This document shows, one piece after another, positions 1-64,000 of a stretch of 64,000 nucleotides of DNA. Under the pieces are notes generated by a model. That model had not been told where the DNA came from, did not search any database, and saw only the letters and a list, made by a program, of their open reading frames with translations. Positions within the stretch are counted from its first letter, which is position 1. Each line of letters opens with the position of its first letter. The position numbers and the translations under genes were made by a program. The stretch is from Coriobacteriales bacterium. GTDB lineage: Bacteria; Actinomycetota; Coriobacteriia; Coriobacteriales; UMGS124. The stretch is taken from assembly GCA_048173955.1 (NCBI GenBank), contig DBEYOB010000046.1, positions 12,413-76,412 on the forward strand, read 5' to 3'.

Positions 1-387
1 TCGGTAACGGTAAAGCCAGGCACCCATAAACAGGCCCTGCGCGGTTCCCGCCACTGCGCTTCCGATAATGGAGACGGCCCCGCTGTGTAGACCTGATCCC
101 ATCCACAACAACAGCGTTCCCGCGATGGCCGCTGCTGTTCCGATTAGGGCGTAGCGGTTTTCGGGATTCGGGTCGGTGGAGGGTTTGACGAACGAGAGGG
201 CGAAGAACGTCGAGGCGACTGCCGCCTGAAGGCAGATGTGCAGCGGAGCACCTATGTCAATCGGTGCGCCGAACGCGGTGCCACCATGGTTCCACCCGAG
301 CGTTACCCAGGCAAAAAAGAGGCCGAGACTCAGGCAGGCCGACACCGTGGAGACGTGGGGCCCTCGCTGCGTCACCGCTTCACTCAT
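1..387 (-). CDS. Multi-pass membrane protein, N-terminal part only (gene runs off the left edge); probably the sensor domain of a membrane-bound LuxR-type regulator
   Basis: My own reverse-strand translation from ATG 385-387 reads MSEAVTQRGPHVSTVSACLSLGLFFAWVTLGW...AAIAGTLLLWMGSGLHSGAVSIIGSAVAGTAQGLFMGAW and stays open to base 1. Its hydrophobic helices resemble the N-termini of the LuxR membrane regulators at 24224, 44031 and 55014. It lies just downstream of a flavoprotein gene on the same strand. It is absent from the ORF track because it is truncated. Confidence 0.45.
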   Translation of the reverse strand, partial: MSEAVTQRGPHVSTVSACLSLGLFFAWVTLGWNHGGTAFGAPIDIGAPLHICLQAAVASTFFALSFVKPSTDPNPENRYALIGTAAAIAGTLLLWMGSGLHSGAVSIIGSAVAGTAQGLFMGAWLYRYR

Positions 388-725
388 GCTCGAATCATCT
401 CCCTGCAGTCGCTGCATCGGCTGCGTGAAAAACGGGTGTCTGTCATCATGGGACTATTATTGTAGCAACGACCGTCCAAGGGGTGGTGTTTTGGCGATTC
501 GAGGGGACGCTCGATTTCCTTGTGACCCGTCGTAATGGCATCGGACCGGCTTGTCGTAGGATGTTCGGTGCCTATGTGCCGGCGGATACTCGCCACAGTT
601 ACGGTCAGAGTTCGCCCCGCGCAAAACCCGCCCGGCGTTGGATGGAGCGCCGGGCGGGTCCAAAAGGGGGGATGTCGCTTGTTGTCGGAGGGGTTATCGA
701 CGGTGAGGGTCGTTCGCCGGCGCAT

Positions 726-2447
726 TTACTCCCAGGGCTGCAGTGTGGCGATGTGGTTGGCCGCCACATAACCTACGACGTAACCATTGGCGAGTGTTGT
801 TCCGCCGATGGGGTAGCCGCGACCGAGGACGTTGGCGATGCAGCAGCCGCCGGCGTACAGGCGCGGGATGACTTCGCCGCGCACGTTCACGACCTGGGCA
901 TTGGCGTTGATTTCGATGCCGCCGGCGGTTTGAAGCATACCGGGATAGATTTCGGAGCAGTAGAACGGGCCCTCCTTGAGGGGTGCCATGCAGGGGTTCT
1001 TGAGCTCGCCGGACTCCACGCGGGAGGCGTTACCGGCGGTGAAGCGATCCCAGGTGCCCTCGCCGCGATGCCAGTCCTTGTCGACGCCCTCTTCGCACAT
1101 GGCATTCCAGCGTTCGACGGTGGCGAGCAGGTTCTCCTTGTCGATGCCCATGCCGTCGGCCAGCTCTTCCATCGTGTCGAAGACATGGAGCCATTCGGGG
1201 AACTCGCCGGATTCAATCATGCTGGAGAGGGGTTCCACGCCGTTGCCGAAGGAACCTTTGTATGTACCGTCCGAGATGACATAACCGGGGATGTTGCGCC
1301 ACTCACGGCTGCCGGTGTCGTAGGCGTCAAAGGCACGACCGATGAGGTCGTAGCTTGCACCCTCGCAGCAGAAACGTTCGCCGTGCTTGTTGACCATGAT
1401 AGAACCCGTCTGGCCGGGAGCGAGCCATAGAGGGTTCTGCTCTTCAGAGTGGGTTGCCCCGGTGTCGAGCGTCAAATCGACGGAGGCGTAGCGGTCGGGA
1501 TGCTCCTCCATGTTGTAGCACATATTGTACGCTTTGTTCATGTTGCGCATGTTGGCACCGAGTTCGGCAGCCATGACAAGGCCGTCCCCGGTGTTGGTTT
1601 CTACGGCGCAGGTGGAGTAGATGGGGTGGTTAATGTAGTGGCGTACCATCTCGCGGTTGTGATCGAAGCCGCCGGTGCCCAGCACTACCGCGTAGCGTGC
1701 CTTGATGGCGATCTCGTTGCCGTCGGGGTCGGTCGCCCACAGGCCGATGACCTCGCCGTCGCCCAGAGCTGGATTGCCGGCGTAGATGAGCTTGGTGGCG
1801 GCGGTGCCCATCAACACCTCGATGTTGCGGGCCGCCAGGGCGTCCTTGGCGTATTCGGGTAGTGCACGCCCTGAGGATGCTCCGGTTGCCTCGTGCGTGC
1901 CGATGCTGACGTAGGCATGGACGCTGGAGTATTCGTCTTCGATTTCAGGGAAGGGATAGTAGAAATTATAGGGTTGGCCATCAACCATGCCGAACGACAG
2001 CCATCTGTAGCCGCAATCGTTGTTGAGGTAGTCGGCGGCTGCGGCGCAGTTGTCGATCATCATGTCGTCGCTCGACTGTCCTTCGGCGCAGCTTGTGAAG
2101 TAGTCCTTGAGGACGTCTCGGGGAATCTCCGGGCAGCCGGCCTCAAGAGCCATGGAGTTGTTGGGGCACAGCATGCCGCCGCCGGACAGGGCCGTGGTTC
2201 CGCCGAACCAGGTGGGGTGTTTCTCGAGCACGAGCACGTCGAGCCCTGCGTCGTGGGCGCGGAAGGCGGCCGATACAATCGACCCGGTGCCCACGACGAT
2301 CACATCAGTCTCGCGATCCCACTTTTCGGGCATCCAGGACTGACCGGCGGCTTCATCGGCGAGTGCGACTGGTGCGGCCGCGGTTGCCAGGACGGTGCCA
2401 CCTGCCATGCCGGCAGTTTTGACGAACGAACGTCTGCTAAGTTCCAT
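726..2447 (-). CDS. Tat-exported FAD-dependent oxidoreductase (fumarate-reductase-like flavoprotein family)
   Basis: ORF 726..2474, with the start moved to ATG 2445-2447, which has GGAAGGAAGG about 9 nt upstream. This gives the twin-arginine signal MELSRRSFVKTAGMAGG...ALA. It has the dinucleotide-binding motif DVIVVGTGSIVSAA and a C-terminal RLYAGG FAD motif. It is paralogous to 7 other ORFs in the window. Confidence 0.85.
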   Translation of the reverse strand: MELSRRSFVKTAGMAGGTVLATAAAPVALADEAAGQSWMPEKWDRETDVIVVGTGSIVSAAFRAHDAGLDVLVLEKHPTWFGGTTALSGGGMLCPNNSMALEAGCPEIPRDVLKDYFTSCAEGQSSDDMMIDNCAAAADYLNNDCGYRWLSFGMVDGQPYNFYYPFPEIEDEYSSVHAYVSIGTHEATGASSGRALPEYAKDALAARNIEVLMGTAATKLIYAGNPALGDGEVIGLWATDPDGNEIAIKARYAVVLGTGGFDHNREMVRHYINHPIYSTCAVETNTGDGLVMAAELGANMRNMNKAYNMCYNMEEHPDRYASVDLTLDTGATHSEEQNPLWLAPGQTGSIMVNKHGERFCCEGASYDLIGRAFDAYDTGSREWRNIPGYVISDGTYKGSFGNGVEPLSSMIESGEFPEWLHVFDTMEELADGMGIDKENLLATVERWNAMCEEGVDKDWHRGEGTWDRFTAGNASRVESGELKNPCMAPLKEGPFYCSEIYPGMLQTAGGIEINANAQVVNVRGEVIPRLYAGGCCIANVLGRGYPIGGTTLANGYVVGYVAANHIATLQPWE

Positions 2448-3061
2448 AGTAATGGCCTTCCTTCCGTATTTCAATTTGCCTGTTGTCGTTGGCTATCACG
2501 GTGGCGGTCGATTGCGAAAACCTTTGCACCGGTTACGTTCGCCGCAGGAAGTGCATGCCGTGTCAGCCTGGCAACAGCATGGTTGTGAGTGGAGATTCGG
2601 TCACTAACCTATAGGGATGAACGCTGAGCGGAGTTGGATTGGACTGTTTGGTTGGTATTTTTTTGAACAAATTCAAGAAATAGCCGATGAACTGGGTTTT
2701 TAGACAAAAAGGATGAAAAGGTGTGTCATATGGACGCGGTTTTCCGCGTTCTCGGCATGAATGAAAATAGTTGGTCGCTACAATGGTTTCTAAGACAACG
2801 GTATCGCATAGCTGAGTGTGTGGCAAAGAGGATTGGCGGAGGGCCGACTGGTGGCGCAGACAGATTACTGGCAGGGCCGTTCTTTTGTCGGTGTGTTCAT
2901 TGGTTGCCTGAGTTTGGGAATGGTTTTCTGTTGGGCGTCGTGTGTCGCTGGGTCAGGAGGGATTCAGCAGGGTGTCGCAACTTTGTCCGGCATTTCGATC
3001 AATGGGGTGATGGCGAGCCAGAGCGACTTTCTGCTCAGGCTCATGGCCGGTCTTGCGCTTT

Positions 3062-4513
3062 TGGGGACCCCGGACAAAATCTCGGACCGAGCTTGGTCCA
3101 GGAAGGGAGTCCGATGTACACCAAGGAGGAGCGCGAGGGGGTCCTCTGGGAGTTCCACCGCAGCGGGATGAGCGTCCCGGAGGCCTGCCGGCGGCTGCCG
3201 CTTTTCCCGACCCGCCACAACCTGTATCTTTGGCTGAAGATGGAGGAGGCGGGCGAGCTCGCCGCGACCGAGATGCCGGACCGGCCGGAGCGCATGCACT
3301 GCGCCCACGGCGAGGGCAGCCCGAGGTACGCGGCGCGCGCCCGCCGCGGGCGGGAGGGGGCCGGCGGGGCGGCGGAACCTGAGCAGACGGACTGGCGCGA
3401 CTGGGGCGCCGACCTGCCGGAGGACCCGGCGGAGCGCGCGAGGATGGCGGAGGTCAAGCTCGCCGAGGCGCTGGCGGTGTTGGACGTCCTAAAAGCACCA
3501 GGCCCGGCCTCTTTGACCAGCATGGAGAAGTGGCGGGCCGGGGAGCTGGCGCGGGAGAGGAGCCCGCTCGTGAGGCTCGGGGACGTGACCGAGACGCTCT
3601 CGATACCCAAGAGCACCTACCTGGACCAGGCCGCGAGGGCGTCTAGGCCCGACCCCAAGGCCGCCCTGCGCGTGCGCGTGCGCGCCTCCTTCGAGGCGAG
3701 CGGCGGGGCGTACGGCGCCGGGTCGGTGACCGCCGACCTGCGCTCCGGGGAGGGCGAGCCCGTCTCCTGGCGCGACCTGGAGCCCGGGGGCATGTCCGCG
3801 CCCGTCGTCGCCTCCGAGAAGGTCGTGCGGGCGATCATGGCCGAGGAGGGCCTCGTCTCGCGCAAGGCGGCGCAGATGGCGCGCCGCGCGCGGTACTCGA
3901 GCTGCGCCGGCGAGCTCTCCGAGCGCCCCGCCAACCTGCCGCTCGCCGAGGACGGCACCCACGACTTCCACGCGCCCGAGCCCGGGCTGCTCGTCGTCAC
4001 CGACGTCACCGAGTTCAGGCTCGACGGGTACAAGGCCTACCTCTCCCCGGCGACCGGCTGCTTCGACGGGTGGCCGGTGTGCTGGAGGCTGTCCAGGCAT
4101 CCGGACAAGGAGCTCATGGTCGGCATGCTCTCCGACCTCGTCGAGGAGGTCGGGCCCACCGAGGAGAGGCCCCTCGTGCTGCACACCGACGGCGGCTCGG
4201 CCTGCATGACCGGCGACTGGGCGTCGGCGTGCGAGGGGGGCCACGTCGTCCGCTCGATGTCGCGCAAGGCGAGGAGCCCGGACAACGCCCGCGCCGAGGG
4301 CTTCTTCGGCACGCTCAAGTGCGACTTCTTCGAGGGGAGGGACTGGGCGGGCGTGGGCTTCGAGGAGTTCGCCGCCGCGCTCGACCGCTACATCGAGTGG
4401 TACCGCAGCGGGAAGCTCAAGAAGGCGCTGGGATGGAGGACGATCCGGCAGGCCCGCGAGGGGCTCGCGGGGGCGGCGTAGCCGGAATAGTCCGGAAAAA
4501 CGTCCGGGGTCCC
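3062..4513 (+). mobile_element. IS3-family insertion sequence (about 1.45 kb), boundaries +/- 3 bp
   Basis: Terminal inverted repeat GGGACCCCGGAC (3064-3075) pairs with GTCCGGGGTCCC (4502-4513). Each copy is followed 8 nt inward by GGAC/GTCC. TTT occurs on both outer flanks (3059-3061 and 4514-4516), compatible with a 3-bp target duplication. The element encloses a DDE transposase ORF. Confidence 0.7.
3114..4481 (+). CDS. IS3-family transposase (HTH + rve/DDE integrase core in one reading frame)
   Basis: ORF 2721..4481; the start is taken at ATG 3114, which has GGAAGGGAG upstream. The N-terminus MYTKEEREGVLWEFHRSGMSVPEACRRL is HTH-like. The DDE triad context is VVTDVTEF, LHTDGGSAC and NARAEGFFGTLK. 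The part of the ORF upstream of 3114 lies outside the inverted repeat. Confidence 0.85.
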   Translation: MYTKEEREGVLWEFHRSGMSVPEACRRLPLFPTRHNLYLWLKMEEAGELAATEMPDRPERMHCAHGEGSPRYAARARRGREGAGGAAEPEQTDWRDWGADLPEDPAERARMAEVKLAEALAVLDVLKAPGPASLTSMEKWRAGELARERSPLVRLGDVTETLSIPKSTYLDQAARASRPDPKAALRVRVRASFEASGGAYGAGSVTADLRSGEGEPVSWRDLEPGGMSAPVVASEKVVRAIMAEEGLVSRKAAQMARRARYSSCAGELSERPANLPLAEDGTHDFHAPEPGLLVVTDVTEFRLDGYKAYLSPATGCFDGWPVCWRLSRHPDKELMVGMLSDLVEEVGPTEERPLVLHTDGGSACMTGDWASACEGGHVVRSMSRKARSPDNARAEGFFGTLKCDFFEGRDWAGVGFEEFAAALDRYIEWYRSGKLKKALGWRTIRQAREGLAGAA

Positions 4514-4983
4514 TTTCGGGGCTATCTTGTCCAAAAACGCGCCCATTCAGTAGCGCCCGCGAAAGAGTGCTCTAACTAATATCATAGTATTAAATATTAA
4601 CCTGCGGTTTTGTAGACGACCATTGCATCGACGGGTAGTTCATGGAGTCTGAGGGGCGCCCCAGGGCGTCTGCTACAAGCCAGCGCTCCTGAATAACCCC
4701 CTTTTGGGACGAGATACCCTCGGATTTTGGCAGAGGAAGGCAATTTTCCCCGAAATTATATTTAAGATTGATATATGTTGCAATGGGCGATGGAGCTGCT
4801 TCGAAATCGAAGCACTCGACAGCTTCGCCGCGGTGAACGAGGCGCTGGCGCAGGTGTAAGGTTTGCCGCGCAGGCGTAAGGCATCGGCGCAAGGGCCCAC
4901 CGGTCGGCGCAAGGCGCACCGAACGGGCATCCCCCCGGTACTGCATGCCGAGGGCCGGTGCCCGTGGGGCGGGGTCCGTCTCC

Positions 4984-6561
4984 CTACGACCGCGCCCTCG
5001 CGAGCGCCTCGTGCCAGCCGTCGACCGCGCGCCGGCGCTCGTCGGCGGCCATCTGCGGCTCGAACCGCGCACCCGCCGATGCGTTGGCGCGCAGCTGGGC
5101 GACGCCGTCCCAGTAGCCGACGCCCAGGCCCGCGAGGTAGGCGGCGCCCAGGGCGGTTGTCTCGCTCGTGCGGGCGCAGACGACCGGGCAGCCCAGCAGG
5201 TTGGCCTGCCACTGCATGGTGAACCGGTTGCGCGAGCCGCCCCCGTCGACGGCGAGGCGCCCCAGCCGGCAGCCCGCGTCGCGCTGCATCGCCTCGACGA
5301 TGTCACCGACCTGGTAGGCGATTCCCTCGAGCGCGGCGCGCACCAGGTGGGCGCGCGTGCAGCCGCGCGTGAGCCCGCTCACCAGGCCGCGGGCGTTGGC
5401 GTCCCACCACGGCGCGCCCAGGCCGGTGAACGCCGGTACCAGGTGGACGCCGCAGGTGTCGGGGACCGACAGGGCGAGCTCCTCGGTCTCCTCGGCCGTC
5501 CGCACCAGCTCGAGGTCGTCGCGCAGCCACTGCACGACCGACCCCGCGTTGAAGACCGATCCCTCGAGCGCGTATTCGACCGCATCGCCCGGTGTCGCGA
5601 TGATGGTGGTGAGCAGGCCGTTCTCCGACCGCACCGGCACGGGACCCGTGTTCATGAGGATGAAGCAGCCTGTGCCGTAGGTCGCCTTCGTCTCGCCGGG
5701 CTCGAAGCAGCAGTGGCCGAACAGCGACGCCTGCTGGTCGCCCGCGACCCCCGTTATCGGGGGGCGCGCCGTCATGATCTCGCCCGCCACGCGCCCGAAG
5801 TCTGCGCGCGACGGCAGAACCTCCGGCAGCATCGACGCGGGGATGCCGAACAGGTCGAGCAGCTCGTCGTCCCAGGCCAGGTCGTGGATGTTGTAGAGCA
5901 TCGTGCGGCTGGCGTTGGTGCGGTCGGTGGCGTGCACGGCGCCGGCGGTCAGGTTCCAGATGAGCCAGCTGTCGACCGTCCCGAACAGCAGGTCGCCCGC
6001 CTGCGCCGCCGCGCGGGCCCCGGGCACGTTCTCGAGGATCCAGGCGATCTTGCTGGCCGAGAAGTACGGGTCGGGGACGAGGCCGGTCTTGGCGGCGACC
6101 GTCTCGGCGAGGCCGCGGCGCACGAGGTCGGCGATCATCGGCTCGGTCCGGCGGCACTGCCAGCAGATGGCGTTGCACACCGGGTCGCCGGTGCGCCGGT
6201 CCCACACGACGGTCGTCTCGCGCTGGTTGGTGATGCCGACGGCGGCGATGCGGTCCGAGTAGATCCCGCTTGCGAACTGCACCTCCGAGATGGTCGAGAC
6301 CTGCTTCGCCAGTATCTCGCGCGCATCGTGCTCGACCCAGCCCGGATGCGGGTAGTGCTGGGTTATCGGCTGGGACGCCTGGGCGACGGGCCGTCCGGCG
6401 GTGTCGAACAGGATCGCGCGCACCGACGTCGTGCCCGAGTCGAGTGCGAGCACGTAGGCGGCGTCGGGGTCGTGCGCGCCGGCGCGTCCTCGCGGGGACG
6501 TCGCTGCGGGTGCGGCCGGCGGGGTCGATGCGGTCGCGTGTGCTGCCGTCGCTGCTGTCAT
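4984..6561 (-). CDS. glpK: Glycerol kinase
   Basis: ORF 4984..7143, trimmed to ATG 6559-6561. It carries the motifs YVLALDSGTTSVRAILFD, GITNQRETTVVWD, DPYFSASKIAWILENV, FGTVDSWLIWNLT and YGTGCF. Its start overlaps the stop of the upstream gene (ATGA). Confidence 0.9.
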   Translation of the reverse strand: MTAATAAHATASTPPAAPAATSPRGRAGAHDPDAAYVLALDSGTTSVRAILFDTAGRPVAQASQPITQHYPHPGWVEHDAREILAKQVSTISEVQFASGIYSDRIAAVGITNQRETTVVWDRRTGDPVCNAICWQCRRTEPMIADLVRRGLAETVAAKTGLVPDPYFSASKIAWILENVPGARAAAQAGDLLFGTVDSWLIWNLTAGAVHATDRTNASRTMLYNIHDLAWDDELLDLFGIPASMLPEVLPSRADFGRVAGEIMTARPPITGVAGDQQASLFGHCCFEPGETKATYGTGCFILMNTGPVPVRSENGLLTTIIATPGDAVEYALEGSVFNAGSVVQWLRDDLELVRTAEETEELALSVPDTCGVHLVPAFTGLGAPWWDANARGLVSGLTRGCTRAHLVRAALEGIAYQVGDIVEAMQRDAGCRLGRLAVDGGGSRNRFTMQWQANLLGCPVVCARTSETTALGAAYLAGLGVGYWDGVAQLRANASAGARFEPQMAADERRRAVDGWHEALARARS

Positions 6562-7682
6562 CGGATGGTCTCCTCTGCGTCTTCGCTGGATGCGCCCTTG
6601 ACCTGTGCACATGTGCCGCTTGCCTCGTTCGGAAGGAACCCCTTCCGCGCGAGCCAGCTTGCTATGTCGCCCATGACCTGGGTGCGGTTTGTCTCGTTGA
6701 GCAGCTCGTGCCGGGCGTCCGGATACATGTTGACCTCGACGTCGCGTGCGCCGCACGAGCGCATGAACCGTGCGACCTTGGGTGCCGCGCGCCCCATGGA
6801 GCCGACCGGGTCCGCCGTGCCCGAAATCAGAAGGACGGGAAGATCGGCGGGCATGCCGCGCACGATTTTGGGATCCTGCGCCATGCCGATGAGCCGGAAC
6901 AGCTCGTGGTACGCCGCGGCCGAGAACGTGAACCCGCAGGCGGGGTCGGCCTCGTACGCGCGGTACGTCGCCGGGTCGCGTGAAAGCCATGCCAACCGGC
7001 CGCCCTCCTCGCGCGCGAACGTGCGCGCGTAGGCCCCGATTGCCATGCCGTCGACGAGGCACGGGCGATGGGTCCAGCCGCGGGTTCTGCCGACGAACGT
7101 CGTGGCGGCACGGCCGAACGCCAGGGCTGCCCCGGGTTGCCACCCCGTCGCGCAGACGATTGCCGCGTCGACCCTGCCGACATGGCGCCCCAGATAGGCG
7201 CGCAGCACGAACGATCCCATCGAGTGGCCGAACATGACGCGCGGCAGGTCTCCGAAGCGGTCTGCGAGCAGGGCGCCGACCCGGTCGACGTCTTCGAGGA
7301 GATGCTCGGCTCCGGCGTTAGGTTCCAGGACGCCCCATGACTCCTGCGAGTCGACGCTGCGCCCGTGGCCCAGATGGTCGTGCCCGGCGACGATGCATCC
7401 GAGCGCGGCCAGGTGGCGGGCGAACACGTCATAGCGCCCGATGTGCTCGGCCATGCCGTGGACAAGCTGGACGATTGCTCGCGGTTGGGCGGCGTCGGGG
7501 TCGCACCGCTCGCCGCCGTGCCGCTCGCCGCCGGCGGACGCCCCTTCGGGCGGTGCGGTTGCCGCGGCCAGCCAGAGGTCGCCCTTGATCGTGGTCGTCC
7601 CGTCGGAGGAGGGCAGCGAGAACTCTTCCCGCGTTATGCGGTTCGTCCCGCTTTCTGCCATGCAGCCGTGGGGTTCGTCCAT
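6558..7682 (-). CDS. Alpha/beta hydrolase (lysophospholipase / monoacylglycerol-lipase-like)
   Basis: 374-aa ORF with HGMAEHIGRYD, the nucleophile elbow GHSMGSFV and a C-terminal DARHELLNE histidine motif. GGAAAGGAAGG lies before ATG 7680-7682. The gene is translationally coupled to glpK. Confidence 0.8.
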   Translation of the reverse strand: MDEPHGCMAESGTNRITREEFSLPSSDGTTTIKGDLWLAAATAPPEGASAGGERHGGERCDPDAAQPRAIVQLVHGMAEHIGRYDVFARHLAALGCIVAGHDHLGHGRSVDSQESWGVLEPNAGAEHLLEDVDRVGALLADRFGDLPRVMFGHSMGSFVLRAYLGRHVGRVDAAIVCATGWQPGAALAFGRAATTFVGRTRGWTHRPCLVDGMAIGAYARTFAREEGGRLAWLSRDPATYRAYEADPACGFTFSAAAYHELFRLIGMAQDPKIVRGMPADLPVLLISGTADPVGSMGRAAPKVARFMRSCGARDVEVNMYPDARHELLNETNRTQVMGDIASWLARKGFLPNEASGTCAQVKGASSEDAEETIR

Positions 7683-7884
7683 CGTGGCCTTCCTTTCCGG
7701 GGCCGCCCGGGTCTGCGGCTGCCTGGAATGTGCTCGGCGCCGCTGTTGCCCACTATGCTAGCACGTGGCCGCCAGCGCTTGGCCGCCGGCGGGATTCGGT
7801 CGCGTGAGCTGCGATTCGTCCGTGCGGGTTGGCGGACATGCGGCCGACGGCTATGCGGGCTGGCGGTCGTGCGGGCTGGCGCTC

Positions 7885-7980
7885 GTGCGGGCTGACAGCT
7901 GTATAAAAAATGGAGAAAATTTCTAAAATGGAAAATATGATTTCCACTATGCAAATAGTTATACACCTGTCAGCCCGCAC
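7885..7980. repeat. Palindromic element: GTGCGGGCTGACAG / CTGTCAGCCCGCAC arms around a 68-bp AT-rich core
   Basis: The left arm is 7885-7898 and the right arm is 7967-7980. Both arms are extended outward by degenerate tandem copies of the same motif (GTGCGGGCTGG on the left, CAGCCCGCAC on the right). The arms match the terminal repeats of the elements at 25697, 27742, 29746 and 33524, but the core differs. Confidence 0.5.
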
Positions 7981-8042
7981 AGCCGCATGCGCACCCAGCC
8001 CGCACGGCCGCATGCGCGCCCGCCCCGCGCGGCCTCGCGCCC

Positions 8043-8525
8043 CTAGCGTCGCTCGACGAGCTGGATGAGCTCCTCGCGGTTGGCCGTCTCGGTCTTCTTG
8101 TAGATGTGCGCGACATGCGTCTTCGCGGTGTTCTTCGAGATGCAGAGCGCGTCGGCGATGTAGTCGAGCTGATGCCCCGACACCCACAGGCGGAAGACCT
8201 CGCGCTCCCGCTCGGAGAGCCCGTGCGCCTGCTCGAACGAGGAGAGCCGCTCGCCGCGGGTGTCGCGGGGTTCTGCATGGAAGTGCGCGTAGCGGATGCC
8301 CCACGATATGCCGAGCAGGAGCAGTGCCGCGGCCGAGAAGATGAGCGAGAGCACGGTGTAGGTGAGAATGTTGGCGGTGACCAGGATGCCCGAGACGGCG
8401 CCGATTGCCACTCCGCCGTTGACGATTGGAAGGGAGAAGCGCCTCCAACTGGTCGGCGTTTCTTTGGGAGTCCGTTCGAGGGCAAGTGCGAGGCCGAGCA
8501 GATAGATGAGATATTCGCACGTCAA
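8043..8525 (-). pseudogene. LuxR-type regulator fragment (last ~3 TM helices + C-terminal HTH); start uncertain, probably a deletion remnant
   Basis: The C-terminus GLSEREREVFRLWVSGHQLDYIADALCISKNTAKTHVAHIYKKT is a LuxR HTH. No in-frame ATG exists downstream of the neighbouring gene; only TTG at 8523-8525, which lacks an RBS. About 160 aa remain, versus 474-551 aa for the paralogs in this window. Confidence 0.45.
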
Positions 8526-8551
8526 GACGATAGCATGCAGAATCTGGGCGG

Positions 8552-10300
8552 CTACGGAGGAGGTGGCCCCCGTCGTTTCCGAGGTGAGTCCCTGATGGGC
8601 TCGATGTTGGAGTCGACGACGCGGTGAGAGGCGTCGACGTCGAGGCCGCAGGTCTGGCACAGGCCGGCCGAGAAACCGGTGCTCGAGGAGACGGTCGCGT
8701 AGAACGGCGGGGTGTCGAGCTTGCAGGCTGCGAGCAAGCGCGGATCCTTGGCGAAGTCGGGGTCCTCGCCAGCCGCGCAATACTCCTGATAGCGCTTGAT
8801 CTCGGCAAGGGCGGTTTCCTTCTGCGCGTCGTCCCACACACCGAGCACGTCGACGAGCTCCTCGATGGTCTCGGCGCAGTACACCTGGTAGGTATCGTCC
8901 TGGTTGTTGGCCTCGCCGGGCGCGTCGCCGGGCTTGATCTGGGACATGGTGTCGCACAGCATGGGCCAGTTGTTGGCGTGCGCATAGTCGACGGCGCTGT
9001 GGCAGGGGGGCATCGTGTACACGATGTTCTGCCAGTTGGCGTCGGCGATCGAGACGATCGAGCCCTTGGGTTGGCGCGGGGCCATGTAGCCGGCGCCCTC
9101 GGCTCCGCCGGCGCACTCGTCGCAGAAGCGCAGGCCCTTCTGGTTGAGCAGCAGCGAGCCGGGGCCCCACGGGGCGCTGATGGTGACCTGGCCGGTGTTC
9201 ATGCCGGCGTGCGGGCCGACCTCGATGTGGCCGCCGGCCCACACACCCATGGCGATGGCCGAGCCGTCGCGCTCGTAGAAGATGGGCATGGTGGTGGCGA
9301 GCTCGATGTCGCCGAGCGACTCGGCGAGGTTGCGGTACTCGTCGTTGATATCGCGCAGCATGTCTGCGTTGCCGCCGAAGTCGCCGCCGCTCAGCACGAT
9401 GGCCTTGGTGCCGGTCAGGCGCTGATACGACTCGTCGTCGACGTTCTTTGCGATGACGGACACGACGCGGCCGGAGTCGTCCTTTTCGAGATACTCGGCG
9501 TGGGTGCTGTAGAACCACACGGCGCCGTTGTCGCGGGAGTCCTGGGCCATCTTGTGCATGACGTCGTTCCATGCCCATGCCTCGCGGATCATCGACGGCG
9601 GACGGAAGATGACGGTGCCGGTGTAGTATTTGAAGCCCGAAGGGTCGCTCACCATGAGCTCGCTGGGCGGGCAGGAGCCCACGTGGGAGTTCTCCTCGAC
9701 CCAGTCGGCGCCCATTTCCTCGATGACCTCTTGCAGCAGCGCGCCGGAGTGCTCCACGTAGTCCTTGATGAAGCGCTGGTTGCTGCGGCCGGCGTTGCGG
9801 CGGTAGACCTCGCGGATGAAGTCCTGGCCGTCGGTCTCGGTGGCGCCGTGCTCGAGGGCCCACGGGTTGTTGATGGTGCCGACCTCGCCGCCGATGTACT
9901 GCATGGCGTCTTCGGGCTGGCCCTCGATGACGGCCACACTCAGGCCGTTTTTGGCGCAGGAGCGCGCGGTCCAGGTGCCTGCCTGACCACCACCGACGAT
10001 GACGACGTCGTACGTGCCGCCGTCGGTGACGAGCGACTCGTCGACGGTCGGCTTGGGGGTGCGCCAAGCCGCGGCGGCCTCGCTCTGCCAGCGGTGCGCC
10101 GGCGTGGCGTTCACGGTTTCGGCCTCGGTGCCGCCGTCCACGGAATTTTCCTCCTGCAGCTTGTCGAAGGGGTCTTCCGCCTCGGCGGCAGCCTCGTCTG
10201 CCAGGGCGGCGACGGGCGCGGTGGCCATCGCGGCTGCCGCCAGGGCAGACGCGCCCTTGACGAAGTTGCGACGGGACATGTCCTGCGTCTGGATTTCCAT
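8552..10300 (-). CDS. Tat-exported FAD-dependent oxidoreductase, apparently lacking the conserved C-terminal ~45 aa
   Basis: ORF 8552..10549, with the start at ATG 10298-10300 (GGAAAGGA upstream). It has the signal MEIQTQDMSRRNFVKGASALAAAAMA...ALA and the motif YDVVIVGGGQAGTW. Similarity to the paralogs stops after RVVDSNIEPI, and the ORF then ends in RDSPRKRRGPPPP instead of the P-GL(Y/F)A-G FAD motif. Confidence 0.75.
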   Translation of the reverse strand: MEIQTQDMSRRNFVKGASALAAAAMATAPVAALADEAAAEAEDPFDKLQEENSVDGGTEAETVNATPAHRWQSEAAAAWRTPKPTVDESLVTDGGTYDVVIVGGGQAGTWTARSCAKNGLSVAVIEGQPEDAMQYIGGEVGTINNPWALEHGATETDGQDFIREVYRRNAGRSNQRFIKDYVEHSGALLQEVIEEMGADWVEENSHVGSCPPSELMVSDPSGFKYYTGTVIFRPPSMIREAWAWNDVMHKMAQDSRDNGAVWFYSTHAEYLEKDDSGRVVSVIAKNVDDESYQRLTGTKAIVLSGGDFGGNADMLRDINDEYRNLAESLGDIELATTMPIFYERDGSAIAMGVWAGGHIEVGPHAGMNTGQVTISAPWGPGSLLLNQKGLRFCDECAGGAEGAGYMAPRQPKGSIVSIADANWQNIVYTMPPCHSAVDYAHANNWPMLCDTMSQIKPGDAPGEANNQDDTYQVYCAETIEELVDVLGVWDDAQKETALAEIKRYQEYCAAGEDPDFAKDPRLLAACKLDTPPFYATVSSSTGFSAGLCQTCGLDVDASHRVVDSNIEPIRDSPRKRRGPPPP

Positions 10301-10793
10301 GCTCGAATCCTTTCCCAATCGGTTGCGGCATGCGGTCGCGCGTGGCCGGCGGGCTGGGCGGGCCGGGCGCCTGACTGGCGTCCGACGGGGTCCGGGTGCA
10401 CGTGCGGGAATCGGAGGCGCGGGACCCGAAAACGTGCGGCCCGAAACCGCGACCCGACGCCAGGAGTCCAGAGCCCGAAGGCGGGGCGATCCGCATGCCC
10501 TGCGGACGATGTCGATGATGGGGCGCGGGCCGCGGCTCGTGTATCCCATCGGGTTCGTGATTCACGCGATGACGGGAACCGATGGCAATTCACCACGGAG
10601 ATATGATGGCATGCGAGCAGGCATTTCAAGGTGCCGGCGGGTCGAAAGGGTCGCCGAACGTTCTCCGCGCGCGGATCGGCGGGGGTCGAGGCGAGGGGGC
10701 GGCAGGGGCGGTTGCGCGCGAACAGCGGGCGAACGGCGGACGGAGCCGCGCGGGAGGCGGATGGCAGTCAATGAAAATCAATAGCGAAAATAT

Positions 10794-10840
10794 CGGACGA
10801 AAGTCACGGTTTTCCCGAGCCAAAGTGTGACTTTCGTCCG
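10794..10840 (-). terminator. Candidate rho-independent terminator downstream of the CoADR gene
   Basis: Perfect 14-bp stem: CGGACGAAAGTCAC (10794-10807) pairs with GTGACTTTCGTCCG (10827-10840), with a 19-nt loop. On the minus strand the hairpin is followed by AUAUUUUCGCUAUUGAUUUUC. Confidence 0.4.
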
Positions 10841-10972
10841 ACAACAGGGTGTCAACGGGTCGAAAAGGCGCCGAGTGCATGCTGCGATACTGCGGGCTCG
10901 CGCGCCTGTGCCCCCCCCCTGTCTCGCGAGAGTCCGCGCCTCACGCTCTCTTGCCTCGCGCGCCCGTGCCCC

Positions 10973-12742
10973 CTACCGCAGCCCGCAGGGGCCCACACCT
11001 TCGGCGAGCGGGGCGCGGTCGGCCGCGGCCACCTGCTGCCGGTCTGCCTCGGCCCCCTGTCGGTCGAGCTCGATCTGCTCCCAAAGGCTGTACCCGCCGG
11101 CGACGTTCTTGCAGGCAAACCCGTGCTGCGCCAGGATGCGGCAGGCAAGGTAGCTGCGCAGGCCGGTCTGGCAGTGCACGTAGAGGGTCACGTCGCGGGG
11201 CAGCTCGCCCAGCCGGTCGCGCAGCTCGTCGAGCGGGATGTGCAGCGCGCCCTCCACGTGGCCGCGGGCGTGCTCGGCGTCGGTCCGCACGTCGACGAGG
11301 ACGCGGCCCCGCGGCATATCGGCCGCGTCGAGCGCCTCGCTCCAGCGCACCTGCTCGACCAGGCCGTCGAGCAGGTTTTCAATCGCATAGCCCGCCATGT
11401 TGACGGGGTCCTTTGCCGAGGAGTAGGGCGGGGCGTAGGCAAGGTCGAGCTCGGTCAGGTCGCGCGCGGTCATGCGGGCGCGCACCGCCACAGCGAGCAC
11501 GTCGATGCGCTTGTCGACGCCTTCGCGGCCGATGGCCTGGGCGCCCACGATGCGTCCGCCGGGTTTCTCGAACACCACCTTGAGCGCGATGGGGTGCGAG
11601 CCGGGATAGTAGGTCGCGTGGCTGGGCGGCGTCAGGATCACCGCGTCGCAGTCGAGGCCGGCGGTCCGGGCGGCTTTTTCGGTGAGGCCGGTGGTGGCTA
11701 CGGTCAGGTCGAACGCCTTCATGACCGAGGAGCCCTGCGACCCGGTGAAGCTGGTCGGGATTCCGCAGATGTTGTCCGCCGCGATGCGGCCCTGCTTGTT
11801 GGCGGGGCCGGCGAGGGCGATGAGCGCCGGCTGCCCGGTGACGGCGTTGACGACCTCGACCGCGTCGCCCACGGCGTAGATGTCGGGGTCGCTCGTGCGC
11901 ATGCGCTCGTCGACGCGGATGGCGTCGCGCAATCCCAACTCGAGCCCGGCCTCGCGGGCGAGCGTGCTGTCGGGCCGCACACCGACGGCGAGGATCGCCA
12001 TGTCGGAGACGAGCGGGTCTCGCCCTTCGAGGAGGGTCGCCACGCGGGCGCTGCGGTGCCCCGTTTCGGCGTCGCGTCCCGGCGCCTGAGCAAACCCGGC
12101 GACGGCGGCGTTGAGCGCGAGGCGCACGCCATGGGAGCGCAGGTGGTTGTGGAGGATGGGCGCCATGTCGTCGTCGAGCGTGGGCATCACGTGGCCGCCG
12201 CGCTGGACCACGGTGACCGCAAGGCCGCGCTCCGTCAGGTTCTCGGCCATCTCCAGTCCGATGAACCCGCCGCCCACCACGGTGGCGCTGCGCGGGGCGG
12301 TCTGCTCGACGAAGTCGGCGATAGCGAACGTGTCTTCCACCGTGCGCAGAGTGAACAGGTGCTCGATGTCGGTCCCCGGGATTGGCGGCACGACGGGCAG
12401 GGCCCCGGGTGCGAGGACGAGCTTGTCGTAGGGCTCGAGGTAGGTCGAGCTGTCGTGGAGCCGGCGCACCGTCACGGTTTTGGCGGCGCGGTCGATGGAG
12501 ACGACCTCCTGATGGGTGCGCGCATCGATGCGGAAGCGCCGCCAGAAGCTGTCGGGGGTCTGCAGGGTGAGCCGCGCGCGGTCCCGGATGACGCCGCCCA
12601 CGTAGTAGGGCAGCCCGCAGTTCGCGTAGCTCACGTACCCCGTGCGCTCGACGACCACGATCTGCGCCTGCTCGTCCAGGCGACGCAGGCGCGCGGCCGC
12701 CGTCGCTCCGCCTGCGACCCCGCCGACGATGACCACCTTCAT
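10973..12742 (-). CDS. CoA-disulfide reductase / NADH oxidase-type pyridine nucleotide-disulfide oxidoreductase with C-terminal rhodanese domain
   Basis: ORF 10973..12769, with the start at ATG 12740-12742 (GGAAGGAG upstream). It has MKVVIVGGVAGGATAAARLRR, the redox Cys context SYANCGLPYY, and a rhodanese active-site loop YVHCQTGLRS near the C-terminus. Confidence 0.85.
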   Translation of the reverse strand: MKVVIVGGVAGGATAAARLRRLDEQAQIVVVERTGYVSYANCGLPYYVGGVIRDRARLTLQTPDSFWRRFRIDARTHQEVVSIDRAAKTVTVRRLHDSSTYLEPYDKLVLAPGALPVVPPIPGTDIEHLFTLRTVEDTFAIADFVEQTAPRSATVVGGGFIGLEMAENLTERGLAVTVVQRGGHVMPTLDDDMAPILHNHLRSHGVRLALNAAVAGFAQAPGRDAETGHRSARVATLLEGRDPLVSDMAILAVGVRPDSTLAREAGLELGLRDAIRVDERMRTSDPDIYAVGDAVEVVNAVTGQPALIALAGPANKQGRIAADNICGIPTSFTGSQGSSVMKAFDLTVATTGLTEKAARTAGLDCDAVILTPPSHATYYPGSHPIALKVVFEKPGGRIVGAQAIGREGVDKRIDVLAVAVRARMTARDLTELDLAYAPPYSSAKDPVNMAGYAIENLLDGLVEQVRWSEALDAADMPRGRVLVDVRTDAEHARGHVEGALHIPLDELRDRLGELPRDVTLYVHCQTGLRSYLACRILAQHGFACKNVAGGYSLWEQIELDRQGAEADRQQVAAADRAPLAEGVGPCGLR

Positions 12743-13112
12743 GTCGCGCTCCTTCCGTGTCGCCCGCACCTACGTTTCCGGGCAGCTGGGCAGCTCTCTA
12801 TCCGACCGTCCTTCGGTACCATAGCATGCAGGCGATGATGGCGTGCGGGCGGCGGTTTTCGGGGAACGGCCCGGGGAGCGATGCGCAATCTCGCGTGGCT
12901 CGCGCGGCGATGTTCCGACCGAATTCGGCGTGTTCGTAGCAGATCGTTCGGGTGTGCGCGATTCTTCTGGCGCTCAAAATGCCGGCAACTCGGCAAACTG
13001 AAGGATAATCTTCCGGATATGAAAGTCAGGTTTCCTCTCATGCCCTGATTGCGTCTGACGGCCGTCGAACCCTCCGTACATACCCGATTGATTTGCTACG
13101 CCAGGCCGAATT

Positions 13113-13183
13113 TGCGTCGGAAGTCGCGCGGCTTGCGTCGGAAGTCGCGCGGCTCGCGTCGGAAGTCGCGCGGCTCGCGTTGC
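13113..13183. repeat. 21-bp tandem repeat, about 3.3 copies
   Basis: The unit (T/C)GCGTCGGAAGTCGCGCGGCT occupies 13113-13133, 13134-13154 and 13155-13175, followed by a partial fourth copy. It is intergenic. Confidence 0.8.
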
Positions 13184-13369
13184 AATCTCGCGCGGGCGCT
13201 CTGGTTTGCGCGGCCCTCCGCCGAGCTTTGCCGCGATTCCCGCCAGTCTCGTGCCATCCACCGAGTGGCGGGGCCGCCCTCCCTGCGGAAGGCGGCCCCG
13301 CCGATGCGTGCCGTTGCTGTTTGCCGGTGCCGTTTCCGTGCCGCCTGGCACCGTCCCCGCGCCGCCGCG

Positions 13370-14890
13370 CTACTCCTCGACGGTGCTCAGCGTGATGTCC
13401 GTTAGCACGCCGTCGTCGAACCACAGGCTGACGGTCTTGTAGTACTCGTCGGGCGTGGGGTTGAAGTCGAACGAGCGCGCCGTGCCGTCGTCCGAAGTCC
13501 AGTCGAACGCAGGCTCTCCGAAGACGGCGAGGGCCTCGTCGGGCGTCGCGGCGCCGAGCGCAAGGCCGCCGGAAATCTGAACCGTGTGGTCGCCGATGCT
13601 GCCGGCGTGGAACGAGACGCTCGAGACCATGCAGTTCTCAAAGGTCTGCTCGGAGCCCGAGCTGTTGTAGATCGTCGCCGTGACGTAGATGTAGTCGTCC
13701 GGGTCGCCGGAATAGAGCGAGACGGTCGTCTGGTAGCCGTCCTCGAGCACGTCGGTCGCCTCGTCGCCCTCGAACGTGAAGCCGAGCTCCTCGAAGTTGG
13801 CCACGGGGCAGGGGAGCTGCACGACGGTGTCGTCGACGAGCGCCTGGAAGCTGAACGGGTCGTCGGAGAGCTCGGCGGGCGCGGGGGCCGCCTCGAGGGC
13901 GGGAGCGTTGGCCGCGTCGGACCCCGAGCCGTTCGAGGACGCGGCCGCGTCGGTCGCGTCCTTCTGGGAGGCGGCGTCCCACGTGTAGTCGTCGTCACAG
14001 CGCAGCGTGACGTCGGAGAGCACGTCGCCGACTACGGTGAAGTCGACGTGGGTGAGCGGGGAGTCGTCCCGCTCGTAGCTGAACGCCACGTAGTCGCCGT
14101 CGATGAAGGGGTCCTCGGCCGGGCCGTAGACCGCCTCGATGTCGGCCTGCGACGAGGTGCCGATCGAGATGCCGCCGGGAAGCACGACCTCGTGCCCCTC
14201 GAGCCCGTACTCGGTGAGCGAGACCATGTCGACGGCGCACTCCTCGAAAGGTAGCTCCGTGCCGGACGCGTTGTAGAGGCTGCAGGTGATGTAGACGTAG
14301 TCGTCGGGGTCGCCGTAGTAGAGCGTGGTGGTCGTGGAGTAGCCGTCTTCGAGCACGTCGCCCGCCTCGTCCTCGGCGAGGGAGAAGCCCGCACGCTCGA
14401 GGTCGGACAGCTTGCAGGGCAGCTGAAAGACCTTCCCGTCGAGTTGGAACTGCATGGCGAACGGGTCGTCGGAAAGCTCGAGGGGGGCTTCTTCGCCGGC
14501 GTCTTCGGCCGCGGCCGTCCCCGCCGCAATCGCGGCGTCGCGGGCCGTCCCGCCTGCGGACGCCTCCGTGCTGGCGGCGTCCGCCTCGTCGGCGGCGTCC
14601 GACTCATCGGTGGCGCCCGCCTCGTCGGCAGAGGACGAGGTCCCCATGCCCGAAAGGAGCCCGCCGGACGTCGAGGTGCTCTCTGCTGCACCCTCGGCGG
14701 ACGGGGTCTGGTCATCGGTTGCGTCGGCCCCTGCCCCGAGCTGGGCGGCGATGCCCGCAAGGAGCGAGCCGGACGAAGAGCCTTCCGATCCGGTCTCCGC
14801 GGCGAGGGAAACGGTCGCGAAACCTCCGATGCCCAAGCCCAGCGTGGCCACCAGCGCGGCCGATACGGCGAGCGGTGCTTTGCGTTCCAT
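13370..14890 (-). CDS. Secreted or membrane-anchored protein of unknown function with an internally duplicated ~150-aa domain
   Basis: ORF 13370..15085, with the start at ATG 14888-14890 (GAGAGGA upstream). The signal/anchor is MERKAPLAVSAALVATLGLGIGGFATVSLA, followed by a Ser/Gly/Asp/Ala-rich linker. Two homologous modules follow, both beginning (L/A)ELSDDPF and sharing DVLEDGY-TT--LY-GDPDDY-Y. Confidence 0.7.
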   Translation of the reverse strand: MERKAPLAVSAALVATLGLGIGGFATVSLAAETGSEGSSSGSLLAGIAAQLGAGADATDDQTPSAEGAAESTSTSGGLLSGMGTSSSADEAGATDESDAADEADAASTEASAGGTARDAAIAAGTAAAEDAGEEAPLELSDDPFAMQFQLDGKVFQLPCKLSDLERAGFSLAEDEAGDVLEDGYSTTTTLYYGDPDDYVYITCSLYNASGTELPFEECAVDMVSLTEYGLEGHEVVLPGGISIGTSSQADIEAVYGPAEDPFIDGDYVAFSYERDDSPLTHVDFTVVGDVLSDVTLRCDDDYTWDAASQKDATDAAASSNGSGSDAANAPALEAAPAPAELSDDPFSFQALVDDTVVQLPCPVANFEELGFTFEGDEATDVLEDGYQTTVSLYSGDPDDYIYVTATIYNSSGSEQTFENCMVSSVSFHAGSIGDHTVQISGGLALGAATPDEALAVFGEPAFDWTSDDGTARSFDFNPTPDEYYKTVSLWFDDGVLTDITLSTVEE

Positions 14891-15151
14891 GGTCGTCCTC
14901 TCTGTGCGCGTGGGGCGGCATCGTGTTTCCCGCGCGGCGACGTGCCCCTCCGCCGCCGTGCACGAACATTGTATGCCGGGGGTGTCCCGCACGCCACGGT
15001 TTCCTGAAACTTGTTCCCCCGCGCGGGGTGGCGTTCGCGCGGGGCGGCGTTCGACTGGCAAGGCGGCGTTCGCGCGGGGCGGCATTCGACCGGAGGGGCC
15101 GGATGCCGCAGCTGGCGGGACGGCGCGCTTCGGTTTGCGGGGCCGAAAGCC

Positions 15152-15901
15152 TCAGCTTGCCTGCAGCATCTGCCGATAGAGCTCCTCGAGCCCTGCGCAG
15201 CGGCTCCCCAGCGACGCGGTGAGCCTCGGTGCCGAGGGTTCGCTGCGCTTTGCCGGCGTTGCCAGGTATGCGGAGAGCGCCTGCCGTTGCTGGCGGTATT
15301 CTCCGGAAAGGAGCTGCCGCAGGAGCTCGGCGGTCACCTGGGCGTCGTAGAGGGCCTGGTGGGCGCTGTTGACGTTGAGCGCCGCCCCGGTCCAGTCGGC
15401 TGCCGTTTTGAGCGACATGAGCTTGCGGCGGTCGCCCACCTGCATCAGGCGCGGATAGATGCGCTGCAGGTCGAGCCAGTGGCGCATCTGGTCGGGAAGT
15501 TCGATGCCCTTGCGGGCGCATTCGCCTTCGACCTGCCTTTTGTCGGTGCCGCTCCATGTGACGAGACGCGTGCGGCCGGAACCGGCCCATGCGGCGAAGC
15601 TTTCGACGACCTCTTCGAGCGGCTCGGCGTCGCGCAGGTCGGCGTCGCGGATGCCGGTCAGATTTACGATCCAGGGGGCGACGTGCGCGGCATATGCGGG
15701 CTTGATGCGCCTGCAGAACGTGTCAACCGTGTTGCCGCAGGCGTCCACCCTGACGGCGCCGATTTCGATGATTTCGTTACGCAGGCCGAAGTGCCGTGCG
15801 CTCCTGGGCGTCGGGGTGAACTCGAGGTCCACGACGATGTTCTGAATGGACGGAATGCCGTTGGCAGTGTGCCGTGCGTCTCGGTATGCGTCGTCCTGCA
15901 T
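15152..15901 (-). CDS. DEDDh-type 3'-5' exonuclease (DnaQ/KapD-like)
   Basis: 249-aa ORF with the exo motifs VVDLEFT, EIIEIGAV, WSGTDKRQ and SAHQALYDA. GGGAGGG lies upstream of the ATG. Confidence 0.8.
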   Translation of the reverse strand: MQDDAYRDARHTANGIPSIQNIVVDLEFTPTPRSARHFGLRNEIIEIGAVRVDACGNTVDTFCRRIKPAYAAHVAPWIVNLTGIRDADLRDAEPLEEVVESFAAWAGSGRTRLVTWSGTDKRQVEGECARKGIELPDQMRHWLDLQRIYPRLMQVGDRRKLMSLKTAADWTGAALNVNSAHQALYDAQVTAELLRQLLSGEYRQQRQALSAYLATPAKRSEPSAPRLTASLGSRCAGLEELYRQMLQAS

Positions 15902-16048
15902 GGTTGCCCTCCCGACCCTCGTGCCGTGCCGTGCGCGTGCATGCGGTGCGCGCGAATGTGGCGCGCGCGTGCGATGCGTTCGATGAGAACCAGCATACGG
16001 ATCGGGCGGAGGGATTCTTGTACAAGGAGGCCCGCAGCGGGCGGGGTG

Positions 16049-16194
16049 GGCACGTGATTCTGCAGGTGAGGGGTGGACGTTTTGCGGCCGAGTGCGTGAT
16101 TCTGCAGGCGGTGATGGTCGTTTTGCGGCCGAGTGCGTGATTTCCAGAAAGTGATGGTCATTTTGCCACCGAATGCGTGCGGAAAATGGCCGCC
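16049..16194. repeat. Degenerate ~41-bp tandem array (about 3.6 units) forming the left part of the R1 element
   Basis: The units start at 16049, 16090, 16131 and 16171. Each begins G(A/C)(G/A)(T/C)GCGTG and ends GGTC(G/A)TTTTGC(G/C)(G/A)CC. Confidence 0.7.
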
Positions 16195-16360
16195 TACGGG
16201 TGCGGTTCGCTCTTGGCGGGTAGCGGCGGCTCGTCTACCAGGCATTTCGCTATGGGGTCAAGAATAAGAGGGGAGCACGCCTCCCTTTCCCGCACGCACT
16301 CGCTGGTTTTTTGACCGGTACTTTTCCGGAAACACGCACTCGGCTCCCGATTGACCACCG
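16131..16360. repeat. R1 repeat, copy A (230 bp), MITE-like with ~31-bp imperfect inverted ends
   Basis: It aligns base for base with 21700-21929 with only 3 mismatches (at 16200, 16227 and 16289). The inverted ends are CGAGTGCGTGATTTCCAGAAAGTGATGGTCA and TTGACCGGTACTTTTCCGGAAACACGCACTCGG. Confidence 0.9.
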
Positions 16361-16458
16361 CGCTCTCGCGCCCTGCCCGCAATCACGCACTCGGCCTCGG
16401 ATTGGCCACCCCGCACGACAATCCTGACGTTCCTCATGCTTTTCTTCGTTGCGTCCGC

Positions 16459-17382
16459 TTACGCCATCCCGCCCACTGCGCCCCGGCCGTCGCGTTCGGC
16501 GATAGCCCCTTGCAGCGCTTCGACGAACCTCGACCGCGCATCCCACGTTTCTCGCGTTCCCACCAGGAAGATAGGCAGGTACATGGGTGGCTCGAGCGGG
16601 ACCGTTGCGATAGAGGGCTGCAGCTCCGAGTAGCCCTCGGGAGCGATCATCGTGTTGCCCTCCTGCCAGTAACGGTCGTAAGCGTCCATGTTGTAGTCGT
16701 TCTCGTTGTCAACAATGGCGATGTCTCGCGCTCCGTGCGTCTCTAGATACGACCGAACGGAGTCGATGGGCGGTACGTGGCCGCGCTTCACCATGCCGAC
16801 GGTCATGCCGGAGAGATCGTCAACGGTCGCATGTGTCTTTTTTGCAAGGGGATGGTCACGCTGGACGGCGATACAGAGCGCGAGTTGCCCGATCTCGAGG
16901 CCTTCCAGCTTTGGATGGCGTTCGCGGTCGAAGGGGCCGATGACGAAGTCGGTGACGTTGTCGAGCAGGTCGTATACCTTTTCGACGGAGTCGTACTTGA
17001 TGCCGATGGGAACGACCTGGATGATGAACTGCGCAGAGAAACAGCCAGCATGGTTCCAAAGGTCGGTCAGAACTCTGATCGACCCGGCGTAGGGGGCACT
17101 GACGCGCACGGTGCTCGCTTTGGCGCCGGCGACCTTCCAGGCGCGGTCGACCATTTCCCGCGTTTCCGCAAGCAGGCGCCGGGCGTCTCCGTACACCGAC
17201 TTTCCCGCCTCGGTCGGGACGACGCCCTTGTTGGTTCGCGTGAGCAGCGGAAGGCCGACCCACGATTCAAGTCGGTTAATGCGCTTCATGACGGCGACCG
17301 GAGATAGATACAGCTCAGAGGCAGCCTGAGAGAGGCTACCCCTCTCGACGGTGCAAACAAACGCCCTGAGGTTTTCGTACAT
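16459..17382 (-). CDS. LysR-family transcriptional regulator
   Basis: ORF 16459..17490, with the start at ATG 17380-17382. The N-terminal wHTH is MYENLRAFVCTVERGSLSQAASELYLSPVAVMKRINRLESWVGLPLLTRT. The gene is divergent from the molybdoenzyme operon. Confidence 0.85.
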   Translation of the reverse strand: MYENLRAFVCTVERGSLSQAASELYLSPVAVMKRINRLESWVGLPLLTRTNKGVVPTEAGKSVYGDARRLLAETREMVDRAWKVAGAKASTVRVSAPYAGSIRVLTDLWNHAGCFSAQFIIQVVPIGIKYDSVEKVYDLLDNVTDFVIGPFDRERHPKLEGLEIGQLALCIAVQRDHPLAKKTHATVDDLSGMTVGMVKRGHVPPIDSVRSYLETHGARDIAIVDNENDYNMDAYDRYWQEGNTMIAPEGYSELQPSIATVPLEPPMYLPIFLVGTRETWDARSRFVEALQGAIAERDGRGAVGGMA

Positions 17383-17496
17383 GGCCGCCGCCTTTCGACG
17401 AGAGCGCTCTTTCAGAGGCGCAAACCGATGCCAGTATGGTAACGGCCCTTCCGTTGCTGCGCACAATGCGCAGGTGACCACTCCTGTCAAATAGCT

Positions 17497-17511
17497 TTAA
17501 CCGTCGGTTAA
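17497..17511. promoter_or_regulatory. Candidate LysR box (T-N11-A palindrome TTAACCGTCGGTTAA)
   Basis: The 15-bp palindrome is perfect apart from its central base. It sits 114 nt from the lysR start codon and 114 nt from the molybdoenzyme start codon. Confidence 0.4.
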
Positions 17512-17625
17512 CGCATCGTTATCTACTTGGATATTCCACACCGCCGCGCGACGGTACAACAATACATCCAGGCTGCCGGTTGCGGATCGGCGCACCGGCG
17601 TTATGGAAAAGAGGGAGAGGGCACT

Positions 17626-20103
17626 ATGGGAGCATCCCTAACTCGACGCAGCTTCGTGAAGGCCGCGGGCACCGCGCTTGCGGCGGCGTCGCTGTCCGGT
17701 CCGCTCGCATCCGCGCAGGCGGACAGCCTCGAGGTTGACGAGCAGGCGGCCGCGGGCGCCGCCGCCGAGGGCGAGGAGTTCACGTGCACGTGCTCGTGGA
17801 GCTGCTCGTTCTGCCAGTACCACATCTACGTGCGCGACGGCAACGTTTCGCACATGCTGCCCAAGGACGGCTTTACCTACCGGACCTGTCTCAAAGGACG
17901 CTCGCGCATCCAACGCACCTATTCCGAGGAGCGCATCCGCTACCCCATGCGCCGCGTCGAAGGCACTCCGCGCGGTGGCGGCGAATGGGAGCGCATCACT
18001 TGGGACGAGGCGGTCGATGCCATCGTCTCCCAGTGGAAGAAGACCGAGGAGGAGTACGGCCCCCTCGCCAACACCTACTATCAGGGCGGCGGCGGAGCCC
18101 AGGGATCGCTCAACGGCAACGCCGGCCTCATCATGCGCCTCTTCAACGCGCTCGGCTGCACGAAGTGGGACTATTCGTTCGACAACGCCACCAACACGGG
18201 CCTGACCCGCGGCGGCATCCAGTGGTTCGACCAGAACGAGCCCGAGGACTTCGTCAACTCCGACTACATCCTGCTCATGGGCGCCAACCCCGTGAATGCG
18301 CAGATCCAGATGTGGCAGCACATCGCCAACGCCCAGGATGCCGGCGCCAAGCTCGTCTGCGTCGACCCGCTGTTCTCGCCGACCGTCGCCAAGGCCGACA
18401 AGTGGATTCCGGTCAAGCCGGGCTGCGACACGGCCCTGTATCTCGGCCTTATCAAGCGTTTCATGGACGAGGGCACCTACAACGCCGACTTCGTGCTCAA
18501 CCACACCTGCGCCCCCTACCTGGTGCACGTGGGCGGAGACGCCGACAAGATGTACGTACGCGGCAGTGAGTTCGGCGAGCCCACGCACGTCGGCCCGAAC
18601 AACTGGGTGACCGGCCTGCCGACCGAGATCGACCCGATCATGGTGTGGAGCGAGAGCGCTGGGGCGCCCCAGCCCTTCGATACCTGCACAGACCCCGTTA
18701 TGACGGGTGTGCCTTCCGAAGAGTACGTCACGGCGTGGGATCTGTTTACGGAGCACGTGCAGGAGTGGACGTTCGAGAAGGTCAGCGAGGTTTGCGGAAT
18801 CTCTCAGGAGGATTTCGACTACCTCTACGACGTCCTGCAGCCCGAGCACAAAGTTGCCCACTACATCAACTTCGGTACGGGCGCCTATGAGAACGGCCTG
18901 CATGCCGCCTATGCGCTGGTCGCCCTTATCGCGATGACCGGCAACTTCGGCGAGCCCGGCCGCAGCGTCGGCGGTTTCGACTCGATGTACGGCAACTTCT
19001 TCGGCCACGCGCTGTGCACGCCCTCGAACGGCAACATGTGCAAGGCCGTGACGTTCCTCGCCGCGTGCGACATCATGAACTCCGGCGAACTCATGGGCGA
19101 GCCCTATCCGATTAAGAACATCTGGATCAGCCATGGCGGCCTTATCGGCGGCAGCGTCAACTCCAACCGCGTGAAGCACGAGCTGCTCGACAACATGGAG
19201 CAGATTGTCGTCCAGGACCCGTTCATGACCGACACGGCGCGCTATGCCGACATCCTGCTGCCCGTCACCGACATGTACGAGTACGAGGACGTCGTGCCGC
19301 TGAGCCACGAGAAGGACGTGCGCATCTCCGAGAAGTGCATCGAGCCGATGTACGAGGCCAAGACCGATTCCGAGATCGCCCGCCTGTTCGGTGAGGCCTT
19401 CGGTCTGGCCGACGCGGTGTGCGATGTGACGGATGACGACTGGTGGCGCGGCACCTTCGACGACGTCCAGGCGGCCGTCGACCACGGCATCACGATGGAC
19501 ACCCTGCGCGAGAACAAGATCATGCGCTACGTCGACGACCAGCCCTACATCGGCAACAAGGGTCTCACGAACTTCATCACCGAGACTGGCCGCCTGATGT
19601 TCTACGTCGATGCTCCCGCGCCGCGCACGCCGTCGAACTACGACACTTCCAATGTCGAGCGCGAGCGCATGCCCACCTACTTCGAGAACCTCATTTCGGG
19701 CGAGAACAGCGAGTACGCCGCCGACTACCCGCTCGTGTGCATCTCGTGGCGCAACCCGGCCCGCGTGCACATGACCCAGTTCATGAAGACCTGGGCGCGC
19801 GACGTCATGCCCGAGCCGACGCTGTTCATCAACCCCGAGGACGCCGCCAAGTACGGCGTCGAGGACGGCAGCCTGTGCCGCGTGTACAACTGGCTCGGCC
19901 AGTGCGTGCTCAGGGTCGCCTATCACACCGGCATGAGGCCCGGCATGACCTGCTACTACAAGGGCTATGCCGAGACCGAGACGAAGCTGGGCTCGCTTGG
20001 CGAGATTACGACCGACTATGCCGACCCCTATGCGGTGAACTGCTCGTTCTTCGACAACCGCATCGCGATCGAGCCCTGGTCTGACGACGAGGCGGAGGAA
20101 TAA
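17626..20103 (+). CDS. Tat-exported bis-MGD molybdopterin oxidoreductase, catalytic subunit (DMSO reductase superfamily)
   Basis: ORF 17527..20103, with the start at ATG 17626 (GAGGGAGAGGG upstream). The signal is MGASLTRRSFVKAAGTALAAASLSGPLASAQA. An N-terminal Cys cluster CTCSWSCSFC...RTC follows. The protein is about 825 aa, and an FeS subunit gene lies immediately downstream. Confidence 0.9.
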   Translation: MGASLTRRSFVKAAGTALAAASLSGPLASAQADSLEVDEQAAAGAAAEGEEFTCTCSWSCSFCQYHIYVRDGNVSHMLPKDGFTYRTCLKGRSRIQRTYSEERIRYPMRRVEGTPRGGGEWERITWDEAVDAIVSQWKKTEEEYGPLANTYYQGGGGAQGSLNGNAGLIMRLFNALGCTKWDYSFDNATNTGLTRGGIQWFDQNEPEDFVNSDYILLMGANPVNAQIQMWQHIANAQDAGAKLVCVDPLFSPTVAKADKWIPVKPGCDTALYLGLIKRFMDEGTYNADFVLNHTCAPYLVHVGGDADKMYVRGSEFGEPTHVGPNNWVTGLPTEIDPIMVWSESAGAPQPFDTCTDPVMTGVPSEEYVTAWDLFTEHVQEWTFEKVSEVCGISQEDFDYLYDVLQPEHKVAHYINFGTGAYENGLHAAYALVALIAMTGNFGEPGRSVGGFDSMYGNFFGHALCTPSNGNMCKAVTFLAACDIMNSGELMGEPYPIKNIWISHGGLIGGSVNSNRVKHELLDNMEQIVVQDPFMTDTARYADILLPVTDMYEYEDVVPLSHEKDVRISEKCIEPMYEAKTDSEIARLFGEAFGLADAVCDVTDDDWWRGTFDDVQAAVDHGITMDTLRENKIMRYVDDQPYIGNKGLTNFITETGRLMFYVDAPAPRTPSNYDTSNVERERMPTYFENLISGENSEYAADYPLVCISWRNPARVHMTQFMKTWARDVMPEPTLFINPEDAAKYGVEDGSLCRVYNWLGQCVLRVAYHTGMRPGMTCYYKGYAETETKLGSLGEITTDYADPYAVNCSFFDNRIAIEPWSDDEAEE

Positions 20104-20108
20104 CCACC

Positions 20109-20732
20109 ATGGCACACTATGCTATCGCGCTCGACACCCACCGCTGCATCGGGTGCTTCTCGTGCAGCGTGGCCTGCAAGCTTGAGAACAACCTCCCCGA
20201 CCAGGTTTGGTACGCCGAGGTGAAGACGGTTGGCGGCAACTCCATGCACACGCCTGCCGGAGAGTACGGCGCCAACACCCTGAGCTACCTGGTCACGCAG
20301 TGCAACCACTGTGACAATCCCGCTTGCGTTGCGGCGTGCCCCACGGGTGCGACCTACAAGGACGAGGCGACCGGCATCGTCATGCAGAACACCGAGGAGT
20401 GCATCGGCTGCCAGTCCTGCATCGAGGCTTGCCCCTACGAGGGCGTCCGCACCTACGTCGACGGCGACCCCGTCTCGGCACTCGACTTCCCGGTCGGTTC
20501 GGTCGAGGCGCCGGTGCACCTGGCCAACACGGTCGAAAAGTGCACGATGTGCCACCATCGCGTTTCCCAGGGTCGTATTCCTGCGTGTGTGGAGGGCTGC
20601 CCGGCTCGCGCCCGTGTCTTTGGTGACCTCGATGATCCCGAGAGCGAGATTTCGAAGCTCCTGGCTGAGCGCGAGTACACGCAGCTGCTTCCCGAGGAAG
20701 GCACTGGCCCCAACGTGTTCTACCTGTCGTAA
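20109..20732 (+). CDS. 4Fe-4S ferredoxin-type electron-transfer subunit (DmsB/NrfC-like)
   Basis: 207 aa with four Cys clusters: CIGCFSCSVACK, CNHCDNPACVAACP, CIGCQSCIEACP and CTMCHHR...CVEGCP. It starts 5 nt after the stop of the catalytic subunit gene. Confidence 0.9.
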   Translation: MAHYAIALDTHRCIGCFSCSVACKLENNLPDQVWYAEVKTVGGNSMHTPAGEYGANTLSYLVTQCNHCDNPACVAACPTGATYKDEATGIVMQNTEECIGCQSCIEACPYEGVRTYVDGDPVSALDFPVGSVEAPVHLANTVEKCTMCHHRVSQGRIPACVEGCPARARVFGDLDDPESEISKLLAEREYTQLLPEEGTGPNVFYLS

Positions 20733-20802
20733 GGGGTACGTGTAAGGCAAGCTTCCCGCCGAGGTGGCTTGCTGTTCCTGTTGGAGCGTGTTAGAAAAGC
20801 GT

Positions 20803-20848
20803 GGGGATGCGGGCGCGTTGGTTTACCGGCTGCCCGCATCCCCGTTTT
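20803..20848 (+). terminator. Rho-independent terminator-like hairpin between the FeS subunit and chaperone genes
   Basis: Perfect 12-bp stem: GGGGATGCGGGC (20803-20814) pairs with GCCCGCATCCCC (20832-20843). It is followed by GTTTTCC. Confidence 0.55.
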
Positions 20849-20971
20849 CCTGCATGCCCGTCTATCTTGCGCATGTCCGCCCCTCTCGATGGCTGCCATC
20901 GGCGGAAGCCGGTGTCTCTGATGCCCGCTTTGCCACAGGCCGGATTTGCCCGAACCTTCAAGGAGGTTTTC

Positions 20972-21595
20972 ATGTCGACGAACCTTGGGAACATGTTTCG
21001 GCTGCTCTCGGTCGCGTTCAAGCCGCCGACCTCCGATTTGGCAAACGTCGTCGTATCGGGGGAGTTGTCGAAGGCGATGGCCGACACTTGGCGTACCCTG
21101 GGGCTTGACGGTGAAAAAGCCGCCGCGTTTACCGGCGTTTTGGATGGCTATCGAGGCGACGACGCCGAGGATGTCCTCCACGAGCTGCGCCGCGAGCACA
21201 CTCGCTTGTTTTTGGGCAATCCACCGCTCGTCGAGAACTCCGAGGGCCCCTGGCGCAAGAAGGCCGAGGGCAAGATAGGGGTCGACCTCATGGTGAACTC
21301 CTACTCGCTCGAGATTCAGGAGTTCATGCGCCAATGCGGCGCGGTCAAGGCCAAGGGACGCAACGATTGTATTGACTATATCGAGGTTGAATGCGAGTTT
21401 GCCGCCATGCTGGCAGAACAGCCTCGGTATCTGGTCGATTTGGGCAAGGATCCTCTCGATCTGCTCGATTCGTTTATGGATGAGCATCTGAAGAAGTGGG
21501 TGCCCGGATTCTGCGTTGAGGTCGCCGAAAAGACGCGCCTGCCGTACTATCGCGAGCTGTGCGGGCTCATGGCGGCGTTTATGGGGGAGTTCTAG
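20972..21595 (+). CDS. TorD/DmsD-family redox-enzyme maturation chaperone
   Basis: ORF 20801..21595, with the start at ATG 20972 (AAGGAGG 6 nt upstream). It is 207 aa, carries the motif ELRREHTRLFLG typical of TorD-like chaperones, and sits next to the Tat molybdoenzyme. Confidence 0.75.
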   Translation: MSTNLGNMFRLLSVAFKPPTSDLANVVVSGELSKAMADTWRTLGLDGEKAAAFTGVLDGYRGDDAEDVLHELRREHTRLFLGNPPLVENSEGPWRKKAEGKIGVDLMVNSYSLEIQEFMRQCGAVKAKGRNDCIDYIEVECEFAAMLAEQPRYLVDLGKDPLDLLDSFMDEHLKKWVPGFCVEVAEKTRLPYYRELCGLMAAFMGEF

Positions 21596-21699
21596 CCGAG
21601 GGTAAGGGGACGGGTGGGCTGTGAGCCGACTGTGGCGAGTGCGGGCTGCCTATGGAGCGGATGCACGTGCCCACCGTTGGAGATGACCATTTTCGGCGC

Positions 21700-21929
21700 G
21701 AGTGCGTGATTTCCAGAAAGTGATGGTCATTTTGCCACCGAATGCGTGCGGAAAATGGCCGCCTACGGATGCGGTTCGCTCTTGGCGGGTAGCGGTGGCT
21801 CGTCTACCAGGCATTTCGCTATGGGGTCAAGAATAAGAGGGGAGCACGCCTCCCTTTCTCGCACGCACTCGCTGGTTTTTTGACCGGTACTTTTCCGGAA
21901 ACACGCACTCGGCTCCCGATTGACCACCG
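21700..21929. repeat. R1 repeat, copy B (230 bp), same orientation as copy A
   Basis: 227 of 230 positions are identical to 16131-16360. The flanks diverge immediately after CCACCG. Confidence 0.9.
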
Positions 21930-22143
21930 TCCCTCACCGCGCGCCCGCCGTCTTCCGCCGCTCGCTCCCCGCGCCCGTCTCGCACTGCACCCGACGCCGC
22001 CCGCCCCGCCGCCGGCTCGGAGACCTGGCGACGGGGCGGGCGGTTGACCTGCACGTTCGATACACTCCTGCGTGTTCGGCGTGCCTCTGCGCGCTTGCAC
22101 GCCTCCGCGCTTATGATCCCCGCGCTTATGCGCTCTTGCGCTC

Positions 22144-22191
22144 CTGCGCGCCTGCGCGCCTACGCGCCTGCGCGCCTACGCGCCTACGCGC
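22144..22191. repeat. Octanucleotide tandem repeat CCT(G/A)CGCG x 6
   Basis: Six contiguous 8-bp units were read directly from the sequence. The last unit overlaps the stop codon (22184-22186) of the flavoprotein gene. Confidence 0.7.
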
Positions 22192-23914
22192 CCGTGGCGG
22201 CGATGCGGCCGGCGCGGCGGGCGAACGTCGCGGAGCGGCCGGCGGCGAGGCCCGCCATCTGGTCGGGGTAGGTGTAGGCAAAGAAGCTGCCCGAGTCGTT
22301 GCCGCACACGTAGAGGCCCTCGATCAGGTTGCCCTCGGTGTCCAGGGCGTTCATGTTCTCGTCGATCTTGATGCCGTCCATGGTGCACAGCATGTAGCCG
22401 GTGTTGCGCACCCCGTAGAACGGCGCGGTGTCGACGGGCGACAGGCGGAACGGCTCCTTGCCGAAGTCGGGGTCCTCGCCGTTGGCGTAGTTCTCGTTGT
22501 TGCGCTCGACGGTGGCGACGAGGTTGTCGGCCGGGATGCCGAGCTTCTCGGCGAGCTCCTCGATGGTGTCGGCCTGCTGGATGAAGCCCTGCTCGATGAG
22601 GCCCTGGTTCATGGCCTTGGCCGTCTCCAGGTCGATGGCCGAGACCGGGGCGCCGTTCGTGAACGGGAACATGCGCGAGCAGCCCTGCGTCTTGAACTGG
22701 TACACGTAGTCCTCGAAGTTGGAGTCCCAGATGGTGGCGTAGGTGTGGCCCGGCTGGTCGATCGAGGCGTGGAGGATGAAGTCGTAGGGAGCGCTCTCGT
22801 TGGCAAAACGCTCGCCGTTGAGGTTGACCTTGAGCCAGGGCTGCGAGGACATCCAGAACATGCCGTTGACCATTTCCTCGCCGGCGATCATGTCGGGCAT
22901 GAGCGGGCAGCGGTCGAAGAGCATGCTCGTGTGGACCTCGTCGAAGGCCGCGCCGGCCCAGATGCAGGCCTTGATGCCGTCGCCCGTGGAACCCGGGATG
23001 CCCGAGTTGAACGAGAAGGTCAGCTTGGTCTCGGCCTGCAGGGCGCTCATCATGTCGTCGTTGAGCGCGTAGCCGCCTGTGCACACGAGCACGCCCTTGG
23101 CGGCGTTGACGCGCAGGTGGGCGCCCTCGGCGTCCTGGGCGACGATGCCGGTCACGCGGCCGGTCTCGTCCTGCTCGAGCTTGACCATGGCGGTGCTGTA
23201 GCGCACCTCCACGCCGAGCTCGGTGGCGTAGTCGATGAGCACGGCGCCGTCCTCGCTCGTGCGGCCGTCGGCCACGCAGGCGTGGCCCGTGGCCCAGTGG
23301 CGGTAGTTCATGATGTCGGCGTACTCGTCGAGGTCGTGGTCGGCGTCGTACATGAACTCGCGGCCGGCCTTGACGCACAGGTCGCCGTACCACTCGATGG
23401 CCTCGGCGCTCTCGTCGGCCCACAGGCGCAGCAGCTTGGTGTTGACGTTGGAGGCGGAGTACATCGTCATCTCGCGGCAGATGTCGGTGGCCTTGATGTC
23501 GCAGTCGTCTTCGAGCTGGTACTTGGTGCCGATGGCGCCGAGGGTGCCGCGGATGCCCGGGCTCGCCTCGTTCTTCTCGACGACGAGGACCTTGGCGCCG
23601 TTCTCGGCAGCGGTGCACGCGGCGAACAGGCCGGCGGTGCCGTAGCCCACCACGAGCACGTCGCACTCGAGGGTCTCGGCGATCTGGTCCTCGGCGACCT
23701 CGGGGGCCGTGCCGAGCCATGCGGGCACGTCGGCGTTTGCGGCGGCGGTTGACGTGCTGTCAGCGGAAGCCGCGCCGTCGGCCGCCGCGCCGTCGCCGGC
23801 GGTCTCGGCCGCCTCGTCGGCCAGGGCGACGGAGGCCGCCAGCGCCGTGCCGGCGGCAAGGGCTGCGGTGCCGGTCACGAAGCCGCGGCGGGTGAGCTTG
23901 TCCATCGTGTCCAT
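22184..23914 (-). CDS. Tat-exported FAD-dependent oxidoreductase (fumarate-reductase-like flavoprotein family)
   Basis: ORF 22184..24223, with the start at ATG 23912-23914 (GAAAGGAA upstream). It has the signal MDTMDKLTRRGFVTGTAALAAGTALAASVALA, the motif CDVLVVGYGTAGLFAA and a C-terminal GLYVCGNDSG motif. Confidence 0.85.
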   Translation of the reverse strand: MDTMDKLTRRGFVTGTAALAAGTALAASVALADEAAETAGDGAAADGAASADSTSTAAANADVPAWLGTAPEVAEDQIAETLECDVLVVGYGTAGLFAACTAAENGAKVLVVEKNEASPGIRGTLGAIGTKYQLEDDCDIKATDICREMTMYSASNVNTKLLRLWADESAEAIEWYGDLCVKAGREFMYDADHDLDEYADIMNYRHWATGHACVADGRTSEDGAVLIDYATELGVEVRYSTAMVKLEQDETGRVTGIVAQDAEGAHLRVNAAKGVLVCTGGYALNDDMMSALQAETKLTFSFNSGIPGSTGDGIKACIWAGAAFDEVHTSMLFDRCPLMPDMIAGEEMVNGMFWMSSQPWLKVNLNGERFANESAPYDFILHASIDQPGHTYATIWDSNFEDYVYQFKTQGCSRMFPFTNGAPVSAIDLETAKAMNQGLIEQGFIQQADTIEELAEKLGIPADNLVATVERNNENYANGEDPDFGKEPFRLSPVDTAPFYGVRNTGYMLCTMDGIKIDENMNALDTEGNLIEGLYVCGNDSGSFFAYTYPDQMAGLAAGRSATFARRAGRIAATGA

Positions 23915-24223
23915 GGGTGCGTTCCTTTCTGTGCGTTCCCTCCGATTGAAGGGGGACGGGGTGTCACGCCGACGCCGATGCCGATGCCGACGTCGGCCGT
24001 GCCGTGCGGCTCCCACCATAGGCGCGGCGGGTTGCGAAGACCTCACCCACTGTTCATGATTGTCGGCATGGGGTGTTTCGGGGGCCGTCGTCACCCGGAG
24101 TTCACGACGCCGGGGAGTAAGATTGACCCGAAACGACCCGCCCTCCAAACCGGGCGCAGGGGTGCGACGGGGATGCGGGGGCGGTCCCGGGGCGGGCTGA
24201 CGCGGCGAGGGAGGCGGACGCAC

Positions 24224-25648
24224 ATGTCAATCGGCGTGCACGGAAGGCCGGCTGCGACCGCCCTGATCTCGTTTGCGCTTTACGCCCTGTGCAACTGGGT
24301 GCTCACGAGCAAGGTGTTCCCCCTGGGGACGGAGGTCGCCCCGCTGTGTCGCGATGTCGCCACGCTCGTCGAGGCGCTGGGGTTCCTCGTCGTGTCCCTC
24401 GTCGCCGCCCGCGCTCCGCACGCCCTCGGTCGGAGGTTGTTCTGCGTCGCCCCCGTGGTCCTCACGACGGTCGGGGCGCTGCTGCTCTGGCTGGGGCGCG
24501 GCACGGCCTGGACGGCGACGCTCGCCCTGTGCCTGCTGCTGCTCTCGGCCGTCTTCGTGATGCTGTTCGTCGGGTGCGCCCTGTCTCGGCTCGACGAGCG
24601 CCTGGTGGGGCCGTGCGTGCTCGCAGGCCTCGTCGTCTCGTACCTGGCGCGGTTCTGTCTGGTCGATGTCCCGGGCATTCCGATGCTTGCGCTGTTCGCG
24701 GTGGGGCAGGTCGCTGTGATCGCGGTTGCGCGCGGTGCGGTCGCCGACGCGCTGGACGTCCTGCGGAGCGGCGCCGCGCCCGAGGAGCTCGCCCTGACCA
24801 ACCCGTTCTCGTTTCTGCCGCGCACCCACCGGCTGTTCGTCTGCGTGCTGCTCTTCCAGACGGCCTATGGGGCCGGCCTTTCGTTCGGCGAGGTCGACAG
24901 CACGCCGCTGGCGACCTTTGCCGGTGTGGTGCCCCTGCTCGTCGTGTGCGTTGCGGGTGCCGCGGCGAGGAGGCTCCCCAGCGGCGACACGATGTTCGGC
25001 GTGGCGCTGCTGTTCGTTATGGCGGGCATCCTGTTCGCCCCGCTGTCCCAGGAGCTGGGCGGGTCGCTGACGAGCAACCTGCTCGAGGCGGGCAGCTCGT
25101 GCTTCATGCTCGTGTACTGGTCGGTCCTTGCAAGCCTCGCCCTGCGCAACCGCTCGGGCGTCCTGCCGCTGTTTTCGTGGAGCGGGTTTTTGCTGAGCCT
25201 AGGCGTGGTGGCGGGGGCCGCGCTGGGACGCGGGTACTACGCCGTGCTGGAAGGCGGGCCGGTCGTCGGAACCGTGACGGTGGGGGTCGCCGTGCTCGCC
25301 CTGATGGCGTTCGCCCTGTTCGGCTTGAAGAGGTTCAGCTTCGACGACACGGTCCGGGCCCTCGTGGAAAGCCCCGAGGTGGCCGAGGCGTCCGCCGCGC
25401 CCGCCGATTCCGGCAGCGGGGACGACGCCGTGGCGGGCATGCCGGAGCGCTACGGCCTCACCGCGCGCGAGGCCGAGGTGTTCGCCCTGCTCGCCCAGGG
25501 CCGCAACGGCGCCTACATCCAGCGGCAGCTGGGCATAAGCTACAACACGATCAAGACGCACGTGGCCCACATCTATGCCAAGCTGGGCGTTCATGCGCAC
25601 CAGGAGCTGATCGACCTGGTGGAGGCCGTGCGGGGTGGCGAGGGGTGA
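24224..25648 (+). CDS. Membrane-bound LuxR-family regulator (multi-TM N-terminal domain + C-terminal HTH)
   Basis: ORF 23978..25648, with the start at ATG 24224. About 10 hydrophobic helices are followed by GLTAREAEVFALLAQGRNGAYIQRQLGISYNTIKTHVAHIYAKLG. The gene is divergent from the flavoprotein at 22184..23914. Confidence 0.8.
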   Translation: MSIGVHGRPAATALISFALYALCNWVLTSKVFPLGTEVAPLCRDVATLVEALGFLVVSLVAARAPHALGRRLFCVAPVVLTTVGALLLWLGRGTAWTATLALCLLLLSAVFVMLFVGCALSRLDERLVGPCVLAGLVVSYLARFCLVDVPGIPMLALFAVGQVAVIAVARGAVADALDVLRSGAAPEELALTNPFSFLPRTHRLFVCVLLFQTAYGAGLSFGEVDSTPLATFAGVVPLLVVCVAGAAARRLPSGDTMFGVALLFVMAGILFAPLSQELGGSLTSNLLEAGSSCFMLVYWSVLASLALRNRSGVLPLFSWSGFLLSLGVVAGAALGRGYYAVLEGGPVVGTVTVGVAVLALMAFALFGLKRFSFDDTVRALVESPEVAEASAAPADSGSGDDAVAGMPERYGLTAREAEVFALLAQGRNGAYIQRQLGISYNTIKTHVAHIYAKLGVHAHQELIDLVEAVRGGEG

Positions 25649-25696
25649 GGGGAAGGGCCACCGAAGGGGGAGCCGCTGCATGTGGCTGTGCTGTAC

Positions 25697-25820
25697 GGCT
25701 GTGCGGGCTGACAGGTGTCTACTTTTCATGCATGTTGTAACTACAACATCCGCGAGCTGGGGTTTGTCGGAAAACCCTCAGCTTCTTTCAGAAAGTAGAC
25801 ATGCGTCAGCCCGCACAGCC
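25697..25820. repeat. R2 palindromic MITE-like element, copy b (124 bp)
   Basis: The ends GGCTGTGCGGGCTGACAGGTGTCTACTTT and AAAGTAGACATGCGTCAGCCCGCACAGCC form an inverted repeat of about 29 bp with 2 mismatches. Part of the core matches copies c to e (AAACCCTCAGC-TCTTTCAGAAA). Confidence 0.6.
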
Positions 25821-25960
25821 GTCTGAGGGGCGCTCACGGTCGGCCTTTTTGGCCAGGCAAGGGCCAAAACGCTGACACGGACCGGCAAAGCCTGCCGTTC
25901 TCATGGTTTGGATATTCGGGGCACTACTCGGTGTCGAGCCTCGTGCCTGCACCCCCACAA

Positions 25961-26003
25961 CCAGCCGGCCACTGAATACCCCGGTGGCCGGCTGGTTTCT
26001 GTT
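25961..26003 (+). terminator. Rho-independent terminator-like hairpin in a convergent intergenic region
   Basis: Perfect 12-bp stem: CCAGCCGGCCAC (25961-25972) pairs with GTGGCCGGCTGG (25984-25995), with an 11-nt loop. It is followed by TTTCTGTT. Confidence 0.5.
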
Positions 26004-26055
26004 CGGGTGAGTTTTTCTTACCGGACGCCTTGCGCCTCCCGGCCCCGCGCTCGTC

Positions 26056-27540
26056 TTATGCCCGTGCCCCTCTGCCGCAGCAGTTCTTGTACTTTTTGCC
26101 GCTCCCGCAGGGGCACGGCTCGTTGCGGCCGACTTTGCGCACGGTGCCGTCGGGGTTGTAGAAGGTCTTTTGACCGGTCTCGCGCTCGTGGAGCTCCTGC
26201 TCGGACCAGCCGCACAGCTGCCAGGCGGGCAGGGCGTTGTAGAGGTTGGTCGCGAGCTGCACGAGGGCCTTGGGGTCGTCGGTGGCGTCCATGAGCCCCA
26301 TGTCCTCGAGGTCGCCGGGCAGCTCGGAGACCCGGGCGCCCGTGTAGAACAGCTCGAGGATGTCCTCCATCGTGCGGTCGGCGTAGGCGTAGTCGTCATC
26401 GTCGTCGGGGACGTGCTCGTCCAGGTAGTCGCGCAGGGCAACGGCCGCCGGCATGTCGTAGAAGCCGTCGAACGCGTCGTCGCACACCAGGCCGTCGAGG
26501 GGGCGCAGCTCGCGCTTTGCCTGCTGGGCGAGCAGGTAGTCGCGGTAGACGTCGAGGTCCTCGAGGGCGTCCGGGCCGGCAAAGGCGTCCGAAAGCATGA
26601 AGTCGACCAGGTAGATGCCCTTGTCGTCGTCGCGCTCGGTCAGATCGAAGCCGTAGTCGCCCGACAGGCCGCTGCGATAGACCGCCTCGGCGAAGTCGCC
26701 GGGCTGCAGGGGGTCGTCGGCGAGCGAGCAGTACTGCCGATAGGCTGCGTCGAGGTCGACGATGCCGTAGTAGGTCGTCGCGGTTTCGGCATATGCGACG
26801 GCTCCGGCGATCTTGGCCCGCTGGGCGCGCACGGCGTCGAGGTCGACGGCGCGGATCGCCGCGGCCAGCTCGTCGGGGACCGCCGCGGTGAACGTGTCGC
26901 CCTGCTTGAACAGGAAGATGTAGGGCGGCAGGGGGACGAGGTTCGCCGAGGAGAACACCTCGCCGTCCGCCAAGTCGTCGGGCCCAAACGAGAGGGGGCC
27001 CTTGTCGACGAGCCCGACGAGGAGCTCGAACTCGAGGTCGTCGAGGTTGAGCAGGTCGTAGGAGGTCTCGTCGGCAGCCCCCGCAATCTCGTCGGCGATG
27101 CGCTGCGCCAGGTCGCCCTTGTTGAGTTTCGAGATGCCCGTCAGCCCCATTCCGCGTGCAAGCTGCTCGAGCTTGGCCTTGGGGAAGAGCGCGAACGTCT
27201 CGGCGAGGCCGGATGTCGGGGCGTGGCCGAGTGCCTCCCCGTCGAGGTGGGCGAGTAGGTTCTGCCGCGCGTCATCGGAGCGGGTGTGGCCCGCGAATGC
27301 GCCCATCGCGTCGAAGTGTTCGTTGATTGCCCGTTCGCGTTCCTCGGAGGAGAGGCCCGCCAGCACCCCGCGGTGCCAGCTGGCCGAGGGGGCGGGGTTC
27401 GCCCCGCTCGCCCCGCGGGCCAAGTGGCCCATGTGGTCCACGCTCAGCCCGGCGTTTCGCCCGGCGATGCCCGCCTCGACGTCCGCCGGCGTGACACCCG
27501 GGAAGTAGAGCAGGTTGTTGTCGTCGAACGATGCCGCCAT
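26056..27540 (-). CDS. SEC-C metal-binding-motif protein of unknown function
   Basis: 494-aa ORF with GGAGG upstream. The C-terminus GRNEPCPCGSGKKYKNCCG is a SEC-C motif. The rest of the protein is acidic and has no motif I recognise. Confidence 0.75.
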   Translation of the reverse strand: MAASFDDNNLLYFPGVTPADVEAGIAGRNAGLSVDHMGHLARGASGANPAPSASWHRGVLAGLSSEERERAINEHFDAMGAFAGHTRSDDARQNLLAHLDGEALGHAPTSGLAETFALFPKAKLEQLARGMGLTGISKLNKGDLAQRIADEIAGAADETSYDLLNLDDLEFELLVGLVDKGPLSFGPDDLADGEVFSSANLVPLPPYIFLFKQGDTFTAAVPDELAAAIRAVDLDAVRAQRAKIAGAVAYAETATTYYGIVDLDAAYRQYCSLADDPLQPGDFAEAVYRSGLSGDYGFDLTERDDDKGIYLVDFMLSDAFAGPDALEDLDVYRDYLLAQQAKRELRPLDGLVCDDAFDGFYDMPAAVALRDYLDEHVPDDDDDYAYADRTMEDILELFYTGARVSELPGDLEDMGLMDATDDPKALVQLATNLYNALPAWQLCGWSEQELHERETGQKTFYNPDGTVRKVGRNEPCPCGSGKKYKNCCGRGARA

Positions 27541-27741
27541 GGGGACCTCCGGGTGTCTGCGGGTTGTCGGGCGCGTGTGCGATGCTTGCGTGATGCCTGT
27601 GCGATGCCGAGAAGTATAGCCGACCGGAGGCCGGGAGGTGTGCCGGCGATGTGCCGGCGCGAGGCCGGTAGGCGGCGGATGTGTGGGCTGGGGCTGCCCG
27701 CTGGAAACGGCTGTGCGGGCCGGTGGGCGGCCCGCTGGAAC

Positions 27742-27867
27742 GGCCGTGCGGGCTGACGGCTGTCTAATTTCTGAAAGAGGTTGAGGGTTTGGCGGAAAAA
27801 CCGCAGGTCGCGCTATCCCAACTTGAGGGTTTTCCGAAAAGTGAACACCCTGTCAGCCCGCACAGCC
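27742..27867. repeat. R2 palindromic MITE-like element, copy c (126 bp), followed by a 44-bp tandem duplication of its right end
   Basis: The ends are GGCCGTGCGGGCTGACGG and CTGTCAGCCCGCACAGCC. About 94 percent of positions are identical to copy d by eye. The right end plus flank is duplicated (27850-27893 and 27894-27930). Confidence 0.7.
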
Positions 27868-28074
27868 GTTTTGGGCTTGCACAGCCGCCAGCCCTGTCAG
27901 CCCGCACAGCCGTTTTGGGCTTGCACGGCCGTTCGGTCCGGCCCGCACAGCCGTCGGCTCGGCCCGGCTCGCGCAGCCGTTCGACCGTGGCCCGCTCCGC
28001 ATGGCCGCTCCGCATGCGCAGCCGCCGGTCCCCCCGCTCTCCCTTCTATCCTGCCCGCCTGTGTCCCTTTCGCC

Positions 28075-29544
28075 TCACCGTACCCGACGCAGCGCGTTGC
28101 CCCTTCCGGTTCCGGCGACTTTCTCGACGCGTCCGGTTGCGAGAAGCGTGTCGACGGCGTTGCGCAGTTTGGCGGATATGCCCTTGTATCCCAATGCGTG
28201 CGCGAGTTCGGTAAGCGAGAGGGGCTCTCCGTCGAGTGCCCGCAGGATGCCGTCGAGGTAGGAGCCATCGCCTCCGGGTGCCCTTTTCGGAAGGAACGCC
28301 GGATGTGCGGGTATGGTGACCGAGAGGAAGCCGCGGTTCTCGTCCATCTCGAAGACGGGCAGAGGCGAGCCGTTGCGTTCCAGTGCCTCGAACGCATTGG
28401 GAAAGCCGGTGTTGCGTCCTTCGATGAGGTGGAGCTCTTTCAAGAAGTCTCCGATGCGGCGGTTGCGGTAAACGCGGGCGCGGATGCGGCGGCGGGCGAT
28501 GGCCTCGTCGGTGATGCTGCGGTCGAAGCCCGGGAAGCTGGTTATTTCCATGGCCGAGGGTGTGATGCGCACCGTGACGGGTTCTGCAATCTGGTACGAG
28601 CGGTGATAGACCGCGTTGGAGAGGATCTCCTCGACGGCTCGGAAGGGGTAGTTGTACACGACGTCAGCCTCCGCCTTGTCGGGATGCTTGGTTGTCTGAC
28701 GCGCGATGACGTAGTTCTCGATGAAGGAGAGTGCGTCTTTGAGCTGGCGTTGGATTGGCCCTGTGAACGTCCTTTCGAGCATGTCGGCGCCGGTGGGGTT
28801 GGGGATGTCGACGATTTCGATTCGCGCGTAGCGGAAGTAACGCTCCGGGTGCTCGGAGAACATGAGGATGCCCACGTTGCGCGGATGGAGGTCTTCGGGT
28901 GGCCCTGACACGAGCTGCAGGTTCTCGGCGAGCTCGAGCAGCCCCATGGTTTCGGAATGCCGATAGAGGTCGCTTCCGACCTCTTTAAGGTGCTCACGGA
29001 TGAGGGCGGGACTGAGCGCGTCGATTGGGGCGAGCAGGTTGGGCCGGTCGTCGAAGGGGATGTCGCTCGATGCGTAGAAGAGCTCCTTCTCTTCTTGTGG
29101 GGATGCGACGATGGTGCTGCTGAATTTGCGGATGTAATAATGCTTCTCCGACTTCTGAGAGAGCACATCCTTAGATGCCTTGTAGGGCCGCCCGTGGCCG
29201 CCGGGCACCCAGATCACAATGATGTGGACCCCGTCGAAGAGCACGGGTTCGACAACGGGGTTGTAAAGCGGCTCGATGCAATGGCAAAGACCGACCAGGC
29301 GCTTGAGGATGCCGTCGATTCGTTCCGGCTCGATGCCCTTGGGGGGAAGAACGGGCATCCCGTCGCGTTCTTCGGCCCCGATAACAAGGTAGCCGCCTCC
29401 GATGTTGTCGATGTCGTTTGCAAAGGCGCAGATGGTGTGAATGACGGGCGTTGGGTTGAAATCGGCTTTGAACTCGATGCGCGACGATTCCACGACGTGG
29501 CCGTTGACGAGATCGCCGATGTTGACGGGTATTCCCATGGTCAT
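28075..29544 (-). CDS. AlbA_2/Schlafen-like DNA-binding domain protein with ATPase-like and C-terminal wHTH regions (COG2865-type putative regulator)
   Basis: 489-aa ORF with ESSRIEFKADFNPTPVIHTICAFANDIDNIGGGYLVIGAEERDG, an AlbA_2-type motif. It also has NAVYHRSY and IEGRNTGF, which are HATPase_c_4-like. An alternative start is ATG 29536-29538, with GGAG 6 nt upstream. Confidence 0.8.
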   Translation of the reverse strand: MTMGIPVNIGDLVNGHVVESSRIEFKADFNPTPVIHTICAFANDIDNIGGGYLVIGAEERDGMPVLPPKGIEPERIDGILKRLVGLCHCIEPLYNPVVEPVLFDGVHIIVIWVPGGHGRPYKASKDVLSQKSEKHYYIRKFSSTIVASPQEEKELFYASSDIPFDDRPNLLAPIDALSPALIREHLKEVGSDLYRHSETMGLLELAENLQLVSGPPEDLHPRNVGILMFSEHPERYFRYARIEIVDIPNPTGADMLERTFTGPIQRQLKDALSFIENYVIARQTTKHPDKAEADVVYNYPFRAVEEILSNAVYHRSYQIAEPVTVRITPSAMEITSFPGFDRSITDEAIARRRIRARVYRNRRIGDFLKELHLIEGRNTGFPNAFEALERNGSPLPVFEMDENRGFLSVTIPAHPAFLPKRAPGGDGSYLDGILRALDGEPLSLTELAHALGYKGISAKLRNAVDTLLATGRVEKVAGTGRGNALRRVR

Positions 29545-29563
29545 CTCCGCACAAGACGATGGT

Positions 29564-29605
29564 TTGTCGAGTCACTCGATAAGTATATATCGAGTGACTC
29601 GACAA
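29564..29605. promoter_or_regulatory. Perfect 18-bp-arm palindrome (candidate operator) 20 bp upstream of the AlbA_2 gene start
   Basis: TTGTCGAGTCACTCGATA (29564-29581) and TATCGAGTGACTCGACAA (29588-29605) are separated by the spacer AGTATA. Further ATCGAG copies lie at 29612, 29630 and 29648. Confidence 0.5.
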
Positions 29606-29745
29606 TATCTTATCGAGTCCGGAGGCCCCATCGAGTATGCAAGGTCCCATCGAGCGTGCAGGCGTTGCCGCAGAAATCGCGCCGACGGCCGTGCTGGCTG
29701 GTGGGCGGCCCGCCGGAACGGCCGTGCAGGCTGGTCGGGCCGAAC

Positions 29746-29871
29746 GGCTGTGTGGGCTGACAGCTGTCTACTTTCTGAAAGAGGTTGAGGGTTTGGTGGC
29801 AAAACCGCAGGTCGCGCTATCCCAACTTGAGGGTTTTCCGAAAAGTGAACACCCTGTCAGCCCGCACGGCC
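29746..29871. repeat. R2 palindromic MITE-like element, copy d (126 bp), same orientation as copy c
   Basis: The ends are GGCTGTGTGGGCTGACAG and CTGTCAGCCCGCACGGCC. Its core is essentially identical to that of copy c. Confidence 0.7.
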
Positions 29872-30168
29872 GCCGACCCGGCCCGCACGGCTGTTCGGCC
29901 ACCCGTCCGCGCGGCCGTCGGCCCGGCTCGCTCGCATGGCCGGTGCAGGCTGCCGTTCGCGGAAAACTCGCTCACCGAGCAAATTCGATGAACTAACTCA
30001 TTGAACAAATTCACCGAACCGATTATAGTGTGCACGTACCGCGAGAGGCATGAGGCGGCCGCAGGCGCGTTGCGGGATTGCCGGTGTCCCTCGGGGATCC
30101 CTGCAAGGGGATGTATCGAAACCAGGGAATTGCCCCGCGGAGGGGCAGCGAACGAGAGGGGATTTGCA

Positions 30169-31518
30169 ATGAAACTGAGCCGCCGCAACTTCCTGAAGAA
30201 CGCCGCAATGGGTACCGCGGCCGCCGCGGCCGCGAGTGTGGCCGCCAGCGCCGGTGTCGCGCTGGCCGACGAGGCCGCTGCGACTTCCGACCAGCTTGTC
30301 ATGCCCGACGTGCAGCAGGCGCTCAACACCGGAGCCGACGCCGCCGCCATCCAGTGGGCCGACCAGGCCGAGGTCGTCGTCGTGGGCTGCGGCTCGGGCG
30401 GTGCCCCCGCCGCAATCGAGGCCGCCCGCGCTGGCGCCGACGTGCTCGTCATCGAGAAGATGGACTGGCTCGGCGGCTGCATGCGCCGCTGCGGCGGCGG
30501 CCTCATGGGCTGCAACACGCTCGTCCAGCAGAAGCTCGGCATCGAGGACCCGGGCACCGACGTCCTCTACGACTACATGGCCGCCTGCGCCGGCAACCAC
30601 TACGACCCCGACCTGCTCCGCACGTACGTTGAGAACGCCGGTCCGTGCGTCGACTGGGTCATCACGCCCGTCGAGGAGGGCGGCCTGGGCGGCCAGCCCC
30701 TCGAGGAGTGGGAGCTCGGCCCCGAGGACGGCATGCAGGGCATCGTGTCGCCCGGCCTCAACGTGGGCGCCCCGAGCGACGTCGAGAACAACTACTGGGA
30801 GGAACTCGGCTTCGGCTCCGACATCGAGCACCGTCGCGTGCACTGGTTCAAGTCGAACCCTGAGGACGTCGACCCCGGCGACCGTCAGTACACCGCCTAC
30901 ACTGGCAACGACTTTGGCGCCGGCTACGGCTCGGTGGGCGGCGGCGGAACCGGCCTGTGGAAGCCGTTCGAGGACGAGCTCTACAACCTCGAGAACGTCC
31001 GCATCCAGATGGAGACCACCATCAAGGGCATCATCATGAACGCTAACGGCGAGGCCATCGGCGTGAGTGTGGCCCCCACCGCCGGCGGCGACGTCTACAA
31101 CATCAAGGCCACCAAGGCCGTGATCATCGCCACGGGCACCTTCGTGTGCGACAAGGAGATGTACGAGAACTTCACCGGCAAGCCCTGGACGTACGAGGAG
31201 GACCCGCGCTCCATCGTGAACGGTAGCCCCTACAACGACTACCAGGCCGACGGCGCCGGTGTCAAAGCCCTGCTCGCTGTGGGCGTCGCCCCGCGCTACA
31301 TCATCGAGGGCAACTCGGGCGGCATGCGCATCAACAGCAACGCCCAGGCCATCAACACCTACGGCGAGATCGTCCCGCGCCTCTACATCACCTCGCGCGC
31401 CGTGGGCGGTCTGTTCGCTGAGGACCACTACCCGCAGTGCGGCGTGTTCGTGACGTCGGGCATCGTCTTCGGCCGCATCGCCGGCATCAACGCCGCTGCG
31501 CTCCCGGCTTGGGAGTAG
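30169..31518 (+). CDS. Tat-exported FAD-dependent oxidoreductase (short, 449-aa member of the flavoprotein family)
   Basis: ORF 30001..31518, with the start at ATG 30169 (GAGAGGGGA upstream). It has the signal MKLSRRNFLKNAAMGTAAAAAASVAASAGVALA, the motif AEVVVVGCGSGGAPAA and a C-terminal RLYITSRAVGG motif. Confidence 0.85.
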   Translation: MKLSRRNFLKNAAMGTAAAAAASVAASAGVALADEAAATSDQLVMPDVQQALNTGADAAAIQWADQAEVVVVGCGSGGAPAAIEAARAGADVLVIEKMDWLGGCMRRCGGGLMGCNTLVQQKLGIEDPGTDVLYDYMAACAGNHYDPDLLRTYVENAGPCVDWVITPVEEGGLGGQPLEEWELGPEDGMQGIVSPGLNVGAPSDVENNYWEELGFGSDIEHRRVHWFKSNPEDVDPGDRQYTAYTGNDFGAGYGSVGGGGTGLWKPFEDELYNLENVRIQMETTIKGIIMNANGEAIGVSVAPTAGGDVYNIKATKAVIIATGTFVCDKEMYENFTGKPWTYEEDPRSIVNGSPYNDYQADGAGVKALLAVGVAPRYIIEGNSGGMRINSNAQAINTYGEIVPRLYITSRAVGGLFAEDHYPQCGVFVTSGIVFGRIAGINAAALPAWE

Positions 31519-31653
31519 GCGTTCTGCAGCAACGGGGGCGTGTCCGATGGGTTTGCTGACCGTCGGCGCCCCCGTTTCCGCGTGGTCGGCACCTGCCGGC
31601 GCAGTCGGCTGCCGGCCGCGCCCGGTTTGTTGGAGAAGAGGGAGCGTGTCCCC

Positions 31654-32619
31654 ATGAGTATCAACGCAACAGAATCAAGACGTCTCAGACTTGCGATATG
31701 CGCCGTCGGCGGCATGCTGGTGTTGGGGCTCGCCGGCGCGGCATGCGGCATGCGGGCGATTTCGAACGCATCGGCCGAGGAGGCCGCCCAGACCCCCGCC
31801 GTTGAAGCCGCCCCTGCCGCCGACGGGTCCTCGGCTGCCGAGACGGACACCCGCCCGCAGCTCACCCCGTCGAGCGCGACGTCGCAGGCGATTTCGGAGA
31901 ACCAGCCCATCAGCGGTAACATGACGCTTCCCGGTGGGGGTGCAGCTGCGGGTGCGGGGACGGGCGGCATGCCCCAGCTCGCCGCTACGAGCGAGGGCTC
32001 GCGTGCCAACCTTGAAGGCCTGCAGGACCTCTCCTACCTGGGAGATGCTGCCTCGCAGGCTTCGACCACTGCCGGCGCCGCGTCTTCGGCCGGCTCTTCG
32101 TCTGCGCCGACCCAGACCGCATCGGCGACCGAGGACATCACCGCGCTGGTGGGCGAGTCGTTCTCGATGGACGTGGACTGCACGCTGTGCCACACGAAGG
32201 AAATCGACAACATGCAGATCGAGGGCTTTACCGGCTACAACCACAAAGACCTCACCTGCATCATGTGTCACGACGATGAGGAGTCGCTGGCTGCCGCGCA
32301 CGAGGAGTACTCCGTCCGCCAGGCGACTCGCGTGGTCGCCCTCGTGAACACCACGGTCGACGAGGAGCTGTGCTTCTCGTGCCATGGCGACCGCGAGGCC
32401 CTGATTGCCGCCACCGCCGACTCGACCGTGCTTGTGGACGAGAACGGCACGCAGGTCAACCCTCACGACCTGCCTGCCGGCGACCAGCATGCCAGCATTA
32501 CCTGCGGCTCGTGCCACAAGATGCACAATGACCTGACGACCCAGCAGACGGCGCAAAACACGTGCCTCACCTGCCACCACGCCAACGTGTACGAGTGCAA
32601 CACCTGCCATGTTGCGTAA
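31654..32619 (+). CDS. Membrane-anchored multiheme cytochrome c (six CXXCH motifs)
   Basis: ORF 31540..32619, with the start at ATG 31654. It has the N-terminal TM helix LAICAVGGMLVLGLAGAAC and an Ala/Ser/Pro-rich linker. The heme motifs are CTLCH, CIMCH, CFSCH, CGSCH, CLTCH and CNTCH. Confidence 0.85.
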   Translation: MSINATESRRLRLAICAVGGMLVLGLAGAACGMRAISNASAEEAAQTPAVEAAPAADGSSAAETDTRPQLTPSSATSQAISENQPISGNMTLPGGGAAAGAGTGGMPQLAATSEGSRANLEGLQDLSYLGDAASQASTTAGAASSAGSSSAPTQTASATEDITALVGESFSMDVDCTLCHTKEIDNMQIEGFTGYNHKDLTCIMCHDDEESLAAAHEEYSVRQATRVVALVNTTVDEELCFSCHGDREALIAATADSTVLVDENGTQVNPHDLPAGDQHASITCGSCHKMHNDLTTQQTAQNTCLTCHHANVYECNTCHVA

Positions 32620-32765
32620 GGCCATGCGCGCGTGAGCCACGGCGCAGCAAGTCGTGGCGTCGCAGCGAGTTGTAGTGCGGGAATGTAATCCGCAACGCGA
32701 CCGTCGAAGCAGGCGGTCGCGTTGCGCTATCCTTGCCAGTGCCGCACGACAGAAAGGACGCCCCC

Positions 32766-33455
32766 ATGATGACCTCCCGACAGAAACGCGCCCAGCAGAC
32801 GCGCGCCAACCTGTTGGAGGTAGGTGCCCGGCTCATTGAGGAGCGGGGGTACGAGAGCGTCTCCATCAAGGACATCGTGGAGGCGGCGGGTGTGTCGGTC
32901 GGCACGTTCTACCATTACTTCGACTCGAAGGGCGTGCTCTACTACGCCTACATCGACCAGTACTTCGTATCGCTGCGGGAGGGCCTGGTCAACAACATGG
33001 ACCGTCCGCCTCTCGAGAATCTGGGGCTGTATGTCGACGGCCTGCTCGAGACAATCGAAACGGCGGGGCCTGAGTACGTGTCGCATTGGTTGAGCCATAC
33101 GGCCGACGCGGAGTATCACCGGCAGATTGGCTACGAAGGCGATGTGAGCCTTATCCACGCATCGCACATCCGCGACTGCATCGACGCGTACGTCGAGCGC
33201 GGGGTGCTGAGACCCGGTGTGCGTTCGGCGGTGATCGCCGAGACGGTCATGACGTTGTTCTACGGCATCGACGTGCGCTACTGCATGAGCGGCGGGACGC
33301 TCTCGCTTGAGGCGTGGGGTCGCAACATCAAGTCGTTCCTCTACAAGAACATCGTGCCGTTCATGGCGGAGCCGCCTGCGGAGTCTCCGCACGACTATGA
33401 CCCCGATGTCTATCTGGACACGGGCGAGGATGGGCCGGGCGTCGCGCAGCCCTGA
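32766..33455 (+). CDS. TetR/AcrR-family transcriptional regulator
   Basis: ORF 32733..33455, with the start at ATG 32766 (GAAAGGA upstream). The N-terminal HTH is RANLLEVGARLIEERGYESVSIKDIVEAAGVSVGTFYHYFDSK. Confidence 0.85.
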   Translation: MMTSRQKRAQQTRANLLEVGARLIEERGYESVSIKDIVEAAGVSVGTFYHYFDSKGVLYYAYIDQYFVSLREGLVNNMDRPPLENLGLYVDGLLETIETAGPEYVSHWLSHTADAEYHRQIGYEGDVSLIHASHIRDCIDAYVERGVLRPGVRSAVIAETVMTLFYGIDVRYCMSGGTLSLEAWGRNIKSFLYKNIVPFMAEPPAESPHDYDPDVYLDTGEDGPGVAQP

Positions 33456-33523
33456 GATGCATGCGGGCCGGCGGGCGATCCACCGGAACGGCTGTGCGGG
33501 CTGGTGGGCGGCCCGTTGGAAAC

Positions 33524-33649
33524 GGCTGTGCGGGCTGACAGGGCGTTCACTTTTCGGAAAACCCTCAAGTTGGGATAGCGCGACCTGCGGTTTTGTCACC
33601 AAACCCTCAGCCTCTTTCAGAAATTAGACAGCTGTCAGCCCGCACAGCC
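33524..33649. repeat. R2 palindromic MITE-like element, copy e (126 bp), inverted relative to copies c and d
   Basis: It is the reverse complement of the copy c/d core, flanked by GGCTGTGCGGGCTGACAG and CTGTCAGCCCGCACAGCC. Confidence 0.7.
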
Positions 33650-33914
33650 GTCAGCTCAGCCCGCACGGCCGTTCGGCCCGGCCCGCACAGCCGTCAGCCC
33701 GGCCCGCCCGACCTCCGGTCTGCAGGTGGGCCATGCGGCCAGCCGTCGCCGGAGGTGCCTCGCCTTCCGGCGGCATTTTCTGGACGGCAGGGTCTTCAGG
33801 GCGGCCCTTATGCCATCATATGGCGCATGGGCGACCCGGCCGCCGCCATCGCTGCCCTGGCGCCCGGATTGTCCTGCTGCACGCGTCCGCGCACGAGGAG
33901 AGGAAGCGACCCCT

Positions 33915-35066
33915 ATGACCGATACGACCGCCGCATCGGAGAGCGCCCCCATGAAGCGCTTCGGTTTCGGCTGCATGCGCCTGCCGGTGACCGACGAGAA
34001 CGACCAGACCACGTTCGACATGCCCCAGATCGAGCAGATGGTCGACGAGTTCCTCGCCGCCGGCTTCACCTACTTCGACACCGCCTACATCTACCACGGC
34101 CGCGAGGGCGAGAACGCCGTGCGCCGCGCGCTCGTCGAGCGCCACCCGCGCGAGGCGTTCGTGCTGGCCGACAAGCTCCCCACGATGTCGCTCAAGGAAG
34201 AGGGCGACCAGGAGCGCATCTTCGAGGAGCAGCTGGCCAAGTGCGGCGTGGAGTACTTCGACTACTACCTGCTGCACCACCTGGGCGGCCTGTTCTACAA
34301 GAACGCCGCCAAGTTCGACTCCTTCTCGTTCATCCGCCGGCTCAAGGAGGAGGGCAAAGTCCGCAACATCGGCTTCTCCTACCACCACGACCCGGCCTTC
34401 CTCGACCAGCTGCTGACCGAGCATCCCGAGGTCGACTTCGTGCAGCTGCAGATCAACTACCTCGACTGGGAGGACCCGGCCGTCCAGTCGCGCGCCTGCT
34501 GGGAGATCGCGCGCAAGCACGGCAAGCCGATTGTGGTCATGGAGCCCGTCAAGGGCGGCGGCCTGTCGCAGCTTCCCCCCGAGGCCGTCGAGCTGCTGCG
34601 CGAGGCCGACCCGGACGCCTCGCCCGCGTCGTGGGCCCTGCGCTTCGCGGCCGGCGTCGAGGGCGTGATGATGGTGCTGAGCGGCATGTCGACCATCGAC
34701 CAGCTGCGCGACAACGTCGCCACGATGGGCGACTTCAAGCCGCTGACCGACGACGAGCACGCCCTGCTGCGCGCGGTGGCCGACATCGTGCACAACCAGA
34801 CGGTCGTGCCCTGCACGGCGTGCCGCTACTGCGTCGACTCCTGCCCCAAGGGCATCGCCATCCCCGAGTACTTCGCGCTGCTCAACGCTGACAAGCGCAT
34901 GGTGAGCCAGGGCTTCTCCACGCAGCGCATCTTCTACCGCAACCTCATGAACGCCCACGGCAAGGCGTCGGAGTGCATCGGGTGCCGCCGCTGCGAGCGT
35001 ATGTGCCCGCAGGGCATCCACATCCCCGAGGAGCTCAAGAAGGTCGTTGCTGCGTTCGAGGGGTAG
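33915..35066 (+). CDS. Aldo/keto reductase with C-terminal 4Fe-4S dicluster domain
   Basis: ORF 33726..35066, with the start at ATG 33915 (AGGAGAGGAAG upstream). The AKR motifs are FGFGCMRLP and FDTAYIYHGREGE. The C-terminal Cys clusters are CTACRYCVDSCP and CIGCRRCERMCP. Confidence 0.85.
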   Translation: MTDTTAASESAPMKRFGFGCMRLPVTDENDQTTFDMPQIEQMVDEFLAAGFTYFDTAYIYHGREGENAVRRALVERHPREAFVLADKLPTMSLKEEGDQERIFEEQLAKCGVEYFDYYLLHHLGGLFYKNAAKFDSFSFIRRLKEEGKVRNIGFSYHHDPAFLDQLLTEHPEVDFVQLQINYLDWEDPAVQSRACWEIARKHGKPIVVMEPVKGGGLSQLPPEAVELLREADPDASPASWALRFAAGVEGVMMVLSGMSTIDQLRDNVATMGDFKPLTDDEHALLRAVADIVHNQTVVPCTACRYCVDSCPKGIAIPEYFALLNADKRMVSQGFSTQRIFYRNLMNAHGKASECIGCRRCERMCPQGIHIPEELKKVVAAFEG

Positions 35067-35212
35067 GAGTGTCGCGGCGACCTGCCCCCGTCGCTTGCGG
35101 ACGGGTTGTCGTGACGTCGGGCCGGCATGCGAGATGCCGGGCCGGCATGGGGGCGCCCCGAGCTGCGCGGCTTCGGGGCGCCCCTTGCCGTGCGGGCAAA
35201 TCGCCCAGTTGT

Positions 35213-35383
35213 CTGAAAAAATTGCAGTTGCGAACGATTGTCGGAGGCTGGAGCGGCCCCGCGCTGCTCTTTTAGGGCCCGAACCGTAAATTGTCTTTAT
35301 AGTTCAGCTACTACATCTTTCACTCGTCCGACATCGCCCCCATCGGTGCGATTCGAAATCGTTCGCAACGGTTATTTTTTCAG
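35213..35383. repeat. 27-bp imperfect inverted repeats flanking a 117-bp lower-GC segment
   Basis: CTGAAAAAATTGCAGTTGCGAACGATT (35213-35239) pairs with AATCGTTCGCAACGGTTATTTTTTCAG (35357-35383); 24 of 27 positions are complementary. The element lies in a convergent intergenic region. Confidence 0.4.
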
Positions 35384-35556
35384 GCATCCCTGCGTTTCGG
35401 ATATCTCTACGTCTCAGACATCCTTGTGCTTCAGGCATGTCTATGCCTTCCCCTGGGGTACGCCATGCCGGATGGTCTGGACGACTCGGCGGCTGGCCCG
35501 CCGTCCTCGCGGGCGACAGGCCCTCTTCGGTTTGCCTCGCCGCCTGCCCGGGTCTT

Positions 35557-36969
35557 CTACCCCTCGATCGCCCCCGCTTCCAGTAGCGCCACGAGCTCGC
35601 GCGCGACCTCGACGCCGTCGCCCACCACGTTGTAGTCGCTCATGCCGAAGATCGGCGCGTCGGGGTCGGTGTTGACGGCGATCACCGTCTGTGCGCCGCC
35701 GATGCCGGCGAGGTGCTGGATCGCGCCCGACACCCCGACGCTGAGCAGCAACTTGGGCGCCACCGAGCAACCGGTCTGCCCCACCTGGTGCCAGTACTCG
35801 CACCAGCCCGCCTCGACGAGCGGGCGGGTGCACGCCAGCTTGCCGCCGAGCAGGTCGGCCAGGCGCTGCATGAGGGGGAGGTTCTTCTGCGAGCCGATGC
35901 CGCGGCCCACCACCACGAGCGTCTCGGCGTCGGTCACGGTGTCGCGCGCGGAGGTCGCGAACGTCTCGACGACGCGGACGCGCGGATCGCCGAGGTCGGG
36001 GAGGGGCGCCTGCGTCACGGTTCCCCTCCGCGCGGGGTCGGGCGCGGGTGCAGGCAGCACGCCGGGGCGCACCGTGGCCATCTGCGGCCGGTGGTCGGGG
36101 CACACGATGGTCGCCATGAGGTTGCCGCCAAAGGCCGGGCGCGTCTGCTGGAGCAGGCCGGTCGCAGGGTCGATGGCGAGGACGGTGCAGTCGGCGGTGA
36201 GCCCGGTGCGCACGCGGGCGGCCACGCCGGGGGCGAACTCGCGGCCGAAGTCGGTCGCCCCGAACAGCAGGGCGTCGGGCCTGCGCTCTTCCACGAGGCC
36301 GCAGATCCAGGCGGCGAAGGCCTCGGCGTCGTGGCGGGCGAGCCGCTCGTCGCGGCAGAGCAGGACCTCGTCGGCGCCGCAGGCGACGAGGCGAGAGGCA
36401 ATCGCGTCGGGTGCGAGATCTGTTGCGGAGACGCCCGCGACATCGGGGGCGGCCGCGGGGACTCCACACCCGCCGTCCGCGCCGCCGGTCCCCAAGCCGA
36501 GCAGCGCCACGAGCCGGCAGCCTTTGGCGTCGGCGAGCTCGCGGCCCTTTCCGAGAAGCTCGAACACCACGGGTGCGGGCTCGGCGCCGTCCATCTGGGC
36601 AAACACCCACACGTCGCGGTAGTCGCCCAGCGAGGGGGCGCCGCACGCAGCACCTTCGGCGCCGCCGGCCTCGGTTCCCGCTCCTTCGCCGCGCCTCGCC
36701 GCCCTCGGCCGCACGATCTCGATTGCCCCAAACGGACAGGTCTCCACGCACATGCCGCACAGGATGCATGCCTCGGTGGGCCGTGCCGCACGATGCGGTT
36801 TCTCCCCCACGAGCTCGATGCCGCCCGACGCGCAGGCGCGCAGGCACTTGCCGCACCCCACGCACTTCGCGGCGTCGATGTGCAGGCCGGGCGTTTGTGC
36901 CGGTATGCTGCCGACCGCCCGCACCGACCTGGCTTCCTGCGCCGCACCCTCCATCTCAATCCCGCTCAT
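35557..36969 (-). CDS. Electron transfer flavoprotein alpha subunit with N-terminal 2x[4Fe-4S] ferredoxin domain
   Basis: ORF 35557..37404, with the start at ATG 36967-36969, which overlaps the etfB stop (ATGA). The Cys clusters are CVGCGKCLRAC and CILCGMCVETCP. The Etf-alpha C-terminus reads SVGVSGAIQHLAGIGGAQTVIAVNTDPDAPIF. Confidence 0.85.
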   Translation of the reverse strand: MSGIEMEGAAQEARSVRAVGSIPAQTPGLHIDAAKCVGCGKCLRACASGGIELVGEKPHRAARPTEACILCGMCVETCPFGAIEIVRPRAARRGEGAGTEAGGAEGAACGAPSLGDYRDVWVFAQMDGAEPAPVVFELLGKGRELADAKGCRLVALLGLGTGGADGGCGVPAAAPDVAGVSATDLAPDAIASRLVACGADEVLLCRDERLARHDAEAFAAWICGLVEERRPDALLFGATDFGREFAPGVAARVRTGLTADCTVLAIDPATGLLQQTRPAFGGNLMATIVCPDHRPQMATVRPGVLPAPAPDPARRGTVTQAPLPDLGDPRVRVVETFATSARDTVTDAETLVVVGRGIGSQKNLPLMQRLADLLGGKLACTRPLVEAGWCEYWHQVGQTGCSVAPKLLLSVGVSGAIQHLAGIGGAQTVIAVNTDPDAPIFGMSDYNVVGDGVEVARELVALLEAGAIEG

Positions 36970-37853
36970 CGCGCACCGCCTCTCACGATGTCCAGCAATG
37001 CCGCCGCCTGCTCGCGGGGCGTGCCTGCCACGACGGTCCCGCCCGCGCCGCGCTCCGGCGTGAACGAGCGGACCACCTGTGTGGGCGACCCGGCGAGTCC
37101 GATGCGCGCGGGGTCGGCACCTACCTCGGCCGCCGTCTTGACCTCGACCGGGCCCGTCTCGCCGAAGCGCACCCCGGCGATCGAGGGCATTCGGGGGATG
37201 CAGATGTCCTTTGCCACGGTGATCACGGCGGGCAGCTCCACCTGCACGACCTCCTGGACGCCGTCGGCGCTGCGGCGCAGGAGCAGCGAGGTCGCGCGGA
37301 CTTCGGCGACCTCCTCGACGTTGGTGACGCAGGGGACGCCGAGCACGGCCGCGAGCTCGGGGCCGATTTGCGCGGTGTCGCCGTCCACGGCCATCTTGCC
37401 GCACACGATGAGCGAGACGCCGGCATTCCCGGTGCCCGTCTCCGCGGCATTCGCATTCCCAGCGCCCGCACCGCCGACGCCCTCGCCGTCGTCATCCACT
37501 CCCTCCGCGGCCGGTCGTGCGATCCCGCCGACCTGCTCCACCGCGCAGCTCAGGGCATACGAGGTCGCGAGCGTGTCGGCCCCGGCAAAGGCGCGGTCCG
37601 AGAGCAGAAGGCCCCGGTCGGCCCCGCGGGCCAGGCAGTCGCGCAGCAGGCGCACCGTGTCGGGGATGCCCATCGAGAGGACGGCCACCTGCCCGCCGAG
37701 CTGCTCCTTGATGCGAATCGCCACTTCGAGCGCCGCAGCGTCGAAGGGGTTCACGACCGACTGGCGCCCGTCGCGCACGATGGTGTTGGTCACCGGATCC
37801 ATGCGGACCTCGGTGGTTGAGGGCACCGCCTTGATGCATACCGCGATGTTCAT
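36966..37853 (-). CDS. Electron transfer flavoprotein beta subunit
   Basis: 295 aa beginning MNIAVCIKAVPSTTEVRMDP, with VLSMGIPDTVRLLRDCLARGADRGLLLSD and IVCGKMAVDGDTAQIGPELA. It contains a Gly/Ala/Asn-rich insertion. Confidence 0.85.
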   Translation of the reverse strand: MNIAVCIKAVPSTTEVRMDPVTNTIVRDGRQSVVNPFDAAALEVAIRIKEQLGGQVAVLSMGIPDTVRLLRDCLARGADRGLLLSDRAFAGADTLATSYALSCAVEQVGGIARPAAEGVDDDGEGVGGAGAGNANAAETGTGNAGVSLIVCGKMAVDGDTAQIGPELAAVLGVPCVTNVEEVAEVRATSLLLRRSADGVQEVVQVELPAVITVAKDICIPRMPSIAGVRFGETGPVEVKTAAEVGADPARIGLAGSPTQVVRSFTPERGAGGTVVAGTPREQAAALLDIVRGGAR

Positions 37854-37856
37854 CTC

Positions 37857-39518
37857 CTACGCCTCCTCTCCGGGCTCGTCGAGCAGTTCTTCGGGAAACA
37901 GGTTGCCGCGCCCCAGGATGCCCTGGGGGTCGAGCTGCCGCTTGACGCGCGCCATCTCCCGAACGTGCTTCTCCCCGTACATCGTGGCGAGGAAGTCGCG
38001 CTTGAGCTTGCCCACGCCGTGCTCGGCGGAGACGGCGCCGCCCATCTCGGTCACGGCCTGCGCCCAGCGCGTAAAGAGTTCTTTGCCGTGCCGGTGCTCT
38101 TCGGCGCTGCGCGGCAGCACGTTGACGTGCAGGTGGTTGTTGCCGATGTGCCCCCACACGGCCGTCTGGAGCCCTTCGGCGCGCAGGGTCGTGCGGTAGA
38201 GGCGCACCACGTCGAGCAGGTGCTCGTCGGGGACTGCCATGTCGCTGCCGAGCTTGGTGATGGAGGGGTCCGTCTTGCGGCGCTTGTCGATGAACATGTT
38301 GACGCTCTCGGGGACGGCGTGGCGGAAGAAGCGCTGGCTCTCACGGTCGAGGTCGGTGCGGCCCACCCAGGTGTCCCTCTCGCTGCCGCCCGCCTGCTCG
38401 AGCAGGGCGCCGAGGCGGTAGAGCCCCTCGAGGGCGGCTGCCTCGTCGCGGCACTGCAGCTCAACGTAGATGCAGCATCCCGTTTCGGGGTCGATGTCGG
38501 GCAGGCTGGCAAAGGCGGTGCTCGTCGCTTTCTGTCTGCGCAGGATGGCGAGGGCGTCGTGGTCGAAGTACTCAATCGCCGCGGCCGCGGGCATGTTGGC
38601 CCGCGTCAGCACCGTGAACGCCACCGCTTGGTCCTCAGAGTCGAAGAAGCAGCTCACGCCCCAGATTACCGGGGGCTGCACTGCAAGTTCGAGTTCGATT
38701 TCGGTGATGACGCCGAGCGTGCCGTCGCTGCCGACGAACAGATCGACGGCGTCCATGCCGTCTGCGGCGTAGTAGCCCGAGGCGTTCTTGGCGCGCGGCA
38801 TGTCGTAGGTGGGGAGGTCGACGTGGATCCTGCGGCCGCCCTCGGTCTCGAGGTCGAGGGAGCGTCCCCGCGCGCGGACCGCCCCGCGCCGCAGGTCGAG
38901 GAGGTCCCCGTCGGCGAGGGCCACGCGCAGGGCGGTTACGTGCGGGCGCATGGGCCCGAAGCGGTAGCTGCGTGCGCCCGAGGCGTTGCAGGTCGCCATG
39001 CCGCCGATGGTGGCCGAGGTCTCGGTGGGGTCGGTCGGGAAGAAGAAAGTACGCTCGTCCTGGCAAAACGCCTCCCAGGCGGCAAGGCTCTCGGCGTCCC
39101 ATCCGGCGGTGCGAACGTTTTTGTCCTCGAGGTCCTTGCGCAGCTGCGCCAGCACGACGCCGGGTTCGACGCGCAGGAAATAGGTGTCGCAGGGGAGGGC
39201 TTCGTGGGCGAGGGGGCCGCCAGCGCCTGCCTGCGAAGCTTCGACGCCCGCCGTCGCCGGGCCGCGCCGCATGCCGAGGCAGCGGTTCATCTTCGAGAGG
39301 TTCATGGCATGCCCTCCGCGGGGGACCGCCCCGGCGGCCAGGCCGGTCCGCCCGCCCTGCACGGTGACGGGGACGCGCTCGGGCGCGAGGCGTGCGAGGA
39401 CCTTGCGCACCTCGCGTTCGCTTCGGGGGAACGAGATGCTCTCCGCCGTACCGACTGTGCGCGACTCGTCCTTGCGGTACTCGTCGAACTCCGAGGTGAA
39501 CGGCTTGATGTCGACCAT
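37857..39518 (-). CDS. FAD-linked oxidase (GlcD / D-lactate dehydrogenase-like)
   Basis: ORF 37857..39908, with the start at ATG 39516-39518 (GAAGGA upstream). FAD_binding_4-type features are VTVQGGRTGLAAGAVP and GSDGTLGVITEIELEL. The C-terminal motif is GGAVSAEHGVGKLKR. Confidence 0.85.
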   Translation of the reverse strand: MVDIKPFTSEFDEYRKDESRTVGTAESISFPRSEREVRKVLARLAPERVPVTVQGGRTGLAAGAVPRGGHAMNLSKMNRCLGMRRGPATAGVEASQAGAGGPLAHEALPCDTYFLRVEPGVVLAQLRKDLEDKNVRTAGWDAESLAAWEAFCQDERTFFFPTDPTETSATIGGMATCNASGARSYRFGPMRPHVTALRVALADGDLLDLRRGAVRARGRSLDLETEGGRRIHVDLPTYDMPRAKNASGYYAADGMDAVDLFVGSDGTLGVITEIELELAVQPPVIWGVSCFFDSEDQAVAFTVLTRANMPAAAAIEYFDHDALAILRRQKATSTAFASLPDIDPETGCCIYVELQCRDEAAALEGLYRLGALLEQAGGSERDTWVGRTDLDRESQRFFRHAVPESVNMFIDKRRKTDPSITKLGSDMAVPDEHLLDVVRLYRTTLRAEGLQTAVWGHIGNNHLHVNVLPRSAEEHRHGKELFTRWAQAVTEMGGAVSAEHGVGKLKRDFLATMYGEKHVREMARVKRQLDPQGILGRGNLFPEELLDEPGEEA

Positions 39519-39789
39519 AAGGGGTCCTTCCGGTCGTGGCGGCGACTGCGGTGCGCGGCGGGTGCGGCCAGCAGCGACCAGTATCGGGCAGGCCGGTTGC
39601 CGGGGTGTTACGGGATGGGCGGGCCCGCGGCTGAAGGTGGCGTGGGGTCGGCGGGAGGCCGGTTCGCTGGCAGAGTGCTCGGTGGCCGAGCACGGCCTGC
39701 GCAAAGACGTGCGGCGCAATCCGACGGAATACGACCTGCTGTCGATCGTGGTGGCGTGCCTCCCGCACCCGGGTGGGTACAATGGCTTC

Positions 39790-40167
39790 ATGGAGACGAT
39801 GGCGACGCTTCTGTCGTTCGAGACGTCGGGGCGCGACAAGATGCGGGCGTTGGAGGCGGAGCTCGGCCGTGGGCTGGCCGGCGAGTTCAGAGGGGCGATG
39901 GTGGGCATGTCGAGCTTGGGCGAGGCTGCTATTGACTATGGGTTCGCAAAGGGTCTCGAGCAGGGCATAGAGCAAGGCATGGAAAAAGGTATAGAGCAAG
40001 GCACGAAGCAGGGCGCCCGCCGGGGCGCGGAGCAGGCGACGCTCGCTTCGATCCGCAACCTCATGCGGAGCATGTCGTGGGAGGCGTCCCGCGCGATGGG
40101 GGCCATCGGCGTCCCCGAAGGCGAGCGCGACCGTTACCGCATGCTTCTCGATGCGCCGAGCGAGTAA
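39790..40167 (+). CDS. Small protein resembling only the C-terminal region of Rpn/YhgA-like putative transposase-nucleases (possible gene remnant)
   Basis: From in-frame ATG 39790 it reads METMATLLSFETSGRDK...GLEQGIEQGMEKGIEQGTKQGARRGAEQATLASIRNLM. The repeated (E/K)QGxEQG motif is typical of that family's C-terminus. No nuclease domain is present. Confidence 0.35.
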   Translation: METMATLLSFETSGRDKMRALEAELGRGLAGEFRGAMVGMSSLGEAAIDYGFAKGLEQGIEQGMEKGIEQGTKQGARRGAEQATLASIRNLMRSMSWEASRAMGAIGVPEGERDRYRMLLDAPSE

Positions 40168-40353
40168 GGTGGTACCGTTTTTCGCGGTCCCGCTTTGCGC
40201 TTGTCGCGTGCCGTGCGGCATTTTTCCCGCCGCGCGCCGGCTGCCGTAGCATATGCCCGAATCGTATTCCCGTTGTAACGCTGTAGCGCTATTATGCGAA
40301 ACTACGCATTTTCGCGTAGACGTCCGGCGGATCGAACCGTGAAAGGCACGCGC

Positions 40354-41661
40354 ATGAGCAAGCAGCAACCCATTCTGACTGCGCCTCACGAGCAGATTGA
40401 GGCGATTCAGCTCGAGGGCATCAAGAAGACCGTCGTCAAGTGCTACGAGAACGTCCCGTTCTACAAGAAGAGCTTCGACGAGGCCGGCTTCAACCCCTAC
40501 ACGCTGTCTTCTCTCGATGACCTCAAGAAGGCCCCGTTCATCTGCAAGCAGGACCTGCGCGACAACTACCCGTACGGCCTGTTCGCCGTGCCGCTCTCCG
40601 AGGTCAAGGAGATCCACATGTCCTCCGGCACCACCGGCGTGGCGACGGTGGGCGGATACACCCAGCACGACCTCGAGATTTGGGGCGATTGTTTCGCCCG
40701 TGGCATCGAGTACGCCCACGGCGACGAGAACGACATCTGCCACGTGTGCTACGGTTACGGTCTGTTCACGGGCGGTCTGGGCGCGCACTACGGCGGCCTG
40801 AGCGCCGGTTGCACCACCATCCCCATGTCGGCGGGCAACACCGAGCGCCAGATCCGCGTGCTCAAGGAGATGGGTTCCACCATCATCTGCTGCACGCCGA
40901 GCTACGCCATGCACATCGCCGACACCGCCCTCGAGATGGGCATCGACCCCGCCAAGGACTTCCACCTGCGCGCCGGCATCCACGGCGCCGAGCCGTTCAG
41001 CGACAACTTCCGCCGCGACCTCGAGCGCAAGCTCAACTACCGGGTGCTCGACGTGTACGGCCTGACCGAGACCATGGGCCCGGGCGTGGCCATCGAGTGC
41101 TGGGAGCAGACGGGCCTGCACCTCGCCGAGGACCACTTCTATGCCGAGATTATCGACCCGGCCACCGGCGAGAACCTGCCCGACGGCGAGTGGGGCGAGC
41201 TCGTGCTGACGAGCGTCGACCGCGAGGCGTGCCCCGTGGTGCGCTACCGCACGCGCGACATCACCCGCATCCTGCCCGGCGAGTGCGCCTGCGGCCGCAC
41301 CCACCGCCGCATCGACCGCCTGCACGGCCGCACCGACGACATGCTCATCATCCGCGGCGTCAACGTCTTCCCGAGCCAGATCGAAGACGTCGTCAAGACG
41401 TTCCCGCAGGTCGCCTCGTGGTACCAGATCGAGCTCGACACCAAGGGCGCGCTCGACACCGTCACGCTCAAGCTCGAGGTCAACCCGGGCTTCGCGTTCG
41501 ACGTCATCGGCGCCATCGAGCAGCTGCAGAAGGAGATCAGCGCGGCGCTCAAGAGCGCGCTGTCGGTGGGCATCACCGTGAAGCTCGTCGAGCCTCACAC
41601 CATCGCGCGCAGCGAGGGCAAGGCCAAGCGCGTCGTCGACCTGCGAAAGGGGATCAACTAA
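40354..41661 (+). CDS. paaK: Phenylacetate-CoA ligase family adenylate-forming enzyme
   Basis: ORF 40294..41661, with the start at ATG 40354. The motifs are VPFYKKSFDEAGFNP, IHMSSGTTGVATV, YGYGLFTGGLGAHYG, DVYGLTE and IRGVNVFPSQIE. Confidence 0.8.
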   Translation: MSKQQPILTAPHEQIEAIQLEGIKKTVVKCYENVPFYKKSFDEAGFNPYTLSSLDDLKKAPFICKQDLRDNYPYGLFAVPLSEVKEIHMSSGTTGVATVGGYTQHDLEIWGDCFARGIEYAHGDENDICHVCYGYGLFTGGLGAHYGGLSAGCTTIPMSAGNTERQIRVLKEMGSTIICCTPSYAMHIADTALEMGIDPAKDFHLRAGIHGAEPFSDNFRRDLERKLNYRVLDVYGLTETMGPGVAIECWEQTGLHLAEDHFYAEIIDPATGENLPDGEWGELVLTSVDREACPVVRYRTRDITRILPGECACGRTHRRIDRLHGRTDDMLIIRGVNVFPSQIEDVVKTFPQVASWYQIELDTKGALDTVTLKLEVNPGFAFDVIGAIEQLQKEISAALKSALSVGITVKLVEPHTIARSEGKAKRVVDLRKGIN

Positions 41662-42080
41662 TGATCGAGCAGATTACCGTCTTTCTTGAGAACCGCGAGG
41701 GCCGTCTCGCCAAGATGTGCCGCTGCATCGCCGAGGCCGGCGTGAACATGAGCGCGCTGACCATCGCCGACACGTCGGAGTACGGCGTGGTGCGCATCAT
41801 CTGCGACGATCCCGCCAAGGCGGCTGAGGCGCTCGAGGCGGGCGGCTACCGCGCGATCGCCACGAAGGTCGTCGCCGTTGCCGTGCCCAACCGCCCTGCC
41901 GGTCTGGCCGAGCTGCTCGAGGTGCTCGACGAGCTCGACCTGAACATCGAGTACGGCTACTGCTTCTCGCTGCACGGCGATCGAGCCGTCGACGTGCTGC
42001 GCTTCCAGGACGCCGACAAGGCCGCCGAGGCGATCAAGGCCGCCGGTTTCACGCTGCTGGAGCTCGACGACCTGAAGTAG
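41661..42080 (+). CDS. ACT-domain protein
   Basis: 139 aa, with the start overlapping the paaK stop (TAATG). It has two ACT-like halves: MIEQITVFLENREGRLAKMCRCIAEAGVNMSAL and VVAVAVPNRPAGLAELLEVLDELDLNIEY. Confidence 0.8.
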   Translation: MIEQITVFLENREGRLAKMCRCIAEAGVNMSALTIADTSEYGVVRIICDDPAKAAEALEAGGYRAIATKVVAVAVPNRPAGLAELLEVLDELDLNIEYGYCFSLHGDRAVDVLRFQDADKAAEAIKAAGFTLLELDDLK

Positions 42081-42229
42081 CGGTTGCCTGCGCGGCGGCC
42101 GTCGAGATTTGAGGCGGCCAATCGATTCGCGGGCTGCAGGCGAAAAAGGCTGCATTTTGATGCGCGCCGTTCTCGGGGAACCGGGGGCGGCGCGCGCTCG
42201 TCTGGGGTGACCTCCGGGGAAGGTGAGGG

Positions 42230-42258
42230 TTGAAATTAGTAGTATAATATCGTAGTAT
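42230..42258 (+). promoter_or_regulatory. Candidate sigma-70-type promoter (TTGAAA - 17 nt - TAGTAT) for the small-gene pair
   Basis: TTGAAA lies at 42230-42235 and TAGTAT at 42253-42258, within an AT-rich patch that also contains TATAAT at 42243-42248. It is about 40 nt upstream of ATG 42299. Confidence 0.35.
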
Positions 42259-42298
42259 CATTTTATGCTAGGCAAATATCCGTTGAGGGGGCGGGTCC

Positions 42299-42574
42299 AT
42301 GCGGGAGCTTGAGATACATCCTCGAGTTTTTGCGCGACATCCGCATTTGACCGAAGACGATGTCAGGTTTGCCTGGGAACATGCGTATTTTGAGGCGCTG
42401 CGTCTGAACAGCCCCAATTTTCCCGAATACCTGTGGATAGGGGAGGATGGGGAAGGACGTGAGATAGAGATGGTGGGTGTTCCCACCGAGCATGGGTGGC
42501 TAATCTACCATGCAAACACACCGCTCTCGAAACGCGTGCGGGAAGAGGTCGAACGGGGGAGGAGGCGTCGTTGA
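42299..42574 (+). CDS. Small conserved-looking protein, candidate toxin of a type II toxin-antitoxin pair
   Basis: 91 aa with GAGGGGG upstream. Its stop overlaps the start of the downstream RHH-like gene (TGATG). The C-terminal half reads GREIEMVGVPTEHGWLIYHANTPLSKRV. Confidence 0.55.
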   Translation: MRELEIHPRVFARHPHLTEDDVRFAWEHAYFEALRLNSPNFPEYLWIGEDGEGREIEMVGVPTEHGWLIYHANTPLSKRVREEVERGRRRR

Positions 42575-42858
42575 TGGCTGAGTATAAACTTGCGAACGGC
42601 TATGTCTTGAGTGACGATGAGATCGAGCGCAGGGCGCGCGAATGGGAGGACGGCACATGGGAAGGCCCCCTGGTCGAGTTGCGTGTCGGGCGGCCGCGGC
42701 TTGCCGATGAGCCCAACGCCAACCTGTCGTTCAAGTGCCCGGTCTCCGGTGCCGCCATGATCGAACGGGCCGCATCGCTGCTCGGGGTGAAGAAATCCGC
42801 CTTCATGCGAGACGCGGCCCTTGAAAAGGCCGTTCATGTGTTAGCCGCATCTAGCTGA
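42574..42858 (+). CDS. Ribbon-helix-helix (CopG-like) protein, candidate antitoxin
   Basis: 94 aa from ATG 42574. The segment LSFKCPVSGAAMIERAASLLGVKKSAFMRDAALEKA has an RHH pattern of beta strand followed by two helices. Confidence 0.6.
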   Translation: MAEYKLANGYVLSDDEIERRAREWEDGTWEGPLVELRVGRPRLADEPNANLSFKCPVSGAAMIERAASLLGVKKSAFMRDAALEKAVHVLAASS

Positions 42859-43431
42859 TGGGCCTCGCGGGCCAGAGGGTGTGCGGCGGATCCGACGCAG
42901 CCAGCAGGTTCTCGGAGGTGGCGTGTGGGATTCGATGCGTGCTCGCCTGGGGCTGCTCTTCGGGGAAGATTGTGCCGCGAAAGCGGGGTTCGTGCTAGGC
43001 TGAGTTGACGGCAGGGCGGGCGTTTGGATGCGCAGGTCCTTTGCGGATGGATTCTACCGCATGTGAACATGCCATCTACCTGGGCGTTTCTTGCATCGTG
43101 TTTTCCGGCGCTCCTCGCTGCCGCCTGCAACGCCGCCTGCCGCATGATTCGCCGCTAGCACGAACCTCCGTTTTGCGGAACGATTCTGCCCGACAGACGC
43201 GTCGGCGCATCCGCTCCGTCCGATTGCCTGCCGGTCGCCCGCCTCTCGCCCGGCGCGTACCGGGGCGCTCACTGCCGCGCGTTTGCCGACCGCGTCCTTT
43301 CGACCGGTCGCCCTTGTGCGCCTCCCTGCCGTTCGCCTATCATCGTCGCATCGTCGAACCGAAAGACGCGGGTTGCGGACGCGACAGGTTGCGGACGCGG
43401 GGCCGCAGATACGCAAGGGAGCGTGCGGGCA

Positions 43432-43890
43432 ATGGGCATGATCGACATCGGGCGCGACAAGGCCGACCTCAAGGCGGTGCGCGAGAGCATCGGCATCAGC
43501 CAGATCGACCTCGCCAACGAGATGCGGGTGACCGTCCGCACGATCAAGCGGTGGGAGCAGATTGGGTGGGAAGAGCCGCCCGAGGAGCTGTGGGAGCTGC
43601 TTGATGACATGGTCTACGACCACGAGCGCAGCGTCGACGAGCTGGTCGAGCGCACCGAGGAGGAAGCACGCCGCAACGCTGCCGACGCCGAGGTACGCGG
43701 GGAGGACCTCAAGGTCGTCTATCTCGCCTACTACAAGAACCAGAAGCACTACGAGTGCTTCCCCCACCAGCGCGGCACGACGCACACCTGGGGCAACGCC
43801 ATCGTGCGCCGCGCGGCCGACATCCTGCGCCTCAAGGGCTATCGGGTGTTCTTCTACTATCCGGAGGGCTATCAGGGAGGGGAGGACTAG
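43432..43890 (+). CDS. XRE-type helix-turn-helix protein with uncharacterised C-terminal domain
   Basis: ORF 43423..43890; ATG 43432 is preferred because AAGGGAG lies 10 nt upstream. The HTH is LKAVRESIGISQIDLANEMRVTVRTIKRWEQ. Confidence 0.6.
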   Translation: MGMIDIGRDKADLKAVRESIGISQIDLANEMRVTVRTIKRWEQIGWEEPPEELWELLDDMVYDHERSVDELVERTEEEARRNAADAEVRGEDLKVVYLAYYKNQKHYECFPHQRGTTHTWGNAIVRRAADILRLKGYRVFFYYPEGYQGGED

Positions 43891-44030
43891 GGAGACGGTT
43901 CCACAAGGCCGGAACCGTGGCCGCGGCGGTGTCCCCGCCGGCTCGCGGTCGTGCACCTCGGCACTTTCCGGTCGCATGCCGCGCTTTTTGGTGAGTGCGC
44001 CCCACGAATGACCCCGTGCGCCTGCCCTTT

Positions 44031-45602
44031 CTAAACTTGGGCCTCCTCTACGGCGGTGAGCAGCTCTTGCTGCGAATGGATGCCGAGTTTGGAGTAGATG
44101 TTCTTGCGGTGTGCGTTGGCGGTGTTGCGCGTGATTGAAAGCTGCCCGCAGATATATCCGACGTCGCGCCCGCGGGCGAGCAGCGTCAGGACCTCGGTCT
44201 CGCGTGCCGTGAGCCCGTGCTCACGTGCCACGGCTGCGCAACGTTGCCTCACTGACTCGTGGCTCATGCCAAACAGCAGGGGCGAGAGCGAGAGCAGATT
44301 GCGCTCGGGGAAAACGGCGACATAGGCGAGGGCGAGGAGGACGGTGAGTGCGAGGACGGTCCACGGCATGGCCTGCTGCCCCGCCGAGGGGCCGCCCATC
44401 CTTGCGAGTGCCTCGACCACCGCGAATCCCGAGCACATGCCCAGGTATTGCCCGGCGAATACGGGACCGACTACGCCGATCGGCTCGGCGCGGCGCATGT
44501 GCGCATAGCCGAGCGCGAGCATCCACATCGTGGGCCCTATGAGCGAGTACCCGATATAGACGAGCGCATACGATGCGAACAGCTCGGCCATCGGGACATT
44601 GGTTGCGGCGACGCCGGTTGCCGTCACGCCGCAGAGGCAGCAGGCAAACATCACGCGGTAGTACAGTTCGAGCCGGTAGGCGCCGCGCTTTTGCATGGCT
44701 CGGGCGCAGAGGAGCACGGCGGTGGCGCTTGCGAGCACCACCGCGGCAAACACGGCGGGAAACAGGCTTATGTCGAGGCGTCCCGGCAGCAGCTTAATGA
44801 AGTAGCACCACACAAACTGGGTGACAAACGAAAACACCGCTATTGCCAGGGCGAGGCGGGCAAGATCGTGCCTGCCTCCCGTTTCCATGTCGGTCGGCTT
44901 TCCAAAGGAGCGTGCGGAACGGTGCTGGGGAAGTGTCCCGACGTCGCCTTCGCTCGCGTCTCCCTCGTTCGCGTCGGCACAGTACAGAAGGTGTCCCGAG
45001 ACGAGTGGCGCCAGGATAACGAGGGCGACGCGGACCGGGAACGGAAGCCAGGCCAGGATGATGAACGGCAGCCATTGCAGGCATGCTGCCGCCGAAACGA
45101 GCACGAGGGCCTCGCGCAGGTCGAGGAGGGAGAGGTGCCTGCCCCAGGCAAGCGTAGACCAGGCAATGCAGACGCCCACTCCCAGGCCGGCAAGGACGCT
45201 CAAGAAAGTGGGGGAGGTGGGGGCGAGCTCGGTCAGCAGCACCGCCCCTGCGGCTCCTACGGCGCCGACGAGGCAAAAGACGAGCAGGACGGGCCGGCGG
45301 GAGAACGCCCCGAGCCGTTCGAGGACGCCAACGCGCCCCGTTTTGGCGAACGCAGCGCAAGCGAGCAGGGCGATGCTCGCCACAATGGTGGCGCAGAGGA
45401 ACACGGGGTCGTGCACGAGCCCGCCCTTCATGACCTCCCGGTCTCTCAAGACGCCCTCGAAACAAAAGAGCAAGTCGATCCAGGCCAACAGGAGTGCGAG
45501 ACCCAACCAGGTTCCGGTCTTGGTGCATAGAGACCCCGCGGGCAAAAACGATCCGTGTCGCTGCTCGGCCTCACCGGTGCAAGCCGTTGCGTCTTTCGCC
45601 AT
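44031..45602 (-). CDS. Membrane-bound LuxR-family regulator
   Basis: This is the 3' part of the 1391-aa track ORF, with the start at ATG 45600-45602 (MAKDATAC, with a G-rich stretch upstream). Many TM helices are followed by GLTARETEVLTLLARGRDVGYICGQLSITRNTANAHRKNIYSKLG. The gene is divergent from the flavoprotein at 46029. Confidence 0.8.
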   Translation of the reverse strand: MAKDATACTGEAEQRHGSFLPAGSLCTKTGTWLGLALLLAWIDLLFCFEGVLRDREVMKGGLVHDPVFLCATIVASIALLACAAFAKTGRVGVLERLGAFSRRPVLLVFCLVGAVGAAGAVLLTELAPTSPTFLSVLAGLGVGVCIAWSTLAWGRHLSLLDLREALVLVSAAACLQWLPFIILAWLPFPVRVALVILAPLVSGHLLYCADANEGDASEGDVGTLPQHRSARSFGKPTDMETGGRHDLARLALAIAVFSFVTQFVWCYFIKLLPGRLDISLFPAVFAAVVLASATAVLLCARAMQKRGAYRLELYYRVMFACCLCGVTATGVAATNVPMAELFASYALVYIGYSLIGPTMWMLALGYAHMRRAEPIGVVGPVFAGQYLGMCSGFAVVEALARMGGPSAGQQAMPWTVLALTVLLALAYVAVFPERNLLSLSPLLFGMSHESVRQRCAAVAREHGLTARETEVLTLLARGRDVGYICGQLSITRNTANAHRKNIYSKLGIHSQQELLTAVEEAQV

Positions 45603-46028
45603 GCGCATCCCCCCGACAAGCGTTTCCCAAACGTCGCTACGTGCATGATACGACATCGTCCGACAAAACGTCCGTACCTGGGGTGTCTGTCGACCGCGTC
45701 GCGGGCGCCTCGGTACCGGAAGTGCAAAGGCGTGCAGGAAGTGCCAAGAGTGATTGTCTTCCCAGCTCAGAACCATCTCACCACGTCGAGGTGAGGGTGA
45801 GGTTTGGCAAGATAGCCCTGCGGTGGCAATGGACGGGCGCATGCGTTCAGACCGAACATCGCCCCGACGCCGGATGCGGGGCGCGGTGCTCGGGCGCCGC
45901 GTCGCGCTGGCTGGGCGGCGCAATTGCCGCCTGGCTGAAACCGGTTCTGTCGGGATTGGCCTGTGTGGTGCGGTTGAGATGCCGCAGGACTGCCGCGCGG
46001 CGGATCCCACGATGCGAAAGAAGGTCGA

Positions 46029-48104
46029 GTGTTCATGCGGAACCAAGCTCAGCTGGTCGAAGAGCTCTCCAAGGTGCGCGGGGCCATCCCCCTGCCCGCG
46101 TCCCTGACGCGCCGCGGCTTCGTCGCCGGTGCGGCAGGTATGGCCGCTGCCGCCGTCGCAGGCGGCGCGGCCTCCGCCCTGGCCGAAGAGGCCGCCCCCG
46201 CCGAGGGCGCGCCTGCCGAGACGCCCGCCGAAGACGCCGCTGCGGCACCTGCCGCCGCTGCCGGTATGGCGTTTTCCGGCAACGAGGGCAAAACGATGGG
46301 TGAGGTCCTGGGTGCCGGCTGGCTCGGGGAGGAGCCCGAGATCCCGGCCGATCAGATCTCCGAGACCATCGACACCCAAATCGTGGTGTGCGGCGCCGGC
46401 CACGCCGGCACGGCGTGCGCCCGCAAGGCTGCCGAGCTCGGCGCGCAAGTCGTCGTCGTCGACCCCCAGACCGAGGAGAACTTCATGGTCCTCGGCAACG
46501 ACGTGGGCCACCTCAACTCCTCGTGGCAGACGGAAACCTGCGGCGTGCCGCGCTACGACGAGACCGAGTTCATGAACGAGTACCAGATCTATTGCGCCGG
46601 CCGTGCCCAGCCCAAGCTGGTGCGCGACTTTGCCTACCGCTCGGGCGAGGCGTTCGACTGGTTCATCGACAACTTCACCGATGAGGAGAAGGCCGGCATC
46701 GTCTGCCTCAACTGGCCGGTCACCGAGGGCTACAGCTACAAGAAGGGCATCTTCACCTCCTACGTGGGCACGCCCAACTTCGGCGGCGGCGTGGGCCTGC
46801 AGGAGGCCGTGATCCGCACCCAGCAGATCGCCAAGGATGCCGGCGCGCAGTTTATGTACGAGACCAAGGCCGTGCGCCTGGTCCACAGCGACGACGGCAC
46901 CGAGGTCACCGGCGTCATCTGCGAAAAGGGCGACGGCACCTACGTGCAGATCAACGCCCAGGCTGTGGTTTTGGCCTGCGGCGACATCGGTGCCAACTCC
47001 CCGATGTACAACGCCATCTGCGCTGAGAACTACGCGCTCGGCGAGTATCGCGACTGCTCGGCCATGAGCGGGCGCGACGGCAGCGGCATCGCCATGGCCA
47101 TGCGCATCGGCGCCAAGGTCGAGATCGGCACCGGCGGCGACATGGGCAGCCACGCCTCGTTCCCGCTCGGCCCGATGGAGGGCGCCGAGACCATCTGGCT
47201 CAACAAGTACGGCAAGCGCTTCTGCAACGAAGCCTACGGCGGACCGCTCCTCTCCGGTTGCGCCACTGCCCGCCAGCCCGGCAGCATCATCTACAGCGTG
47301 TGGGATTCCGACTGGAAGACCGTGCTGCTCAACCAGATTGCCGGCCACCTCGCACTCAAGAACTGGGACGAGGAGAGCGTCGAGAAGATCGGCGGCTACA
47401 TGGAGGCCGCGATCGGCTCGGGCGCCGAGGGCGACGACACCTCGGGCAAGTACCTCTACTGCGCCGACACCCTCGAGGAGCTCTTCGAGTACATGGGCAT
47501 GCAATAGGGCGTGGCCGCCAACGCCCTGGCCGAGATCGAGGCCTGGAACGCGGCGCGCGAGGCGGGCGTGGACACCGAGTTCGGCCGCGACCCCGAGATG
47601 CTGTGGCCCATCGCCACGCCGCCGTTCTACGGCTTTGTGGGTGACAAGCGCGTGGGCGGCGGCTCGCTCGTTGCGACGTCGGGCCTGCTGTGCACCGGAG
47701 ACCAGCAGGTTCAGGGCCAAGGCTTCGAGCCTATCAAGGGCCTCTACGCCACGGGCAACTGCTGCGGCGGGCGCTTCCCCATGGGCTACAACGGCATCAT
47801 GAACGGCGTGTCCATCGGCATGTGCCTCACGCTGGGCATGACGCTCGGTGAGTTCCTGGCTACCGGCGACCTCGATGCGGCCACCACGCTCGGCCTCAAC
47901 AACGCCGCGCCCAAGCAGTCTGCCAATGGTATGGGCCCCGGCCCGATGCCCGGAGGCGACGGTGCTGAGGGCAAGGGCGCCGAGGGTGAGGGCGCCCCTG
48001 CTGGGGACGCTCCCGCCGAGGGCGGTGAGGCGCCGGCCGCCGAGGGCGAGGCTCCTGTCGAGGGCGAGGGCGCTGCCGCTCCCGTCGAGGATGCTGTCGA
48101 GTAA
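46029..48104 (+). pseudogene. Tat-exported FAD-dependent oxidoreductase interrupted by an in-frame TAG at 47505-47507
   Basis: ORFs 46029..47507 and 47511..48104 are in the same frame, separated only by TAG-GGC. The upstream part has LTRRGFVAGAAGMAAAAVA and TQIVVCGAGHAGTACA. The downstream part retains the conserved PPFYGF and GLYATGNCCGG motifs. The start is GTG 46029 or ATG 46035. Confidence 0.7.
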
Positions 48105-48314
48105 CGCGGCGTCCGGCCCGGACGAGCCGGGCTGAAGGCAAAGGGTAAAAGGCAAAGAAGCCGTTTGAGAAAGGGCCGTTTGGGGCGAGCGAATCGTGCG
48201 TCCCAAACGGCCCCGGTTGTTGACCCGGCTTTTGCGGGATGCGCCGGCAGGGGCGAAACGCCTCCCCTGCGTTATGCACGGTTGTCGGGTGGCTCGCGCG
48301 CCGGCCCGCGGAGC

Positions 48315-48821
48315 CTATGCCGCCCGCCCGCCGCGCGCCATCTGCCGGGCGCGCCGTTCGGCGACGCGCAGCGCGGCGGCGATCAGGCCGACGATCGCGA
48401 TGCTCGTCCCCACGGCGCAAACCGTTCGCAGGTGGATGGCCGGGATTCCCACGAGCATGCCGATGACGTAGGGCACGAGCCATACGAGCCACACCAGCGT
48501 GCTGAACGTATGGAACGTCCGCTGGGAGCGCTCGTTGCGGCGCAGGTAGACGACGGTAGCCCACAGTGCGTGGACGAGCATGAGCGCGATGGCGAGCATG
48601 CCGGTGACGCCGTGGACGCCGATGCCCGCGGAGGCGTCGGATTGCCCGGCGATGCCCGACATGATGGCGGTGCCGGTGGTGTCGAAGGCGAGGCCGCCCC
48701 AGAACAGCAGCACGTGCCTGAGCCCGAGCGTGCCGGACGCCCGCTCCGAGAACACGCCGACCGTATAGAGCACGAGCGCGAGCGTGATGGATATAGTGGC
48801 GGCGACGAGCTGGATGCCCAT
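48315..48821 (-). CDS. Small integral membrane protein (4-5 TM helices), function unknown
   Basis: 168-aa ORF with a strong AAGGAGGA RBS. Hydrophobic helices run throughout, for example IQLVAATISITLALVLYTVGVF and TLVWLVWLVPYVIGMLVGI. Confidence 0.7.
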   Translation of the reverse strand: MGIQLVAATISITLALVLYTVGVFSERASGTLGLRHVLLFWGGLAFDTTGTAIMSGIAGQSDASAGIGVHGVTGMLAIALMLVHALWATVVYLRRNERSQRTFHTFSTLVWLVWLVPYVIGMLVGIPAIHLRTVCAVGTSIAIVGLIAAALRVAERRARQMARGGRAA

Positions 48822-48975
48822 GGATTTCCTCCTTGATGTGCTATAGTGAAGCCGTCTAATATGAACAAGGTTCAGCCTGAACGATGTTCAAGATACCGTG
48901 CGCCGGCGCGGCCGTCAAACCGACGCCGCGGCGCACCCTGAACGCTTCATCGCGATGTTCACGAGAGGGGAGACC

Positions 48976-49569
48976 ATGGGCAGCCGGGCGACGATATCGC
49001 GGGAGCAGATCCTCAACGCCGCATGCTCGCTGGCGGAGGAACGCGGCCTCCATGCGCTGGGCATCCGCGACGTGGCCGAACGCTGCGGGGTGTCGGTGGG
49101 GTCGGTCTACAACTACTACCCGCGCAAGGCCGAGCTGGTCGCCGACGCGGTGGAGCGCTACTGGCTCTCCTCGCTGCCCGAGGGCGTCGTGCGCGCCATG
49201 CATGCGAGCGCGGGGCTCGACTTTCTGGCCTTCTGCGAGCAGGCGGCATCTCAGCTTGCCGCCCCGTTGCGGGAGTTTCGCGAGCGGTGGCTGCGCGACG
49301 TCGAGAAGCTCGACGCCCGCAGCCTCGCCGCCGCCCGAGCGCGCGAGGCGGCGTGCTTCTCCCATATCCGCCGGGGGCTGGCCGCCGTGCTTGCGGGCGA
49401 CCCGTGCGTCGACCGGTCGCTGTTCGGCGGCGCCGTCACGCCCGAGGCGCTGTGCGAGCACGTGTGGGAGGGCCTGTTGGCGTCGCTGCACCGCGGGGAC
49501 GGTTCGTGCGCGGTGCTGTTCGCGCTGCTCGGCCGGGCGCTGTACCCCGACCGCCGCACTTCGCGCTAA
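48976..49569 (+). CDS. TetR/AcrR-family transcriptional regulator
   Basis: ORF 48898..49569, with the start at ATG 48976 (GAGAGGGGAG upstream). The HTH is REQILNAACSLAEERGLHALGIRDVAERCGVSVGSVYNYYPRK. Confidence 0.8.
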   Translation: MGSRATISREQILNAACSLAEERGLHALGIRDVAERCGVSVGSVYNYYPRKAELVADAVERYWLSSLPEGVVRAMHASAGLDFLAFCEQAASQLAAPLREFRERWLRDVEKLDARSLAAARAREAACFSHIRRGLAAVLAGDPCVDRSLFGGAVTPEALCEHVWEGLLASLHRGDGSCAVLFALLGRALYPDRRTSR

Positions 49570-49638
49570 AGCGTGTTTCGCGCTAAACTCGGCCTCGAGA
49601 CGAACCCGCGCGGCGGGGAGAGCGAGGAGGGACCATCC

Positions 49639-50511
49639 ATGGCTATGCTGCGGTGCCCGGTGTGCGGGCGGGTTTTGGAGGAGGACGGGCGGGGCGCCCG
49701 CTGCGCCGCCGGCCACACGTTCGACCGGGCGCGGGAGGGCTACCTCAACCTGCTGCGCTCCTCGAAGGCCGGCGACAGGACGGGCGACCCCAAGGCGGCG
49801 GCCCGCAGCCGGCGCGACTTCCTCGACCGGGGCTACTACCGGCCCTTGCGCGACGAGCTGGTGCGCCTGGTGGGGGAGCTGGTCGCCGAAAAGGCCGACG
49901 GGGCGACCGGCGAAACGGACGTTGAGGAGCTCGGCGACGACCCGACGCGCGCCGCCCGCAGCCCGCTCGCCCTGCTCGACATCTGCTGCGGCGAGGGCTA
50001 CTACACGAGCGCCCTCGGTGCGGTCGCGGGCGTTGACGCATACGGTTTCGACCTCTCGAAGGAGATGGTGCGCCTTGCCGCCAAGCGGGGCGGGGCGTCC
50101 TGCTTCGTCGCCAACATGAAGGCGATTCCCGTTGCCGACGGCTCGTTCGACGTCGCGACGCACCTGTTCGCGCCGTTCATGGAGCGCGAGTTCGCGCGCG
50201 TGCTCAAGCCGGGAGGCGTGCTGTTCACGGTGATTCCGGGCGAGCGGCATCTGTTCGGCCTCAAGGAGGCCGTCTACGACACGCCCTACCTCAACGACGA
50301 GCGTCTGCCGCAGACGGCGGAGCTCGAACTCGTCGCCCGGCACAGGGTTGCGGCGGACATCGTGCTCGAGACCTCCGCCGACATCGAGGCGGTGTTCCAG
50401 ATGACGCCGTACTACTACCACACGAGCGAGCGCGATCGGGCCAAGCTCGCCGGCCTGACGGAGCTGGCGACGCCGATCGAGTTCGTCATCGGGGAGTATC
50501 GGAAAGCCTGA
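49639..50511 (+). CDS. rlmA: 23S rRNA (guanine-N1)-methyltransferase RlmA-like SAM-dependent methyltransferase
   Basis: ORF 49573..50511, with the start at ATG 49639 (GAGGAGGG upstream). The N-terminal zinc ribbon is LRCPVCGRVLEEDGRGARCAAGHTFDRAREGYLNLL. The SAM motif is LLDICCGEGYY. Confidence 0.7.
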   Translation: MAMLRCPVCGRVLEEDGRGARCAAGHTFDRAREGYLNLLRSSKAGDRTGDPKAAARSRRDFLDRGYYRPLRDELVRLVGELVAEKADGATGETDVEELGDDPTRAARSPLALLDICCGEGYYTSALGAVAGVDAYGFDLSKEMVRLAAKRGGASCFVANMKAIPVADGSFDVATHLFAPFMEREFARVLKPGGVLFTVIPGERHLFGLKEAVYDTPYLNDERLPQTAELELVARHRVAADIVLETSADIEAVFQMTPYYYHTSERDRAKLAGLTELATPIEFVIGEYRKA

Positions 50512-50819
50512 GGAACCGCTGGGCCCGCATGTGGTCATTTGGCGAGGACGCCCCGCAGGCGGGGCGCCGTGGCCCCTTCGGCCTTCGTTAACCGGGAAGA
50601 AACCTCCCCAGCCCGTATGATGGGTTCCGCACGTCCCGCGGCGTTTGTCGGGCGCCGCGTTGGCCGCGGGGGTTGCGCCGTAGTATGCTGGTAGGGTATG
50701 CGCGCGGTCCAACCTGCGGGCGCACTCGCGCTCCGCAATCCGCCGTCGCGGCAAAAGCCCGCGGGCCGCGTGCGCGTTTCCGCACGCGCGTTTCACAGGA
50801 ACTGGAGAGGAGAGACTGG

Positions 50820-54386
<3,567 letters not shown>

Positions 54387-54456
54387 GACGCGACGCGGCG
54401 CGCAGACGCGCTGCCTACTTGCGACGGCGGGCCCGCTGCGAAGGAGGGCCCGCCCC

Positions 54457-54520
54457 GGCGCCCCGGGACCTGCGCACGAAACGGCGCGCGGGTCCCGGGG
54501 CGCCGTGCGTTTGGGGTGTT
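54457..54520 (+). terminator. Candidate terminator downstream of PFOR
   Basis: Perfect 14-bp stem: GGCGCCCCGGGACC (54457-54470) pairs with GGTCCCGGGGCGCC (54491-54504). It is followed by GTGCGTTTGGGGTGTTG. A second 8-bp hairpin lies just upstream. Confidence 0.45.
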
Positions 54521-54661
54521 GCGGGCGGGTGCAGAGGCGCGGGCGGGGCCGGGAAGTGCGGGCGGGCGCGGGCGAGAAGAGCGTGCAGGGGGGGGACGGG
54601 CGGATGCGGCTGCGCGGGCGGGGAAGTGTGTGCGCGCGTCGGGCGGCGGTCGAAAAGCGTG

Positions 54662-54867
54662 CGAGTGCGTGATTCTGAAAAAATGCCGGTCAAAAAACCA
54701 ACGAGTGCGTGCGAAAGCATGCCCCTGCGAACCCCGTCGGCGATGGCCCGTATGCAAAGCCGCAGGTAGAGCGTGTGACATCGGGAAAAGGGGGCGCCGG
54801 CGTCCCGGAACGAGCATACATTCGCCGTCCAATTGACCAACACTTTTCCAAAAACACGCATTCGCGG
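54662..54867. repeat. Diverged third member of the R1 repeat family (inverted-repeat bounded, ~206 bp)
   Basis: 54662-54716 matches the reverse complement of 16291-16347 at about 80 percent by eye. 54831-54867 (TTGACCAACACTTTTCCAAAAACACGCATTCGCGG) matches 16311-16344 in direct orientation. Confidence 0.4.
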
Positions 54868-55013
54868 ATTATTTGGCCACACCGGCTGGCTGCCGGCTCA
54901 CTGTCGGCCTGCAGCTGCTCCTGCCGCCCTTCCGCTACGCCAGCTCGCCGTCCCTCCGCCACACCGGCCGGCTGCCGGCCCACTGTCGGCCCGCGGCTGC
55001 TCCGTCCTGCCGC

Positions 55014-56669
55014 CTAGCGCGCCTCGCGTTCGTACAGGTCGATGAGCTCCTGCTTCCCGCCCACGCCCGCCTTGCGGTAGATGTGGGCCGCATGGGTCTT
55101 GACCGTCCCGGCGGTCACGTAGAGCTGCTCGGCGATGAAGGGCAGGCTGCGCCCGCGCAGCAGGTAGGCGCACACCTCCGCCTCGCGCCTGGTCAGGTCG
55201 TGGCGGGACGCGAAGGCGTCGAGCGCCCCGGGAACGTCGGGTCCGCCGTCGGAGCCGGCAAGGTCTCCGTCGGTGCTGCCCGGCTTTCCGTCGGCGCCGC
55301 CTGGTCTCGCGCCGCGGCCATGCCCGCCTTCGCAGCCTCCGCCCGCGCCGCCTTCTCCGGATGCTGCCGTGCGTGCCCGCGGTCGTGCCTGGGCCTGGGT
55401 TTGGGCGGCGTCCTCCTCCAGGGCGGCAAGCCGGTCCGACAGCGTCTCGGCCATCATCACGAGCAGAAAGAAGAGGACGAACACCCCGCCCGCGCATGCC
55501 AGGGTGAGCCAGGCCTCGTGTGCTGCGGTGCCGCTGAGCGCGCGGCCGAGCACGTTTCCCGCGAACACGACGCCGCCGATGAGGCCCTGGCCCACGCCGA
55601 ACGACAGCAGCGGCGAGGCCCCCGTCAGCTGGGTCGCCTCGGTGACCTTGAGCATGACGAGCGCCTGCAGGAAGATGCTCGCCCCGTTGACCATGGCGCC
55701 GGCGAGCGCGCGCTCTCCGGCGGGGACCGCGATGATGAGGAGCATGCCGAGCACCGCGAAGGGAAGGCAGTAGCGGTAGAGCCGCTCGACGCCCACGCGC
55801 CTGCGCTCTTTGGGGACCAGCACGATCGCGGCGCACGTGATGCACCCGCACACGAGGAACCCACCGGGGAACATGACGGCCGCGCCGTTGTAGGTCGAGC
55901 CCATGAGCAGCGCGGTGGCGAGGTTGCCCACCAGCGCGGTCGCGGCGAAGAGCGCCATGGTGCGCCACGGGAGGACGCCGATGTCGGCCGACCCCTCCGC
56001 CGCCTCGCCGAGCAGCGGCCCGCTCGGCGTCCGCGAGGGCCAGACCTCCATCGTGAGCCGGTGGCGTCGCCACGAGTCGACGAGCCACAGACCGCCCGAG
56101 GCGAGCGGCAGCACGTAGGCGAGCAGGTGGGCGCAGGCCGTCGGGAGGCAGAGCGAGACGAGGTAGAGGACGTAGCCGAGCAAAAAGGACAGCAGGACGG
56201 GGCGGCGCATGTCCCGAGATCCCAAGGAGAAGCGCGCGCCCCAGGCGACGGTGAGCACCATGCCGCCCACCCCGTAGAGCACGCCGCAGCCGACGATGGC
56301 GGCGACGGGCGGCTCCGCTGCACTCAGCATGAGCGCGATTGCGAGGGACGACAGGGCAAGCAGGCCGGCCGCCCCCACGACGGTGGCGGGGGAGAGGTTC
56401 GGGCGCCAGCGCCCCATGGCGACGGCGATCAGGATGCCCAACACGAGCATCGTGAGCTGCGAGGCGTAGTAGGCGAACTCGATGCTGATGCTGTCGACGA
56501 CGTCCTTGGAGGGGAAGAGGGCGGACGAGAGGTTGGCGACGTAGCCCCACGCCCACAGGCACGCCGCGCCGGCGACGGTGCAGGCGGTCGAGCTCCGCCG
56601 GGGCCGTTCCGCCCGCGCGCCGCGCGAAGGCGTCGGCGATGATGAGCCGGGTGTGCCCGTCTGCTGCAC
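55014..56669 (-). CDS. Membrane-bound LuxR-family regulator
   Basis: 551-aa ORF starting at GTG 56667-56669, with GGAGG 5 nt upstream. Multiple TM helices are followed by a Gly/Ala-rich linker. The HTH is LTRREAEVCAYLLRGRSLPFIAEQLYVTAGTVKTHAAHIYRKAG. The gene is divergent from the flavoprotein at 56908. Confidence 0.8.
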   Translation of the reverse strand: MQQTGTPGSSSPTPSRGARAERPRRSSTACTVAGAACLWAWGYVANLSSALFPSKDVVDSISIEFAYYASQLTMLVLGILIAVAMGRWRPNLSPATVVGAAGLLALSSLAIALMLSAAEPPVAAIVGCGVLYGVGGMVLTVAWGARFSLGSRDMRRPVLLSFLLGYVLYLVSLCLPTACAHLLAYVLPLASGGLWLVDSWRRHRLTMEVWPSRTPSGPLLGEAAEGSADIGVLPWRTMALFAATALVGNLATALLMGSTYNGAAVMFPGGFLVCGCITCAAIVLVPKERRRVGVERLYRYCLPFAVLGMLLIIAVPAGERALAGAMVNGASIFLQALVMLKVTEATQLTGASPLLSFGVGQGLIGGVVFAGNVLGRALSGTAAHEAWLTLACAGGVFVLFFLLVMMAETLSDRLAALEEDAAQTQAQARPRARTAASGEGGAGGGCEGGHGRGARPGGADGKPGSTDGDLAGSDGGPDVPGALDAFASRHDLTRREAEVCAYLLRGRSLPFIAEQLYVTAGTVKTHAAHIYRKAGVGGKQELIDLYEREAR

Positions 56670-56907
56670 GGAGCCTCCGTTTCTCGCGTCCGGTGCGTAA
56701 AGCCGGCTTTAAGGACGGGGACGCCGGCGGGTAATGATAGAGTCATAATACACCTCTATCTACCTGCATGTTTATAGAATATCTGCCATTTCGGCAGATG
56801 CCTTCGCCCCGGGGTTTGAGGCATGATCGGCCTGTCGGGCGGCGCATGCGCGCCGCTTTCTCGCGCCCCTCGCACAATGCGGGAGGACGGACCAAAGGAG
56901 GAACGCC

Positions 56908-58611
56908 ATGGACAAGATCAGCTCCAAGCCGGTGAGCCGCCGCACGTTCATCACCACCGCCAGCGCCACCGCGGCCTTTGCGGCCGCCGCCAGCGCCGCC
57001 GGCATCGCCCTGGCCGACGAGGCCGCCGAGTCGGCCGACTCCAGCAAGCCGGTCGCCGAGGGCTCCCTCGCCGGCGAGCAGGCTGTCGCCGGCACCGCCA
57101 ACGCCAGCTTCCCCACCAACGACCCCAACCTGTTTGCCCCCTGCGCCGCCGGCGAGGGCGAGATCGCCTTTGTGGCCGAGCCCATCGCCGACGACGAGAT
57201 CGTGGCCACCTACGACGTCGACGTCGTGGTGTGCGGCCTGGGCCACGCCGGCACGCTGGCCGCCCTGTCCTGCGCCGACCACGGCCTGAACGCCGTGGCC
57301 GTCGAGAAGCGCGGCATCGCCAACGTCTGCTCGGCCACCATCGGCGGCACCACCTCCAAGCTGCACCAGTACTGGGGCGTCTCCTTCGACGAGAAGGAGT
57401 GGCTCGACGACGCCATGACCGACTGCGGCTTCCGTGGCAACATCGATCTGTACAAGCGCTACCTGGCCTGCAACGGCGAGGCCGTGGACTGGTACGTCAG
57501 CCACTTCGAGGGCAAGACCGAGGAAGACTTCCCGCTGACCTTCGCCGCCGGCGACTTCCCCGACTTCCGCGACTCCTACGACGTGACCTCGCTGTCGCGC
57601 TCGTGGAACACCTCGCTCAACCTCCCCTACACCCCCGGCGAGATGGCCGAGCTGCTGCCGCAGTGGATCGAGGCCGCCGGCGCGACGATTCGCTGGGAGA
57701 CCCCGGCCTGCCAGCTCGTGACCGACGAGTCGGGCGCCGTGACCGGCGTCATCGTGAAGAGCGCCGACGGCTATGAGAAGTACAACTGCGCCAAGGGCGT
57801 CGTGCTCGCCACCGGCGGCTACGGCTTCAACCTCGAGAAGCTGCAGCGCTGCTGCCGCCCGCGCGACCTCGCCCTGTGCGGCTGGATGAGCCCCTCGATG
57901 GGCAACACCGGCGACGGTCACGAGATGGCTGTGGCGATCGGCGCCATCGAGGACGAGTACCCGCACCCCCTCATGCTCGACCCGCAGCAGCTCATGCCCT
58001 ACCTGCGCGTGAACAAGCTCGGCAAGCGCTTCACGCCCGAGTATGAGCCCTACAACCACCTCGCCAGCGCCATCCAGGCCCAGCCCGGCGCGTGCGACTA
58101 CTACATCGTCGACGGTGACATCGCCAACAAGATCGACGCCATCTGGACGCCTTCGAGCTCCTGCTACGGCCCCAAGGACGTGTGGGTTGCCGCCGCGACC
58201 AGCGAGAACGCCTTCAAGGCCGACACCCTCGAGGAGCTCGCCGAGCTCATGGGCGTGCCCGCCGACGCGTTCGTCGAGACCATCAACCACTGGAACGAGA
58301 TGTGCGACGCCGGCGAGGACACCGACTACCACTTCCCCGGCTCGATGATGGCCAAGATCGACACCCCGCCGTTCTACGCCACCCTCGAGGGCGCCGAGGC
58401 ACTCTCCACCGCCGGTGGCCTGCAGGTCGACATCCACTCCCGCGTGCTCGACAGCAACTTCCAGCCGATTCCCGGCCTGTTCGCCATCGGCCTGACCTCG
58501 GGCGGCATGTTCCAGAACACCTATCCGCACAACCTGAACTGCCTGTCCCACACCCGCGACTGCACCTTTGGCTACCTCGTGGGCAAGTACCTCTCGGGCG
58601 ACGAGAGCTAA
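56908..58611 (+). CDS. Tat-exported FAD-dependent oxidoreductase (fumarate-reductase-like flavoprotein family)
   Basis: 567-aa ORF with an AAAGGAGGAA RBS. It has the signal MDKISSKPVSRRTFITTASATAAFAAAASAAGIALA, the motif VDVVVCGLGHAGTLAA and PPFYAT...IPGLFAIGLTSGG. Confidence 0.9.
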   Translation: MDKISSKPVSRRTFITTASATAAFAAAASAAGIALADEAAESADSSKPVAEGSLAGEQAVAGTANASFPTNDPNLFAPCAAGEGEIAFVAEPIADDEIVATYDVDVVVCGLGHAGTLAALSCADHGLNAVAVEKRGIANVCSATIGGTTSKLHQYWGVSFDEKEWLDDAMTDCGFRGNIDLYKRYLACNGEAVDWYVSHFEGKTEEDFPLTFAAGDFPDFRDSYDVTSLSRSWNTSLNLPYTPGEMAELLPQWIEAAGATIRWETPACQLVTDESGAVTGVIVKSADGYEKYNCAKGVVLATGGYGFNLEKLQRCCRPRDLALCGWMSPSMGNTGDGHEMAVAIGAIEDEYPHPLMLDPQQLMPYLRVNKLGKRFTPEYEPYNHLASAIQAQPGACDYYIVDGDIANKIDAIWTPSSSCYGPKDVWVAAATSENAFKADTLEELAELMGVPADAFVETINHWNEMCDAGEDTDYHFPGSMMAKIDTPPFYATLEGAEALSTAGGLQVDIHSRVLDSNFQPIPGLFAIGLTSGGMFQNTYPHNLNCLSHTRDCTFGYLVGKYLSGDES

Positions 58612-58695
58612 GAGATCTGTCTGCCCGACCACGGCCGACCGGTCGCAGCATGTTTGCCGACATGCGGCGTTGAGGTCTGAACGGCCGCGATGCAC

Positions 58696-58740
58696 AAGGG
58701 CCGCCCGCTTAAAAGCGGGCGGCCCTTTGTCGTTCGGCTT
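58696..58740 (+). terminator. Rho-independent terminator of the flavoprotein gene
   Basis: Stem AAGGGCCGCCCGC (58696-58708) pairs with GCGGGCGGCCCTT (58715-58727), with the loop TTAAAA. It is followed by TGTCGTTCGGCTTT. Confidence 0.65.
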
Positions 58741-58846
58741 TGCCGGAAGCGGCGAGTGCGTTGCTCGGGAGTCGCCGGGCGCCGTTCTTCGGTAGGCCGG
58801 GTAGTGCAGGGGCTTCAGCAGTTCGGAAAGTGGACTTCGGGCGGTG

Positions 58847-59091
58847 CCGTGTCACGAAAACGGCCTCTGGGTGGCCAAAAACCTCGATCGTGAAGAGCAA
58901 CGGACGGGGTGGGATGGTCGCTGGAGGGCGGAAACGGACCCCGGCGCCCACTGCGGTTCTACAGGCGAACGGCTCTGCCGGCAAAAGGCCAGGTGACGTC
59001 CGTCCCTCACCCGGCTGGGAACACTATCAATCCTATAAATCCCTTCACGATCGAACCTTTTGGCCAGGCTGGGGCGAAACTCGTGACAGGG
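58847..59091. other. 245-bp non-coding element closed by ~51-bp imperfect inverted repeats (MITE or structured RNA candidate)
   Basis: 58847-58897 and 59041-59091 are complementary at 37 of 51 positions by my count. Perfect blocks within them are GGCCAAAA/TTTTGGCC and CGATCGTGAAG/CTTCACGATCG. No convincing ORF lies in the 580-bp gap. Confidence 0.35.
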
Positions 59092-59193
59092 TTGCCTTCC
59101 GACCCGTGATAACCCGGCACGCAGCACCCGGCTTGCAGCGCCGGGTATAATCTTGCGCGACCGGACAGGGTCGACATTTTGAGGTGATGCACC

Positions 59194-59742
59194 ATGCCGC
59201 TGCCCGTCAACAGAGTCTATACGGCCGATGACTATTGGAGCCTGCCCGATGGGGTGCGGGCGGAGCTTATCGATGGCGAACTGTATGACATGGCTCCGCC
59301 AAGTCCGACCCACCAGCTGTTGGTGACGGGCCTGGCAACGGATTTCACCATCTACGTCCGCCAGCACGATGGAACTTGCAAGGTAATGGCATCCCCCGTG
59401 GCGGTCAATCTGGACGCCAACGACACGACGTGGGTTGAACCCGATGTCGTGGTGGTGTGCGATTCGAGAAAGATTTCAGACCGCGGAGTCGAAGGGGCGC
59501 CCGACTTGGTCGTCGAAGTAACCTCTCCTTCGAACTCCGGTATGGACTACGTGACAAAACTGGTACGCTACAAGCAGGCTGGCGTGCGCGAATACTGGAT
59601 TGTCGATCCTGGTTCGCAGCGCACGATCGTCTATGGCTTTGACGGGAACGATGTTGTGCTGAACGCGTATCCGTTTTCGGAACCGGTGCCGTCCGGCATA
59701 TTCGTCGGCTTGTTTGTTTCGATGCAAGGTTTGCTTGCGTGA
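59194..59742 (+). CDS. Uma2-family (DUF820) putative restriction-endonuclease-fold protein
   Basis: 182 aa with GAGGTGA upstream. The motifs are ELIDGELYDMAPPSPTHQ, PDVVVVCD, GAPDLVVEVTSPSN and YKQAGVREYWIVDP. Confidence 0.85.
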   Translation: MPLPVNRVYTADDYWSLPDGVRAELIDGELYDMAPPSPTHQLLVTGLATDFTIYVRQHDGTCKVMASPVAVNLDANDTTWVEPDVVVVCDSRKISDRGVEGAPDLVVEVTSPSNSGMDYVTKLVRYKQAGVREYWIVDPGSQRTIVYGFDGNDVVLNAYPFSEPVPSGIFVGLFVSMQGLLA

Positions 59743-59814
59743 CTCGAAGAAGCATCGCCAGCGGGACAGACCCGGCTGGGGCCGGTAGAAGGTCGGCGAA
59801 GAACGGAGGCGACC

Positions 59815-60057
59815 ATGGGCTTCTTTAGCAACTTTCGACGCGGACTCGAGGACAACTGGGCGTTCGAGGTCGCCGGCAAGCAGGTGGTCTGCTCGCATTG
59901 CGGCGGCACGGAATTCGAGCAGTCAGAGGCTCTGCTTGACTCGGCGGGCATGTCATTCGTCGGCTTCGAGTGGGCCGGTAGCAGCGCCACTGTCTTGATT
60001 TGTAAGCACTGCGGCCATGTCGAGTGGTTTCTCGACGAGCTCGGGGAGATCGAGTAG
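59815..60057 (+). CDS. Small zinc-ribbon-like protein (two CxxC pairs), function unknown
   Basis: 80 aa with ACGGAGG 6 nt upstream. The Cys pairs are CSHCGG and CKHCGH. Confidence 0.55.
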   Translation: MGFFSNFRRGLEDNWAFEVAGKQVVCSHCGGTEFEQSEALLDSAGMSFVGFEWAGSSATVLICKHCGHVEWFLDELGEIE

Positions 60058-60558
60058 CCGTGTTTGACAGCAGGGCGTCGCCTTGTCGGTGCGCAAGATA
60101 AAGTCGAAATGAAGGTCAAGTAAGTAAAGACGGGCAACGTGAGTGCAATAATCATGCTCTGGTACCGATATGCATTTTTCTGCATCAAGAGATGTTTCTG
60201 CCGCGTATTGCACGCCATATGGCACGGGGCAATGTCAGTATTCAGGGTTATCTCGGCACAAAGGGGCTCTATTCAGTGATTAAAAAGTTTGATATCTTCT
60301 GTCTTCTATAGAAAGCGCAGGCCATCTTGCTTCTCAAGACAAGGTTGCGGTGGATGCCGGGCACCGCGGTTCACGAATCCTGGGGTTTTACTAAATACTG
60401 AAATAGAAAATTACTGAATACGCGAGTTTTGGGGCGAGATAGGCCTGAAAGCTGTCAGCGCTTGGAATCGTGGCAAGCTCTACGTGGTTTGCAAATGAAG
60501 GGACCGCCCGCCCTGCCGTGCAAGGCGAGCGGCGCGTAAGCAAAGGTGCGGTCCGGCC

Positions 60559-62400
60559 TTACTCTTCGGTCGCGGCAAAGAGTCCGGCGATGTAGCCGCT
60601 CGTGATGACGCGGCCCAGGCCGTGGATGCGCTGGCCGCCCGAGGATTCGCCGGCGCAGTACAGGCCGGGGATGACCTCGCCGAACAGGTCCATGACCTGC
60701 ATCTTGCGGTTCACACGCAGGCCGGTGGTCGTGTCGTGGAAGCCGGGCGTGGACCAGGCGGCGTAGAAGGGCGGCGTGTCGATCGTCTCGGTCATGCCCT
60801 CCTTGCCGAAGTCCTCGTCGGTGCCCGCCTCGGCGAGCTCGTTGTAGCGCTCGACGGTCGCGACCAGGGTGGCCGGGTCCATCTCGATCTGCTCGTAGTA
60901 CTTGTTGACGATCTTTCCGGCGAGCTCCTCGAGCGTGTCCGCCTCGAAGAAGCGGCCGTCTGCGCGGTCGACGGTGGTGTCGTCGATGGTCCACTCCTCG
61001 CGCTCGACGGCCTTGGCGTCGAAGATCGTCCAGATGGGGCCGCCGTAGCGGTGCAGCTCGCCGTCGTCGGGGTCGACGGTCAGGACGCTCGCGAAGGCCG
61101 CCTTGTTCCACTCGGTGCTGCCGTCGGCCTCGTTGGCGAAGCGCTCGCCGAGCATGTTGACCTGCAGCAGGTTCGACCAGTCGTACACGCGCAGGCCCGT
61201 GGCGCGGCTCAGCTTGAAGAGCGGCGAGGTGGGGTACACCGTGGCGAACGAGTCGGTGTACTGCGTGCCGATCATGGCCGCCTTGGTGAGGAAGCTGTCG
61301 TCGACCACCTGGTTGGCGACGTCGCCCAGGCAGGCGCCGATCGCCATGGCCGCAATCTCGCCCGAGGCGTCCTTGGGGCAGAACGGGTCGCCCGAGGTGC
61401 AGTCGTACTCGACGGTGCGGCGCGGGTCGATCATCGTGCGGAAGTACACGTTGCCCGAGGAGCCGCCGGTGCAGATGATGACGGCCTTGTTCGCCTTGAC
61501 GTTGACCGTTTCCTTGGCCTCCTCGATGTTGCCGTCGGAGAAGGGGCTGAGCGGGGCGAGGGGCTCGGTCTCGCCGGGCAGGATGGTGGGCGAGTAGTGC
61601 GCCTGGACGCCGAGCACGCGGCCGGAGAGGTTGCCCTCGCGGTAGATCTTGTCCATGTGGTAGTTCATGAGGAACTGGGCGCCGGCCTCGCGGGCGGAGC
61701 GCTCGAGCGGGCGGGTCAGCCCGATGCCGCAGCGGTCGATGAGGGCGCCGTCCTGCGAGGGCGACAGGTAGTCGGCGTAGGAGACCCAGTCCTCGGTCGC
61801 CTGGTCGGTGAAGGTCCAGCGGGGGACGGTCTCGGGGTCGGTGCCGCCCTGCGTGTAGTCGTCGCCCTGCTTGATGGGCTCGACGTCGCGCACGATGACG
61901 CCCTTGTCCTGGATGTACTCGTAGGCCTCGACCATGTGGTCGGCGACGGAGCGCACGTAGTCGCGGTCGTTGTAGATGGATTGGCCGGTCTGGTTGGTGG
62001 TGTGGTCGATGTAGTACTGGTCGGGGGAGTCCTCGATGCCGTACCTCTTCTGGATCTCGGTACCGCAGCCGGAGTGCAGGTTGCCGCCGGAGAGCGCCGC
62101 GCGGCCGCCCACGTCGTAGTTGGCGTCGACGAAGATGACGGTGAGGCCCTCGTCGAGGCAGCGCAGCCCGGCGGGCAGGCCGGCGCCGCCGGCGCCGAGC
62201 ACCACGACGTCTGCCTCGTAGTCCCAAGCGACGTCGCTCGCGTCGGCCGTGTCGCCGCGCACGAGGTCGCCGTCGGTGACCTCGATGTTGGCGTCGACGT
62301 CGGCCAGGGCGGTGCCGGCGAGGGCGCCGGCCGCCGCGGCGCCGGCGACGCCGCATGCTGCGCCGCGCAGGAAGCTGCGGCGGGAAACGGTTTCTGACAT
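60559..62400 (-). CDS. Tat-exported FAD-dependent oxidoreductase (fumarate-reductase-like flavoprotein family)
   Basis: ORF 60559..62676, with the start at ATG 62398-62400. It has the signal MSETVSRRSFLRGAACGVAGAAAAGALAGTALA, the motif ADVVVLGAGGAGLPAG and PPFYAAW...IPGLYCAGESSGG. Confidence 0.85.
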   Translation of the reverse strand: MSETVSRRSFLRGAACGVAGAAAAGALAGTALADVDANIEVTDGDLVRGDTADASDVAWDYEADVVVLGAGGAGLPAGLRCLDEGLTVIFVDANYDVGGRAALSGGNLHSGCGTEIQKRYGIEDSPDQYYIDHTTNQTGQSIYNDRDYVRSVADHMVEAYEYIQDKGVIVRDVEPIKQGDDYTQGGTDPETVPRWTFTDQATEDWVSYADYLSPSQDGALIDRCGIGLTRPLERSAREAGAQFLMNYHMDKIYREGNLSGRVLGVQAHYSPTILPGETEPLAPLSPFSDGNIEEAKETVNVKANKAVIICTGGSSGNVYFRTMIDPRRTVEYDCTSGDPFCPKDASGEIAAMAIGACLGDVANQVVDDSFLTKAAMIGTQYTDSFATVYPTSPLFKLSRATGLRVYDWSNLLQVNMLGERFANEADGSTEWNKAAFASVLTVDPDDGELHRYGGPIWTIFDAKAVEREEWTIDDTTVDRADGRFFEADTLEELAGKIVNKYYEQIEMDPATLVATVERYNELAEAGTDEDFGKEGMTETIDTPPFYAAWSTPGFHDTTTGLRVNRKMQVMDLFGEVIPGLYCAGESSGGQRIHGLGRVITSGYIAGLFAATEE

Positions 62401-62486
62401 GGCAATGCACCTTTCTGAAGGGTGCCCGGCGCGGCGGCGTGCCCGCATCGCCGCGCCGGGCGTCTGGTTGGGGTCGGATCTGCGCG

Positions 62487-64000
62487 CTACCTGGTCGCCA
62501 GCATCTCGCCGATCGTCATGTCCTGGGCGAGGGCCTCGCCGATGAGCTGGCCGTACACCAGGGAGCGGCCCGTGGAGCAGCCGGGGCAGTGCACCGGGTA
62601 GTTGAAGCCGAAGAAGTCGCCCTGGCAGTTGCCGGCGGCGAAGAGGCCCGCGATGGGCTGGTCGTCGTCGGTGCACACCTGCGAGTCGTCGTTCACGTGC
62701 ACGCCGTAGGCGACGGCGAGGTTCGAGGCGTAGATGCGCGTGGCGTAGTAGGGGGCGGTCGTCAGCGGGTAGAGCATCTGCTCAACGACGCCGAACTGGG
62801 AGTCCACGCCCGCATCGCAGGCGGCGTTGTACGCCTCGACGCTGGCCACGAACGCCTCGGTGGGCACGCCGATCTTCTCAGCGAGCTCCTCGAGCGTGTC
62901 GGCGCTCACGAGCGTGCCGTTCTCCAGGCGTTCCTCGATCTCGCCGGGAATCGTCTCGAGCATGGTCTCGTAGCCTTGCGGGAACTGCTTCTCCACATAG
63001 GTGGCGTAGGCGCCGTCGAAGATCGACCAGGCGATGTTGCCCTTGGAGTTCATGCGCGCGTCGGTGATGAACGGCTCGAAGGGCATCTCGTTCATGAAGC
63101 GCTCGCCGTCGCTGTTCACCGCGAGCATGCTCAGGAAGAACGGCGTCATGTTGTAGCTGCGCGTGGCGATGGTGAACTGGTGGATCATGGGGGCCGCGGG
63201 GCTCTTGGAGATGCCGCCGCCGATCCACTTGGTCATGAGGATGGCGTCGCCGGTGTTGGCGCCGATGGGCAGGTAGGCGCTCTCGTCGGCGCGGTTGGCG
63301 ATGGGCGCCCAGCAGTCCACCATCTCCTGGTTGCCGGAGATGTCGCCCGTGCACAGCACCACGCCCTTGGCGGCGTTGAACTGGATGTGGTTGCCCTCGG
63401 CGTCGGTGGCGACGACGCCGGTCACGCCGTCGGCCGCGCTGCCCACGAGCTGCTCGGCGTGCGTGTTGAAGAAGAACTGGCAGCCGTTCTCGGTGGCCGA
63501 GGCGATGAGCACGTCGCCGAGGTTCTGGTGCGGCTCGAGGCCGTCGGTGCGGAAGATGCCGAACTCGGCGCTGCTGAAGCGCACGGCGTCCTGGAACACG
63601 ACGTAGCGCTCGGGCATGGTGTCCCATCCGGCCTTGGAGGTGCCGCCCGTCGAGGGCTCCACGGTCGTGTCGTACTCGGCGCACAGGTCGGTGATGTAGT
63701 CCATGACGGGGCCGGTCTGCTCGGCCCAGGTGCGGATGAGGTTGTAGTTCGCGGTCTGCTGCGAGGCGGCGTACATGAGGCGGGCGGCCTCGAGCGGGTC
63801 GATCTCGATGCCGTTGTCGGCGAGGACCTTGCTGCCGATGGCGCACATGTCGAGGCCGCAGAAGCGCCCCTTCTCGCCGCGCTCGATCACGGCGACCGAC
63901 GCGCCGCTGCGCGCGGCGGCCTGGGCGGTGCCCATGCCGGCCATGCCGCCGCCCACCACCACGATATCGAAGTCGTAGGTCTCGGCGATGTCGGTGATGG
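62487..64000 (-). CDS. FAD-dependent oxidoreductase of the same flavoprotein family, 5' end beyond the right edge
   Basis: The track ORF starts at an internal Met. The reverse-strand frame stays open to base 64000 and reads ...ITDIAETYDFDIVVVGGGMAGMGTAQAA, a dinucleotide fold. The C-terminal motifs are APYYATR and IAGLFAAGNCQG. Confidence 0.85.
   Translation of the reverse strand, partial: ITDIAETYDFDIVVVGGGMAGMGTAQAAARSGASVAVIERGEKGRFCGLDMCAIGSKVLADNGIEIDPLEAARLMYAASQQTANYNLIRTWAEQTGPVMDYITDLCAEYDTTVEPSTGGTSKAGWDTMPERYVVFQDAVRFSSAEFGIFRTDGLEPHQNLGDVLIASATENGCQFFFNTHAEQLVGSAADGVTGVVATDAEGNHIQFNAAKGVVLCTGDISGNQEMVDCWAPIANRADESAYLPIGANTGDAILMTKWIGGGISKSPAAPMIHQFTIATRSYNMTPFFLSMLAVNSDGERFMNEMPFEPFITDARMNSKGNIAWSIFDGAYATYVEKQFPQGYETMLETIPGEIEERLENGTLVSADTLEELAEKIGVPTEAFVASVEAYNAACDAGVDSQFGVVEQMLYPLTTAPYYATRIYASNLAVAYGVHVNDDSQVCTDDDQPIAGLFAAGNCQGDFFGFNYPVHCPGCSTGRSLVYGQLIGEALAQDMTIGEMLATR

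Follow-up and report, generated by a model that had tools for sequence, protein, structure and literature searches.

A 64,000-nucleotide stretch of DNA (hereafter the window) is likely to form one section of a reductase island carried by a Senegalimassilia-like bacterium and composed of exported FAD reductase modules, most of which have their own membrane LuxR sensor. It adds a further example to a system known from Eggerthella lenta, and the phenomenon as a class has been published by Dong et al. 2022 and Little et al. 2023. New here are the Senegalimassilia-like host with at least 11 flavoprotein genes in ~80 kb (window plus flanks), two enzyme–regulator pairs that persist in related genomes and have a conserved intergenic motif specific to each pair, and two sensors that are unlike in sequence while the AlphaFold models of both match MFS transporters.

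Judged by its sequence, the host is a Senegalimassilia-like member of the gut Coriobacteriia: its PFOR shares 96% identity with a protein of Senegalimassilia anaerobia, and the lineage proposed in a first-pass annotation of the window agrees with this identity and with the literature, as does the link drawn there to the Cgr2 family. Representative Senegalimassilia genomes contain 8–11 flavoprotein genes in total each. Since most gut genomes hold fewer than five such reductases altogether (bioRxiv 10.1101/2022.12.26.521950), the density observed here is more than chance.

Table 1. Positions of genes and sequence elements in the window.
Feature	Position	Strand	Evidence
R1, multi-TM LuxR regulator, first 129 codons of 467 aa	1..387	-	three hydrophobic segments in window
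F1, Tat-exported FAD_binding_2 flavoprotein, 573 aa, KstD-like branch	726..2447	-	Pfam 7.6e-47; Tat motif SRRSFV
IS transposase (rve integrase core)	2721..4481	+	Pfam rve, HTH_21
R2 remnant, 160 aa, last membrane helices and LuxR HTH	8043..8525	-	GerE 4.1e-14
F2, Tat-exported flavoprotein, last 47 codons gone	8552..10300	-	Pfam including TAT_signal
Deletion junction, 1,253 bp lost	8594..8598	.	blastn, L092 vs window
LysR regulator	16459..17490	-	Pfam
Tat-exported molybdopterin oxidoreductase	17626..20103	+	Pfam; Tat motif TRRSFV
4Fe-4S protein	20109..20732	+	Pfam
NarJ/TorD-like chaperone	20801..21595	+	Pfam
F3, Tat-exported flavoprotein, 576 aa, divergent from R3	22184..23914	-	Pfam 5.9e-43
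17-bp motif TCACCNNNNNTTCAYGA, two copies, starts 48 bp apart, F3–R3 intergenic	24043..24107	+	
R3, LuxR regulator, 474 aa, 12 membrane helices	24224..25648	+	GerE 4.9e-14; AlphaFold pLDDT 89.8
F4, compact Tat-exported flavoprotein, 449 aa	30169..31518	+	Pfam with TAT_signal
Membrane-anchored six-haem cytochrome c	31654..32619	+	Pfam Cytochrom_c3_2
R4, multi-TM LuxR regulator, 523 aa, divergent from F5	44031..45602	-	GerE 5.6e-13; ~12 hydrophobic segments
F5, Tat-exported flavoprotein, in-frame TAG at 47505-47507	46035..48104	+	Pfam matches on both halves
R5, LuxR regulator, 551 aa	55014..56669	-	GerE 1.2e-10; AlphaFold pLDDT 80.8
Perfect palindrome ATCTGCC-ATTTC-GGCAGAT between R5 and F6	56781..56799	.	
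F6, Tat-exported flavoprotein, 567 aa, divergent from R5	56908..58611	+	Pfam 3.8e-51
F7, Tat-exported flavoprotein, 613 aa, second gene of F8–F7 tandem	60559..62400	-	Pfam 4.2e-32; Tat motif SRRSFL
F8, flavoprotein running off window	62487..64000	-	Pfam 1.4e-40

Flavoprotein Complement and Divergence

Pfam places FAD_binding_2 (PF00890) at exactly eight loci, F1–F8, the number first annotated. A six-frame scan of the window using an HMM built from these eight proteins retrieved the same loci and no further flavoprotein fragments. The seven N-termini present in the window all combine [ST]RRxF with a subsequent ALADEAA-type cleavage site, and all eight proteins carry twin-arginine (Tat) signals when the N-terminus of F8 is read from the ENA scaffold. 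F8 is not truncated; the gene is cut by the window edge alone and encodes 555 aa with a Tat signal on ENA scaffold_268.

Pairwise identity among the window flavoproteins is 24–31% over 350–620 residues, in line with the earlier description of strongly diverged paralogs; no near-identical duplicates were found. These values rule out recent duplication inside the window, and recent amplification is refuted for its eight genes. That the cluster arose when a single reductase gene was recently amplified in place, a reading to which only F0 (just left of the window and 70% identical to F1) lends weight, is accordingly next to negligible: beyond the low identities, F1 and F6 are nearest to different solved enzyme families, the best NCBIfam models differ among the paralogs, and orthologs of F3 and F6 occur in other genera (for F6, Adlercreutzia caecimuris and Eggerthella timonensis, 68% identity).

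None of the eight paralogs reaches a curated NCBIfam cut-off. F1 scores best with the 3-ketosteroid-delta-1-dehydrogenase model (290 bits vs a cut-off of 789), with 3-oxosteroid 1-dehydrogenase as its nearest solved structure (7p18, 8.6e-44), while the best model for F3 is the vinyl phenol reductase VprA (218 vs 600 bits). The nearest solved structure to F6 is Shewanella urocanate reductase (6t85, 1.2e-28), and there is no ortholog of UrdA or fumarate reductase among the eight paralogs (TIGR01813 at most 165 bits vs 285).

Such scores bear on whether the enzymes are instead extracytoplasmic detoxifying or oxidative catalysts, for example steroid or cyclohexanone dehydrogenases, that yield no energy. 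3-Ketosteroid dehydrogenases are known as oxidative enzymes, and the proximity of F1 to them in models and structures favors this alternative and counts against reductase modules. Also in favor of the alternative are the fumarate/urocanate reductase cut-off that no paralog attains and the absence from F6 of two adjacent arginines of UrdA in the aligned ELERRD stretch. We nevertheless find it unlikely, because all eight proteins are Tat-exported like characterized respiratory flavin reductases, whereas the non-respiratory members that Little et al. list have no signal peptide, because the host lineage is a family of anaerobes for which respiration with enzymes of this kind has been shown (bioRxiv 10.1101/2022.12.26.521950), and because a haem electron-transfer partner adjoins F4.

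That partner, a cytochrome with six CxxCH motifs and a hydrophobic helix at its N-terminus, is encoded directly 3′ of F4, has 321 aa in 33 cluster members, and is likely the electron donor. It is the only cytochrome in the window for eight enzymes, which weighs against the reductase-module explanation. F4 itself lacks ~160 internal residues of its paralogs (HMM positions 331–491) but is complete, being 449 aa in many assemblies.

Membrane LuxR Regulators and Candidate Operators

LuxR genes R1–R5 adjoin flavoprotein genes where the first-pass annotation had placed them, and its three divergent and two co-directional pairs are correct. Its start coordinates also hold, except that F5 begins at ATG 46035 rather than 46029. 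The count of five flavoproteins with an adjacent LuxR stands for the window but falls short once the flank is included: a 491-aa LuxR on the same strand as the F8–F7 operon lies ~1 kb beyond the window edge (ENA scaffold_268), and seven of the eight flavoproteins are therefore LuxR-associated. The exception is F4, with its cytochrome instead, a point against the favored model.

GerE/LuxR HTH domains were detected in four window ORFs (R2, R3, R4, and R5). R1, downstream of F1 on the same strand, contributes only its membrane N-terminus, with the remainder of the gene left of the window; the full product on ENA scaffold_202 has 467 aa and a GerE domain. R3, R4, and R5 each contain 10–12 hydrophobic segments, and the AlphaFold models of R5 and R3 comprise 12 helices, consistent with the multi-TM LuxR assignment made beforehand; the exact 523-aa R4 product is already on record. 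In R5, the helices are followed by a disordered linker of ~50 residues and the HTH. Searches of both models against the PDB returned MFS-type transporters as the best 50 matches listed for each (probability 1.00), with moderate target-normalised TM-scores of 0.45–0.70, and no MFS signature was found in the regulator sequences by Pfam. The membrane domain is thus predicted, from these models, to adopt an MFS-transporter fold.

Two of the pairs support the earlier notion of dedicated sensors. Orthologs of R5 and F6 are divergent neighbors in A. caecimuris and metagenome contig L085, where the intergenic palindrome is kept with matching changes in both arms; the pattern is limited to R5–F6 intergenic regions among 92 loci compared and occurs nowhere else in the window. 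Orthologs of R3 and F3 are likewise divergent neighbors in two other assemblies. The 17-bp motif between them matches twice in the window (0.01 expected by chance), both within this intergenic region, and recurs as a pair 46–48 bp apart in the orthologous regions of L094 and L095, with only one other match among the other 93 comparison loci. The palindrome and the 17-bp repeats are candidate operators of R5 and R3, respectively. In both pairs, the regulators diverge faster than the enzymes (F6 68–72% vs R5 37–44% identity; F3 78–81% vs R3 51–61%).

Pairing is not obligatory for R5 and F6, as the F6 ortholog of the related MAG L082 has an unrelated gene neighborhood and no adjacent R5 ortholog; strain L090 similarly has an intact F2 and no LuxR. 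These cases, together with a predicted sensor fold that is a transporter fold, would suit LuxR genes that are chance neighbors or regulate something else, their membrane domain simply being a working transporter. The conservation of two divergent pairs in other Eggerthellaceae-type genomes, each with a conserved intergenic motif, and E. lenta genetics in which such LuxRs activate the adjacent gene (PMC9734109) make this very improbable.

Gene Loss and Genomic Setting

Decay of the family, noted in the first-pass annotation as one truncation and one nonsense codon, is real and wider than described. F2 is indeed truncated (HMM positions 2–528 of 576), ending in ...IEPI followed by 13 out-of-frame residues, whereas intact alleles of 609 and 616 aa end in ...IEPIPGLFALGN...; however, the same deletion also removed the 5′ two-thirds of R2, of which another strain has a longer allele (P0404). 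By blastn, L092 1645–4048 corresponds to window 11000–8594 and L092 5302–7885 to window 8598–6000, with 5 bp common to both flanks, an alignment that places a single 1,253-bp deletion fusing the F2 3′ end to the R2 interior. The F5 nonsense codon is present in this assembly only among the cluster members listed: most others have 683–689 aa and carry MGMEEGVAAN at the site that is MGMQ*GVAAN in the window, and HMM coverage is unbroken over the stop (positions 3–457, then 458–572). Comparison with related strains revealed individual modules lost in particular strains.

Homology to L090 stops at window 4513, a gene-order break at the IS transposase. This break, the repeat families flanking several modules, and module-sized indels between strains could indicate that the region was acquired horizontally as a mobile island and is not a native hot-spot of the chromosome. 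That origin appears distinctly unlikely, as GC varies only from 63% to 71% without a sharp boundary, no tRNA gene was found, no conjugation genes and no integrase besides the IS transposase were identified, the region includes the housekeeping genes PFOR and RlmA, and gene order is largely common to other strains.

Proposed Mechanism

In the favored model of reductase modules with membrane sensors, the Tat pathway would export each FAD enzyme in its folded state to the external side of the cell membrane. There each may use a single class of organic compounds as terminal electron acceptor, so that substrates would differ between paralogs, as the first-pass annotation proposed. The membrane electron-transport chain would supply the electrons, probably via membrane-anchored multi-haem cytochromes like the neighbor of F4. 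Most modules would include a one-component regulator consisting of a 12-helix domain with a predicted MFS fold, a disordered linker, and a cytoplasmic LuxR HTH. The membrane domain may sample an extracellular compound in a transporter-like pocket; a conformational change would let the HTH bind its private intergenic operator, and transcription of the neighboring reductase gene would then be activated. We infer enzyme direction, substrates, electron donor, ligand sensing, and the operator role of the motifs from what has been published about DadR, CadR, and HcdR of E. lenta and about the flavin reductases of that species.

Relation to Known Systems

MFS-type "transceptors" such as UhpC (E. coli) and Snf3/Rgt2 (yeast), and membrane one-component regulators such as ToxR and CadC, sense external compounds through a transporter-fold or membrane-integrated domain and control transcription, as proposed for the regulators here. 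UhpC and Snf3/Rgt2 signal to separate proteins (UhpB/A, Yck/Mth1), or else the sensor is a periplasmic domain; the predicted MFS domain of the present regulators is, by contrast, fused directly to the DNA-binding domain.

The Tat flavoprotein and membrane-anchored multi-haem cytochrome c of the F4 operon resemble, by gene arrangement, E. lenta Cgr1/Cgr2. In E. lenta cgr1 precedes cgr2, whereas here the flavoprotein precedes the cytochrome. Furthermore, no LuxR adjoins F4, unlike cgr2, near which a 12-TM LuxR is encoded (PMC9734109).

Dong et al. described a family of 10–12-TM LuxRs, 50 of 83 in E. lenta lying near flavin enzymes, and showed that 12-TM members switch on neighboring reductase genes when the substrate of the encoded enzyme is present (PMC9734109). 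R1–R5 share with DadR, CadR, and HcdR the 10–12 membrane helices, the C-terminal GerE HTH, and the adjacent Tat-exported reductase gene, and with E. lenta LuxRs generally the near absence of sequence similarity between paralog membrane domains (PMC9734109). They differ in genus and in adjoining flavoproteins, the genetically proven E. lenta LuxRs controlling molybdenum catechol dehydroxylases. The flavin-enzyme-adjacent class was counted, not studied, by Dong et al., whose text does not mention fold, MFS, or native LuxR operators or binding sites (PMC9734109); an MFS fold and candidate operators for membrane LuxRs are proposed here.

Secreted reductases of Eggerthellaceae number from tens to hundreds and show induction by, and specificity for, their electron acceptors (bioRxiv 10.1101/2022.12.26.521950), and the E. 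lenta-type system allows respiration of many dietary and host compounds. Like UrdA, IrdA, Crd, and Cir of Little et al., the flavoproteins described here combine PF00890 with signal peptides, occur as many deeply diverged paralogs per genome, and neighbor transmembrane regulators. Unlike those reductases, they are concentrated in one ~80 kb region, and no description of clustering of this sort turned up in the main text of Little et al. (bioRxiv 10.1101/2022.12.26.521950).

Beyond the flavoproteins, a LysR gene and a plus-strand operon for a molybdopterin oxidoreductase, a 4Fe-4S protein, and a chaperone span 16459..21595. NCBIfam models of the DMSO-reductase family match this operon, all under cut-off, and it adds a respiratory-like reductase of a second type to the island.

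A Known Reductase–Regulator System in a Less-Studied Genus

The density of Tat flavoproteins with adjacent membrane LuxR genes, noted in the first-pass annotation, which inferred different substrates for the paralogs, is a published system correctly recognized in a less-studied genus. Gene counts, Tat motifs, paralog divergence, and two conserved enzyme–regulator pairs confirm the observation and support its interpretation. Dong et al. (PMC9734109) defined the 10–12-TM LuxR family in 2022, and genetics on DadR, CadR, and HcdR showed that each switches on its neighboring reductase gene when the enzyme's substrate is present; E. lenta encodes 83 such regulators, 50 of which lie near flavin enzymes. 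Little et al. (bioRxiv 10.1101/2022.12.26.521950) reported that Eggerthellaceae genomes encode secreted flavin and molybdopterin reductases in numbers from tens to hundreds, that these are specific for, and induced by, their own electron acceptors, and that 64 E. lenta reductases adjoin transmembrane regulators. Regulator phylogeny was already used for substrate prediction in a 2024 study; >98% of regulator clusters are without assigned function. The LuxR proteins R3, R4, and R5 resemble the family of Dong et al. in their HTH, 10–12 TM segments, and adjoining reductase gene, while all eight window flavoproteins (F1–F8) resemble the secreted, respiratory-like flavin reductases of Little et al. 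in combining PF00890 with a signal peptide.

Reductase and Regulator Genes

Because the window has a G+C content of ~66%, long spurious ORFs are common; coding frames were chosen by third-position GC and then checked with Pfam. The PF00890 FAD-binding domain was found in 8/8 flavoproteins (E-values 3e-21 to 4e-51), and a PF00890 gene adjoins each of the five LuxR genes (R1–R5), with three pairs divergent and two co-directional. R2, R3, R4, and R5 end in a GerE HTH (PF00196; E 4e-14 to 1e-10), and the full R1, present on an independent ENA scaffold, is a 467-aa GerE protein. A six-frame search of the window with HMMs built from its own proteins returned no fragments beyond these loci. Since this search and Pfam yield exactly the loci first annotated, their counts, coordinates, and orientations are correct. 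The window also contains a molybdopterin oxidoreductase operon, predicted to be Tat-exported, with a LysR regulator; Rfam and tRNA scans of the window found no RNA genes.

Features of the window, with best NCBIfam model, score against curated cut-off (bits; one joint range for F4, F5, F7, and F8), and nearest solved structure
Feature	Coordinates	Strand	Description	Best NCBIfam model	Score vs cut-off	Nearest structure
F1	726-2447	-	FAD_binding_2 (PF00890)	3-ketosteroid-delta-1-dehydrogenase (NF009478)	290 vs 789	7p18, 8.6e-44
F2	8552-10300	-	FAD_binding_2 (PF00890)	vinyl phenol reductase	85 vs 600	
F3	22184-23914	-	FAD_binding_2 (PF00890)	vinyl phenol reductase	218 vs 600	
F4	30169-31518	+	FAD_binding_2 (PF00890)	flavocytochrome c (TIGR01813)	69-165 vs 285	
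F5	46035-48104	+	FAD_binding_2 (PF00890)	flavocytochrome c (TIGR01813)	69-165 vs 285	
F6	56908-58611	+	FAD_binding_2 (PF00890)	flavocytochrome c (TIGR01813)	147 vs 285	Shewanella urocanate reductase UrdA 6t85, 1.2e-28
F7	60559-62400	-	FAD_binding_2 (PF00890)	flavocytochrome c (TIGR01813)	69-165 vs 285	
F8	62487-64000	-	FAD_binding_2 (PF00890); continues past window edge	flavocytochrome c (TIGR01813)	69-165 vs 285	
R1	1-387	-	hydrophobic N-terminus of fifth regulator			
R2	8043-8525	-	GerE/LuxR HTH			
R3	24224-25648	+	GerE/LuxR HTH			
R4	44031-45602	-	GerE/LuxR HTH			
R5	55014-56669	-	GerE/LuxR HTH			
Candidate operator, F3-R3	24043-24107		17-mer pair; copies at 24043-24059 and 24091-24107			
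Candidate operator, R5-F6	56781-56799		palindrome			
IS transposase (rve)	2721-4513					
Ala/Asp/Glu-rich protein	13370-15085	-	internal duplication, 13631-13882 vs 14237-14488			
Direct repeats	16110-16360; 21679-21929		52-nt piece recurs at 54662-54714			
Intergenic repeat family	25695-25837; 27673-27914; 29683-29934; 33462-33710					
Cytoplasmic redox cluster	33582-41661					

Divergence, Export, and Family Assignment of the Flavoproteins

The window flavoproteins share 24–31% pairwise identity across most of their length, which bears out the earlier description of strongly diverged paralogs. Every N-terminus in the window displays a twin-arginine motif ([ST]RRxF), a hydrophobic stretch, and then an ALADEAA-type cleavage site; with the N-terminus of F8 read from an ENA scaffold, both the twin-arginine motif and the A-x-A site are present on 8/8 flavoproteins. 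The Pfam TAT_signal model matches F2 and F4 weakly.

With every NCBIfam model, all eight paralogs score below the curated cut-off. With TIGR01813, which covers flavocytochrome c, urocanate, and fumarate reductases, F7 scores highest (165 bits) and the others score 64–161 against a cut-off of 285. All paralogs being below the cut-offs, none is a urocanate or fumarate reductase ortholog. Judged by profile score, 3-ketosteroid delta-1-dehydrogenase is the nearest family to F1, which is itself a non-member.

F4 is a compact 449-aa variant, and the gene next after it encodes a cytochrome c that is membrane-anchored and contains six CxxCH motifs. An ORF continues in the same frame beyond the F4 stop (31516-31518), which could suggest a nonsense codon or a pseudogene; both readings were rejected, as the F4 C-terminus is the normal motif of the family, the 449-aa length is kept in many assemblies, and the following ORF is the cytochrome c with its own start. 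Co-encoding with a membrane multiheme (six-heme) cytochrome c makes F4 Cgr1/Cgr2-like in gene arrangement; the name Cgr2 appears on none of the NCBIfam or homolog matches.

A single fairly recent duplicate was seen in the cluster, namely F0, a flavoprotein ~1.3–3 kb left of window position 1 (ENA scaffold L093, 9723-11474) that is 70% identical to F1; R1 lies between the two, all on the same strand.

Conservation of Enzyme–Regulator Pairs and Candidate Operators

Two pairs keep their arrangement across genomes. F6 has a 68%-identical ortholog in Adlercreutzia caecimuris and a 72%-identical one in a further assembly, and full-length R5 orthologs (37% and 44%, respectively) lie divergent from them in the same position. 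For the other pair, the F3 orthologs share 78% and 81% identity with the window protein, and the R3 orthologs paired with them share 61% and 51%. In both pairs, regulators have diverged far more than enzymes between the same genomes (37–61% versus 68–81% aa identity; loci L083, L085, L094, and L095).

Each pair also retains a motif of its own. A version of the palindrome ATCTGCC-ATTTC-GGCAGAT is present in all three R5–F6 intergenic regions, with both arms changing in step between genomes. Among 92 loci, its consensus, TCTNCC-N5-GGNAGA, is confined to R5–F6 intergenic regions, and the window holds a single zero-mismatch site. In all three F3–R3 intergenic regions, TCACCNNNNNTTCAYGA occurs twice, 46–48 bp apart; for the window, chance alone predicts 0.01 matches. 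The upstream region of F2 yielded no prominent shared motif, and no inverted repeat was seen in the R4–F5 intergenic region.

The exception to conserved pairing is MAG GCA_048503055.1 (locus L082), in which the F6 ortholog sits in an unrelated neighborhood without an adjacent R5 ortholog, although another LuxR gene adjoins it. Sharing between L082 10001-11692 and window 56925-58611 is limited to the F6 coding sequence (93.6% nucleotide identity), and a copy of the palindrome with one mismatch lies upstream. Horizontal transfer of F6 is not clearly indicated, since F3 of this MAG also has a nucleotide identity of 88.4%. The regulators called dedicated in the first-pass annotation are thus upheld for the two pairs examined, R5–F6 and R3–F3, the F6 of L082 excepted. 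Conserved pairing and pair-specific intergenic motifs lend indirect support to activation of the neighboring gene by these 12-TM LuxRs in response to the enzyme's substrate.

A Predicted Transporter Fold in the Sensor Domain

R3, R4, and R5 have 10–12 hydrophobic segments ahead of the HTH, and their mutual likeness is limited to the HTH (37–49% identity over ~65–90 residues). With hhalign, a profile of the R5 family aligned with the last third of R3 and with the HTH of R4, and gave no match to the R1 N-terminus. Because sensor-domain homology is so limited, a shared fold is testable by modeling only. AlphaFold models built from homolog alignments (R5, pLDDT 80.8, pTM 0.74; R3, pLDDT 89.8, pTM 0.85) each place the HTH after 12 membrane helices. 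A disordered linker of ~50 residues (429–477) separates the two parts in the R5 model; the low-confidence gap in R3 is much shorter.

In Foldseek searches against the PDB, the best 50 matches for R5 and for R3 were all MFS-type transporters (probability 1.00, E ~1e-5 to 1e-6, target-normalized TM-score ≤0.70), among them MelB, OxlT, VMAT, GLUT, PepT, and FLVCR. At E ≤ 0.01, Pfam assigned no MFS family to R3, R4, or R5, a weak GRP match on R5 being the sole other one. The sensor domain of R5 and R3 is thus predicted from the models to adopt an MFS fold, with 12 helices arranged as 6+6. MFS, transporters, native operators, and binding sites for these LuxRs all go unmentioned in the text of Dong et al. 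(PMC9734109), and a literature search for LuxR with MFS found no paper making the link.

Strain-Level Loss of Modules

The first-pass annotation had described a family in decay, with one truncation and one nonsense codon. Window F2 ends in IEPI plus 13 unrelated residues; by cluster look-up, alleles in other assemblies are 609–616 aa long and continue with IEPIPGLFALGN. A scan of metagenome contigs for intact F2 alleles retrieved only a 31% relative. Across three strains, the F2–R2 module is found in three different states. Locus L092 keeps the F2 3′ end and the LuxR region, with the LuxR already frameshifted and F2 called as two ORFs. The window lacks L092 4049-5301 (1,253 bp; junction 8594-8598, 5 bp overlap), leaving R2 as a 160-aa remnant that falls short of the 10–12 transmembrane helices. 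Locus L090 has an intact F2 and lacks L092 4338-5869, the whole LuxR, as well as 206 bp upstream of F2. These 206 bp correspond to window 10288-10493 and immediately precede F2, with 11 bp common to the two ends of the deletion; the loss may have removed the promoter or operator.

The truncated F2 allele was found again in another assembly (P0363) whose protein sequence differs elsewhere, so the deletion is real. Since DadR functions only when its membrane and DNA-binding domains are both present (Dong et al., PMC9734109), what remains of R2 is probably inactive.

In F5, an in-frame TAG lies at 47505-47507, and HMM coverage runs unbroken past it. Most other F5 cluster members listed are 683–689 aa long and read MGMEEGVAAN where the window has MGMQ(stop)GVAAN. 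Recoding was rejected: the codon is TAG and therefore not a selenocysteine codon, 7/7 intact alleles inspected have Glu at the stop position, and the change involves two substitutions (GAG GAG to CAA TAG). Seen in one assembly only, the stop reflects either a mutation particular to this strain or an error of sequencing; the ENA scaffold begins at ~47765, beyond the TAG, so that such an error is possible. Of the decay first described, the F2 truncation therefore stands, while the F5 stop is present in the sequence with this reservation. The F5 C-terminus (47800-48104) forms an acidic, Ala/Glu/Gly/Pro-rich tail of ~60 residues whose length varies among strains in the 683–689-aa alleles.

Host and Extent of the Region

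Proteins identical to those of the window are encoded by an NCBI contig of 86,446 bp and by two ENA scaffolds of one metagenome. The window PFOR, a housekeeping gene product, shares 96% identity with a UniRef protein fragment from Senegalimassilia anaerobia; this genus is placed in Coriobacteriaceae by NCBI and in Eggerthellaceae by the GTDB strings given in the table of Little et al. (bioRxiv 10.1101/2022.12.26.521950). Left of R1, an ENA scaffold continues with F0, a MerR gene, and another flavoprotein gene. Right of F8, small DUF2442 and DUF4160 genes precede a same-strand 491-aa LuxR, beyond which a 530-aa LuxR is divergent from a further Tat flavoprotein. With the flanking genes on both scaffolds, the region therefore holds at least 11 flavoprotein and at least 7 LuxR genes in ~80 kb. 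Representative Senegalimassilia genomes have 8–11 flavin reductases each in Supplementary Table 2 of Little et al., versus 65 in E. lenta; if the strain is typical, few or none of its flavin reductases would lie outside this ~80-kb region.

Working Model and Significance

The window leaves the current picture of the system unchanged. What is new beyond Dong et al. and Little et al. is the gathering of these genes in a single region and the strain-level loss of single modules, together with two candidate operators and a predicted MFS sensor fold. In a joint reading, 12-TM LuxR proteins would have as their sensor half an MFS-fold "transceptor" fused directly to the DNA-binding domain; each regulator would recognize a private operator, findable by comparing orthologous intergenic regions, the palindrome and the 17-mer pair being the candidates; and Senegalimassilia would keep nearly its whole secreted flavin reductase set in one ~80-kb region in which strains remodel single modules. 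We put this combined reading forward tentatively, at slightly less than an even chance. The transceptor component, if true, would offer a concrete model of how the regulators read extracellular substrates.

The range of dietary, host, and drug molecules that gut Coriobacteriia can reduce is set by these enzyme–sensor pairs, with digoxin, lignans, cinnamates, and itaconate as published substrate examples, and the window adds eight uncharacterized enzymes from a little-studied genus. As practical handles, the predicted operators lend themselves to reporter building, the transporter-like sensor model could guide ligand-pocket mutagenesis, and the natural loss-of-function alleles (F2/R2, F5) could be linked to strain phenotypes.

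Additional Features of the Window

Gene order shared with strain L090 ends at the IS transposase. The F1–R1 module, to its left, is rare, with 8 cluster members versus 35–70 for the other flavoproteins. The LysR gene and the molybdopterin reductase operon are together bracketed by direct repeats of ~240–250 nt (96–98% identical), a 52-nt piece of which recurs between PFOR and R5; these repeats could be module boundaries for recombination. A second, intergenic repeat family (~150–250 nt, 68–87% identical, both orientations, no Rfam match) flanks a SEC-C-motif gene and a Schlafen/AlbA_2 gene, with one copy upstream of an aldo-keto reductase gene. The Ala/Asp/Glu-rich protein is ~510–570 aa long and has a predicted signal or membrane anchor, an internal duplication of 72% identity, and no Pfam match. 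Between reductase modules, the cytoplasmic redox cluster encodes an aldo-keto reductase–4Fe-4S fusion, EtfA (with a ferredoxin domain), EtfB, an FAD-linked oxidase, and a PaaK-like AMP-binding enzyme, and could be an electron-bifurcating dehydrogenase feeding the respiratory chain.

Follow-up and report, generated by a model that had tools for sequence, protein, structure and literature searches.

Palindromic intergenic repeats as sites and probable mediators of the gain and loss of a molybdoenzyme cassette in Eggerthellaceae

Background

BOX of Streptococcus pneumoniae and the ERIC/IRU and BIME sequences of enterobacteria are modular intergenic repeats which form long hairpins. Loop-out and loop-in recombination of the Campbell type is known from the translocatable units of IS26 and from deletions and amplifications mediated by rrn operons or IS elements. 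In integrons, the attC sites are 57-141 nt long, are built of R''-L''/L'-R' sites and carry a GTTRRRY core at the cassette boundaries. Gut Eggerthellaceae possess large, strain-variable sets of molybdenum (Mo) and flavin reductases, which act on drugs as well as on dietary and host compounds. Background on the REP sequences, for which a GTAG or CGTC tag serves as criterion (PMC3733652), is given in PMC3733652 and PMC8049555. In Acinetobacter, resistance regions can lie between two copies of a MITE (439-bp MITE, MITE-297), in the manner of a composite transposon (PMC6382973).

In the window, the whole 64-kb stretch of DNA analysed in this study, which comes from an uncultured member of the Eggerthellaceae, two copies of a repeat, elements A and B, enclose a molybdoenzyme cassette of four genes (Table 1). 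The repeat resembles BOX, ERIC and BIMEs in being non-coding, extragenic, dispersed and composed of modules of variable copy number, and its overall palindrome means that the transcript folds into a long stem; such repeats are also known as substrates of ectopic recombination. It differs from them in its conserved unit, GG-N12-CGAGTGCRTG, and in its host, the actinobacterial Eggerthellaceae. Unlike those of REP, BIME or REPIN sequences, the sub-repeats of A and B are not individually palindromic and have no GTAG or CGTC tag, and no RAYT (Y1 transposase) gene was found within the window. As in the Acinetobacter MITE pairs, two small non-coding elements with inverted repeats surround a strain-variable gene module, but here target-site duplications are lacking, the window has no cognate IS, the unit was seen at one locus alone, and empty sites keep one copy. 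Direct flanking repeats, one hybrid repeat in the deletion product and mutual homogenisation are shared with the Campbell-type systems, whereas the repeat of this locus is a non-coding palindrome of 230-350 nt which encodes no enzyme and is neither an IS nor an rRNA operon. The attC and Xer dif sites, too, are imperfect palindromes with variable centres between modules, and alternative modules share a slot. However, the elements described here are, with 250-350 nt, two to three times longer than attC, and the cassettes are multi-gene, self-regulated and found in both orientations. Integrase, attI and Pc were not found, there is no Phage_integrase-type protein among the window ORFs scanned, and no GTTRRRY-type core is evident by eye at the cassette junctions. 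A literature search on repeats of this kind in Eggerthella or Eggerthellaceae gave no relevant result, and we consider the palindromic intergenic repeat of A and B to be previously undescribed.

Results and discussion

The cassette and its flanking repeats

Between A and B lie the genes for a LysR regulator, a Tat molybdoenzyme, its FeS subunit and a TorD-like chaperone and no further gene, as the first-pass annotation of this DNA had stated. The regulator carries the Pfam domains HTH_1 (1.4e-18) and LysR_substrate. The molybdopterin subunit has a twin-arginine motif (TRRSFVK), from which it is predicted to be Tat-exported, scores 256 bits against the NCBIfam dmsA_ynfE subfamily, which is below the cut-off, and has orthologues in Eggerthellaceae at 66-82%. 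The ArrB/DsrO/DmsB-like NCBIfam matches of the 4Fe-4S subunit are all below the cut-offs, and the chaperone matches DMSO_red_II_cha (NCBIfam) weakly.

The same annotation had reported direct repeats of 230 nt with three mismatches and a unit of 5569 bp. Exact comparison reproduced the three mismatches and placed them, given as A/B, at 16200 (G/A), 16227 (C/T) and 16290 (C/T), and a repeat search of the window returned 16110-16360 and 21679-21929 as a direct repeat of 251 nt with 96% and a distance of 5569 from start to start. The flanks had been called unrelated. Similarity does drop sharply immediately beyond the core (16100-16130 has 15 mismatches and 16361-16390 has 20), but the 28 nt adjoining the core on the left (16115-16142 and 21684-21711) are a diverged homologous sub-repeat with 75%.

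The proposed inverted ends of 31 bp were not recovered as a simple TIR; the ends are arrays of sub-repeats of about 40 nt. In general, an element consists of two to four direct sub-repeats of this size, a centre of about 100 nt and the same sub-repeats inverted. Tandem Repeats Finder gives a period of 40-41 and 3.1 copies for the left arm of A, of which L002 and L117 have other copy numbers, and the motif CACGCACTCG occurs in the right arm at 16293, 16333 and 16384. Because of an extra outer inverted pair (16066-16101 and 16381-16416, 81% complementary), we take 16066-16416 as the true extent of A. The inverted arms of B (21699-21758 and 21852-21911) measure 60 nt with 70%, and the element sits where the TorD-like and FAD-reductase genes converge. 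Features of the MITE type are the inverted arms of 31-60 nt at 70-81%, the element length of 250-350 nt and the non-coding sequence; no gene is called inside the element in any related assembly.

Table 1. Coordinates of repeat elements, cassette genes and neighbouring genes in the window.
Feature	Position	Strand	Remarks
Element A, full palindromic composite	16066-16416		351 nt; 3' of LysR, 5' of exonuclease gene
Core of A	16131-16360	+	3 mismatches to 21700-21929
Left arm of A	16053-16182	+	3 direct sub-repeats of ~40/41 nt and degenerate fourth
Direct sub-repeats, left arm of A	16074-16101, 16115-16142, 16155-16182		degenerate fourth about 16040-16066
Terminator-like hairpin, centre of A	16271-16285	-	GGGAGGCGTGCTCCC then CTCTTATTCT; faces LysR transcript (consensus scan)
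Right arm of A	16290-16414	-	3 inverted sub-repeats, about 16290-16318, 16330-16359, 16377-16414
Element B	21684-21932		2 direct sub-repeats, centre, 2 inverted sub-repeats
Direct sub-repeats of B	21684-21711, 21724-21751
Core of B	21700-21929	+	exact comparison with A
Terminator-like hairpin in B	21840-21854	-	same as in A; faces FAD-reductase transcript (consensus scan)
Element C, third family member	54650-54880		between PFOR and LuxR genes
IS3-like transposase (rve protein)	2721-4481		only transposase in the window
DEDD/RNase_T-type 3'-5' exonuclease, left anchor	15152-15901	-	Pfam PF00929
LysR-family regulator	16459-17382	-	307 aa as called in other assemblies
Molybdopterin (DMSO-reductase family) catalytic subunit	17626-20103	+	825 aa; Pfam Molybdopterin, Molydop_binding
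Four-cluster 4Fe-4S electron-transfer subunit	20109-20732	+	207 aa; Pfam Fer4_11
TorD/DmsD-type (Nitrate_red_del) maturation chaperone	20972-21595	+	207 aa; PF02613 at 1.7e-18
FAD_binding_2 flavoprotein reductase, right anchor	22184-23914	-	576 aa; Pfam
LuxR partner of FAD reductase	24224-25648	+	gene calls

States of the slot in related assemblies

Orthologous loci were located with the exonuclease gene as anchor. The Mo cassette is in place at the same locus in at least 12 assemblies, and at least seven assemblies have no cassette and one hybrid element. Five further ones (L118, L121, L123, L125 and L126) hold another cassette, FAD571-GerE482 (FAD-reductase/LuxR), between the same two elements. 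Both cassettes, this one and the Mo cassette, have their junctions at identical nucleotides, with ...GGCCGCCGCGCACG ending at the one and GCCCATCGTCGG... beginning at the other. We rejected the idea that this alternative cassette is a copy of another module of the window, where only 28%-identical paralogues are present.

In L114 and L119, the alignments to window positions 25652-21690 and 16360-13244 overlap by 238 nt, and the site, which is free of N runs, contains one element with the outer flanks of B and A. The same single-element state is found with a 269-nt overlap in L136-L142, a lineage of about 91% nucleotide identity represented by at least five samples. The collapse to a single repeat copy, which the first-pass annotation had predicted, is therefore seen in relatives, and the cassette is not invariant across them, as both cassette-free and swapped states exist. 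The single element of the E lineage (empty state) is built differently, since it contains an additional spacer and a third inverted sub-repeat. Positions 7771-13267 of the window are also absent in the E lineage, and a shared repeat bounding this segment is not clearly present. In the sister lineage L104/L105 the cassette is in place with a full B and a single sub-repeat at site A; therefore the flanking element pair is not required for the presence of the cassette. Both cassettes in tandem were found in no strain among the assemblies examined, and the Mo cassette has one chromosomal slot only, with no other context among the related assemblies. L106-L111, with an exonuclease 69% identical, were considered as the orthologous locus of a distant species and turned out to represent a paralogue on the contig of L136.

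Every haplotype comes from metagenome assemblies, in which repeats can cause mis-joins. This risk is mitigated by long contigs (L124 with 1.56 Mb and L146 with 388 kb), by the use of several assemblers and further by copies which are only 87% alike in some strains.

Homogenisation of the two copies

Across strains the identity of A and B ranges from 87% to 98.7%, with mosaic tracts; within genomes, the copies differ at 3-6 positions in five genomes and at 28-30 in three. Sequence changes are shared between the copies of one genome: L125 has a private 1-nt deletion common to its A and B, and at one site A and B are both C in the window and both T in L002. A beta-type tract at site B has end columns in L121 that differ from those in L113 and L124, and the comparison of the copies implies that a beta-type donor exists elsewhere. 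The copies thus evolve in concert, with variable tract end-points. Given this range among strains and the mosaic tracts, the near-identity of A and B is the product of recent gene conversion and not of recent arrival.

Further family members and the conserved motif

The window contains three members of the A/B family and one solo sub-repeat, of which only A and B are alike. Element C matches A and B in its arms alone (88% over 52 nt) and has an unrelated centre. A second element family of the same layout occupies other intergenic gaps in the window, and elements built in this way probably sit in many of the gaps that separate gene modules in this Eggerthellaceae genome. A SEC-C module set off by second-family elements is missing from L114 and L136. 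We also considered AAACCGCAGGT in the element centres as a separate motif, but its occurrence is mostly explained by the mutual kinship of the family-2 copies.

In 54 sub-repeats from several lineages, the bipartite motif GG-N12-CGAGTGCRTG at fixed spacing represents the only strongly conserved positions, and different genera share the 10-nt motif, at its fixed spacing, with strict conservation. The motif is a candidate protein-binding site, which would explain how the family first spread. Scanning genome contigs with CGAGTGCGTG-N28-33-CGARTGCGTG gave mostly chance matches in GC-rich genomes, and the window's own species is not among the matches; true relatives were found only in the rumen/gut Coriobacteriia MAGs RUG440, RUG11163 and SRP141132_co8_248. 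In RUG440, two motif arrays enclose a PIN-domain gene. Genes enclosed by paired arrays of the motif in other MAGs were considered as candidate transposases and rejected, one being a PIN-domain gene and the rest having no assigned function. In metagenome contigs the conserved centre had no match and the sub-repeat pattern gave chance matches, L212 excepted. Two isolated single-match hits were obtained in viral contigs, and plasmid and phage collections gave weak coding similarity or nothing, without a link. The whole window has no Rfam match at gathering thresholds and no tRNA or tmRNA. Identical junctions of unrelated cassettes and a conserved, spaced 10-nt motif are points which are also expected of a protein-guided site-specific process.

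Recombination between the repeats and alternative explanations

We consider it likely that the cassette is gained, lost and replaced via homologous recombination between the dispersed repeat pair and not by transposition. The repeats mark the sites of cassette gain and loss and probably also mediate these events. A and B would be direct-oriented copies of a lineage-specific non-coding palindromic element, which can recombine together because they have about 230 nt of homologous sequence in common at a distance of 5.6 kb. Non-reciprocal exchange (gene conversion) would keep the copies alike, and ongoing conversion would be the cause of just three mismatches in the window strain. Reciprocal exchange would loop out LysR-Mo-FeS-TorD with one element and leave one hybrid element behind. 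Repeats of the same orientation do flank the segment, and a single hybrid repeat with both outer flanks is what L114/L119 and L136-L142 carry. A cassette could enter by the reverse reaction or by exchange with incoming DNA that holds another module between two elements. With exchange at the repeats, the unit would be a repeat-bounded accessory cassette and no transposon. The host homologous-recombination machinery (RecA) would carry out the exchange, and the states of the slot would arise either by loss of an ancestral cassette or by insertion of one.

The first-pass annotation had labelled the repeat a MITE and the whole a composite mobile unit. As a composite transposon, two MITEs would be mobilised in trans via their outermost inverted ends, and MITE-cassette-MITE would move as a unit. 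This would fit a small, non-coding element with inverted arms, the presence of an IS3-like transposase in the window and the MITE pairs which are known around integrons or large regions in Acinetobacter (PMC6382973). However, there is no direct duplication at the ends of A, B or the A..B unit, the copies are direct and not inverted, and the transposase does not match: in a self-BLAST of the window no element copy was found in the IS region, and the rve protein has no similarity to the element. The cassette is confined to its single slot, the sister lineage has it with one full element only, and cassette-free sites hold one element and not none, which is predicted by recombination between copies and not by cut-and-paste of a composite transposon. 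Transposition is thus not supported, and the composite-transposon reading, which we rate as extremely unlikely, is largely refuted; the earlier reading is partly supported, since its excision part was right and its label wrong. We also dropped a parse that treats the gene modules as transposons whose ends have several sites, and the centres as target DNA, because the whole element including the centre of about 100 nt is duplicated on both sides. That the slot polymorphism is an assembly artefact, with jumps across the repeat of about 230 nt producing false empty or chimeric contigs from a static duplication, is very improbable. Short-read contigs do break at the repeat (L003, with 5398 nt, has both its ends within the cores, 30 nt from their edges, and the element contains the starts of L120 and L122), but the empty state comes from at least seven assemblies and several pipelines. 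Moreover, the single element of the E lineage has an architecture which a collapse of A and B cannot yield, the unique inner sequence of the alternative cassette shows the same joins at either side in all five assemblies that have it, and some alternative-cassette strains have copies which are only 88% alike.

It also seems unlikely that an unrecognised site-specific system uses the element as its recombination site for cassettes, like integron attC or Xer/dif. A recombinase would then bind the GG-N12-CGAGTGCRTG sub-repeats as arm sites and exchange strands at a fixed point, by which circular gene modules would be inserted and excised. Such a system would account for the sole strong conservation of the spaced bipartite motif, for the att-like inverted arrays around a centre, for the identical junction nucleotides on both sides of two unrelated cassettes, for the second family separating other modules, with SEC-C missing in two assemblies, and for the PIN-domain gene in RUG440. 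On the other hand, neither the window nor the surroundings of the loci examined contain a tyrosine or serine recombinase, the conversion tracts are mosaic with variable end-points, which is typical of homologous exchange, and the sub-repeat copy number drifts among strains. The cassettes have their own regulators and occur in both orientations, and defined element ends alone would also give identical junctions. Similarly doubtful is the suggestion that the sub-repeat arrays are putative recombinase or transposase sites and that the at least two element families form an exchange system for respiratory reductase modules.

Reductase variability and genome assembly

Under recombination between the repeats, the locus provides a concrete structural route for reductase variability, in which self-regulated modules lie between dispersed copies of a palindromic repeat and strains have the module in the slot, lack it or have another in its place, the break-points being at the repeat. 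The repeat also explains the fragmentation of such loci in short-read assemblies, and MAG-based inventories of Mo and flavin reductases may therefore be incomplete. If GG-N12-CGAGTGCRTG binds protein, it points to an undescribed repeat-spreading or cassette-exchange machinery. A cassette-exchange system, if true, would correspond in function to integrons or dif modules, and we know of no such analogue described in the phylum of the host.

Predicted folding and transcript ends

The whole stretch of element A is predicted to form a single hairpin (-195 kcal/mol, z = -11), whereas five sub-repeats folded singly gained no stability over shuffled sequences (z between -1.8 and +1.6). The minus-strand hairpin with its T-tract, together with the long hairpin, may act as a terminator for the LysR and FAD-reductase transcripts.

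Repeat pair around the molybdoenzyme cassette

Two near-identical direct repeats bracketing a reductase cassette had been described in the first-pass annotation, and this observation is correct. A repeat search of the window found a direct repeat in two copies, 16110-16360 and 21679-21929, with a spacing of 5569. Base-by-base comparison of 16131-16360 with 21700-21929 gave exactly three mismatches (16200 G/A, 16227 C/T and 16290 C/T). Just outside this near-identical stretch, the copies, here called A and B, have 15 mismatches in 31 nt on the left and 20 in 30 nt on the right. Between them lie the genes for a LysR regulator, a molybdopterin oxidoreductase, a FeS subunit and a TorD-type chaperone, together called the Mo cassette.

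Coordinates of the repeat elements and of the genes between copies A and B
Feature	Coordinates	Strand	Remarks
Family 1, copy A	16066-16416		full extent
Left arm of A	16074, 16115, 16155		~40/41-nt unit, three in tandem; also a degenerate fourth
Right arm of A	about 16290, 16330, 16377		~40/41-nt unit, three, inverted
LysR regulator	16459-17382	-	between A and B
Molybdopterin oxidoreductase	17626-20103	+	between A and B; twin-arginine signal TRRSFVK
Four-cluster FeS protein	20109-20732	+	between A and B
TorD-type chaperone	20972-21595	+	between A and B
Family 1, copy B	21684-21932		two units each side
Family 1, third member C	54650-54880		arms alike, centre unrelated
Family 1, solo unit	near 10858
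Family 2	7821-8034, 25684-25837, 27673-27966, 29683-29934, 33462-33710		unit about CGGCTGTGCGGGC; layout as family 1
One-off palindromic intergenic elements	35199-35397, 42960-43193, 58847-59091		39-49-nt inverted arms, 117-156-nt centre

The window, which derives from sample SAMEA8072244 (ERR6254870), has a G+C content of 66.8% and encodes numerous reductases of the FAD_binding_2 and molybdopterin types, accompanied by LuxR, LysR or TetR regulators. Orthologues of the Mo subunit are 66-82% identical, and the named ones belong to Eggerthellaceae (Adlercreutzia, Slackia heliotrinireducens). All close matches are metagenome assemblies, whose study codes (LEEK22-1, VALL22-1, YOKO23-1 and others) appear to be those of human-gut studies. 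In the next relatives (Mo subunit 82% and 76% identical) the Mo-FeS-chaperone trio lies at a different locus, within a longer operon behind a MarR gene and with no motifs of the A/B element nearby. In the nearest other Eggerthellaceae (L133 and L135) the trio has MarR ahead of it and, behind it, another Fer4 protein, a protein of 260-275 aa and a second chaperone. Compared with this operon, the window cassette resembles a shortened copy whose regulator has been exchanged.

Occupancy of the slot in other assemblies

Orthologous loci were gathered via the exonuclease to the left of the cassette (15152-15901) and its 90% cluster; all haplotypes are assemblies. The slot that the exonuclease and the FAD576 reductase delimit is found in three states: with the Mo cassette, with none and with a different cassette. 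Two elements enclose the Mo cassette in the window as well as in L001, L002, L113, L115-L117, L124, L128, L130, L146, L147 and L149, among them long contigs of 1.56 Mb (L124, ERZ28751500:contig_13448) and 388 kb (L146). L114 and L119 have no cassette. Their alignments to window 25652-21690 and 16360-13244 overlap by 238 nt, and their single element, without N runs, has the outer flank of B on one side and that of A on the other. The slot is also without a cassette, with a 269-nt overlap, in L136-L142, an 'empty' lineage about 91% identical in nucleotides and present in at least five samples. These loci, which lack the cassette and keep one element, provide the empty site that the first-pass annotation had predicted. 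Samples that gave 'empty' contigs include SAMN32383446, SAMEA10739889 and SAMEA10739753.

In the third state (L118, L121, L123, L125 and L126) the same two elements enclose a different cassette, made up of the reductase FAD571 and a regulator of LuxR type. This cassette is not found elsewhere in the window, which holds only 28%-identical paralogues, and no haplotype with both cassettes was found among the assemblies examined. A sister lineage (L104 and L105, flanks 92-95% identical) has a complete element B and the Mo cassette at the same position; at site A it has only a gap of 182 nt holding one sub-repeat, GTCAACGGGGCCGAATGCGTGTTTCCGGAAAAGTGAC (L104 8439-8619; L105).

Some short-read contigs break at the repeat (L003, L120 and L122). 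The haplotypes recur across pipelines and on long contigs, and the single element of the 'empty' lineage has an architecture of its own, all of which argues against an assembly artefact. A related lineage genome (L106 and L136, same contig ERZ27318564:k141_49007) has a second exonuclease, 69% identical and about 20 kb away. This gene, which lies beside MarR and FUSC_2 genes, is a paralogue that could be taken for the orthologue.

Architecture of the elements

The 230-nt core belongs to a composite palindrome that extends beyond it. Tandem Repeats Finder reported a period of 40-41 and 3.1 copies for the left arm of A, the outer arms are 81% complementary, and the centre between the arms is about 100 nt long and lower in GC. 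The full extent of A follows from the sub-repeat arrays and outer complementary arms, which extend beyond the core. The unit directly left of the core is homologous in A and B yet diverged (75%), and therefore the near-identical tract begins within an older, common element.

As a single strand, A is predicted to fold into one long hairpin on either strand (-195 kcal/mol, z = -11 and -8.7). On the minus strand the centres of A and B alike hold a hairpin with a T-rich tail, a putative terminator, which faces the minus-strand gene lying upstream (LysR at A, the FAD reductase at B).

We aligned 54 units from the window, relatives and another Coriobacteriia MAG. The sole strongly conserved positions are GG and CGAGTGC(G/A)TG, separated by twelve variable bases. 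The strictly conserved bipartite motif, with its fixed spacing in different genera, and the defined element ends suggest a candidate protein-binding site.

Other elements of this layout

The window holds many elements of this layout, so that bracketing by them is not special in itself; its intergenic gaps are typically 400-600 nt long. What sets the A/B pair apart is that both copies are of one subfamily, have the same orientation and are almost identical. The centre of family 2 holds AAACCGCAGGT. Its copies separate single modules: a SEC-C protein gene, missing from L114 and L136, an SLFN/AlbA_2 gene, and an FAD reductase with cytochrome c3 and TetR. The arms of the last one-off element in the table (GGCCAAAAACCTCGATCGTG) appear to be related to the family-1 unit, though diverged from it.

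The CGAGTGCGTG motif also forms inverted arrays in Coriobacteriia MAGs from rumen/gut, as well as in a single metagenome contig, L212. In the rumen MAGs RUG440 (L056, 1-2000) and RUG11163 (L042, 300-2300) the 10-nt motif forms arrays with a 19/32-nt period in a palindromic arrangement almost without a centre. Two arrays flank a segment of about 1.7 kb, which in L056 encodes a PIN-domain protein. Rfam and tRNA searches of the window returned nothing, plasmid and phage collections gave nothing beyond weak coding similarity, and literature searches for such repeats were likewise without result. The element family appears to be undescribed; the kind of phenomenon is already known.

Concerted evolution of A and B

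Within single genomes, the 231-nt cores of the two copies show 3-6 differences in the window, L002, L117, L123 and L125, and 28-30 in L113, L121 and L124. Site B of the latter three has an alternative centre, called beta, which is also present in L006. Between genomes, A copies differ on average at 5.8 positions and B copies at 17.8. Several variants are common to A and B of one genome and absent from the orthologous copy in other genomes: at one site the window has C in both copies and L002 has T in both, and L125 has a private 1-nt deletion in both. The right end of the window's A carries the B-type states T, T and A; most other A copies have C, C and G or a fused sub-repeat. The beta tract of L121 ends at different columns from those of L113 and L124 and is embedded in otherwise L117-like flanks. 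Variants shared within genomes and varying tract ends bear the signature of repeated gene conversion, with one or more additional genomic copies also implied as donors.

Probable recombination at the slot

The first-pass annotation had likened the repeat to a MITE and the whole to a composite mobile unit. Both readings were given up: target-site duplications are absent, the window shows no cognate IS for a MITE, and for a composite transposon the empty sites keep the element and the unit was not found elsewhere. REP elements were rejected because single units are not palindromic, and an integron was rejected, with no integrase among the window ORFs scanned and attC features being absent. At either end, the two unrelated cassettes meet the elements at identical nucleotides, following ...GGATTGGCCGCCGCGCACG and preceding GCCCATCGTCGGAGATGGC...; that they belong to a site-specific cassette system we consider unlikely.

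The data fit recombination between direct repeats. Gene conversion would homogenise A and B, and crossing-over between them would remove the cassette and leave one hybrid element. Insertion or replacement of a cassette would proceed by the reverse reaction or by double crossing-over with DNA carrying another module between two elements. Two histories could account for the slot states: cassettes entered a single element, or an ancestral array that carried both of them was differentially deleted. L114 is a mosaic, with the LuxR side 98% identical to the 'empty' lineage and the element and exonuclease side 99% identical to cassette-bearing strains; therefore, between-lineage exchange occurs in this region. 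Homologous recombination, acting at two dispersed palindromic repeats, describes the mechanism best; transposition is not supported.

Other variable sites

A single mobile-element gene was seen in the window, an IS3-like transposase ORF (2721-4481, plus strand; HTH_21, rve and rve_2), followed by an AT-rich gap of about 500 nt (4481-4984). The 'empty' lineage lacks window 7771-13267 (5.5 kb: LuxR-type gene, FAD582 reductase and Pyr_redox/rhodanese protein) and has in its place an AT-rich unique sequence of about 600 nt (L136 10646-11262); the break-points against L136 do not clearly coincide with a shared repeat. Between-strain alignments break at a 21-nt tandem repeat (13114-13195; 3.9 copies, 91%) downstream of ORF 13370-14890. 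This ORF (506-512 aa, no Pfam match) has an internal duplication of about 250 nt (13631-13882 and 14237-14488, 72% identity).

An 8/16/24-nt tandem repeat of strain-variable length (CGCGCCTA / TGCGCGCC; 22129-22192) lies directly downstream of the FAD576 stop codon. Near the start codon of the SLFN/AlbA_2 gene, a 37-nt palindrome and a 23-nt tandem unit (29545-29624) contain TCGAGTCACTCGA and may be an operator. The N-terminal half of the LuxR regulator adjoining FAD576 (24125-24269) is hypervariable, with 80-87% identity between strains otherwise 97-99% identical. L114 carries the other lineage's allele of this LuxR gene (3001-4500), which indicates recombination between lineages.

Follow-up and report, generated by a model that had tools for sequence, protein, structure and literature searches.

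The window (the whole 64,000-nt stretch of DNA that was analysed) contains a 2.1-kb segment that we explain, with moderate confidence in the explanation as a whole, as a self-contained gene block within a strain-variable Eggerthellaceae stretch from an uncultured, gut-type actinobacterium, reshuffled by recombination at copies of a short repeat, R2. Under the same explanation, R2 is a lineage-specific family of ~130-bp elements, and the single gene of the block, which brings along a promoter and an operator of its own, encodes a prokaryotic Schlafen of the 'Schlatpase-HTH' type, with an SLFN nuclease, a GHKL ATPase and a C-terminal winged helix. Blocks are probably gained, lost and re-joined by ordinary recombination, not by the gene jumping by itself. 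A sequence-only reading had proposed a single-gene cassette moved or captured by a pair of MITEs; this reading is partly supported, in that the block structure looks real, but no sign of single-gene transposition was found.

The Schlafen gene is flanked by two R2 copies in the same orientation, copy c (27738..27868, plus strand), between its 3' end and the 5' end of the SEC-C gene, and copy d (29742..29872, plus strand), between the divergent Schlafen and flavoprotein genes. A direct count gives 124/131 identical positions, BLAST gives 94.7% identity (E=1e-55), and a repeat search reports the pair as 131 nt at 95% with a spacing of 2004, in agreement with the first estimate of ~94 percent. The repeat had been described as a 126-bp palindromic element; it is real and measures 131 nt, but its palindromic symmetry is restricted to terminal inverted repeats of ~21-24 nt (ACGGCYGTGCGGGCTGAC.. 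and ..GTCAGCCCGCACRGCCG in copy c), which enclose a non-palindromic core of ~85 nt. Similarity between c and d runs ~30-60 nt past the 131 nt, into flanking arrays of the 13-nt motif CGGCYGTGCGGGC. Every R2 copy is embedded in such arrays, with 2-6 extra end-derived copies of the motif per side, in opposite orientation on either side of the core. The composite around c spans 27676..27985, with three forward motifs on the left (at 27676, 27708 and 27741) and six reverse ones on the right (27856-27967); a 44-nt tandem duplication of the right end (27848-27887 / 27892-27931) is part of the right-hand array. The composite around d spans 29686..29942 (forward motifs at 29686, 29719 and 29745; reverse at 29860, 29881, 29905 and 29930).

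Copy e (33523..33651, minus strand) is 94.6% identical to c and lies between the 3' end of a TetR gene and the 5' end of an aldo-keto reductase gene, at the right edge of the flavoprotein block (30169..33455, plus strand: an FAD_binding_2 reductase at 30169-31518, a multihaem cytochrome c at 31654-32619 and TetR at 32766-33455). Compared with c and d, its core runs the other way round, and the left/right layout of its flanking motif arrays is unchanged. Copy a (25696..25822, minus strand), between convergent LuxR and SEC-C genes, is diverged (73.5% to c) and inverted, with 31-nt inverted ends and a core of which one half is related to that of c and the other half is different. A relative at 7885..7985 (plus strand) has the same terminal repeats and flanking arrays around an unrelated AT-rich core. 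In the 8 kb around the Schlafen gene, one R2 copy lies in each between-block gap. This clustering is only nominally significant by a hand calculation (~0.005 for this run of gaps, ~0.1 for any run). The c/d pair does enclose one gene, as proposed; since copies e and a exist, however, the flavoprotein operon, bounded by d and e, and the SEC-C gene (26056..27540, minus strand; 494 aa with a C-terminal SEC-C motif, the anchor for our locus comparison) are bracketed as well, and the c/d pair is not special.

R2 fits a MITE in size and form (~130 bp, non-coding, multi-copy, with terminal inverted repeats). Rfam gave no match at the R2 elements between 24 and 35 kb; a symR match at 32668-32728 is far under threshold. 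A promoter scan found no sigma-70-like site within any R2 core, and its 'terminator-like' matches at R2 ends are the inverted ends themselves. Exact searches with the core 24-mer CCCAACTTGAGGGTTTTCCGAAAA returned nothing from the contigs of 185,579 species-representative genomes, nor from JGI metagenome contigs and viral contigs, and to judge from these searches R2 occurs only in a lineage that those collections lack. The gapped end pattern GGGCTGACN{70,98}GTCAGCCCGCAC gave, among the matches listed for genome contigs, single and apparently chance occurrences in unrelated high-GC taxa. The right-end 19-mer had six matches in metagenome contigs, two of them true family members (L119 and L121) and four that look like chance; further R2 copies are present on L005, L010, L112 and L118 as well as on these two.

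Between c and d, only one ORF has a coding signature (28075-29544, minus strand), so that the segment does hold a single gene. The ORF reaches 29544 and the gene was first given as 489 aa, but the likely start is taken as 29538 because GGAG sits 6 nt upstream; the gene is then 28075..29538 (minus strand) and its product 487 aa, the same as called in other assemblies. Its lower GC had been noticed by eye and is borne out, at 61.0% where the window as a whole has 66.8% and the two neighbours have 68.7% and 67.5%, with a GC3 of 0.78 against 0.90-0.92 in the neighbours. The gene is compositionally foreign and, under the explanation given above, was acquired horizontally, to judge from this composition and from its homologues. 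It has >4,800 protein homologues, the best 120 of which are 65-76% identical and include entries from Adlercreutzia, Oscillospiraceae and Bacteroides. For homologues at other loci (L113-L117), DNA identity (71-77%) is limited to the coding sequence, the contexts are unrelated, and an R2 element is never present. A scan of viral contigs for close protein relatives gave no match, and NCBIfam has no model for the protein.

Both of the domains that had been suggested for the protein score above their Pfam cut-offs: SLFN_AlbA_2 (PF04326) has 47.7 bits over residues 19-144 (gathering score 25.3 bits), and downstream of it HATPase_c_4/GHKL (PF13749) has 37.5 bits over residues 322-404 (cut-off 26 bits). 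According to PMC13056530, the Schlafen RNase has Ex4(E/D)xK as its catalytic motif; Ex4ExK is intact here (ESSRIEFK; E19, E24 and K26), and these three residues together with E306 and N310 are invariant across 26 homologues. E306xxxN310A may be the ATP-binding N-box. Residues 426-487 form three helices and a beta-hairpin in the AF2 model (pLDDT ~81-89), for which Foldseek retrieves the winged helices of MarR, histone H1 and Z-alpha (probability 0.97-1.0, rmsd 2-4 A); Pfam reports no HTH in the protein, and we assign the C-terminal region (~426-487) as a predicted winged helix. A profile built from the homologues weakly matches the AlbA_2 protein 2kyy and SLFN14. The best full-length match is DIP2311 of Corynebacterium diphtheriae (PDB 3lmm; Foldseek E=6.5e-12, profile E=1e-4), a structural-genomics entry of no known function, which is only 16-17% identical and is consistent with the same overall architecture.

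The same combination, SLFN_AlbA_2 with Ex4ExK, a GHKL ATPase and a C-terminal HTH, is described in PMC13056530 (pSlfn HisKinase-HTH class) and bioRxiv 10.64898/2026.05.29.728809 (small 'Schlatpase'-HTH), and is the commonest prokaryotic Schlafen architecture. The pSlfn HisKinase-HTH family is likewise widespread and horizontally exchanged; the HisKinase-type fusions that were tested in E. coli (PMC13056530) are outside the two reported as protective, and no member of the HisKinase-HTH architecture has a demonstrated function. The conserved dual palindromic operator described below is not mentioned in the passages of either paper that were consulted.

That operator had also been proposed from the sequence, and it holds up well, being conserved upstream of homologues elsewhere. 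It lies at 29564..29605 and is a perfect palindrome of 18-nt arms and a 6-nt spacer, reading TTGTCGAGTCACTCGATA - TATACT - TATCGAGTGACTCGACAA on the gene's strand; the spacer is similar to a -10 box. The operator core GTCGAGTSACTCGA has no other mismatch-free occurrence in the window. Upstream of the palindrome, three extra ATCGAG half-sites (at 29612, 29630 and 29649, within 29612..29654) are spaced 18-19 nt apart, and similar CTCGAY half-sites are found in homologues. The homologues L113-L117 retain the operator motif TTGTCGAGTsACTCGACAA despite their unrelated contexts. This conservation predicts autoregulation by the C-terminal winged helix, which would bind the two palindromic sites flanking the -10-like TATACT and so repress its own gene. 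An Rfam mir-1271 'match' was rejected, as it is merely the operator palindrome.

Proteins of this kind had been noted as frequent in defence or abortive-infection contexts. The neighbours within 10 kb encode LuxR, TetR and LysR regulators, flavoprotein reductases, cytochrome c, aldo-keto reductase, ETF and a molybdopterin oxidoreductase, and PADLOC, run on the Schlafen gene and its SEC-C neighbour only, gave no full-length system match and no stand-alone defence model. A location near known defence genes, seen for 69.6% of pSlfn genes but not obligatory, is not found at this locus, where no defence island is recognisable, and the defence context appears weak from its gene content. The partial PADLOC matches (residues 121-415) arise because a Schlafen + GHKL supradomain is shared with SLFN-pAgo (RzAgo) and with the Argonaute-associated SIR2/Schlafen proteins of PADLOC. 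Unlike SLFN-pAgo, the window protein has no Argonaute, SIR2 or APAZ part; if it has a sensor at all, either the winged helix or the ATPase would serve as one. In RzAgo, tetramer formation is driven by ATP binding and enables tRNA cleavage. By analogy with SLFN-pAgo and the tested pSlfn proteins, the Schlafen protein may oligomerise on ATP, and its Schlafen domain would cleave tRNA when triggered.

Related metagenome contigs fall into four arrangements around the Schlafen gene. Haplotype A (the window, L003 and L112) has both the Schlafen and the flavoprotein blocks; B (L005) also has both, with a right-hand neighbour that differs from that of A; C (L010, L011 and L012) has neither, and its LuxR-524 and SEC-C genes are separated by a single R2 copy; and D (L118) has the Schlafen block without the flavoprotein block, which is thus missing from the haplotypes of both L010 and L118. 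Three samples gave independent assemblies of haplotype C, and L112, with fragmented gene calls and a 'contig_' name, suggests a long-read assembly; short-read contigs stop inside R2, as expected for a multi-copy repeat. In L118 the flank upstream of the Schlafen gene is joined through one R2 copy to that of the aldo-keto reductase, the latter 98.9% identical to the window, but haplotype D is one scaffold, in which the link from Schlafen to SEC-C spans a 10-N gap inside copy c, and repeats can cause metagenome mis-joins. Copy c of L118 was considered as core-deleted and rejected, the scaffold gap being what is there instead.

All contigs with the gene at this locus carry R2, so that conserved synteny in relatives lacking the repeats was not seen. 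The polymorphisms among relatives are a 5.7-kb two-block difference (C vs B) and, in D vs A, a missing flavoprotein block; in none of the related contigs is the Schlafen block the sole difference from the window. Junctions lie in R2 copies or their arrays for 3/4 of the structural differences around the Schlafen gene. Those of A vs B and D vs A are at the ends or arrays and not in the longer core, a placement that plain homologous recombination does not predict. The breakpoint between the window and L112, at 26054, is away from any R2 element, and a separate 240-nt repeat (16122-16360 / 21690-21929) marks another block swap. The 240-nt repeat is built similarly to R2.

L010 and L112 are 99-100% identical just past the SEC-C gene and differ in block content, which suggests that the change is recent. 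The R2 copy of L010 equals the SEC-C-side copy of L005 at 7/9 informative sites up to position 54 and the far-side copy of L005 at 5/5 informative sites from position 58 (Fisher p=0.01-0.02, from 14 informative sites only and between lineages that differ). The single copy in the 'empty' haplotype thus looks chimeric, which points to a homologous crossover inside R2, and we infer homologous rather than site-specific recombination. Selection on R2 was considered from the 93% L010 copy beside a 76%-identical SEC-C gene, and was rejected because the 5' half of the SEC-C gene is hypervariable among strains and the flanking DNA of the same contigs is 99-100% identical.

Correia elements, ERIC, REP/BIME and REPINs are non-coding, intergenic, multi-copy sequences of ~100-150 bp with hairpin-capable inverted ends, and serve as substrates for rearrangement. 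R2 is like them in size, in its intergenic non-coding copies, in its inverted ends and in its role in rearrangement, and unlike them in that it has no target-site duplication, no transposase or RAYT known as a partner (the window showed no gene of Y1/RAYT type), end-motif arrays at every copy, and subfamily cores that are mosaic or unrelated. If R2 were no more than an abundant repeat between genes, of REP/BIME or Correia type, with a possible role as terminator, insulator or protein-binding site, the bracketing would be incidental, with the Schlafen gene having arrived independently and the contig differences reflecting general recombination among paralogues or assembly chimeras. We consider this unlikely, though it deserves some weight: the five R2 copies in the window occupy 5 of ~25 intergenic gaps, some beside non-foreign genes; the region is rich in paralogous LuxR and flavoprotein genes; and the breakpoint at 26054, the swap at the 240-nt repeat and the scaffold gap in L118 all fit as well. 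It accords poorly with the three of four differences that join in R2 copies or arrays, with the independent recovery of C and the long-read-looking contig behind A, and with the chimeric copy, which is what recombination at R2 predicts. A transposase encoded elsewhere might instead recognise the inverted ends of c and d and move the Schlafen gene as a cassette. Exactly one foreign-looking gene does lie between two direct copies that are 95% identical and have inverted ends, R2-bounded blocks do vary among strains, and the sub-terminal arrays at both ends resemble the arrays of transposase-binding sites of Tn7-, Mu- and Tn402-type elements, but we regard such a composite unit as improbable. On the aligned ends, no target-site duplication is visible by eye outside the c/d pair or around single copies; what stands beside the ends differs from one side to the other in c, in e and in the copies of L005, d alone has a possible CCGA duplication, and the flanks of the copies are end-motif arrays. 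No cognate transposase with R2 ends was found in the 64-kb window, whose sole transposase, an IS3-family gene (2721-4481), was rejected as a partner since its ends and flanks are unrelated. Homologues elsewhere lack R2, an indel of the gene alone was not seen, and the crossover within the core of the 'empty' haplotype's copy fits homologous exchange, not transposition. What survives of the MITE-pair cassette is the variation of R2-edged blocks among strains, and what is not supported is the transposition of a single gene.

Like MITE-flanked composites and integron cassettes, the R2 copies are imperfectly symmetrical sites of ~130 bp that separate strain-variable blocks; unlike these, they have no flanking duplication, integrase or attC cores, and carry the crossover signature inside the core. 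That R2 copies are the sites of a site-specific recombinase, forming an integron-like cassette array or an invertible core that switches promoter direction, seems very improbable to us. The L005 layout, element-block-element-block-element with all copies in one orientation, would suit this reading, as would a size and imperfect dyad symmetry that recall chromosomal attC, an in-place inversion of the copy e core compared with L005 (both flanking arrays being retained), the two junctions at ends or arrays, and the fact that c, d and e turn the same core end to a gene start ~200-260 nt away. Against it, a scan of the larger ORFs in the 64-kb window turned up no tyrosine or serine recombinase; the R2 ends read ACGGCYGTG.../...CACRGCCG and by eye lack the attC core sites (RYYYAAC / GTTRRRY), with no AAC/GTT cores; the blocks come with promoters and regulators of their own and in mixed orientations; the promoter scan detected no sigma-70-like promoter within the core; and the crossover of the chimeric copy falls inside it. 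An integron/attC identity was rejected on the absence of a recombinase domain in the larger ORFs and of attC cores, and on the self-regulated blocks facing both ways. A bolder reading, to which we give little credence, makes R2 and the 240-nt repeat the dedicated joints of an Eggerthellaceae chromosomal block-exchange system, in which a recombinase or transposase reads the motif arrays, moves blocks and flips the core. If it were true, inducible reductase operons and immunity genes such as this Schlafen gene would be inserted, excised and re-ordered, and a core flip might switch an adjacent gene.

In the preferred explanation, homologous recombination at R2, the copies are 91-97% alike and so serve as portable homology. 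A crossover between two direct copies would remove a block, or bring a circle that had been excised back in; at the inverted ends, exchange would join new neighbours or flip the core. Strains would in this way come to differ in their mix of Schlafen block, flavoprotein block and right-hand context. Eggerthellaceae are gut bacteria whose LuxR-controlled flavoprotein reductases, which convert drugs and dietary compounds, form large sets that vary from strain to strain. The locus would represent a concrete way to reshuffle these reductase sets, with short, near-identical intergenic elements as the recombination joints between blocks, and a horizontally acquired Schlafen-type gene slotted into the same block structure. 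Its operator, travelling across unrelated genomic contexts, may offer a testable handle on the commonest class of prokaryotic Schlafen.

Copies c (27738-27868) and d (29742-29872) of R2, an intergenic repeat element of ~130 bp, lie in the same orientation at a spacing of 2004 nt and align gap-free over 131 nt with 124 identities (95%, BLAST E=1e-55); the repeat pair is genuine and far beyond chance, as the sequence-only reading had judged by eye at about 94%. That reading also called the element palindromic, which holds for its ends, terminal inverted repeats of ~21-24 nt (ACGGCYGTGCGGGCTGAC... / ...GTCAGCCCGCACRGCCG), and fails for its core of ~85 nt, which is asymmetric with a small internal hairpin. 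Nor is the pair special to the Schlafen gene that it brackets: copy e (33523-33651) has its core inverted (94.6% identity), copy a (25696-25822) is inverted and diverged (73.5%), with one core half related and the other not, and an element at 7885-7985 carries R2-type terminal repeats and flanking motif arrays around an unrelated AT-rich core (CTGTATAAAAAATGGAGAAAATTTCTAAAATGG...).

Every R2 copy is surrounded by arrays of a 13-nt motif derived from the ends, CGGCYGTGCGGGC, with 2-4 forward units on the left and 2-6 reverse units on the right (70 matches in the window vs 25.6 in Markov shuffles). Element and arrays together, ~200-300 nt overall, make up a nested imperfect hairpin (z=-5.5 for the DNA fold). 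The window has ~25 intergenic gaps that measure 100 nt or more; five of them contain an R2-type element, and these include all four gaps that separate blocks between 25.6 and 33.9 kb, in the order LuxR / a / SEC-C / c / Schlafen / d / flavoprotein-cytochrome c-TetR / e / aldo-keto reductase. The core end that faces a gene start ~200-260 nt away is the same one in c (SEC-C), d (Schlafen) and e (aldo-keto reductase). R2 had no match in 185,579 species-representative genomes, JGI metagenomes (searched by core) or viral contigs, and a search with the end sequences brought up two more family members with other core halves, on contigs L119 and L121. Contig L119 (OMNT01038116.1, element at about 300-540; inverted ends ~35 nt) is orthologous to window site a, at the 3' end of the LuxR gene, but the core of its element differs: half of it resembles the left half of copy c and the rest is unrelated. 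R2 cores appear to be mosaic among strains at one site. R2 is a MITE/REP-like family that is specific to this lineage and has not been described before; its build is somewhat unusual.

Relatives of the locus, all metagenome contigs, were recovered with the SEC-C gene (26056-27540, minus strand) as anchor and fall into four arrangements. Haplotype A (window, L003, L112) reads SEC-C / c / Schlafen / d / flavoprotein block (30169-33455) / e inverted / aldo-keto reductase; the fragmented gene calls and 'contig_' name of L112 suggest a long-read assembly. Short-read contigs routinely end inside R2. Haplotype B (L005) is as A, with the third copy direct and then LuxR-524 and a flavoprotein. Haplotype C (L010, L011, L012; three samples) has LuxR-524 / one element / SEC-C, the Schlafen and flavoprotein blocks being absent. 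Haplotype D (L118), a single scaffold with a 10-N gap within copy c, reads SEC-C / c / Schlafen / one element / aldo-keto reductase, without the flavoprotein block, and its reductase flank matches window 33656-35065 at 98.9% identity. Across these contigs the Schlafen and flavoprotein blocks are separable, with R2 copies as block edges. No contig lacked the Schlafen gene alone; synteny without the repeats, which would have refuted the sequence-only reading, was not found at the locus. Directly past the SEC-C gene L010 and L112 are 99-100% identical despite their different block content, and sequence identity of this order suggests that the change was recent.

The SEC-C gene is itself hypervariable: between L010 (4984-6462) and L112 (9242-10735) its 5' half is 60-78% and its 3' half 85-95% identical, and the 99-100% identity sets in directly past the stop codon. 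Alleles share 95, 88, 74, 68 or 56% protein identity, L118 has two of them, and the protein has a family match in its C-terminal SEC-C motif only. Within a few kb of it, L010 (12102-13136) and L112 (16376-17080) also have a HipA_C toxin-kinase gene, in haplotypes whose right-hand context is unlike that of the window.

The single R2 copy in haplotype C looks chimeric by its informative sites, matching the SEC-C-side copy of L005 at 7/9 up to position 54 and the far-side copy at 5/5 from position 58 (Fisher p=0.01-0.02), which is the expectation for a homologous crossover inside the core. Such a crossover would delete the segment between direct copies or insert an excised circle. Exchange between inverted ends also seems to occur, because at this site the core of e points one way in A and the other way in B (orthologous copy at L005 3934-4063), and the alignment still extends across the TetR-side flank and the motif arrays of both sides. 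The D junction falls within the R2 right end or its array; 2/3 junctions are at R2 ends or arrays, a position that plain homologous recombination does not predict.

The sequence-only reading had proposed a single-gene cassette moved or captured by a MITE pair, and this is supported in part, by the block edges at R2 and the separable blocks. Composite transposition of the Schlafen gene by the R2 pair is less favoured, since neither loss of the gene alone nor, by eye, target-site duplications at aligned R2 ends were found, and the window holds no transposase with R2-matching ends, its sole transposase being of the IS3 family. An integron-like system is likewise less favoured, with no recombinase among the larger ORFs scanned in the window and no attC-type core sites seen by eye in R2. 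Repeat-mediated homologous recombination is therefore favoured over both, and recombination between R2 copies at dispersed sites best accounts for the cassette-like layout.

A second repeat family is present at 16122-16360 and 21690-21929 (direct, ~240 nt, 98% identical). Its build is R2-like, with arrays of a GATGGTC..TTTTGC..GAGTGCGTG unit on one side and the inverse (CACGCACTCGG..GATTG.CCACC) on the other. Between the two copies lies a 5.3-kb LysR-molybdopterin oxidoreductase-Fer4-NarJ block, which in L005 is replaced by a flavoprotein and LuxR block between the same repeats.

Between c and d only one ORF has a coding signature (28075-29544, minus strand), in line with the single gene read there earlier; its probable start is 29538, the second ATG, which has GGAG six bases upstream and gives a product of 487 aa that is also called in other assemblies. 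Its GC content (61.0%) is indeed below that of its two neighbours (68.7%/67.5%) and of the window (66.8%), with GC3 of 0.78 vs 0.90-0.92. Both anticipated Pfam domains were found, SLFN_AlbA_2 (residues 19-144, 47.7 bits) and HATPase_c_4 (residues 322-404, 37.5 bits); NCBIfam has no model for the protein. The Schlafen RNase motif Ex4(E/D)xK, as described in PMC13056530, is present as E19-SSRI-E24-F-K26; 26 homologues keep its E19, E24 and K26 without exception, together with E306 and N310 of the ATPase domain. AlphaFold2 (mean pLDDT 69, with poor prediction of the N-terminal domain) models the C-terminal module confidently as three helices plus a hairpin, which Foldseek matches to the winged helices of MarR, histone H1 and Z-alpha; the whole protein matches uncharacterised DIP2311 (3lmm, E=6.5e-12). 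By these domains, the motif and the winged-helix match, the protein therefore belongs to the pSlfn 'HisKinase-HTH' class as PMC13056530 outlines it, put there at 19.2% of prokaryotic Schlafens. The same class is the small 'Schlatpase' with C-terminal HTH of bioRxiv 10.64898/2026.05.29.728809, in whose account it is the majority form of the SLFN + GHKL supradomain.

A defence role had been raised for such proteins. PADLOC returned partial matches alone, to Argonaute-associated profiles (residues 121-415), because the Schlatpase module is common to this protein and SLFN-pAgo; neither of the two pSlfn genes that PMC13056530 reports as protective is among the HisKinase fusions tried in E. coli. 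The family is very large and has a wide spread: the homologue search gave >4,800 matches, and the best 120, at 65-76% identity, include entries from Adlercreutzia, Oscillospiraceae and Bacteroides. The gene is a further member of a known, very common Schlafen-ATPase-HTH class, and on present evidence the locus is no new kind of system.

The gene does have a palindromic operator of its own, as had been noticed, at 29564-29605 (perfect 18-nt arms, 6-nt spacer). Two operator sites in the window flank TATACT, which is -10-box-like, and the core motif has no other mismatch-free occurrence in the 64-kb window. Homologues of 71-77% DNA identity occur in unrelated contexts on five contigs (L113-L117), adjoined by PIN and HTH genes in L113, a DUF3945 topoisomerase in L114 and L115 and a glycosyltransferase in L117. 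R2 is absent from all five and their likeness to the window ends at the start codon, yet each has two TTGTCGAGTsACTCGACAA-like palindromes and CTCGAY half-sites directly upstream. The operator thus accompanies the Schlafen gene across these contexts, and the natural inference is that the winged helix would autorepress through it.

The host belongs to Eggerthellaceae; its PFOR shares ~81% identity with the PFORs of Gordonibacter, Eggerthella and Paraeggerthella. The IS3-family transposase ORF (2721-4481; HTH_21 and rve; NCBIfam transpos_IS3, 176.8 bits) has no clear terminal inverted repeats nearby and no likeness to R2 ends. A Uma2-family putative restriction endonuclease gene (59194-59742), whose GC3 (0.69) is the lowest of the gene calls checked, may likewise have been acquired. 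The 64 kb contain at least 10 FAD_binding_2 flavoprotein reductase genes (among them 726-2474, 8552-10549, 22184-23914, 30169-31518, 46029-47507, 56908-58611, 60559-62676 and 62487-63962), together with LuxR, TetR and LysR regulators and a multihaem cytochrome c; the window is a typical Eggerthellaceae accessory-reductase landscape. Within it, the R2 locus bears on Eggerthellaceae genome plasticity and offers a handle on Schlatpase-HTH regulation.

Follow-up and report, generated by a model that had tools for sequence, protein, structure and literature searches.

An apparently record-specific in-frame amber codon in a predicted secreted flavin reductase gene of a Coriobacteriales bacterium

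Results

Organization of the reductase locus

The 64-kb stretch of DNA analysed here (the window) contains a flavin reductase gene that is interrupted by an in-frame amber codon and lies divergently to a gene for a LuxR-family regulator. The locus comprises the following features.

44031-45602, minus strand: LuxR-family (GerE HTH) regulator of 523 aa, intact, N-terminal part long and hydrophobic; transcribed divergently to the reductase gene
45603-46034, no strand: intergenic regulatory region between the LuxR and reductase genes, with a distinctive strain haplotype
46035-48107, plus strand: flavin reductase gene, 689 codons if read through; TAA at 48105-48107
46035-47504, plus strand: 5' part of the reductase gene, 490 codons; alternative GTG start at 46029 (492 codons)
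46101-46184, plus strand: Tat-type signal-like segment (...SLTRRGFVAGAAGMAAAAVAGGAASALA), seen in the translation
47502-47504, plus strand: CAA (Gln) codon, GAA or GAG (Glu) in relatives; window-private G>C at 47502
47505-47507, plus strand: in-frame amber codon TAG, for which the ENA assembly of the same strain has GAG; G>T at 47505 private to the window
47508-48107, plus strand: 3' part of the reductase gene, 199 sense codons plus TAA; GTG 47511 opens a 197-aa ORF

Positions 47493-47513 read ATG GGC ATG CAA TAG GGC GTG, which is the frame of the ORF beginning at 46029 or 46035. As described in an initial annotation of this DNA, no frameshift accompanies the TAG, and the same frame runs on to the TAA at 48105-48107. 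The 197 codons that this annotation placed after the TAG are coding and in frame; the complete downstream part has 199 sense codons, the figure of 197 being that of the ORF counted from GTG 47511. Orthologs begin at MRNQ, which matches a 5' part starting with ATG 46035.

The 5' part encodes a putative Tat-type signal, the GxGxxG motif VVCGAGHAG and most of a FAD_binding_2 domain. The 3' part encodes a helix (residues 491-510), the C-terminal strands of the FAD domain with the motif GLYATGNCCGG, and a low-complexity tail rich in Gly, Ala and Glu. Both PPFYGF and GLYATGNCCGG, which had been reported downstream of the TAG, were found there in the translation. The N-terminus of the read-through product (…SLTRRGFVAG…) shows, likewise in the translation, TRRGFV followed by a hydrophobic stretch, and residues R26, R27 and F29 of this putative Tat signal (numbering of the ortholog P0002) are invariant or nearly so in an alignment of 61 sequences. 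In the same alignment the glycines of the GxGxxG and the C-terminal G-[LI]-[YF]-A-x-G motifs, both of which are present in the window gene, are invariant. The TAG cuts the FAD_binding_2 domain (PF00890), which was found in intact orthologs also, such that profile positions 2-294 match upstream of it (E=3e-21) and positions 329-403 downstream; taken alone, the downstream fragment reaches E=5e-4 and 19.8 bits against a cut-off of 20.4. The read-through product has a single sequence match in the PDB, the flavocytochrome c3 fumarate reductase 1QO8; the alignment extends to either side of the break, and the 3' part corresponds to residues 435-561 of 1QO8.

For structural comparison an AlphaFold (AF2) model of P0002, an intact ortholog that is 97% identical to the read-through product, was used (mean pLDDT 83, core >90; pTM 0.80). 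Its top Foldseek matches were 1D4C, 6T85 and 1QJD (E ~1e-27, probability 1.00), and its best structural matches comprise Shewanella fumarate reductases, urocanate reductase and ketosteroid dehydrogenases. The C-terminal tail (residues 640-686, pLDDT <50) is predicted to be disordered. The reductase thus shares its two-domain FAD fold with the flavocytochrome c3 fumarate reductases of Shewanella (1QJD, 1D4C, 1QO8) and with UrdA (6T85, 6T86); the GLFAAGE-type C-terminal motif aligns downstream of the break. It differs from these enzymes in that identity is only ~18-22%, that it has no fused cytochrome or FMN-binding domain, and that it carries the long, presumably disordered Ala/Gly/Glu-rich tail.

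Because uninterrupted orthologs of 683-689 aa align end to end with the read-through product at 96-99% identity, the two halves are, judged by homology, parts of one gene and not a chance juxtaposition. This agrees with the earlier description of an otherwise intact flavoprotein reductase, as does the presence of PF00890 on both sides of the break. The gene appears to be an ordinary representative of the 'respiratory-like' flavin reductases of gut Coriobacteriia, a large family of FAD-dependent enzymes secreted by way of a Tat signal, with export and activity being predicted; it is paired with a divergent, putatively membrane-bound LuxR-type regulator.

The divergent LuxR gene, which has PF00196 at the C-terminus (residues 464-515), differs from its counterpart in L020 by two amino acids and contains no stops; the initial annotation was right in calling it intact. 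Its divergent arrangement with the reductase gene is syntenic in all conspecific loci. The related loci used for comparison derive from uncultured Coriobacteriales/Coriobacteriaceae MAGs.

The amber codon and the adjacent change

Comparison with 19 related loci revealed that not one codon but two neighbouring codons are altered in the window. The first is GAA or GAG in all 19 loci and CAA in the window; the second is GAG in 17 of them and GCC or CCT in the remaining two, while TAG occurs in none. The ortholog comparison that had been proposed for finding the ancestral codon at the TAG thereby points to GAG, and not to CAG, TAC or TGG as had been suggested; the preceding change from GAA to CAA had been missed. 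The lesion is best read as two transversions 3 bp apart (GAA GAG to CAA TAG, i.e. Glu to Gln and Glu to stop) rather than as a single-base change. In an alignment of nine conspecific alleles, the 2,073-bp gene has three window-private sites (47502, 47505 and 46136), two of which lie within 3 bp of each other, an event with a chance of ~1% if sites were independent; window-private changes downstream of the TAG were not found in this alignment. The proposal of a very recent single-base mutation is therefore sound with respect to recency, but two bases have changed. P0123, the allele closest to that of the window, deviates from the read-through product in four residues, among them the two at the CAA and TAG codons.

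Fifteen aligned homologs (65%-99% identity) have MGME(E/x)GV where the window has MGMQ-stop-GV. Among orthologs MGM is invariant and the next Glu nearly so, whereas paralogs have MGVP, LGIP or IGVP at the same site. In the P0002 model, residue 491 starts a well-ordered and well-packed helix (491-510, pLDDT ~98). Thus, the variable linker to which the TAG had been assigned is variable between paralogs, but in orthologs it is conserved and leads into an ordered helix.

A templated origin of the two changes by a quasi-palindrome, paralog conversion or a chimeric path was rejected since no donor is present inside the window: 8-12-mers spanning both changed bases have no other copy on either strand, and the 19-mer at the site has no match in the window with up to 3 mismatches. 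Hairpin energy is barely altered by the change (-26.3 vs -25.2 kcal/mol).

Downstream of the TAG, codons 492-630 show 24 synonymous and 2 non-synonymous differences from L017, and GC3 is 0.86 across the whole post-TAG part. Relaxed constraint after the TAG is, as far as these substitution patterns tell, not seen.

The same strain in an independent assembly

The exact LuxR allele of the window, which is present in both ENA and Logan, led us to ERZ28597512, an ENA metagenome assembly made from sample SAMEA8072244. Two scaffolds of this assembly, scaffold_202 and scaffold_268, span window positions 20169-55511 and are identical to the window at 35,339 of 35,343 positions. The four differences are located at 47502 and 47505, both G in the ENA assembly, and at 21769 and 21796. 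Hence, where the window has CAA TAG, the ENA assembly reads intact GAA GAG (Glu-Glu). Other conspecific strains diverge by 1-7% across the same region. The intergenic region between the LuxR and reductase genes has ~45 window-private differences from eight conspecific loci and is identical in the same-strain ENA and Logan contigs. Because of the near-identity, as compared with 1-7% divergence elsewhere, and because of the shared strain-private intergenic haplotype, the ENA scaffolds are regarded as belonging to the same strain. Judged by sequence identity only, the NCBI record would derive from the sample behind the ENA assembly; a literature search on the sample and run accessions gave no match. 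A sense codon at the position of the TAG, which the initial annotation had named as the observation that would speak for an assembly error, has in effect been found by proxy, i.e. as the GAG of the same-strain ENA assembly.

The Logan contigs, assembled from run ERR6254870 of the same sample SAMEA8072244, show 100% identity to the window and end at 47155, before the TAG, and the ENA scaffolds break inside the reductase gene at 47765-47819 with a 55-bp overlap. Given such breaks near the TAG in both data sets, the assembly graph seems to be fragmented and fragile within a few hundred bases of it. The discrepancies between ENA and the window fall into two tight pairs, 3 bp (47502/47505) and 27 bp (21769/21796) apart. 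The second pair consists of two transitions in a spacer; its interpretation as a compensatory hairpin change was rejected (no pairing, z-score -1.0).

Occurrence among conspecific alleles

The 490-aa truncated product and the 197-aa fragment were each found in one contig only, which is the same 86,446-bp NCBI contig and evidently the one from which the window was taken. About 30 conspecific alleles are uninterrupted and encode 683-689 aa; among the 15 listed members of the 31-member 90% cluster, 13 are of this length, and the other two are the window product and P0129. The latter protein (536 aa, locus L023) is frameshifted by two 1-bp insertions, one of which lies in a run of G. We rejected it as evidence of recurrent inactivation, long-read indel error being the more likely cause in this 1.56-Mb 'contig_N'-style assembly. 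Neither the Logan nor the ENA gene set contains the 197-aa fragment, though both have the LuxR allele next to it. Searches for exact copies of the repaired 689-aa protein and of a 595-aa partial product found neither in the collection, and the JGI metagenome collection gave 0 matches for the TAG haplotype and likewise 0 for the intact-haplotype control, so that it speaks for neither haplotype.

Discussion

The interruption of the reductase gene is a two-base change that is unique to one record, is opposed by an intact allele in the same strain background, and is not followed by decay downstream. Judged by its distribution, the TAG is a record-specific, unfixed change and not a stable property of the organism. 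With a probability of roughly 0.55, we favor the view that an error cluster or a minority haplotype entered the deposited consensus at a fragile site of probably low coverage, and that the strain's working gene is intact. In such a case, the consensus would have picked up the erroneous or minority sequence CAA TAG at a fragile spot of the assembly graph, and the working copy of the reductase gene in the strain would have GAA GAG. This view is favored because the discrepancies between the two assemblies come in tight pairs, as expected from alternative local paths or error clusters and not from scattered divergence, because contigs break nearby in two assemblies, and because the fragment ORF is absent from ENA and Logan. 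We therefore infer that, in the source sample, the TAG haplotype is not the major allele but a minor one or an error. Strain heterogeneity and sequencing error, which the initial annotation had listed as alternatives, are indeed possible and now weigh at least as much as a fixed mutation.

Some properties of the lesion fit less comfortably with an artefact. De Bruijn assemblers do not invent k-mers; the TAG haplotype is therefore likely to be supported by some reads at least, and it might predominate in the sample behind the NCBI record. Two specific transversions 3 bp apart are atypical of random Illumina error, and the second discrepancy pair resembles natural polymorphism, which suggests real micro-heterogeneity. 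Like ordinary premature-stop calls in MAGs, the TAG occurs in one record, with sense codons in relatives and in the same-strain assembly and with no decay downstream. Unlike them, it involves two adjacent codons, each hit by a transversion, at a distance of 3 bp; a single substitution is the commoner case.

These considerations lead to the main competing explanation, a genuine and very recent multi-nucleotide mutation, which we regard as a realistic though less probable alternative. It might have arisen in one event, e.g. by error-prone bypass of clustered guanine damage, and the sub-lineage carrying it would be major or fixed behind the NCBI record; the reductase gene would be a nascent pseudogene there and intact in a sister population. 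Both changes are transversions of G, and the close spacing of two of the three private sites points to a single event. Moreover, the deposited 86-kb contig otherwise agrees perfectly with the independent assemblies, and the transitions at 21769/21796 are ordinary ones that suggest micro-diversity between the two consensus sequences. A precedent is available in that the presence or absence of individual flavin reductases is documented to vary by strain in Eggerthella lenta (bioRxiv 10.1101/2022.12.26.521950). Arguing against a genuine mutation is the fact that no other assembly, the same-strain one included, has the TAG haplotype, and that the gene sets of Logan and ENA have the LuxR allele without the 197-aa fragment. 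The lack of decay downstream of the TAG suits a very recent mutation and an artefact equally. A more far-reaching version holds that CAA-TAG is a real allele which segregates in the strain population of one host, goes back to one multi-nucleotide mutation, and persists or spreads since loss of the reductase is advantageous in the gut of that host. We consider this improbable; if true, an accessory electron-acceptor pathway would here be observed while undergoing a loss-of-function sweep.

Two further explanations are effectively excluded. That the gene is an established pseudogene of the lineage, in the process of being lost from the species, might be concluded from the second disrupted allele (P0129), but the 1-bp insertions in this allele are typical of long-read indel error. 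The ~30 intact conspecific alleles (13 of the 15 cluster members listed) and the intact copy of the same strain in ENA argue against lineage-level loss, and so does the gene-wide purifying selection evident from 89 synonymous vs 16 non-synonymous differences from L017 outside the low-complexity tail. The probability of this explanation is accordingly very small. Still smaller is the probability that the TAG is decoded or bypassed, be it by pyrrolysine insertion or a suppressor, by programmed read-through, or in the form of a two-piece enzyme that re-initiates at GTG 47511 and is co-exported with the Tat-signal-bearing N-terminal fragment. The perfectly kept reading frame and the position of the GTG 4 nt past the TAG are compatible with such a scenario. 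Tat export of folded complexes would in principle let a signal-less partner hitch-hike, and the 197-aa fragment might thus be exported. However, not one of the 19 related loci shares the TAG, the ENA assembly of the same strain has GAG, and TAG is the commonest normal terminator in the window (13 of 29 GC3-supported ORFs). No tRNA genes were found within the 64-kb window and no pyl-type families among the 29 ORFs scanned in it, which is in line with the initial judgement that read-through is much less likely than mutation. The adjacent exchange of Glu for Gln has no role in a recoding model either. As to a split enzyme, no GGAGG/AGGAG-like Shine-Dalgarno sequence is located 5-12 nt before GTG 47511, and in the P0002 model the break falls inside the fold, at the start of a well-packed helix. 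The lost part holds the FAD-motif strands (β-strands 531-537 and 558-572) as well as the helix 592-610. A functional enzyme made of two pieces is thus improbable, as far as can be judged from the model.

If translation does stop at the TAG, the 490-aa product would lack the C-terminal strands that bind FAD and would be inactive. Annotation based on the deposited record would yield either two gene fragments or a pseudogene, and the reductase would be taken to be missing from the strain; the evidence indicates that the strain carries an intact reductase gene. A lone in-frame stop in a metagenome-derived contig should therefore be checked against independent assemblies or reads before it is given a biological reading. 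The phenomenon as such is ordinary, i.e. a nonsense variant or a consensus error in a metagenome contig, affecting an ordinary enzyme of a known family. Should the variant be real, it would be a routine case of strain-level turnover in the reductase arsenals of gut Coriobacteriia.

In Eggerthellaceae, 'respiratory-like reductase arsenals' with neighbouring transmembrane LuxR-type regulators have been described, with UrdA, IrdA, Cgr2 and Ber as examples from E. lenta (Little et al., bioRxiv 10.1101/2022.12.26.521950). The FAD_binding_2 domain, the putative N-terminal signal with its twin-arginine motif, the divergent GerE/LuxR neighbour with a hydrophobic N-terminal part and the location in a paralog-dense region are common to these reductases and the locus studied here. 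The latter differs from the E. lenta systems in its host, which tentatively appears to be a Senegalimassilia-like member of the Coriobacteriia, and in its apparently record-specific premature stop. In total, the 64-kb window contains eight paralogs with a FAD_binding_2 domain, three genes for LuxR regulators, and a molybdopterin oxidoreductase with an Fe-S subunit. A second candidate for a TAG-split reductase (29992-31518 / 31519-32619) was rejected, as its first ORF ends past its own C-terminal FAD motif; the ORF at 31519-32619 is not a reductase half but a separate gene for a membrane-anchored multihaem cytochrome that shares the frame. The window also encodes a PFOR, whose 90% cluster holds a PFOR fragment named Senegalimassilia anaerobia.

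Gene content of the reductase island

The window (1-64000) is a reductase island, in which genes for FAD_binding_2 proteins occur together with LuxR genes and genes for other oxidoreductases. The relevant features are:

726-2492 (-), FAD_binding_2 gene
8552-10561 (-), FAD_binding_2 gene
10973-12769 (-), CoA-disulfide-reductase-like Pyr_redox_2-rhodanese fusion
17512-20732, molybdopterin oxidoreductase with a 4Fe-4S subunit
22184-24226 (-), FAD_binding_2 gene
~23753-25648 (+), LuxR gene
29992-31518 (+), FAD_binding_2 gene (449-aa reductase: 30169-31518)
44031-45602 (-), LuxR gene
46035-48107 (+), FAD_binding_2 gene
55014-56669 (-), LuxR gene
56827-58611 (+), FAD_binding_2 gene
60559-62781 (-), FAD_binding_2 gene
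62487-63998 (-), FAD_binding_2 gene

Adjoining the first reductase gene is an ORF (2691-4481, +) with integrase core (rve) and HTH_21 domains, which looks like an IS-element transposase. Another ORF (13370-15151, -) comprises 593 codons with a strong coding signal (GC3 of 0.88); it had no Pfam match at E<=1e-5.

Downstream of the gene for the 449-aa FAD_binding_2 reductase (30169-31518, +), and in frame with it, lies a separate gene for a protein of 321 aa (~31654-32619, +). This protein is membrane-anchored and Ser/Ala-rich, and several CxxCH motifs occur in the multihaem cytochrome c3-like domain at its C terminus. Together, the two genes resemble flavocytochrome c, but as two polypeptides.

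Promoter region and C-terminal tail of the interrupted reductase

The spacer (45597-45991) between the divergent LuxR gene and the reductase gene interrupted by the in-frame TAG (46035-48107) differs between this strain and eight conspecific loci at about 45 positions in ~400 bp; the genes on either side are 98-99% identical to those of the same eight loci. Because part of the spacer variants is shared with locus L019, several promoter haplotypes appear to be in circulation, possibly as a result of recombination or of diversifying regulation.

At its C terminus the reductase carries a low-complexity tail of ~60 residues (47930-48104) that is rich in Gly, Ala, Glu and Pro. This tail is predicted to be disordered (pLDDT below 50) and is polymorphic in length among conspecific alleles (683, 686 or 689 aa). 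An FMN_bind domain (PF04205) is present in some of the more distant homologs.

Assembly breaks and broken genes

Two independent assemblies break within or beside the interrupted reductase gene. At 47765-47819 one ENA scaffold of this strain ends (L026/L032) and another begins (L027), the two sharing exactly 55 bp. The Logan contig L033 already ends at 47155, 350 bp ahead of the TAG. These breaks suggest low coverage or graph branching at the locus.

Apart from 47502 and 47505, the window departs from the ENA sequence of this strain at only two positions in 35 kb, 21769 (A/G) and 21796 (T/C). They lie 27 bp apart in the spacer where a Nitrate_red_del chaperone gene converges with the reductase gene 22184-24226 (-), and no hairpin relation between the two positions was found (z-score -1.0).

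In a conspecific contig of 1.56 Mb (L023:5001-7100; ERZ28751500 contig_13448) a 1-bp insertion at the window equivalent of 47353 shortens the called reductase allele to 536 aa. The G run at 48002 contains a second insertion, and both probably represent long-read indel errors rather than independent inactivation. The metagenome assembly GCA_964261755.1 includes a pair of near-identical contigs, each with a different LuxR gene in two pieces, of 78 and 460 aa (L024:7996-9568) and of 179 and 348 aa (L025:19154-20810); each of these genes is whole (523 and 551 aa, respectively) on the opposite contig. Broken genes are thus recurrent in this neighbourhood at the assembly level.
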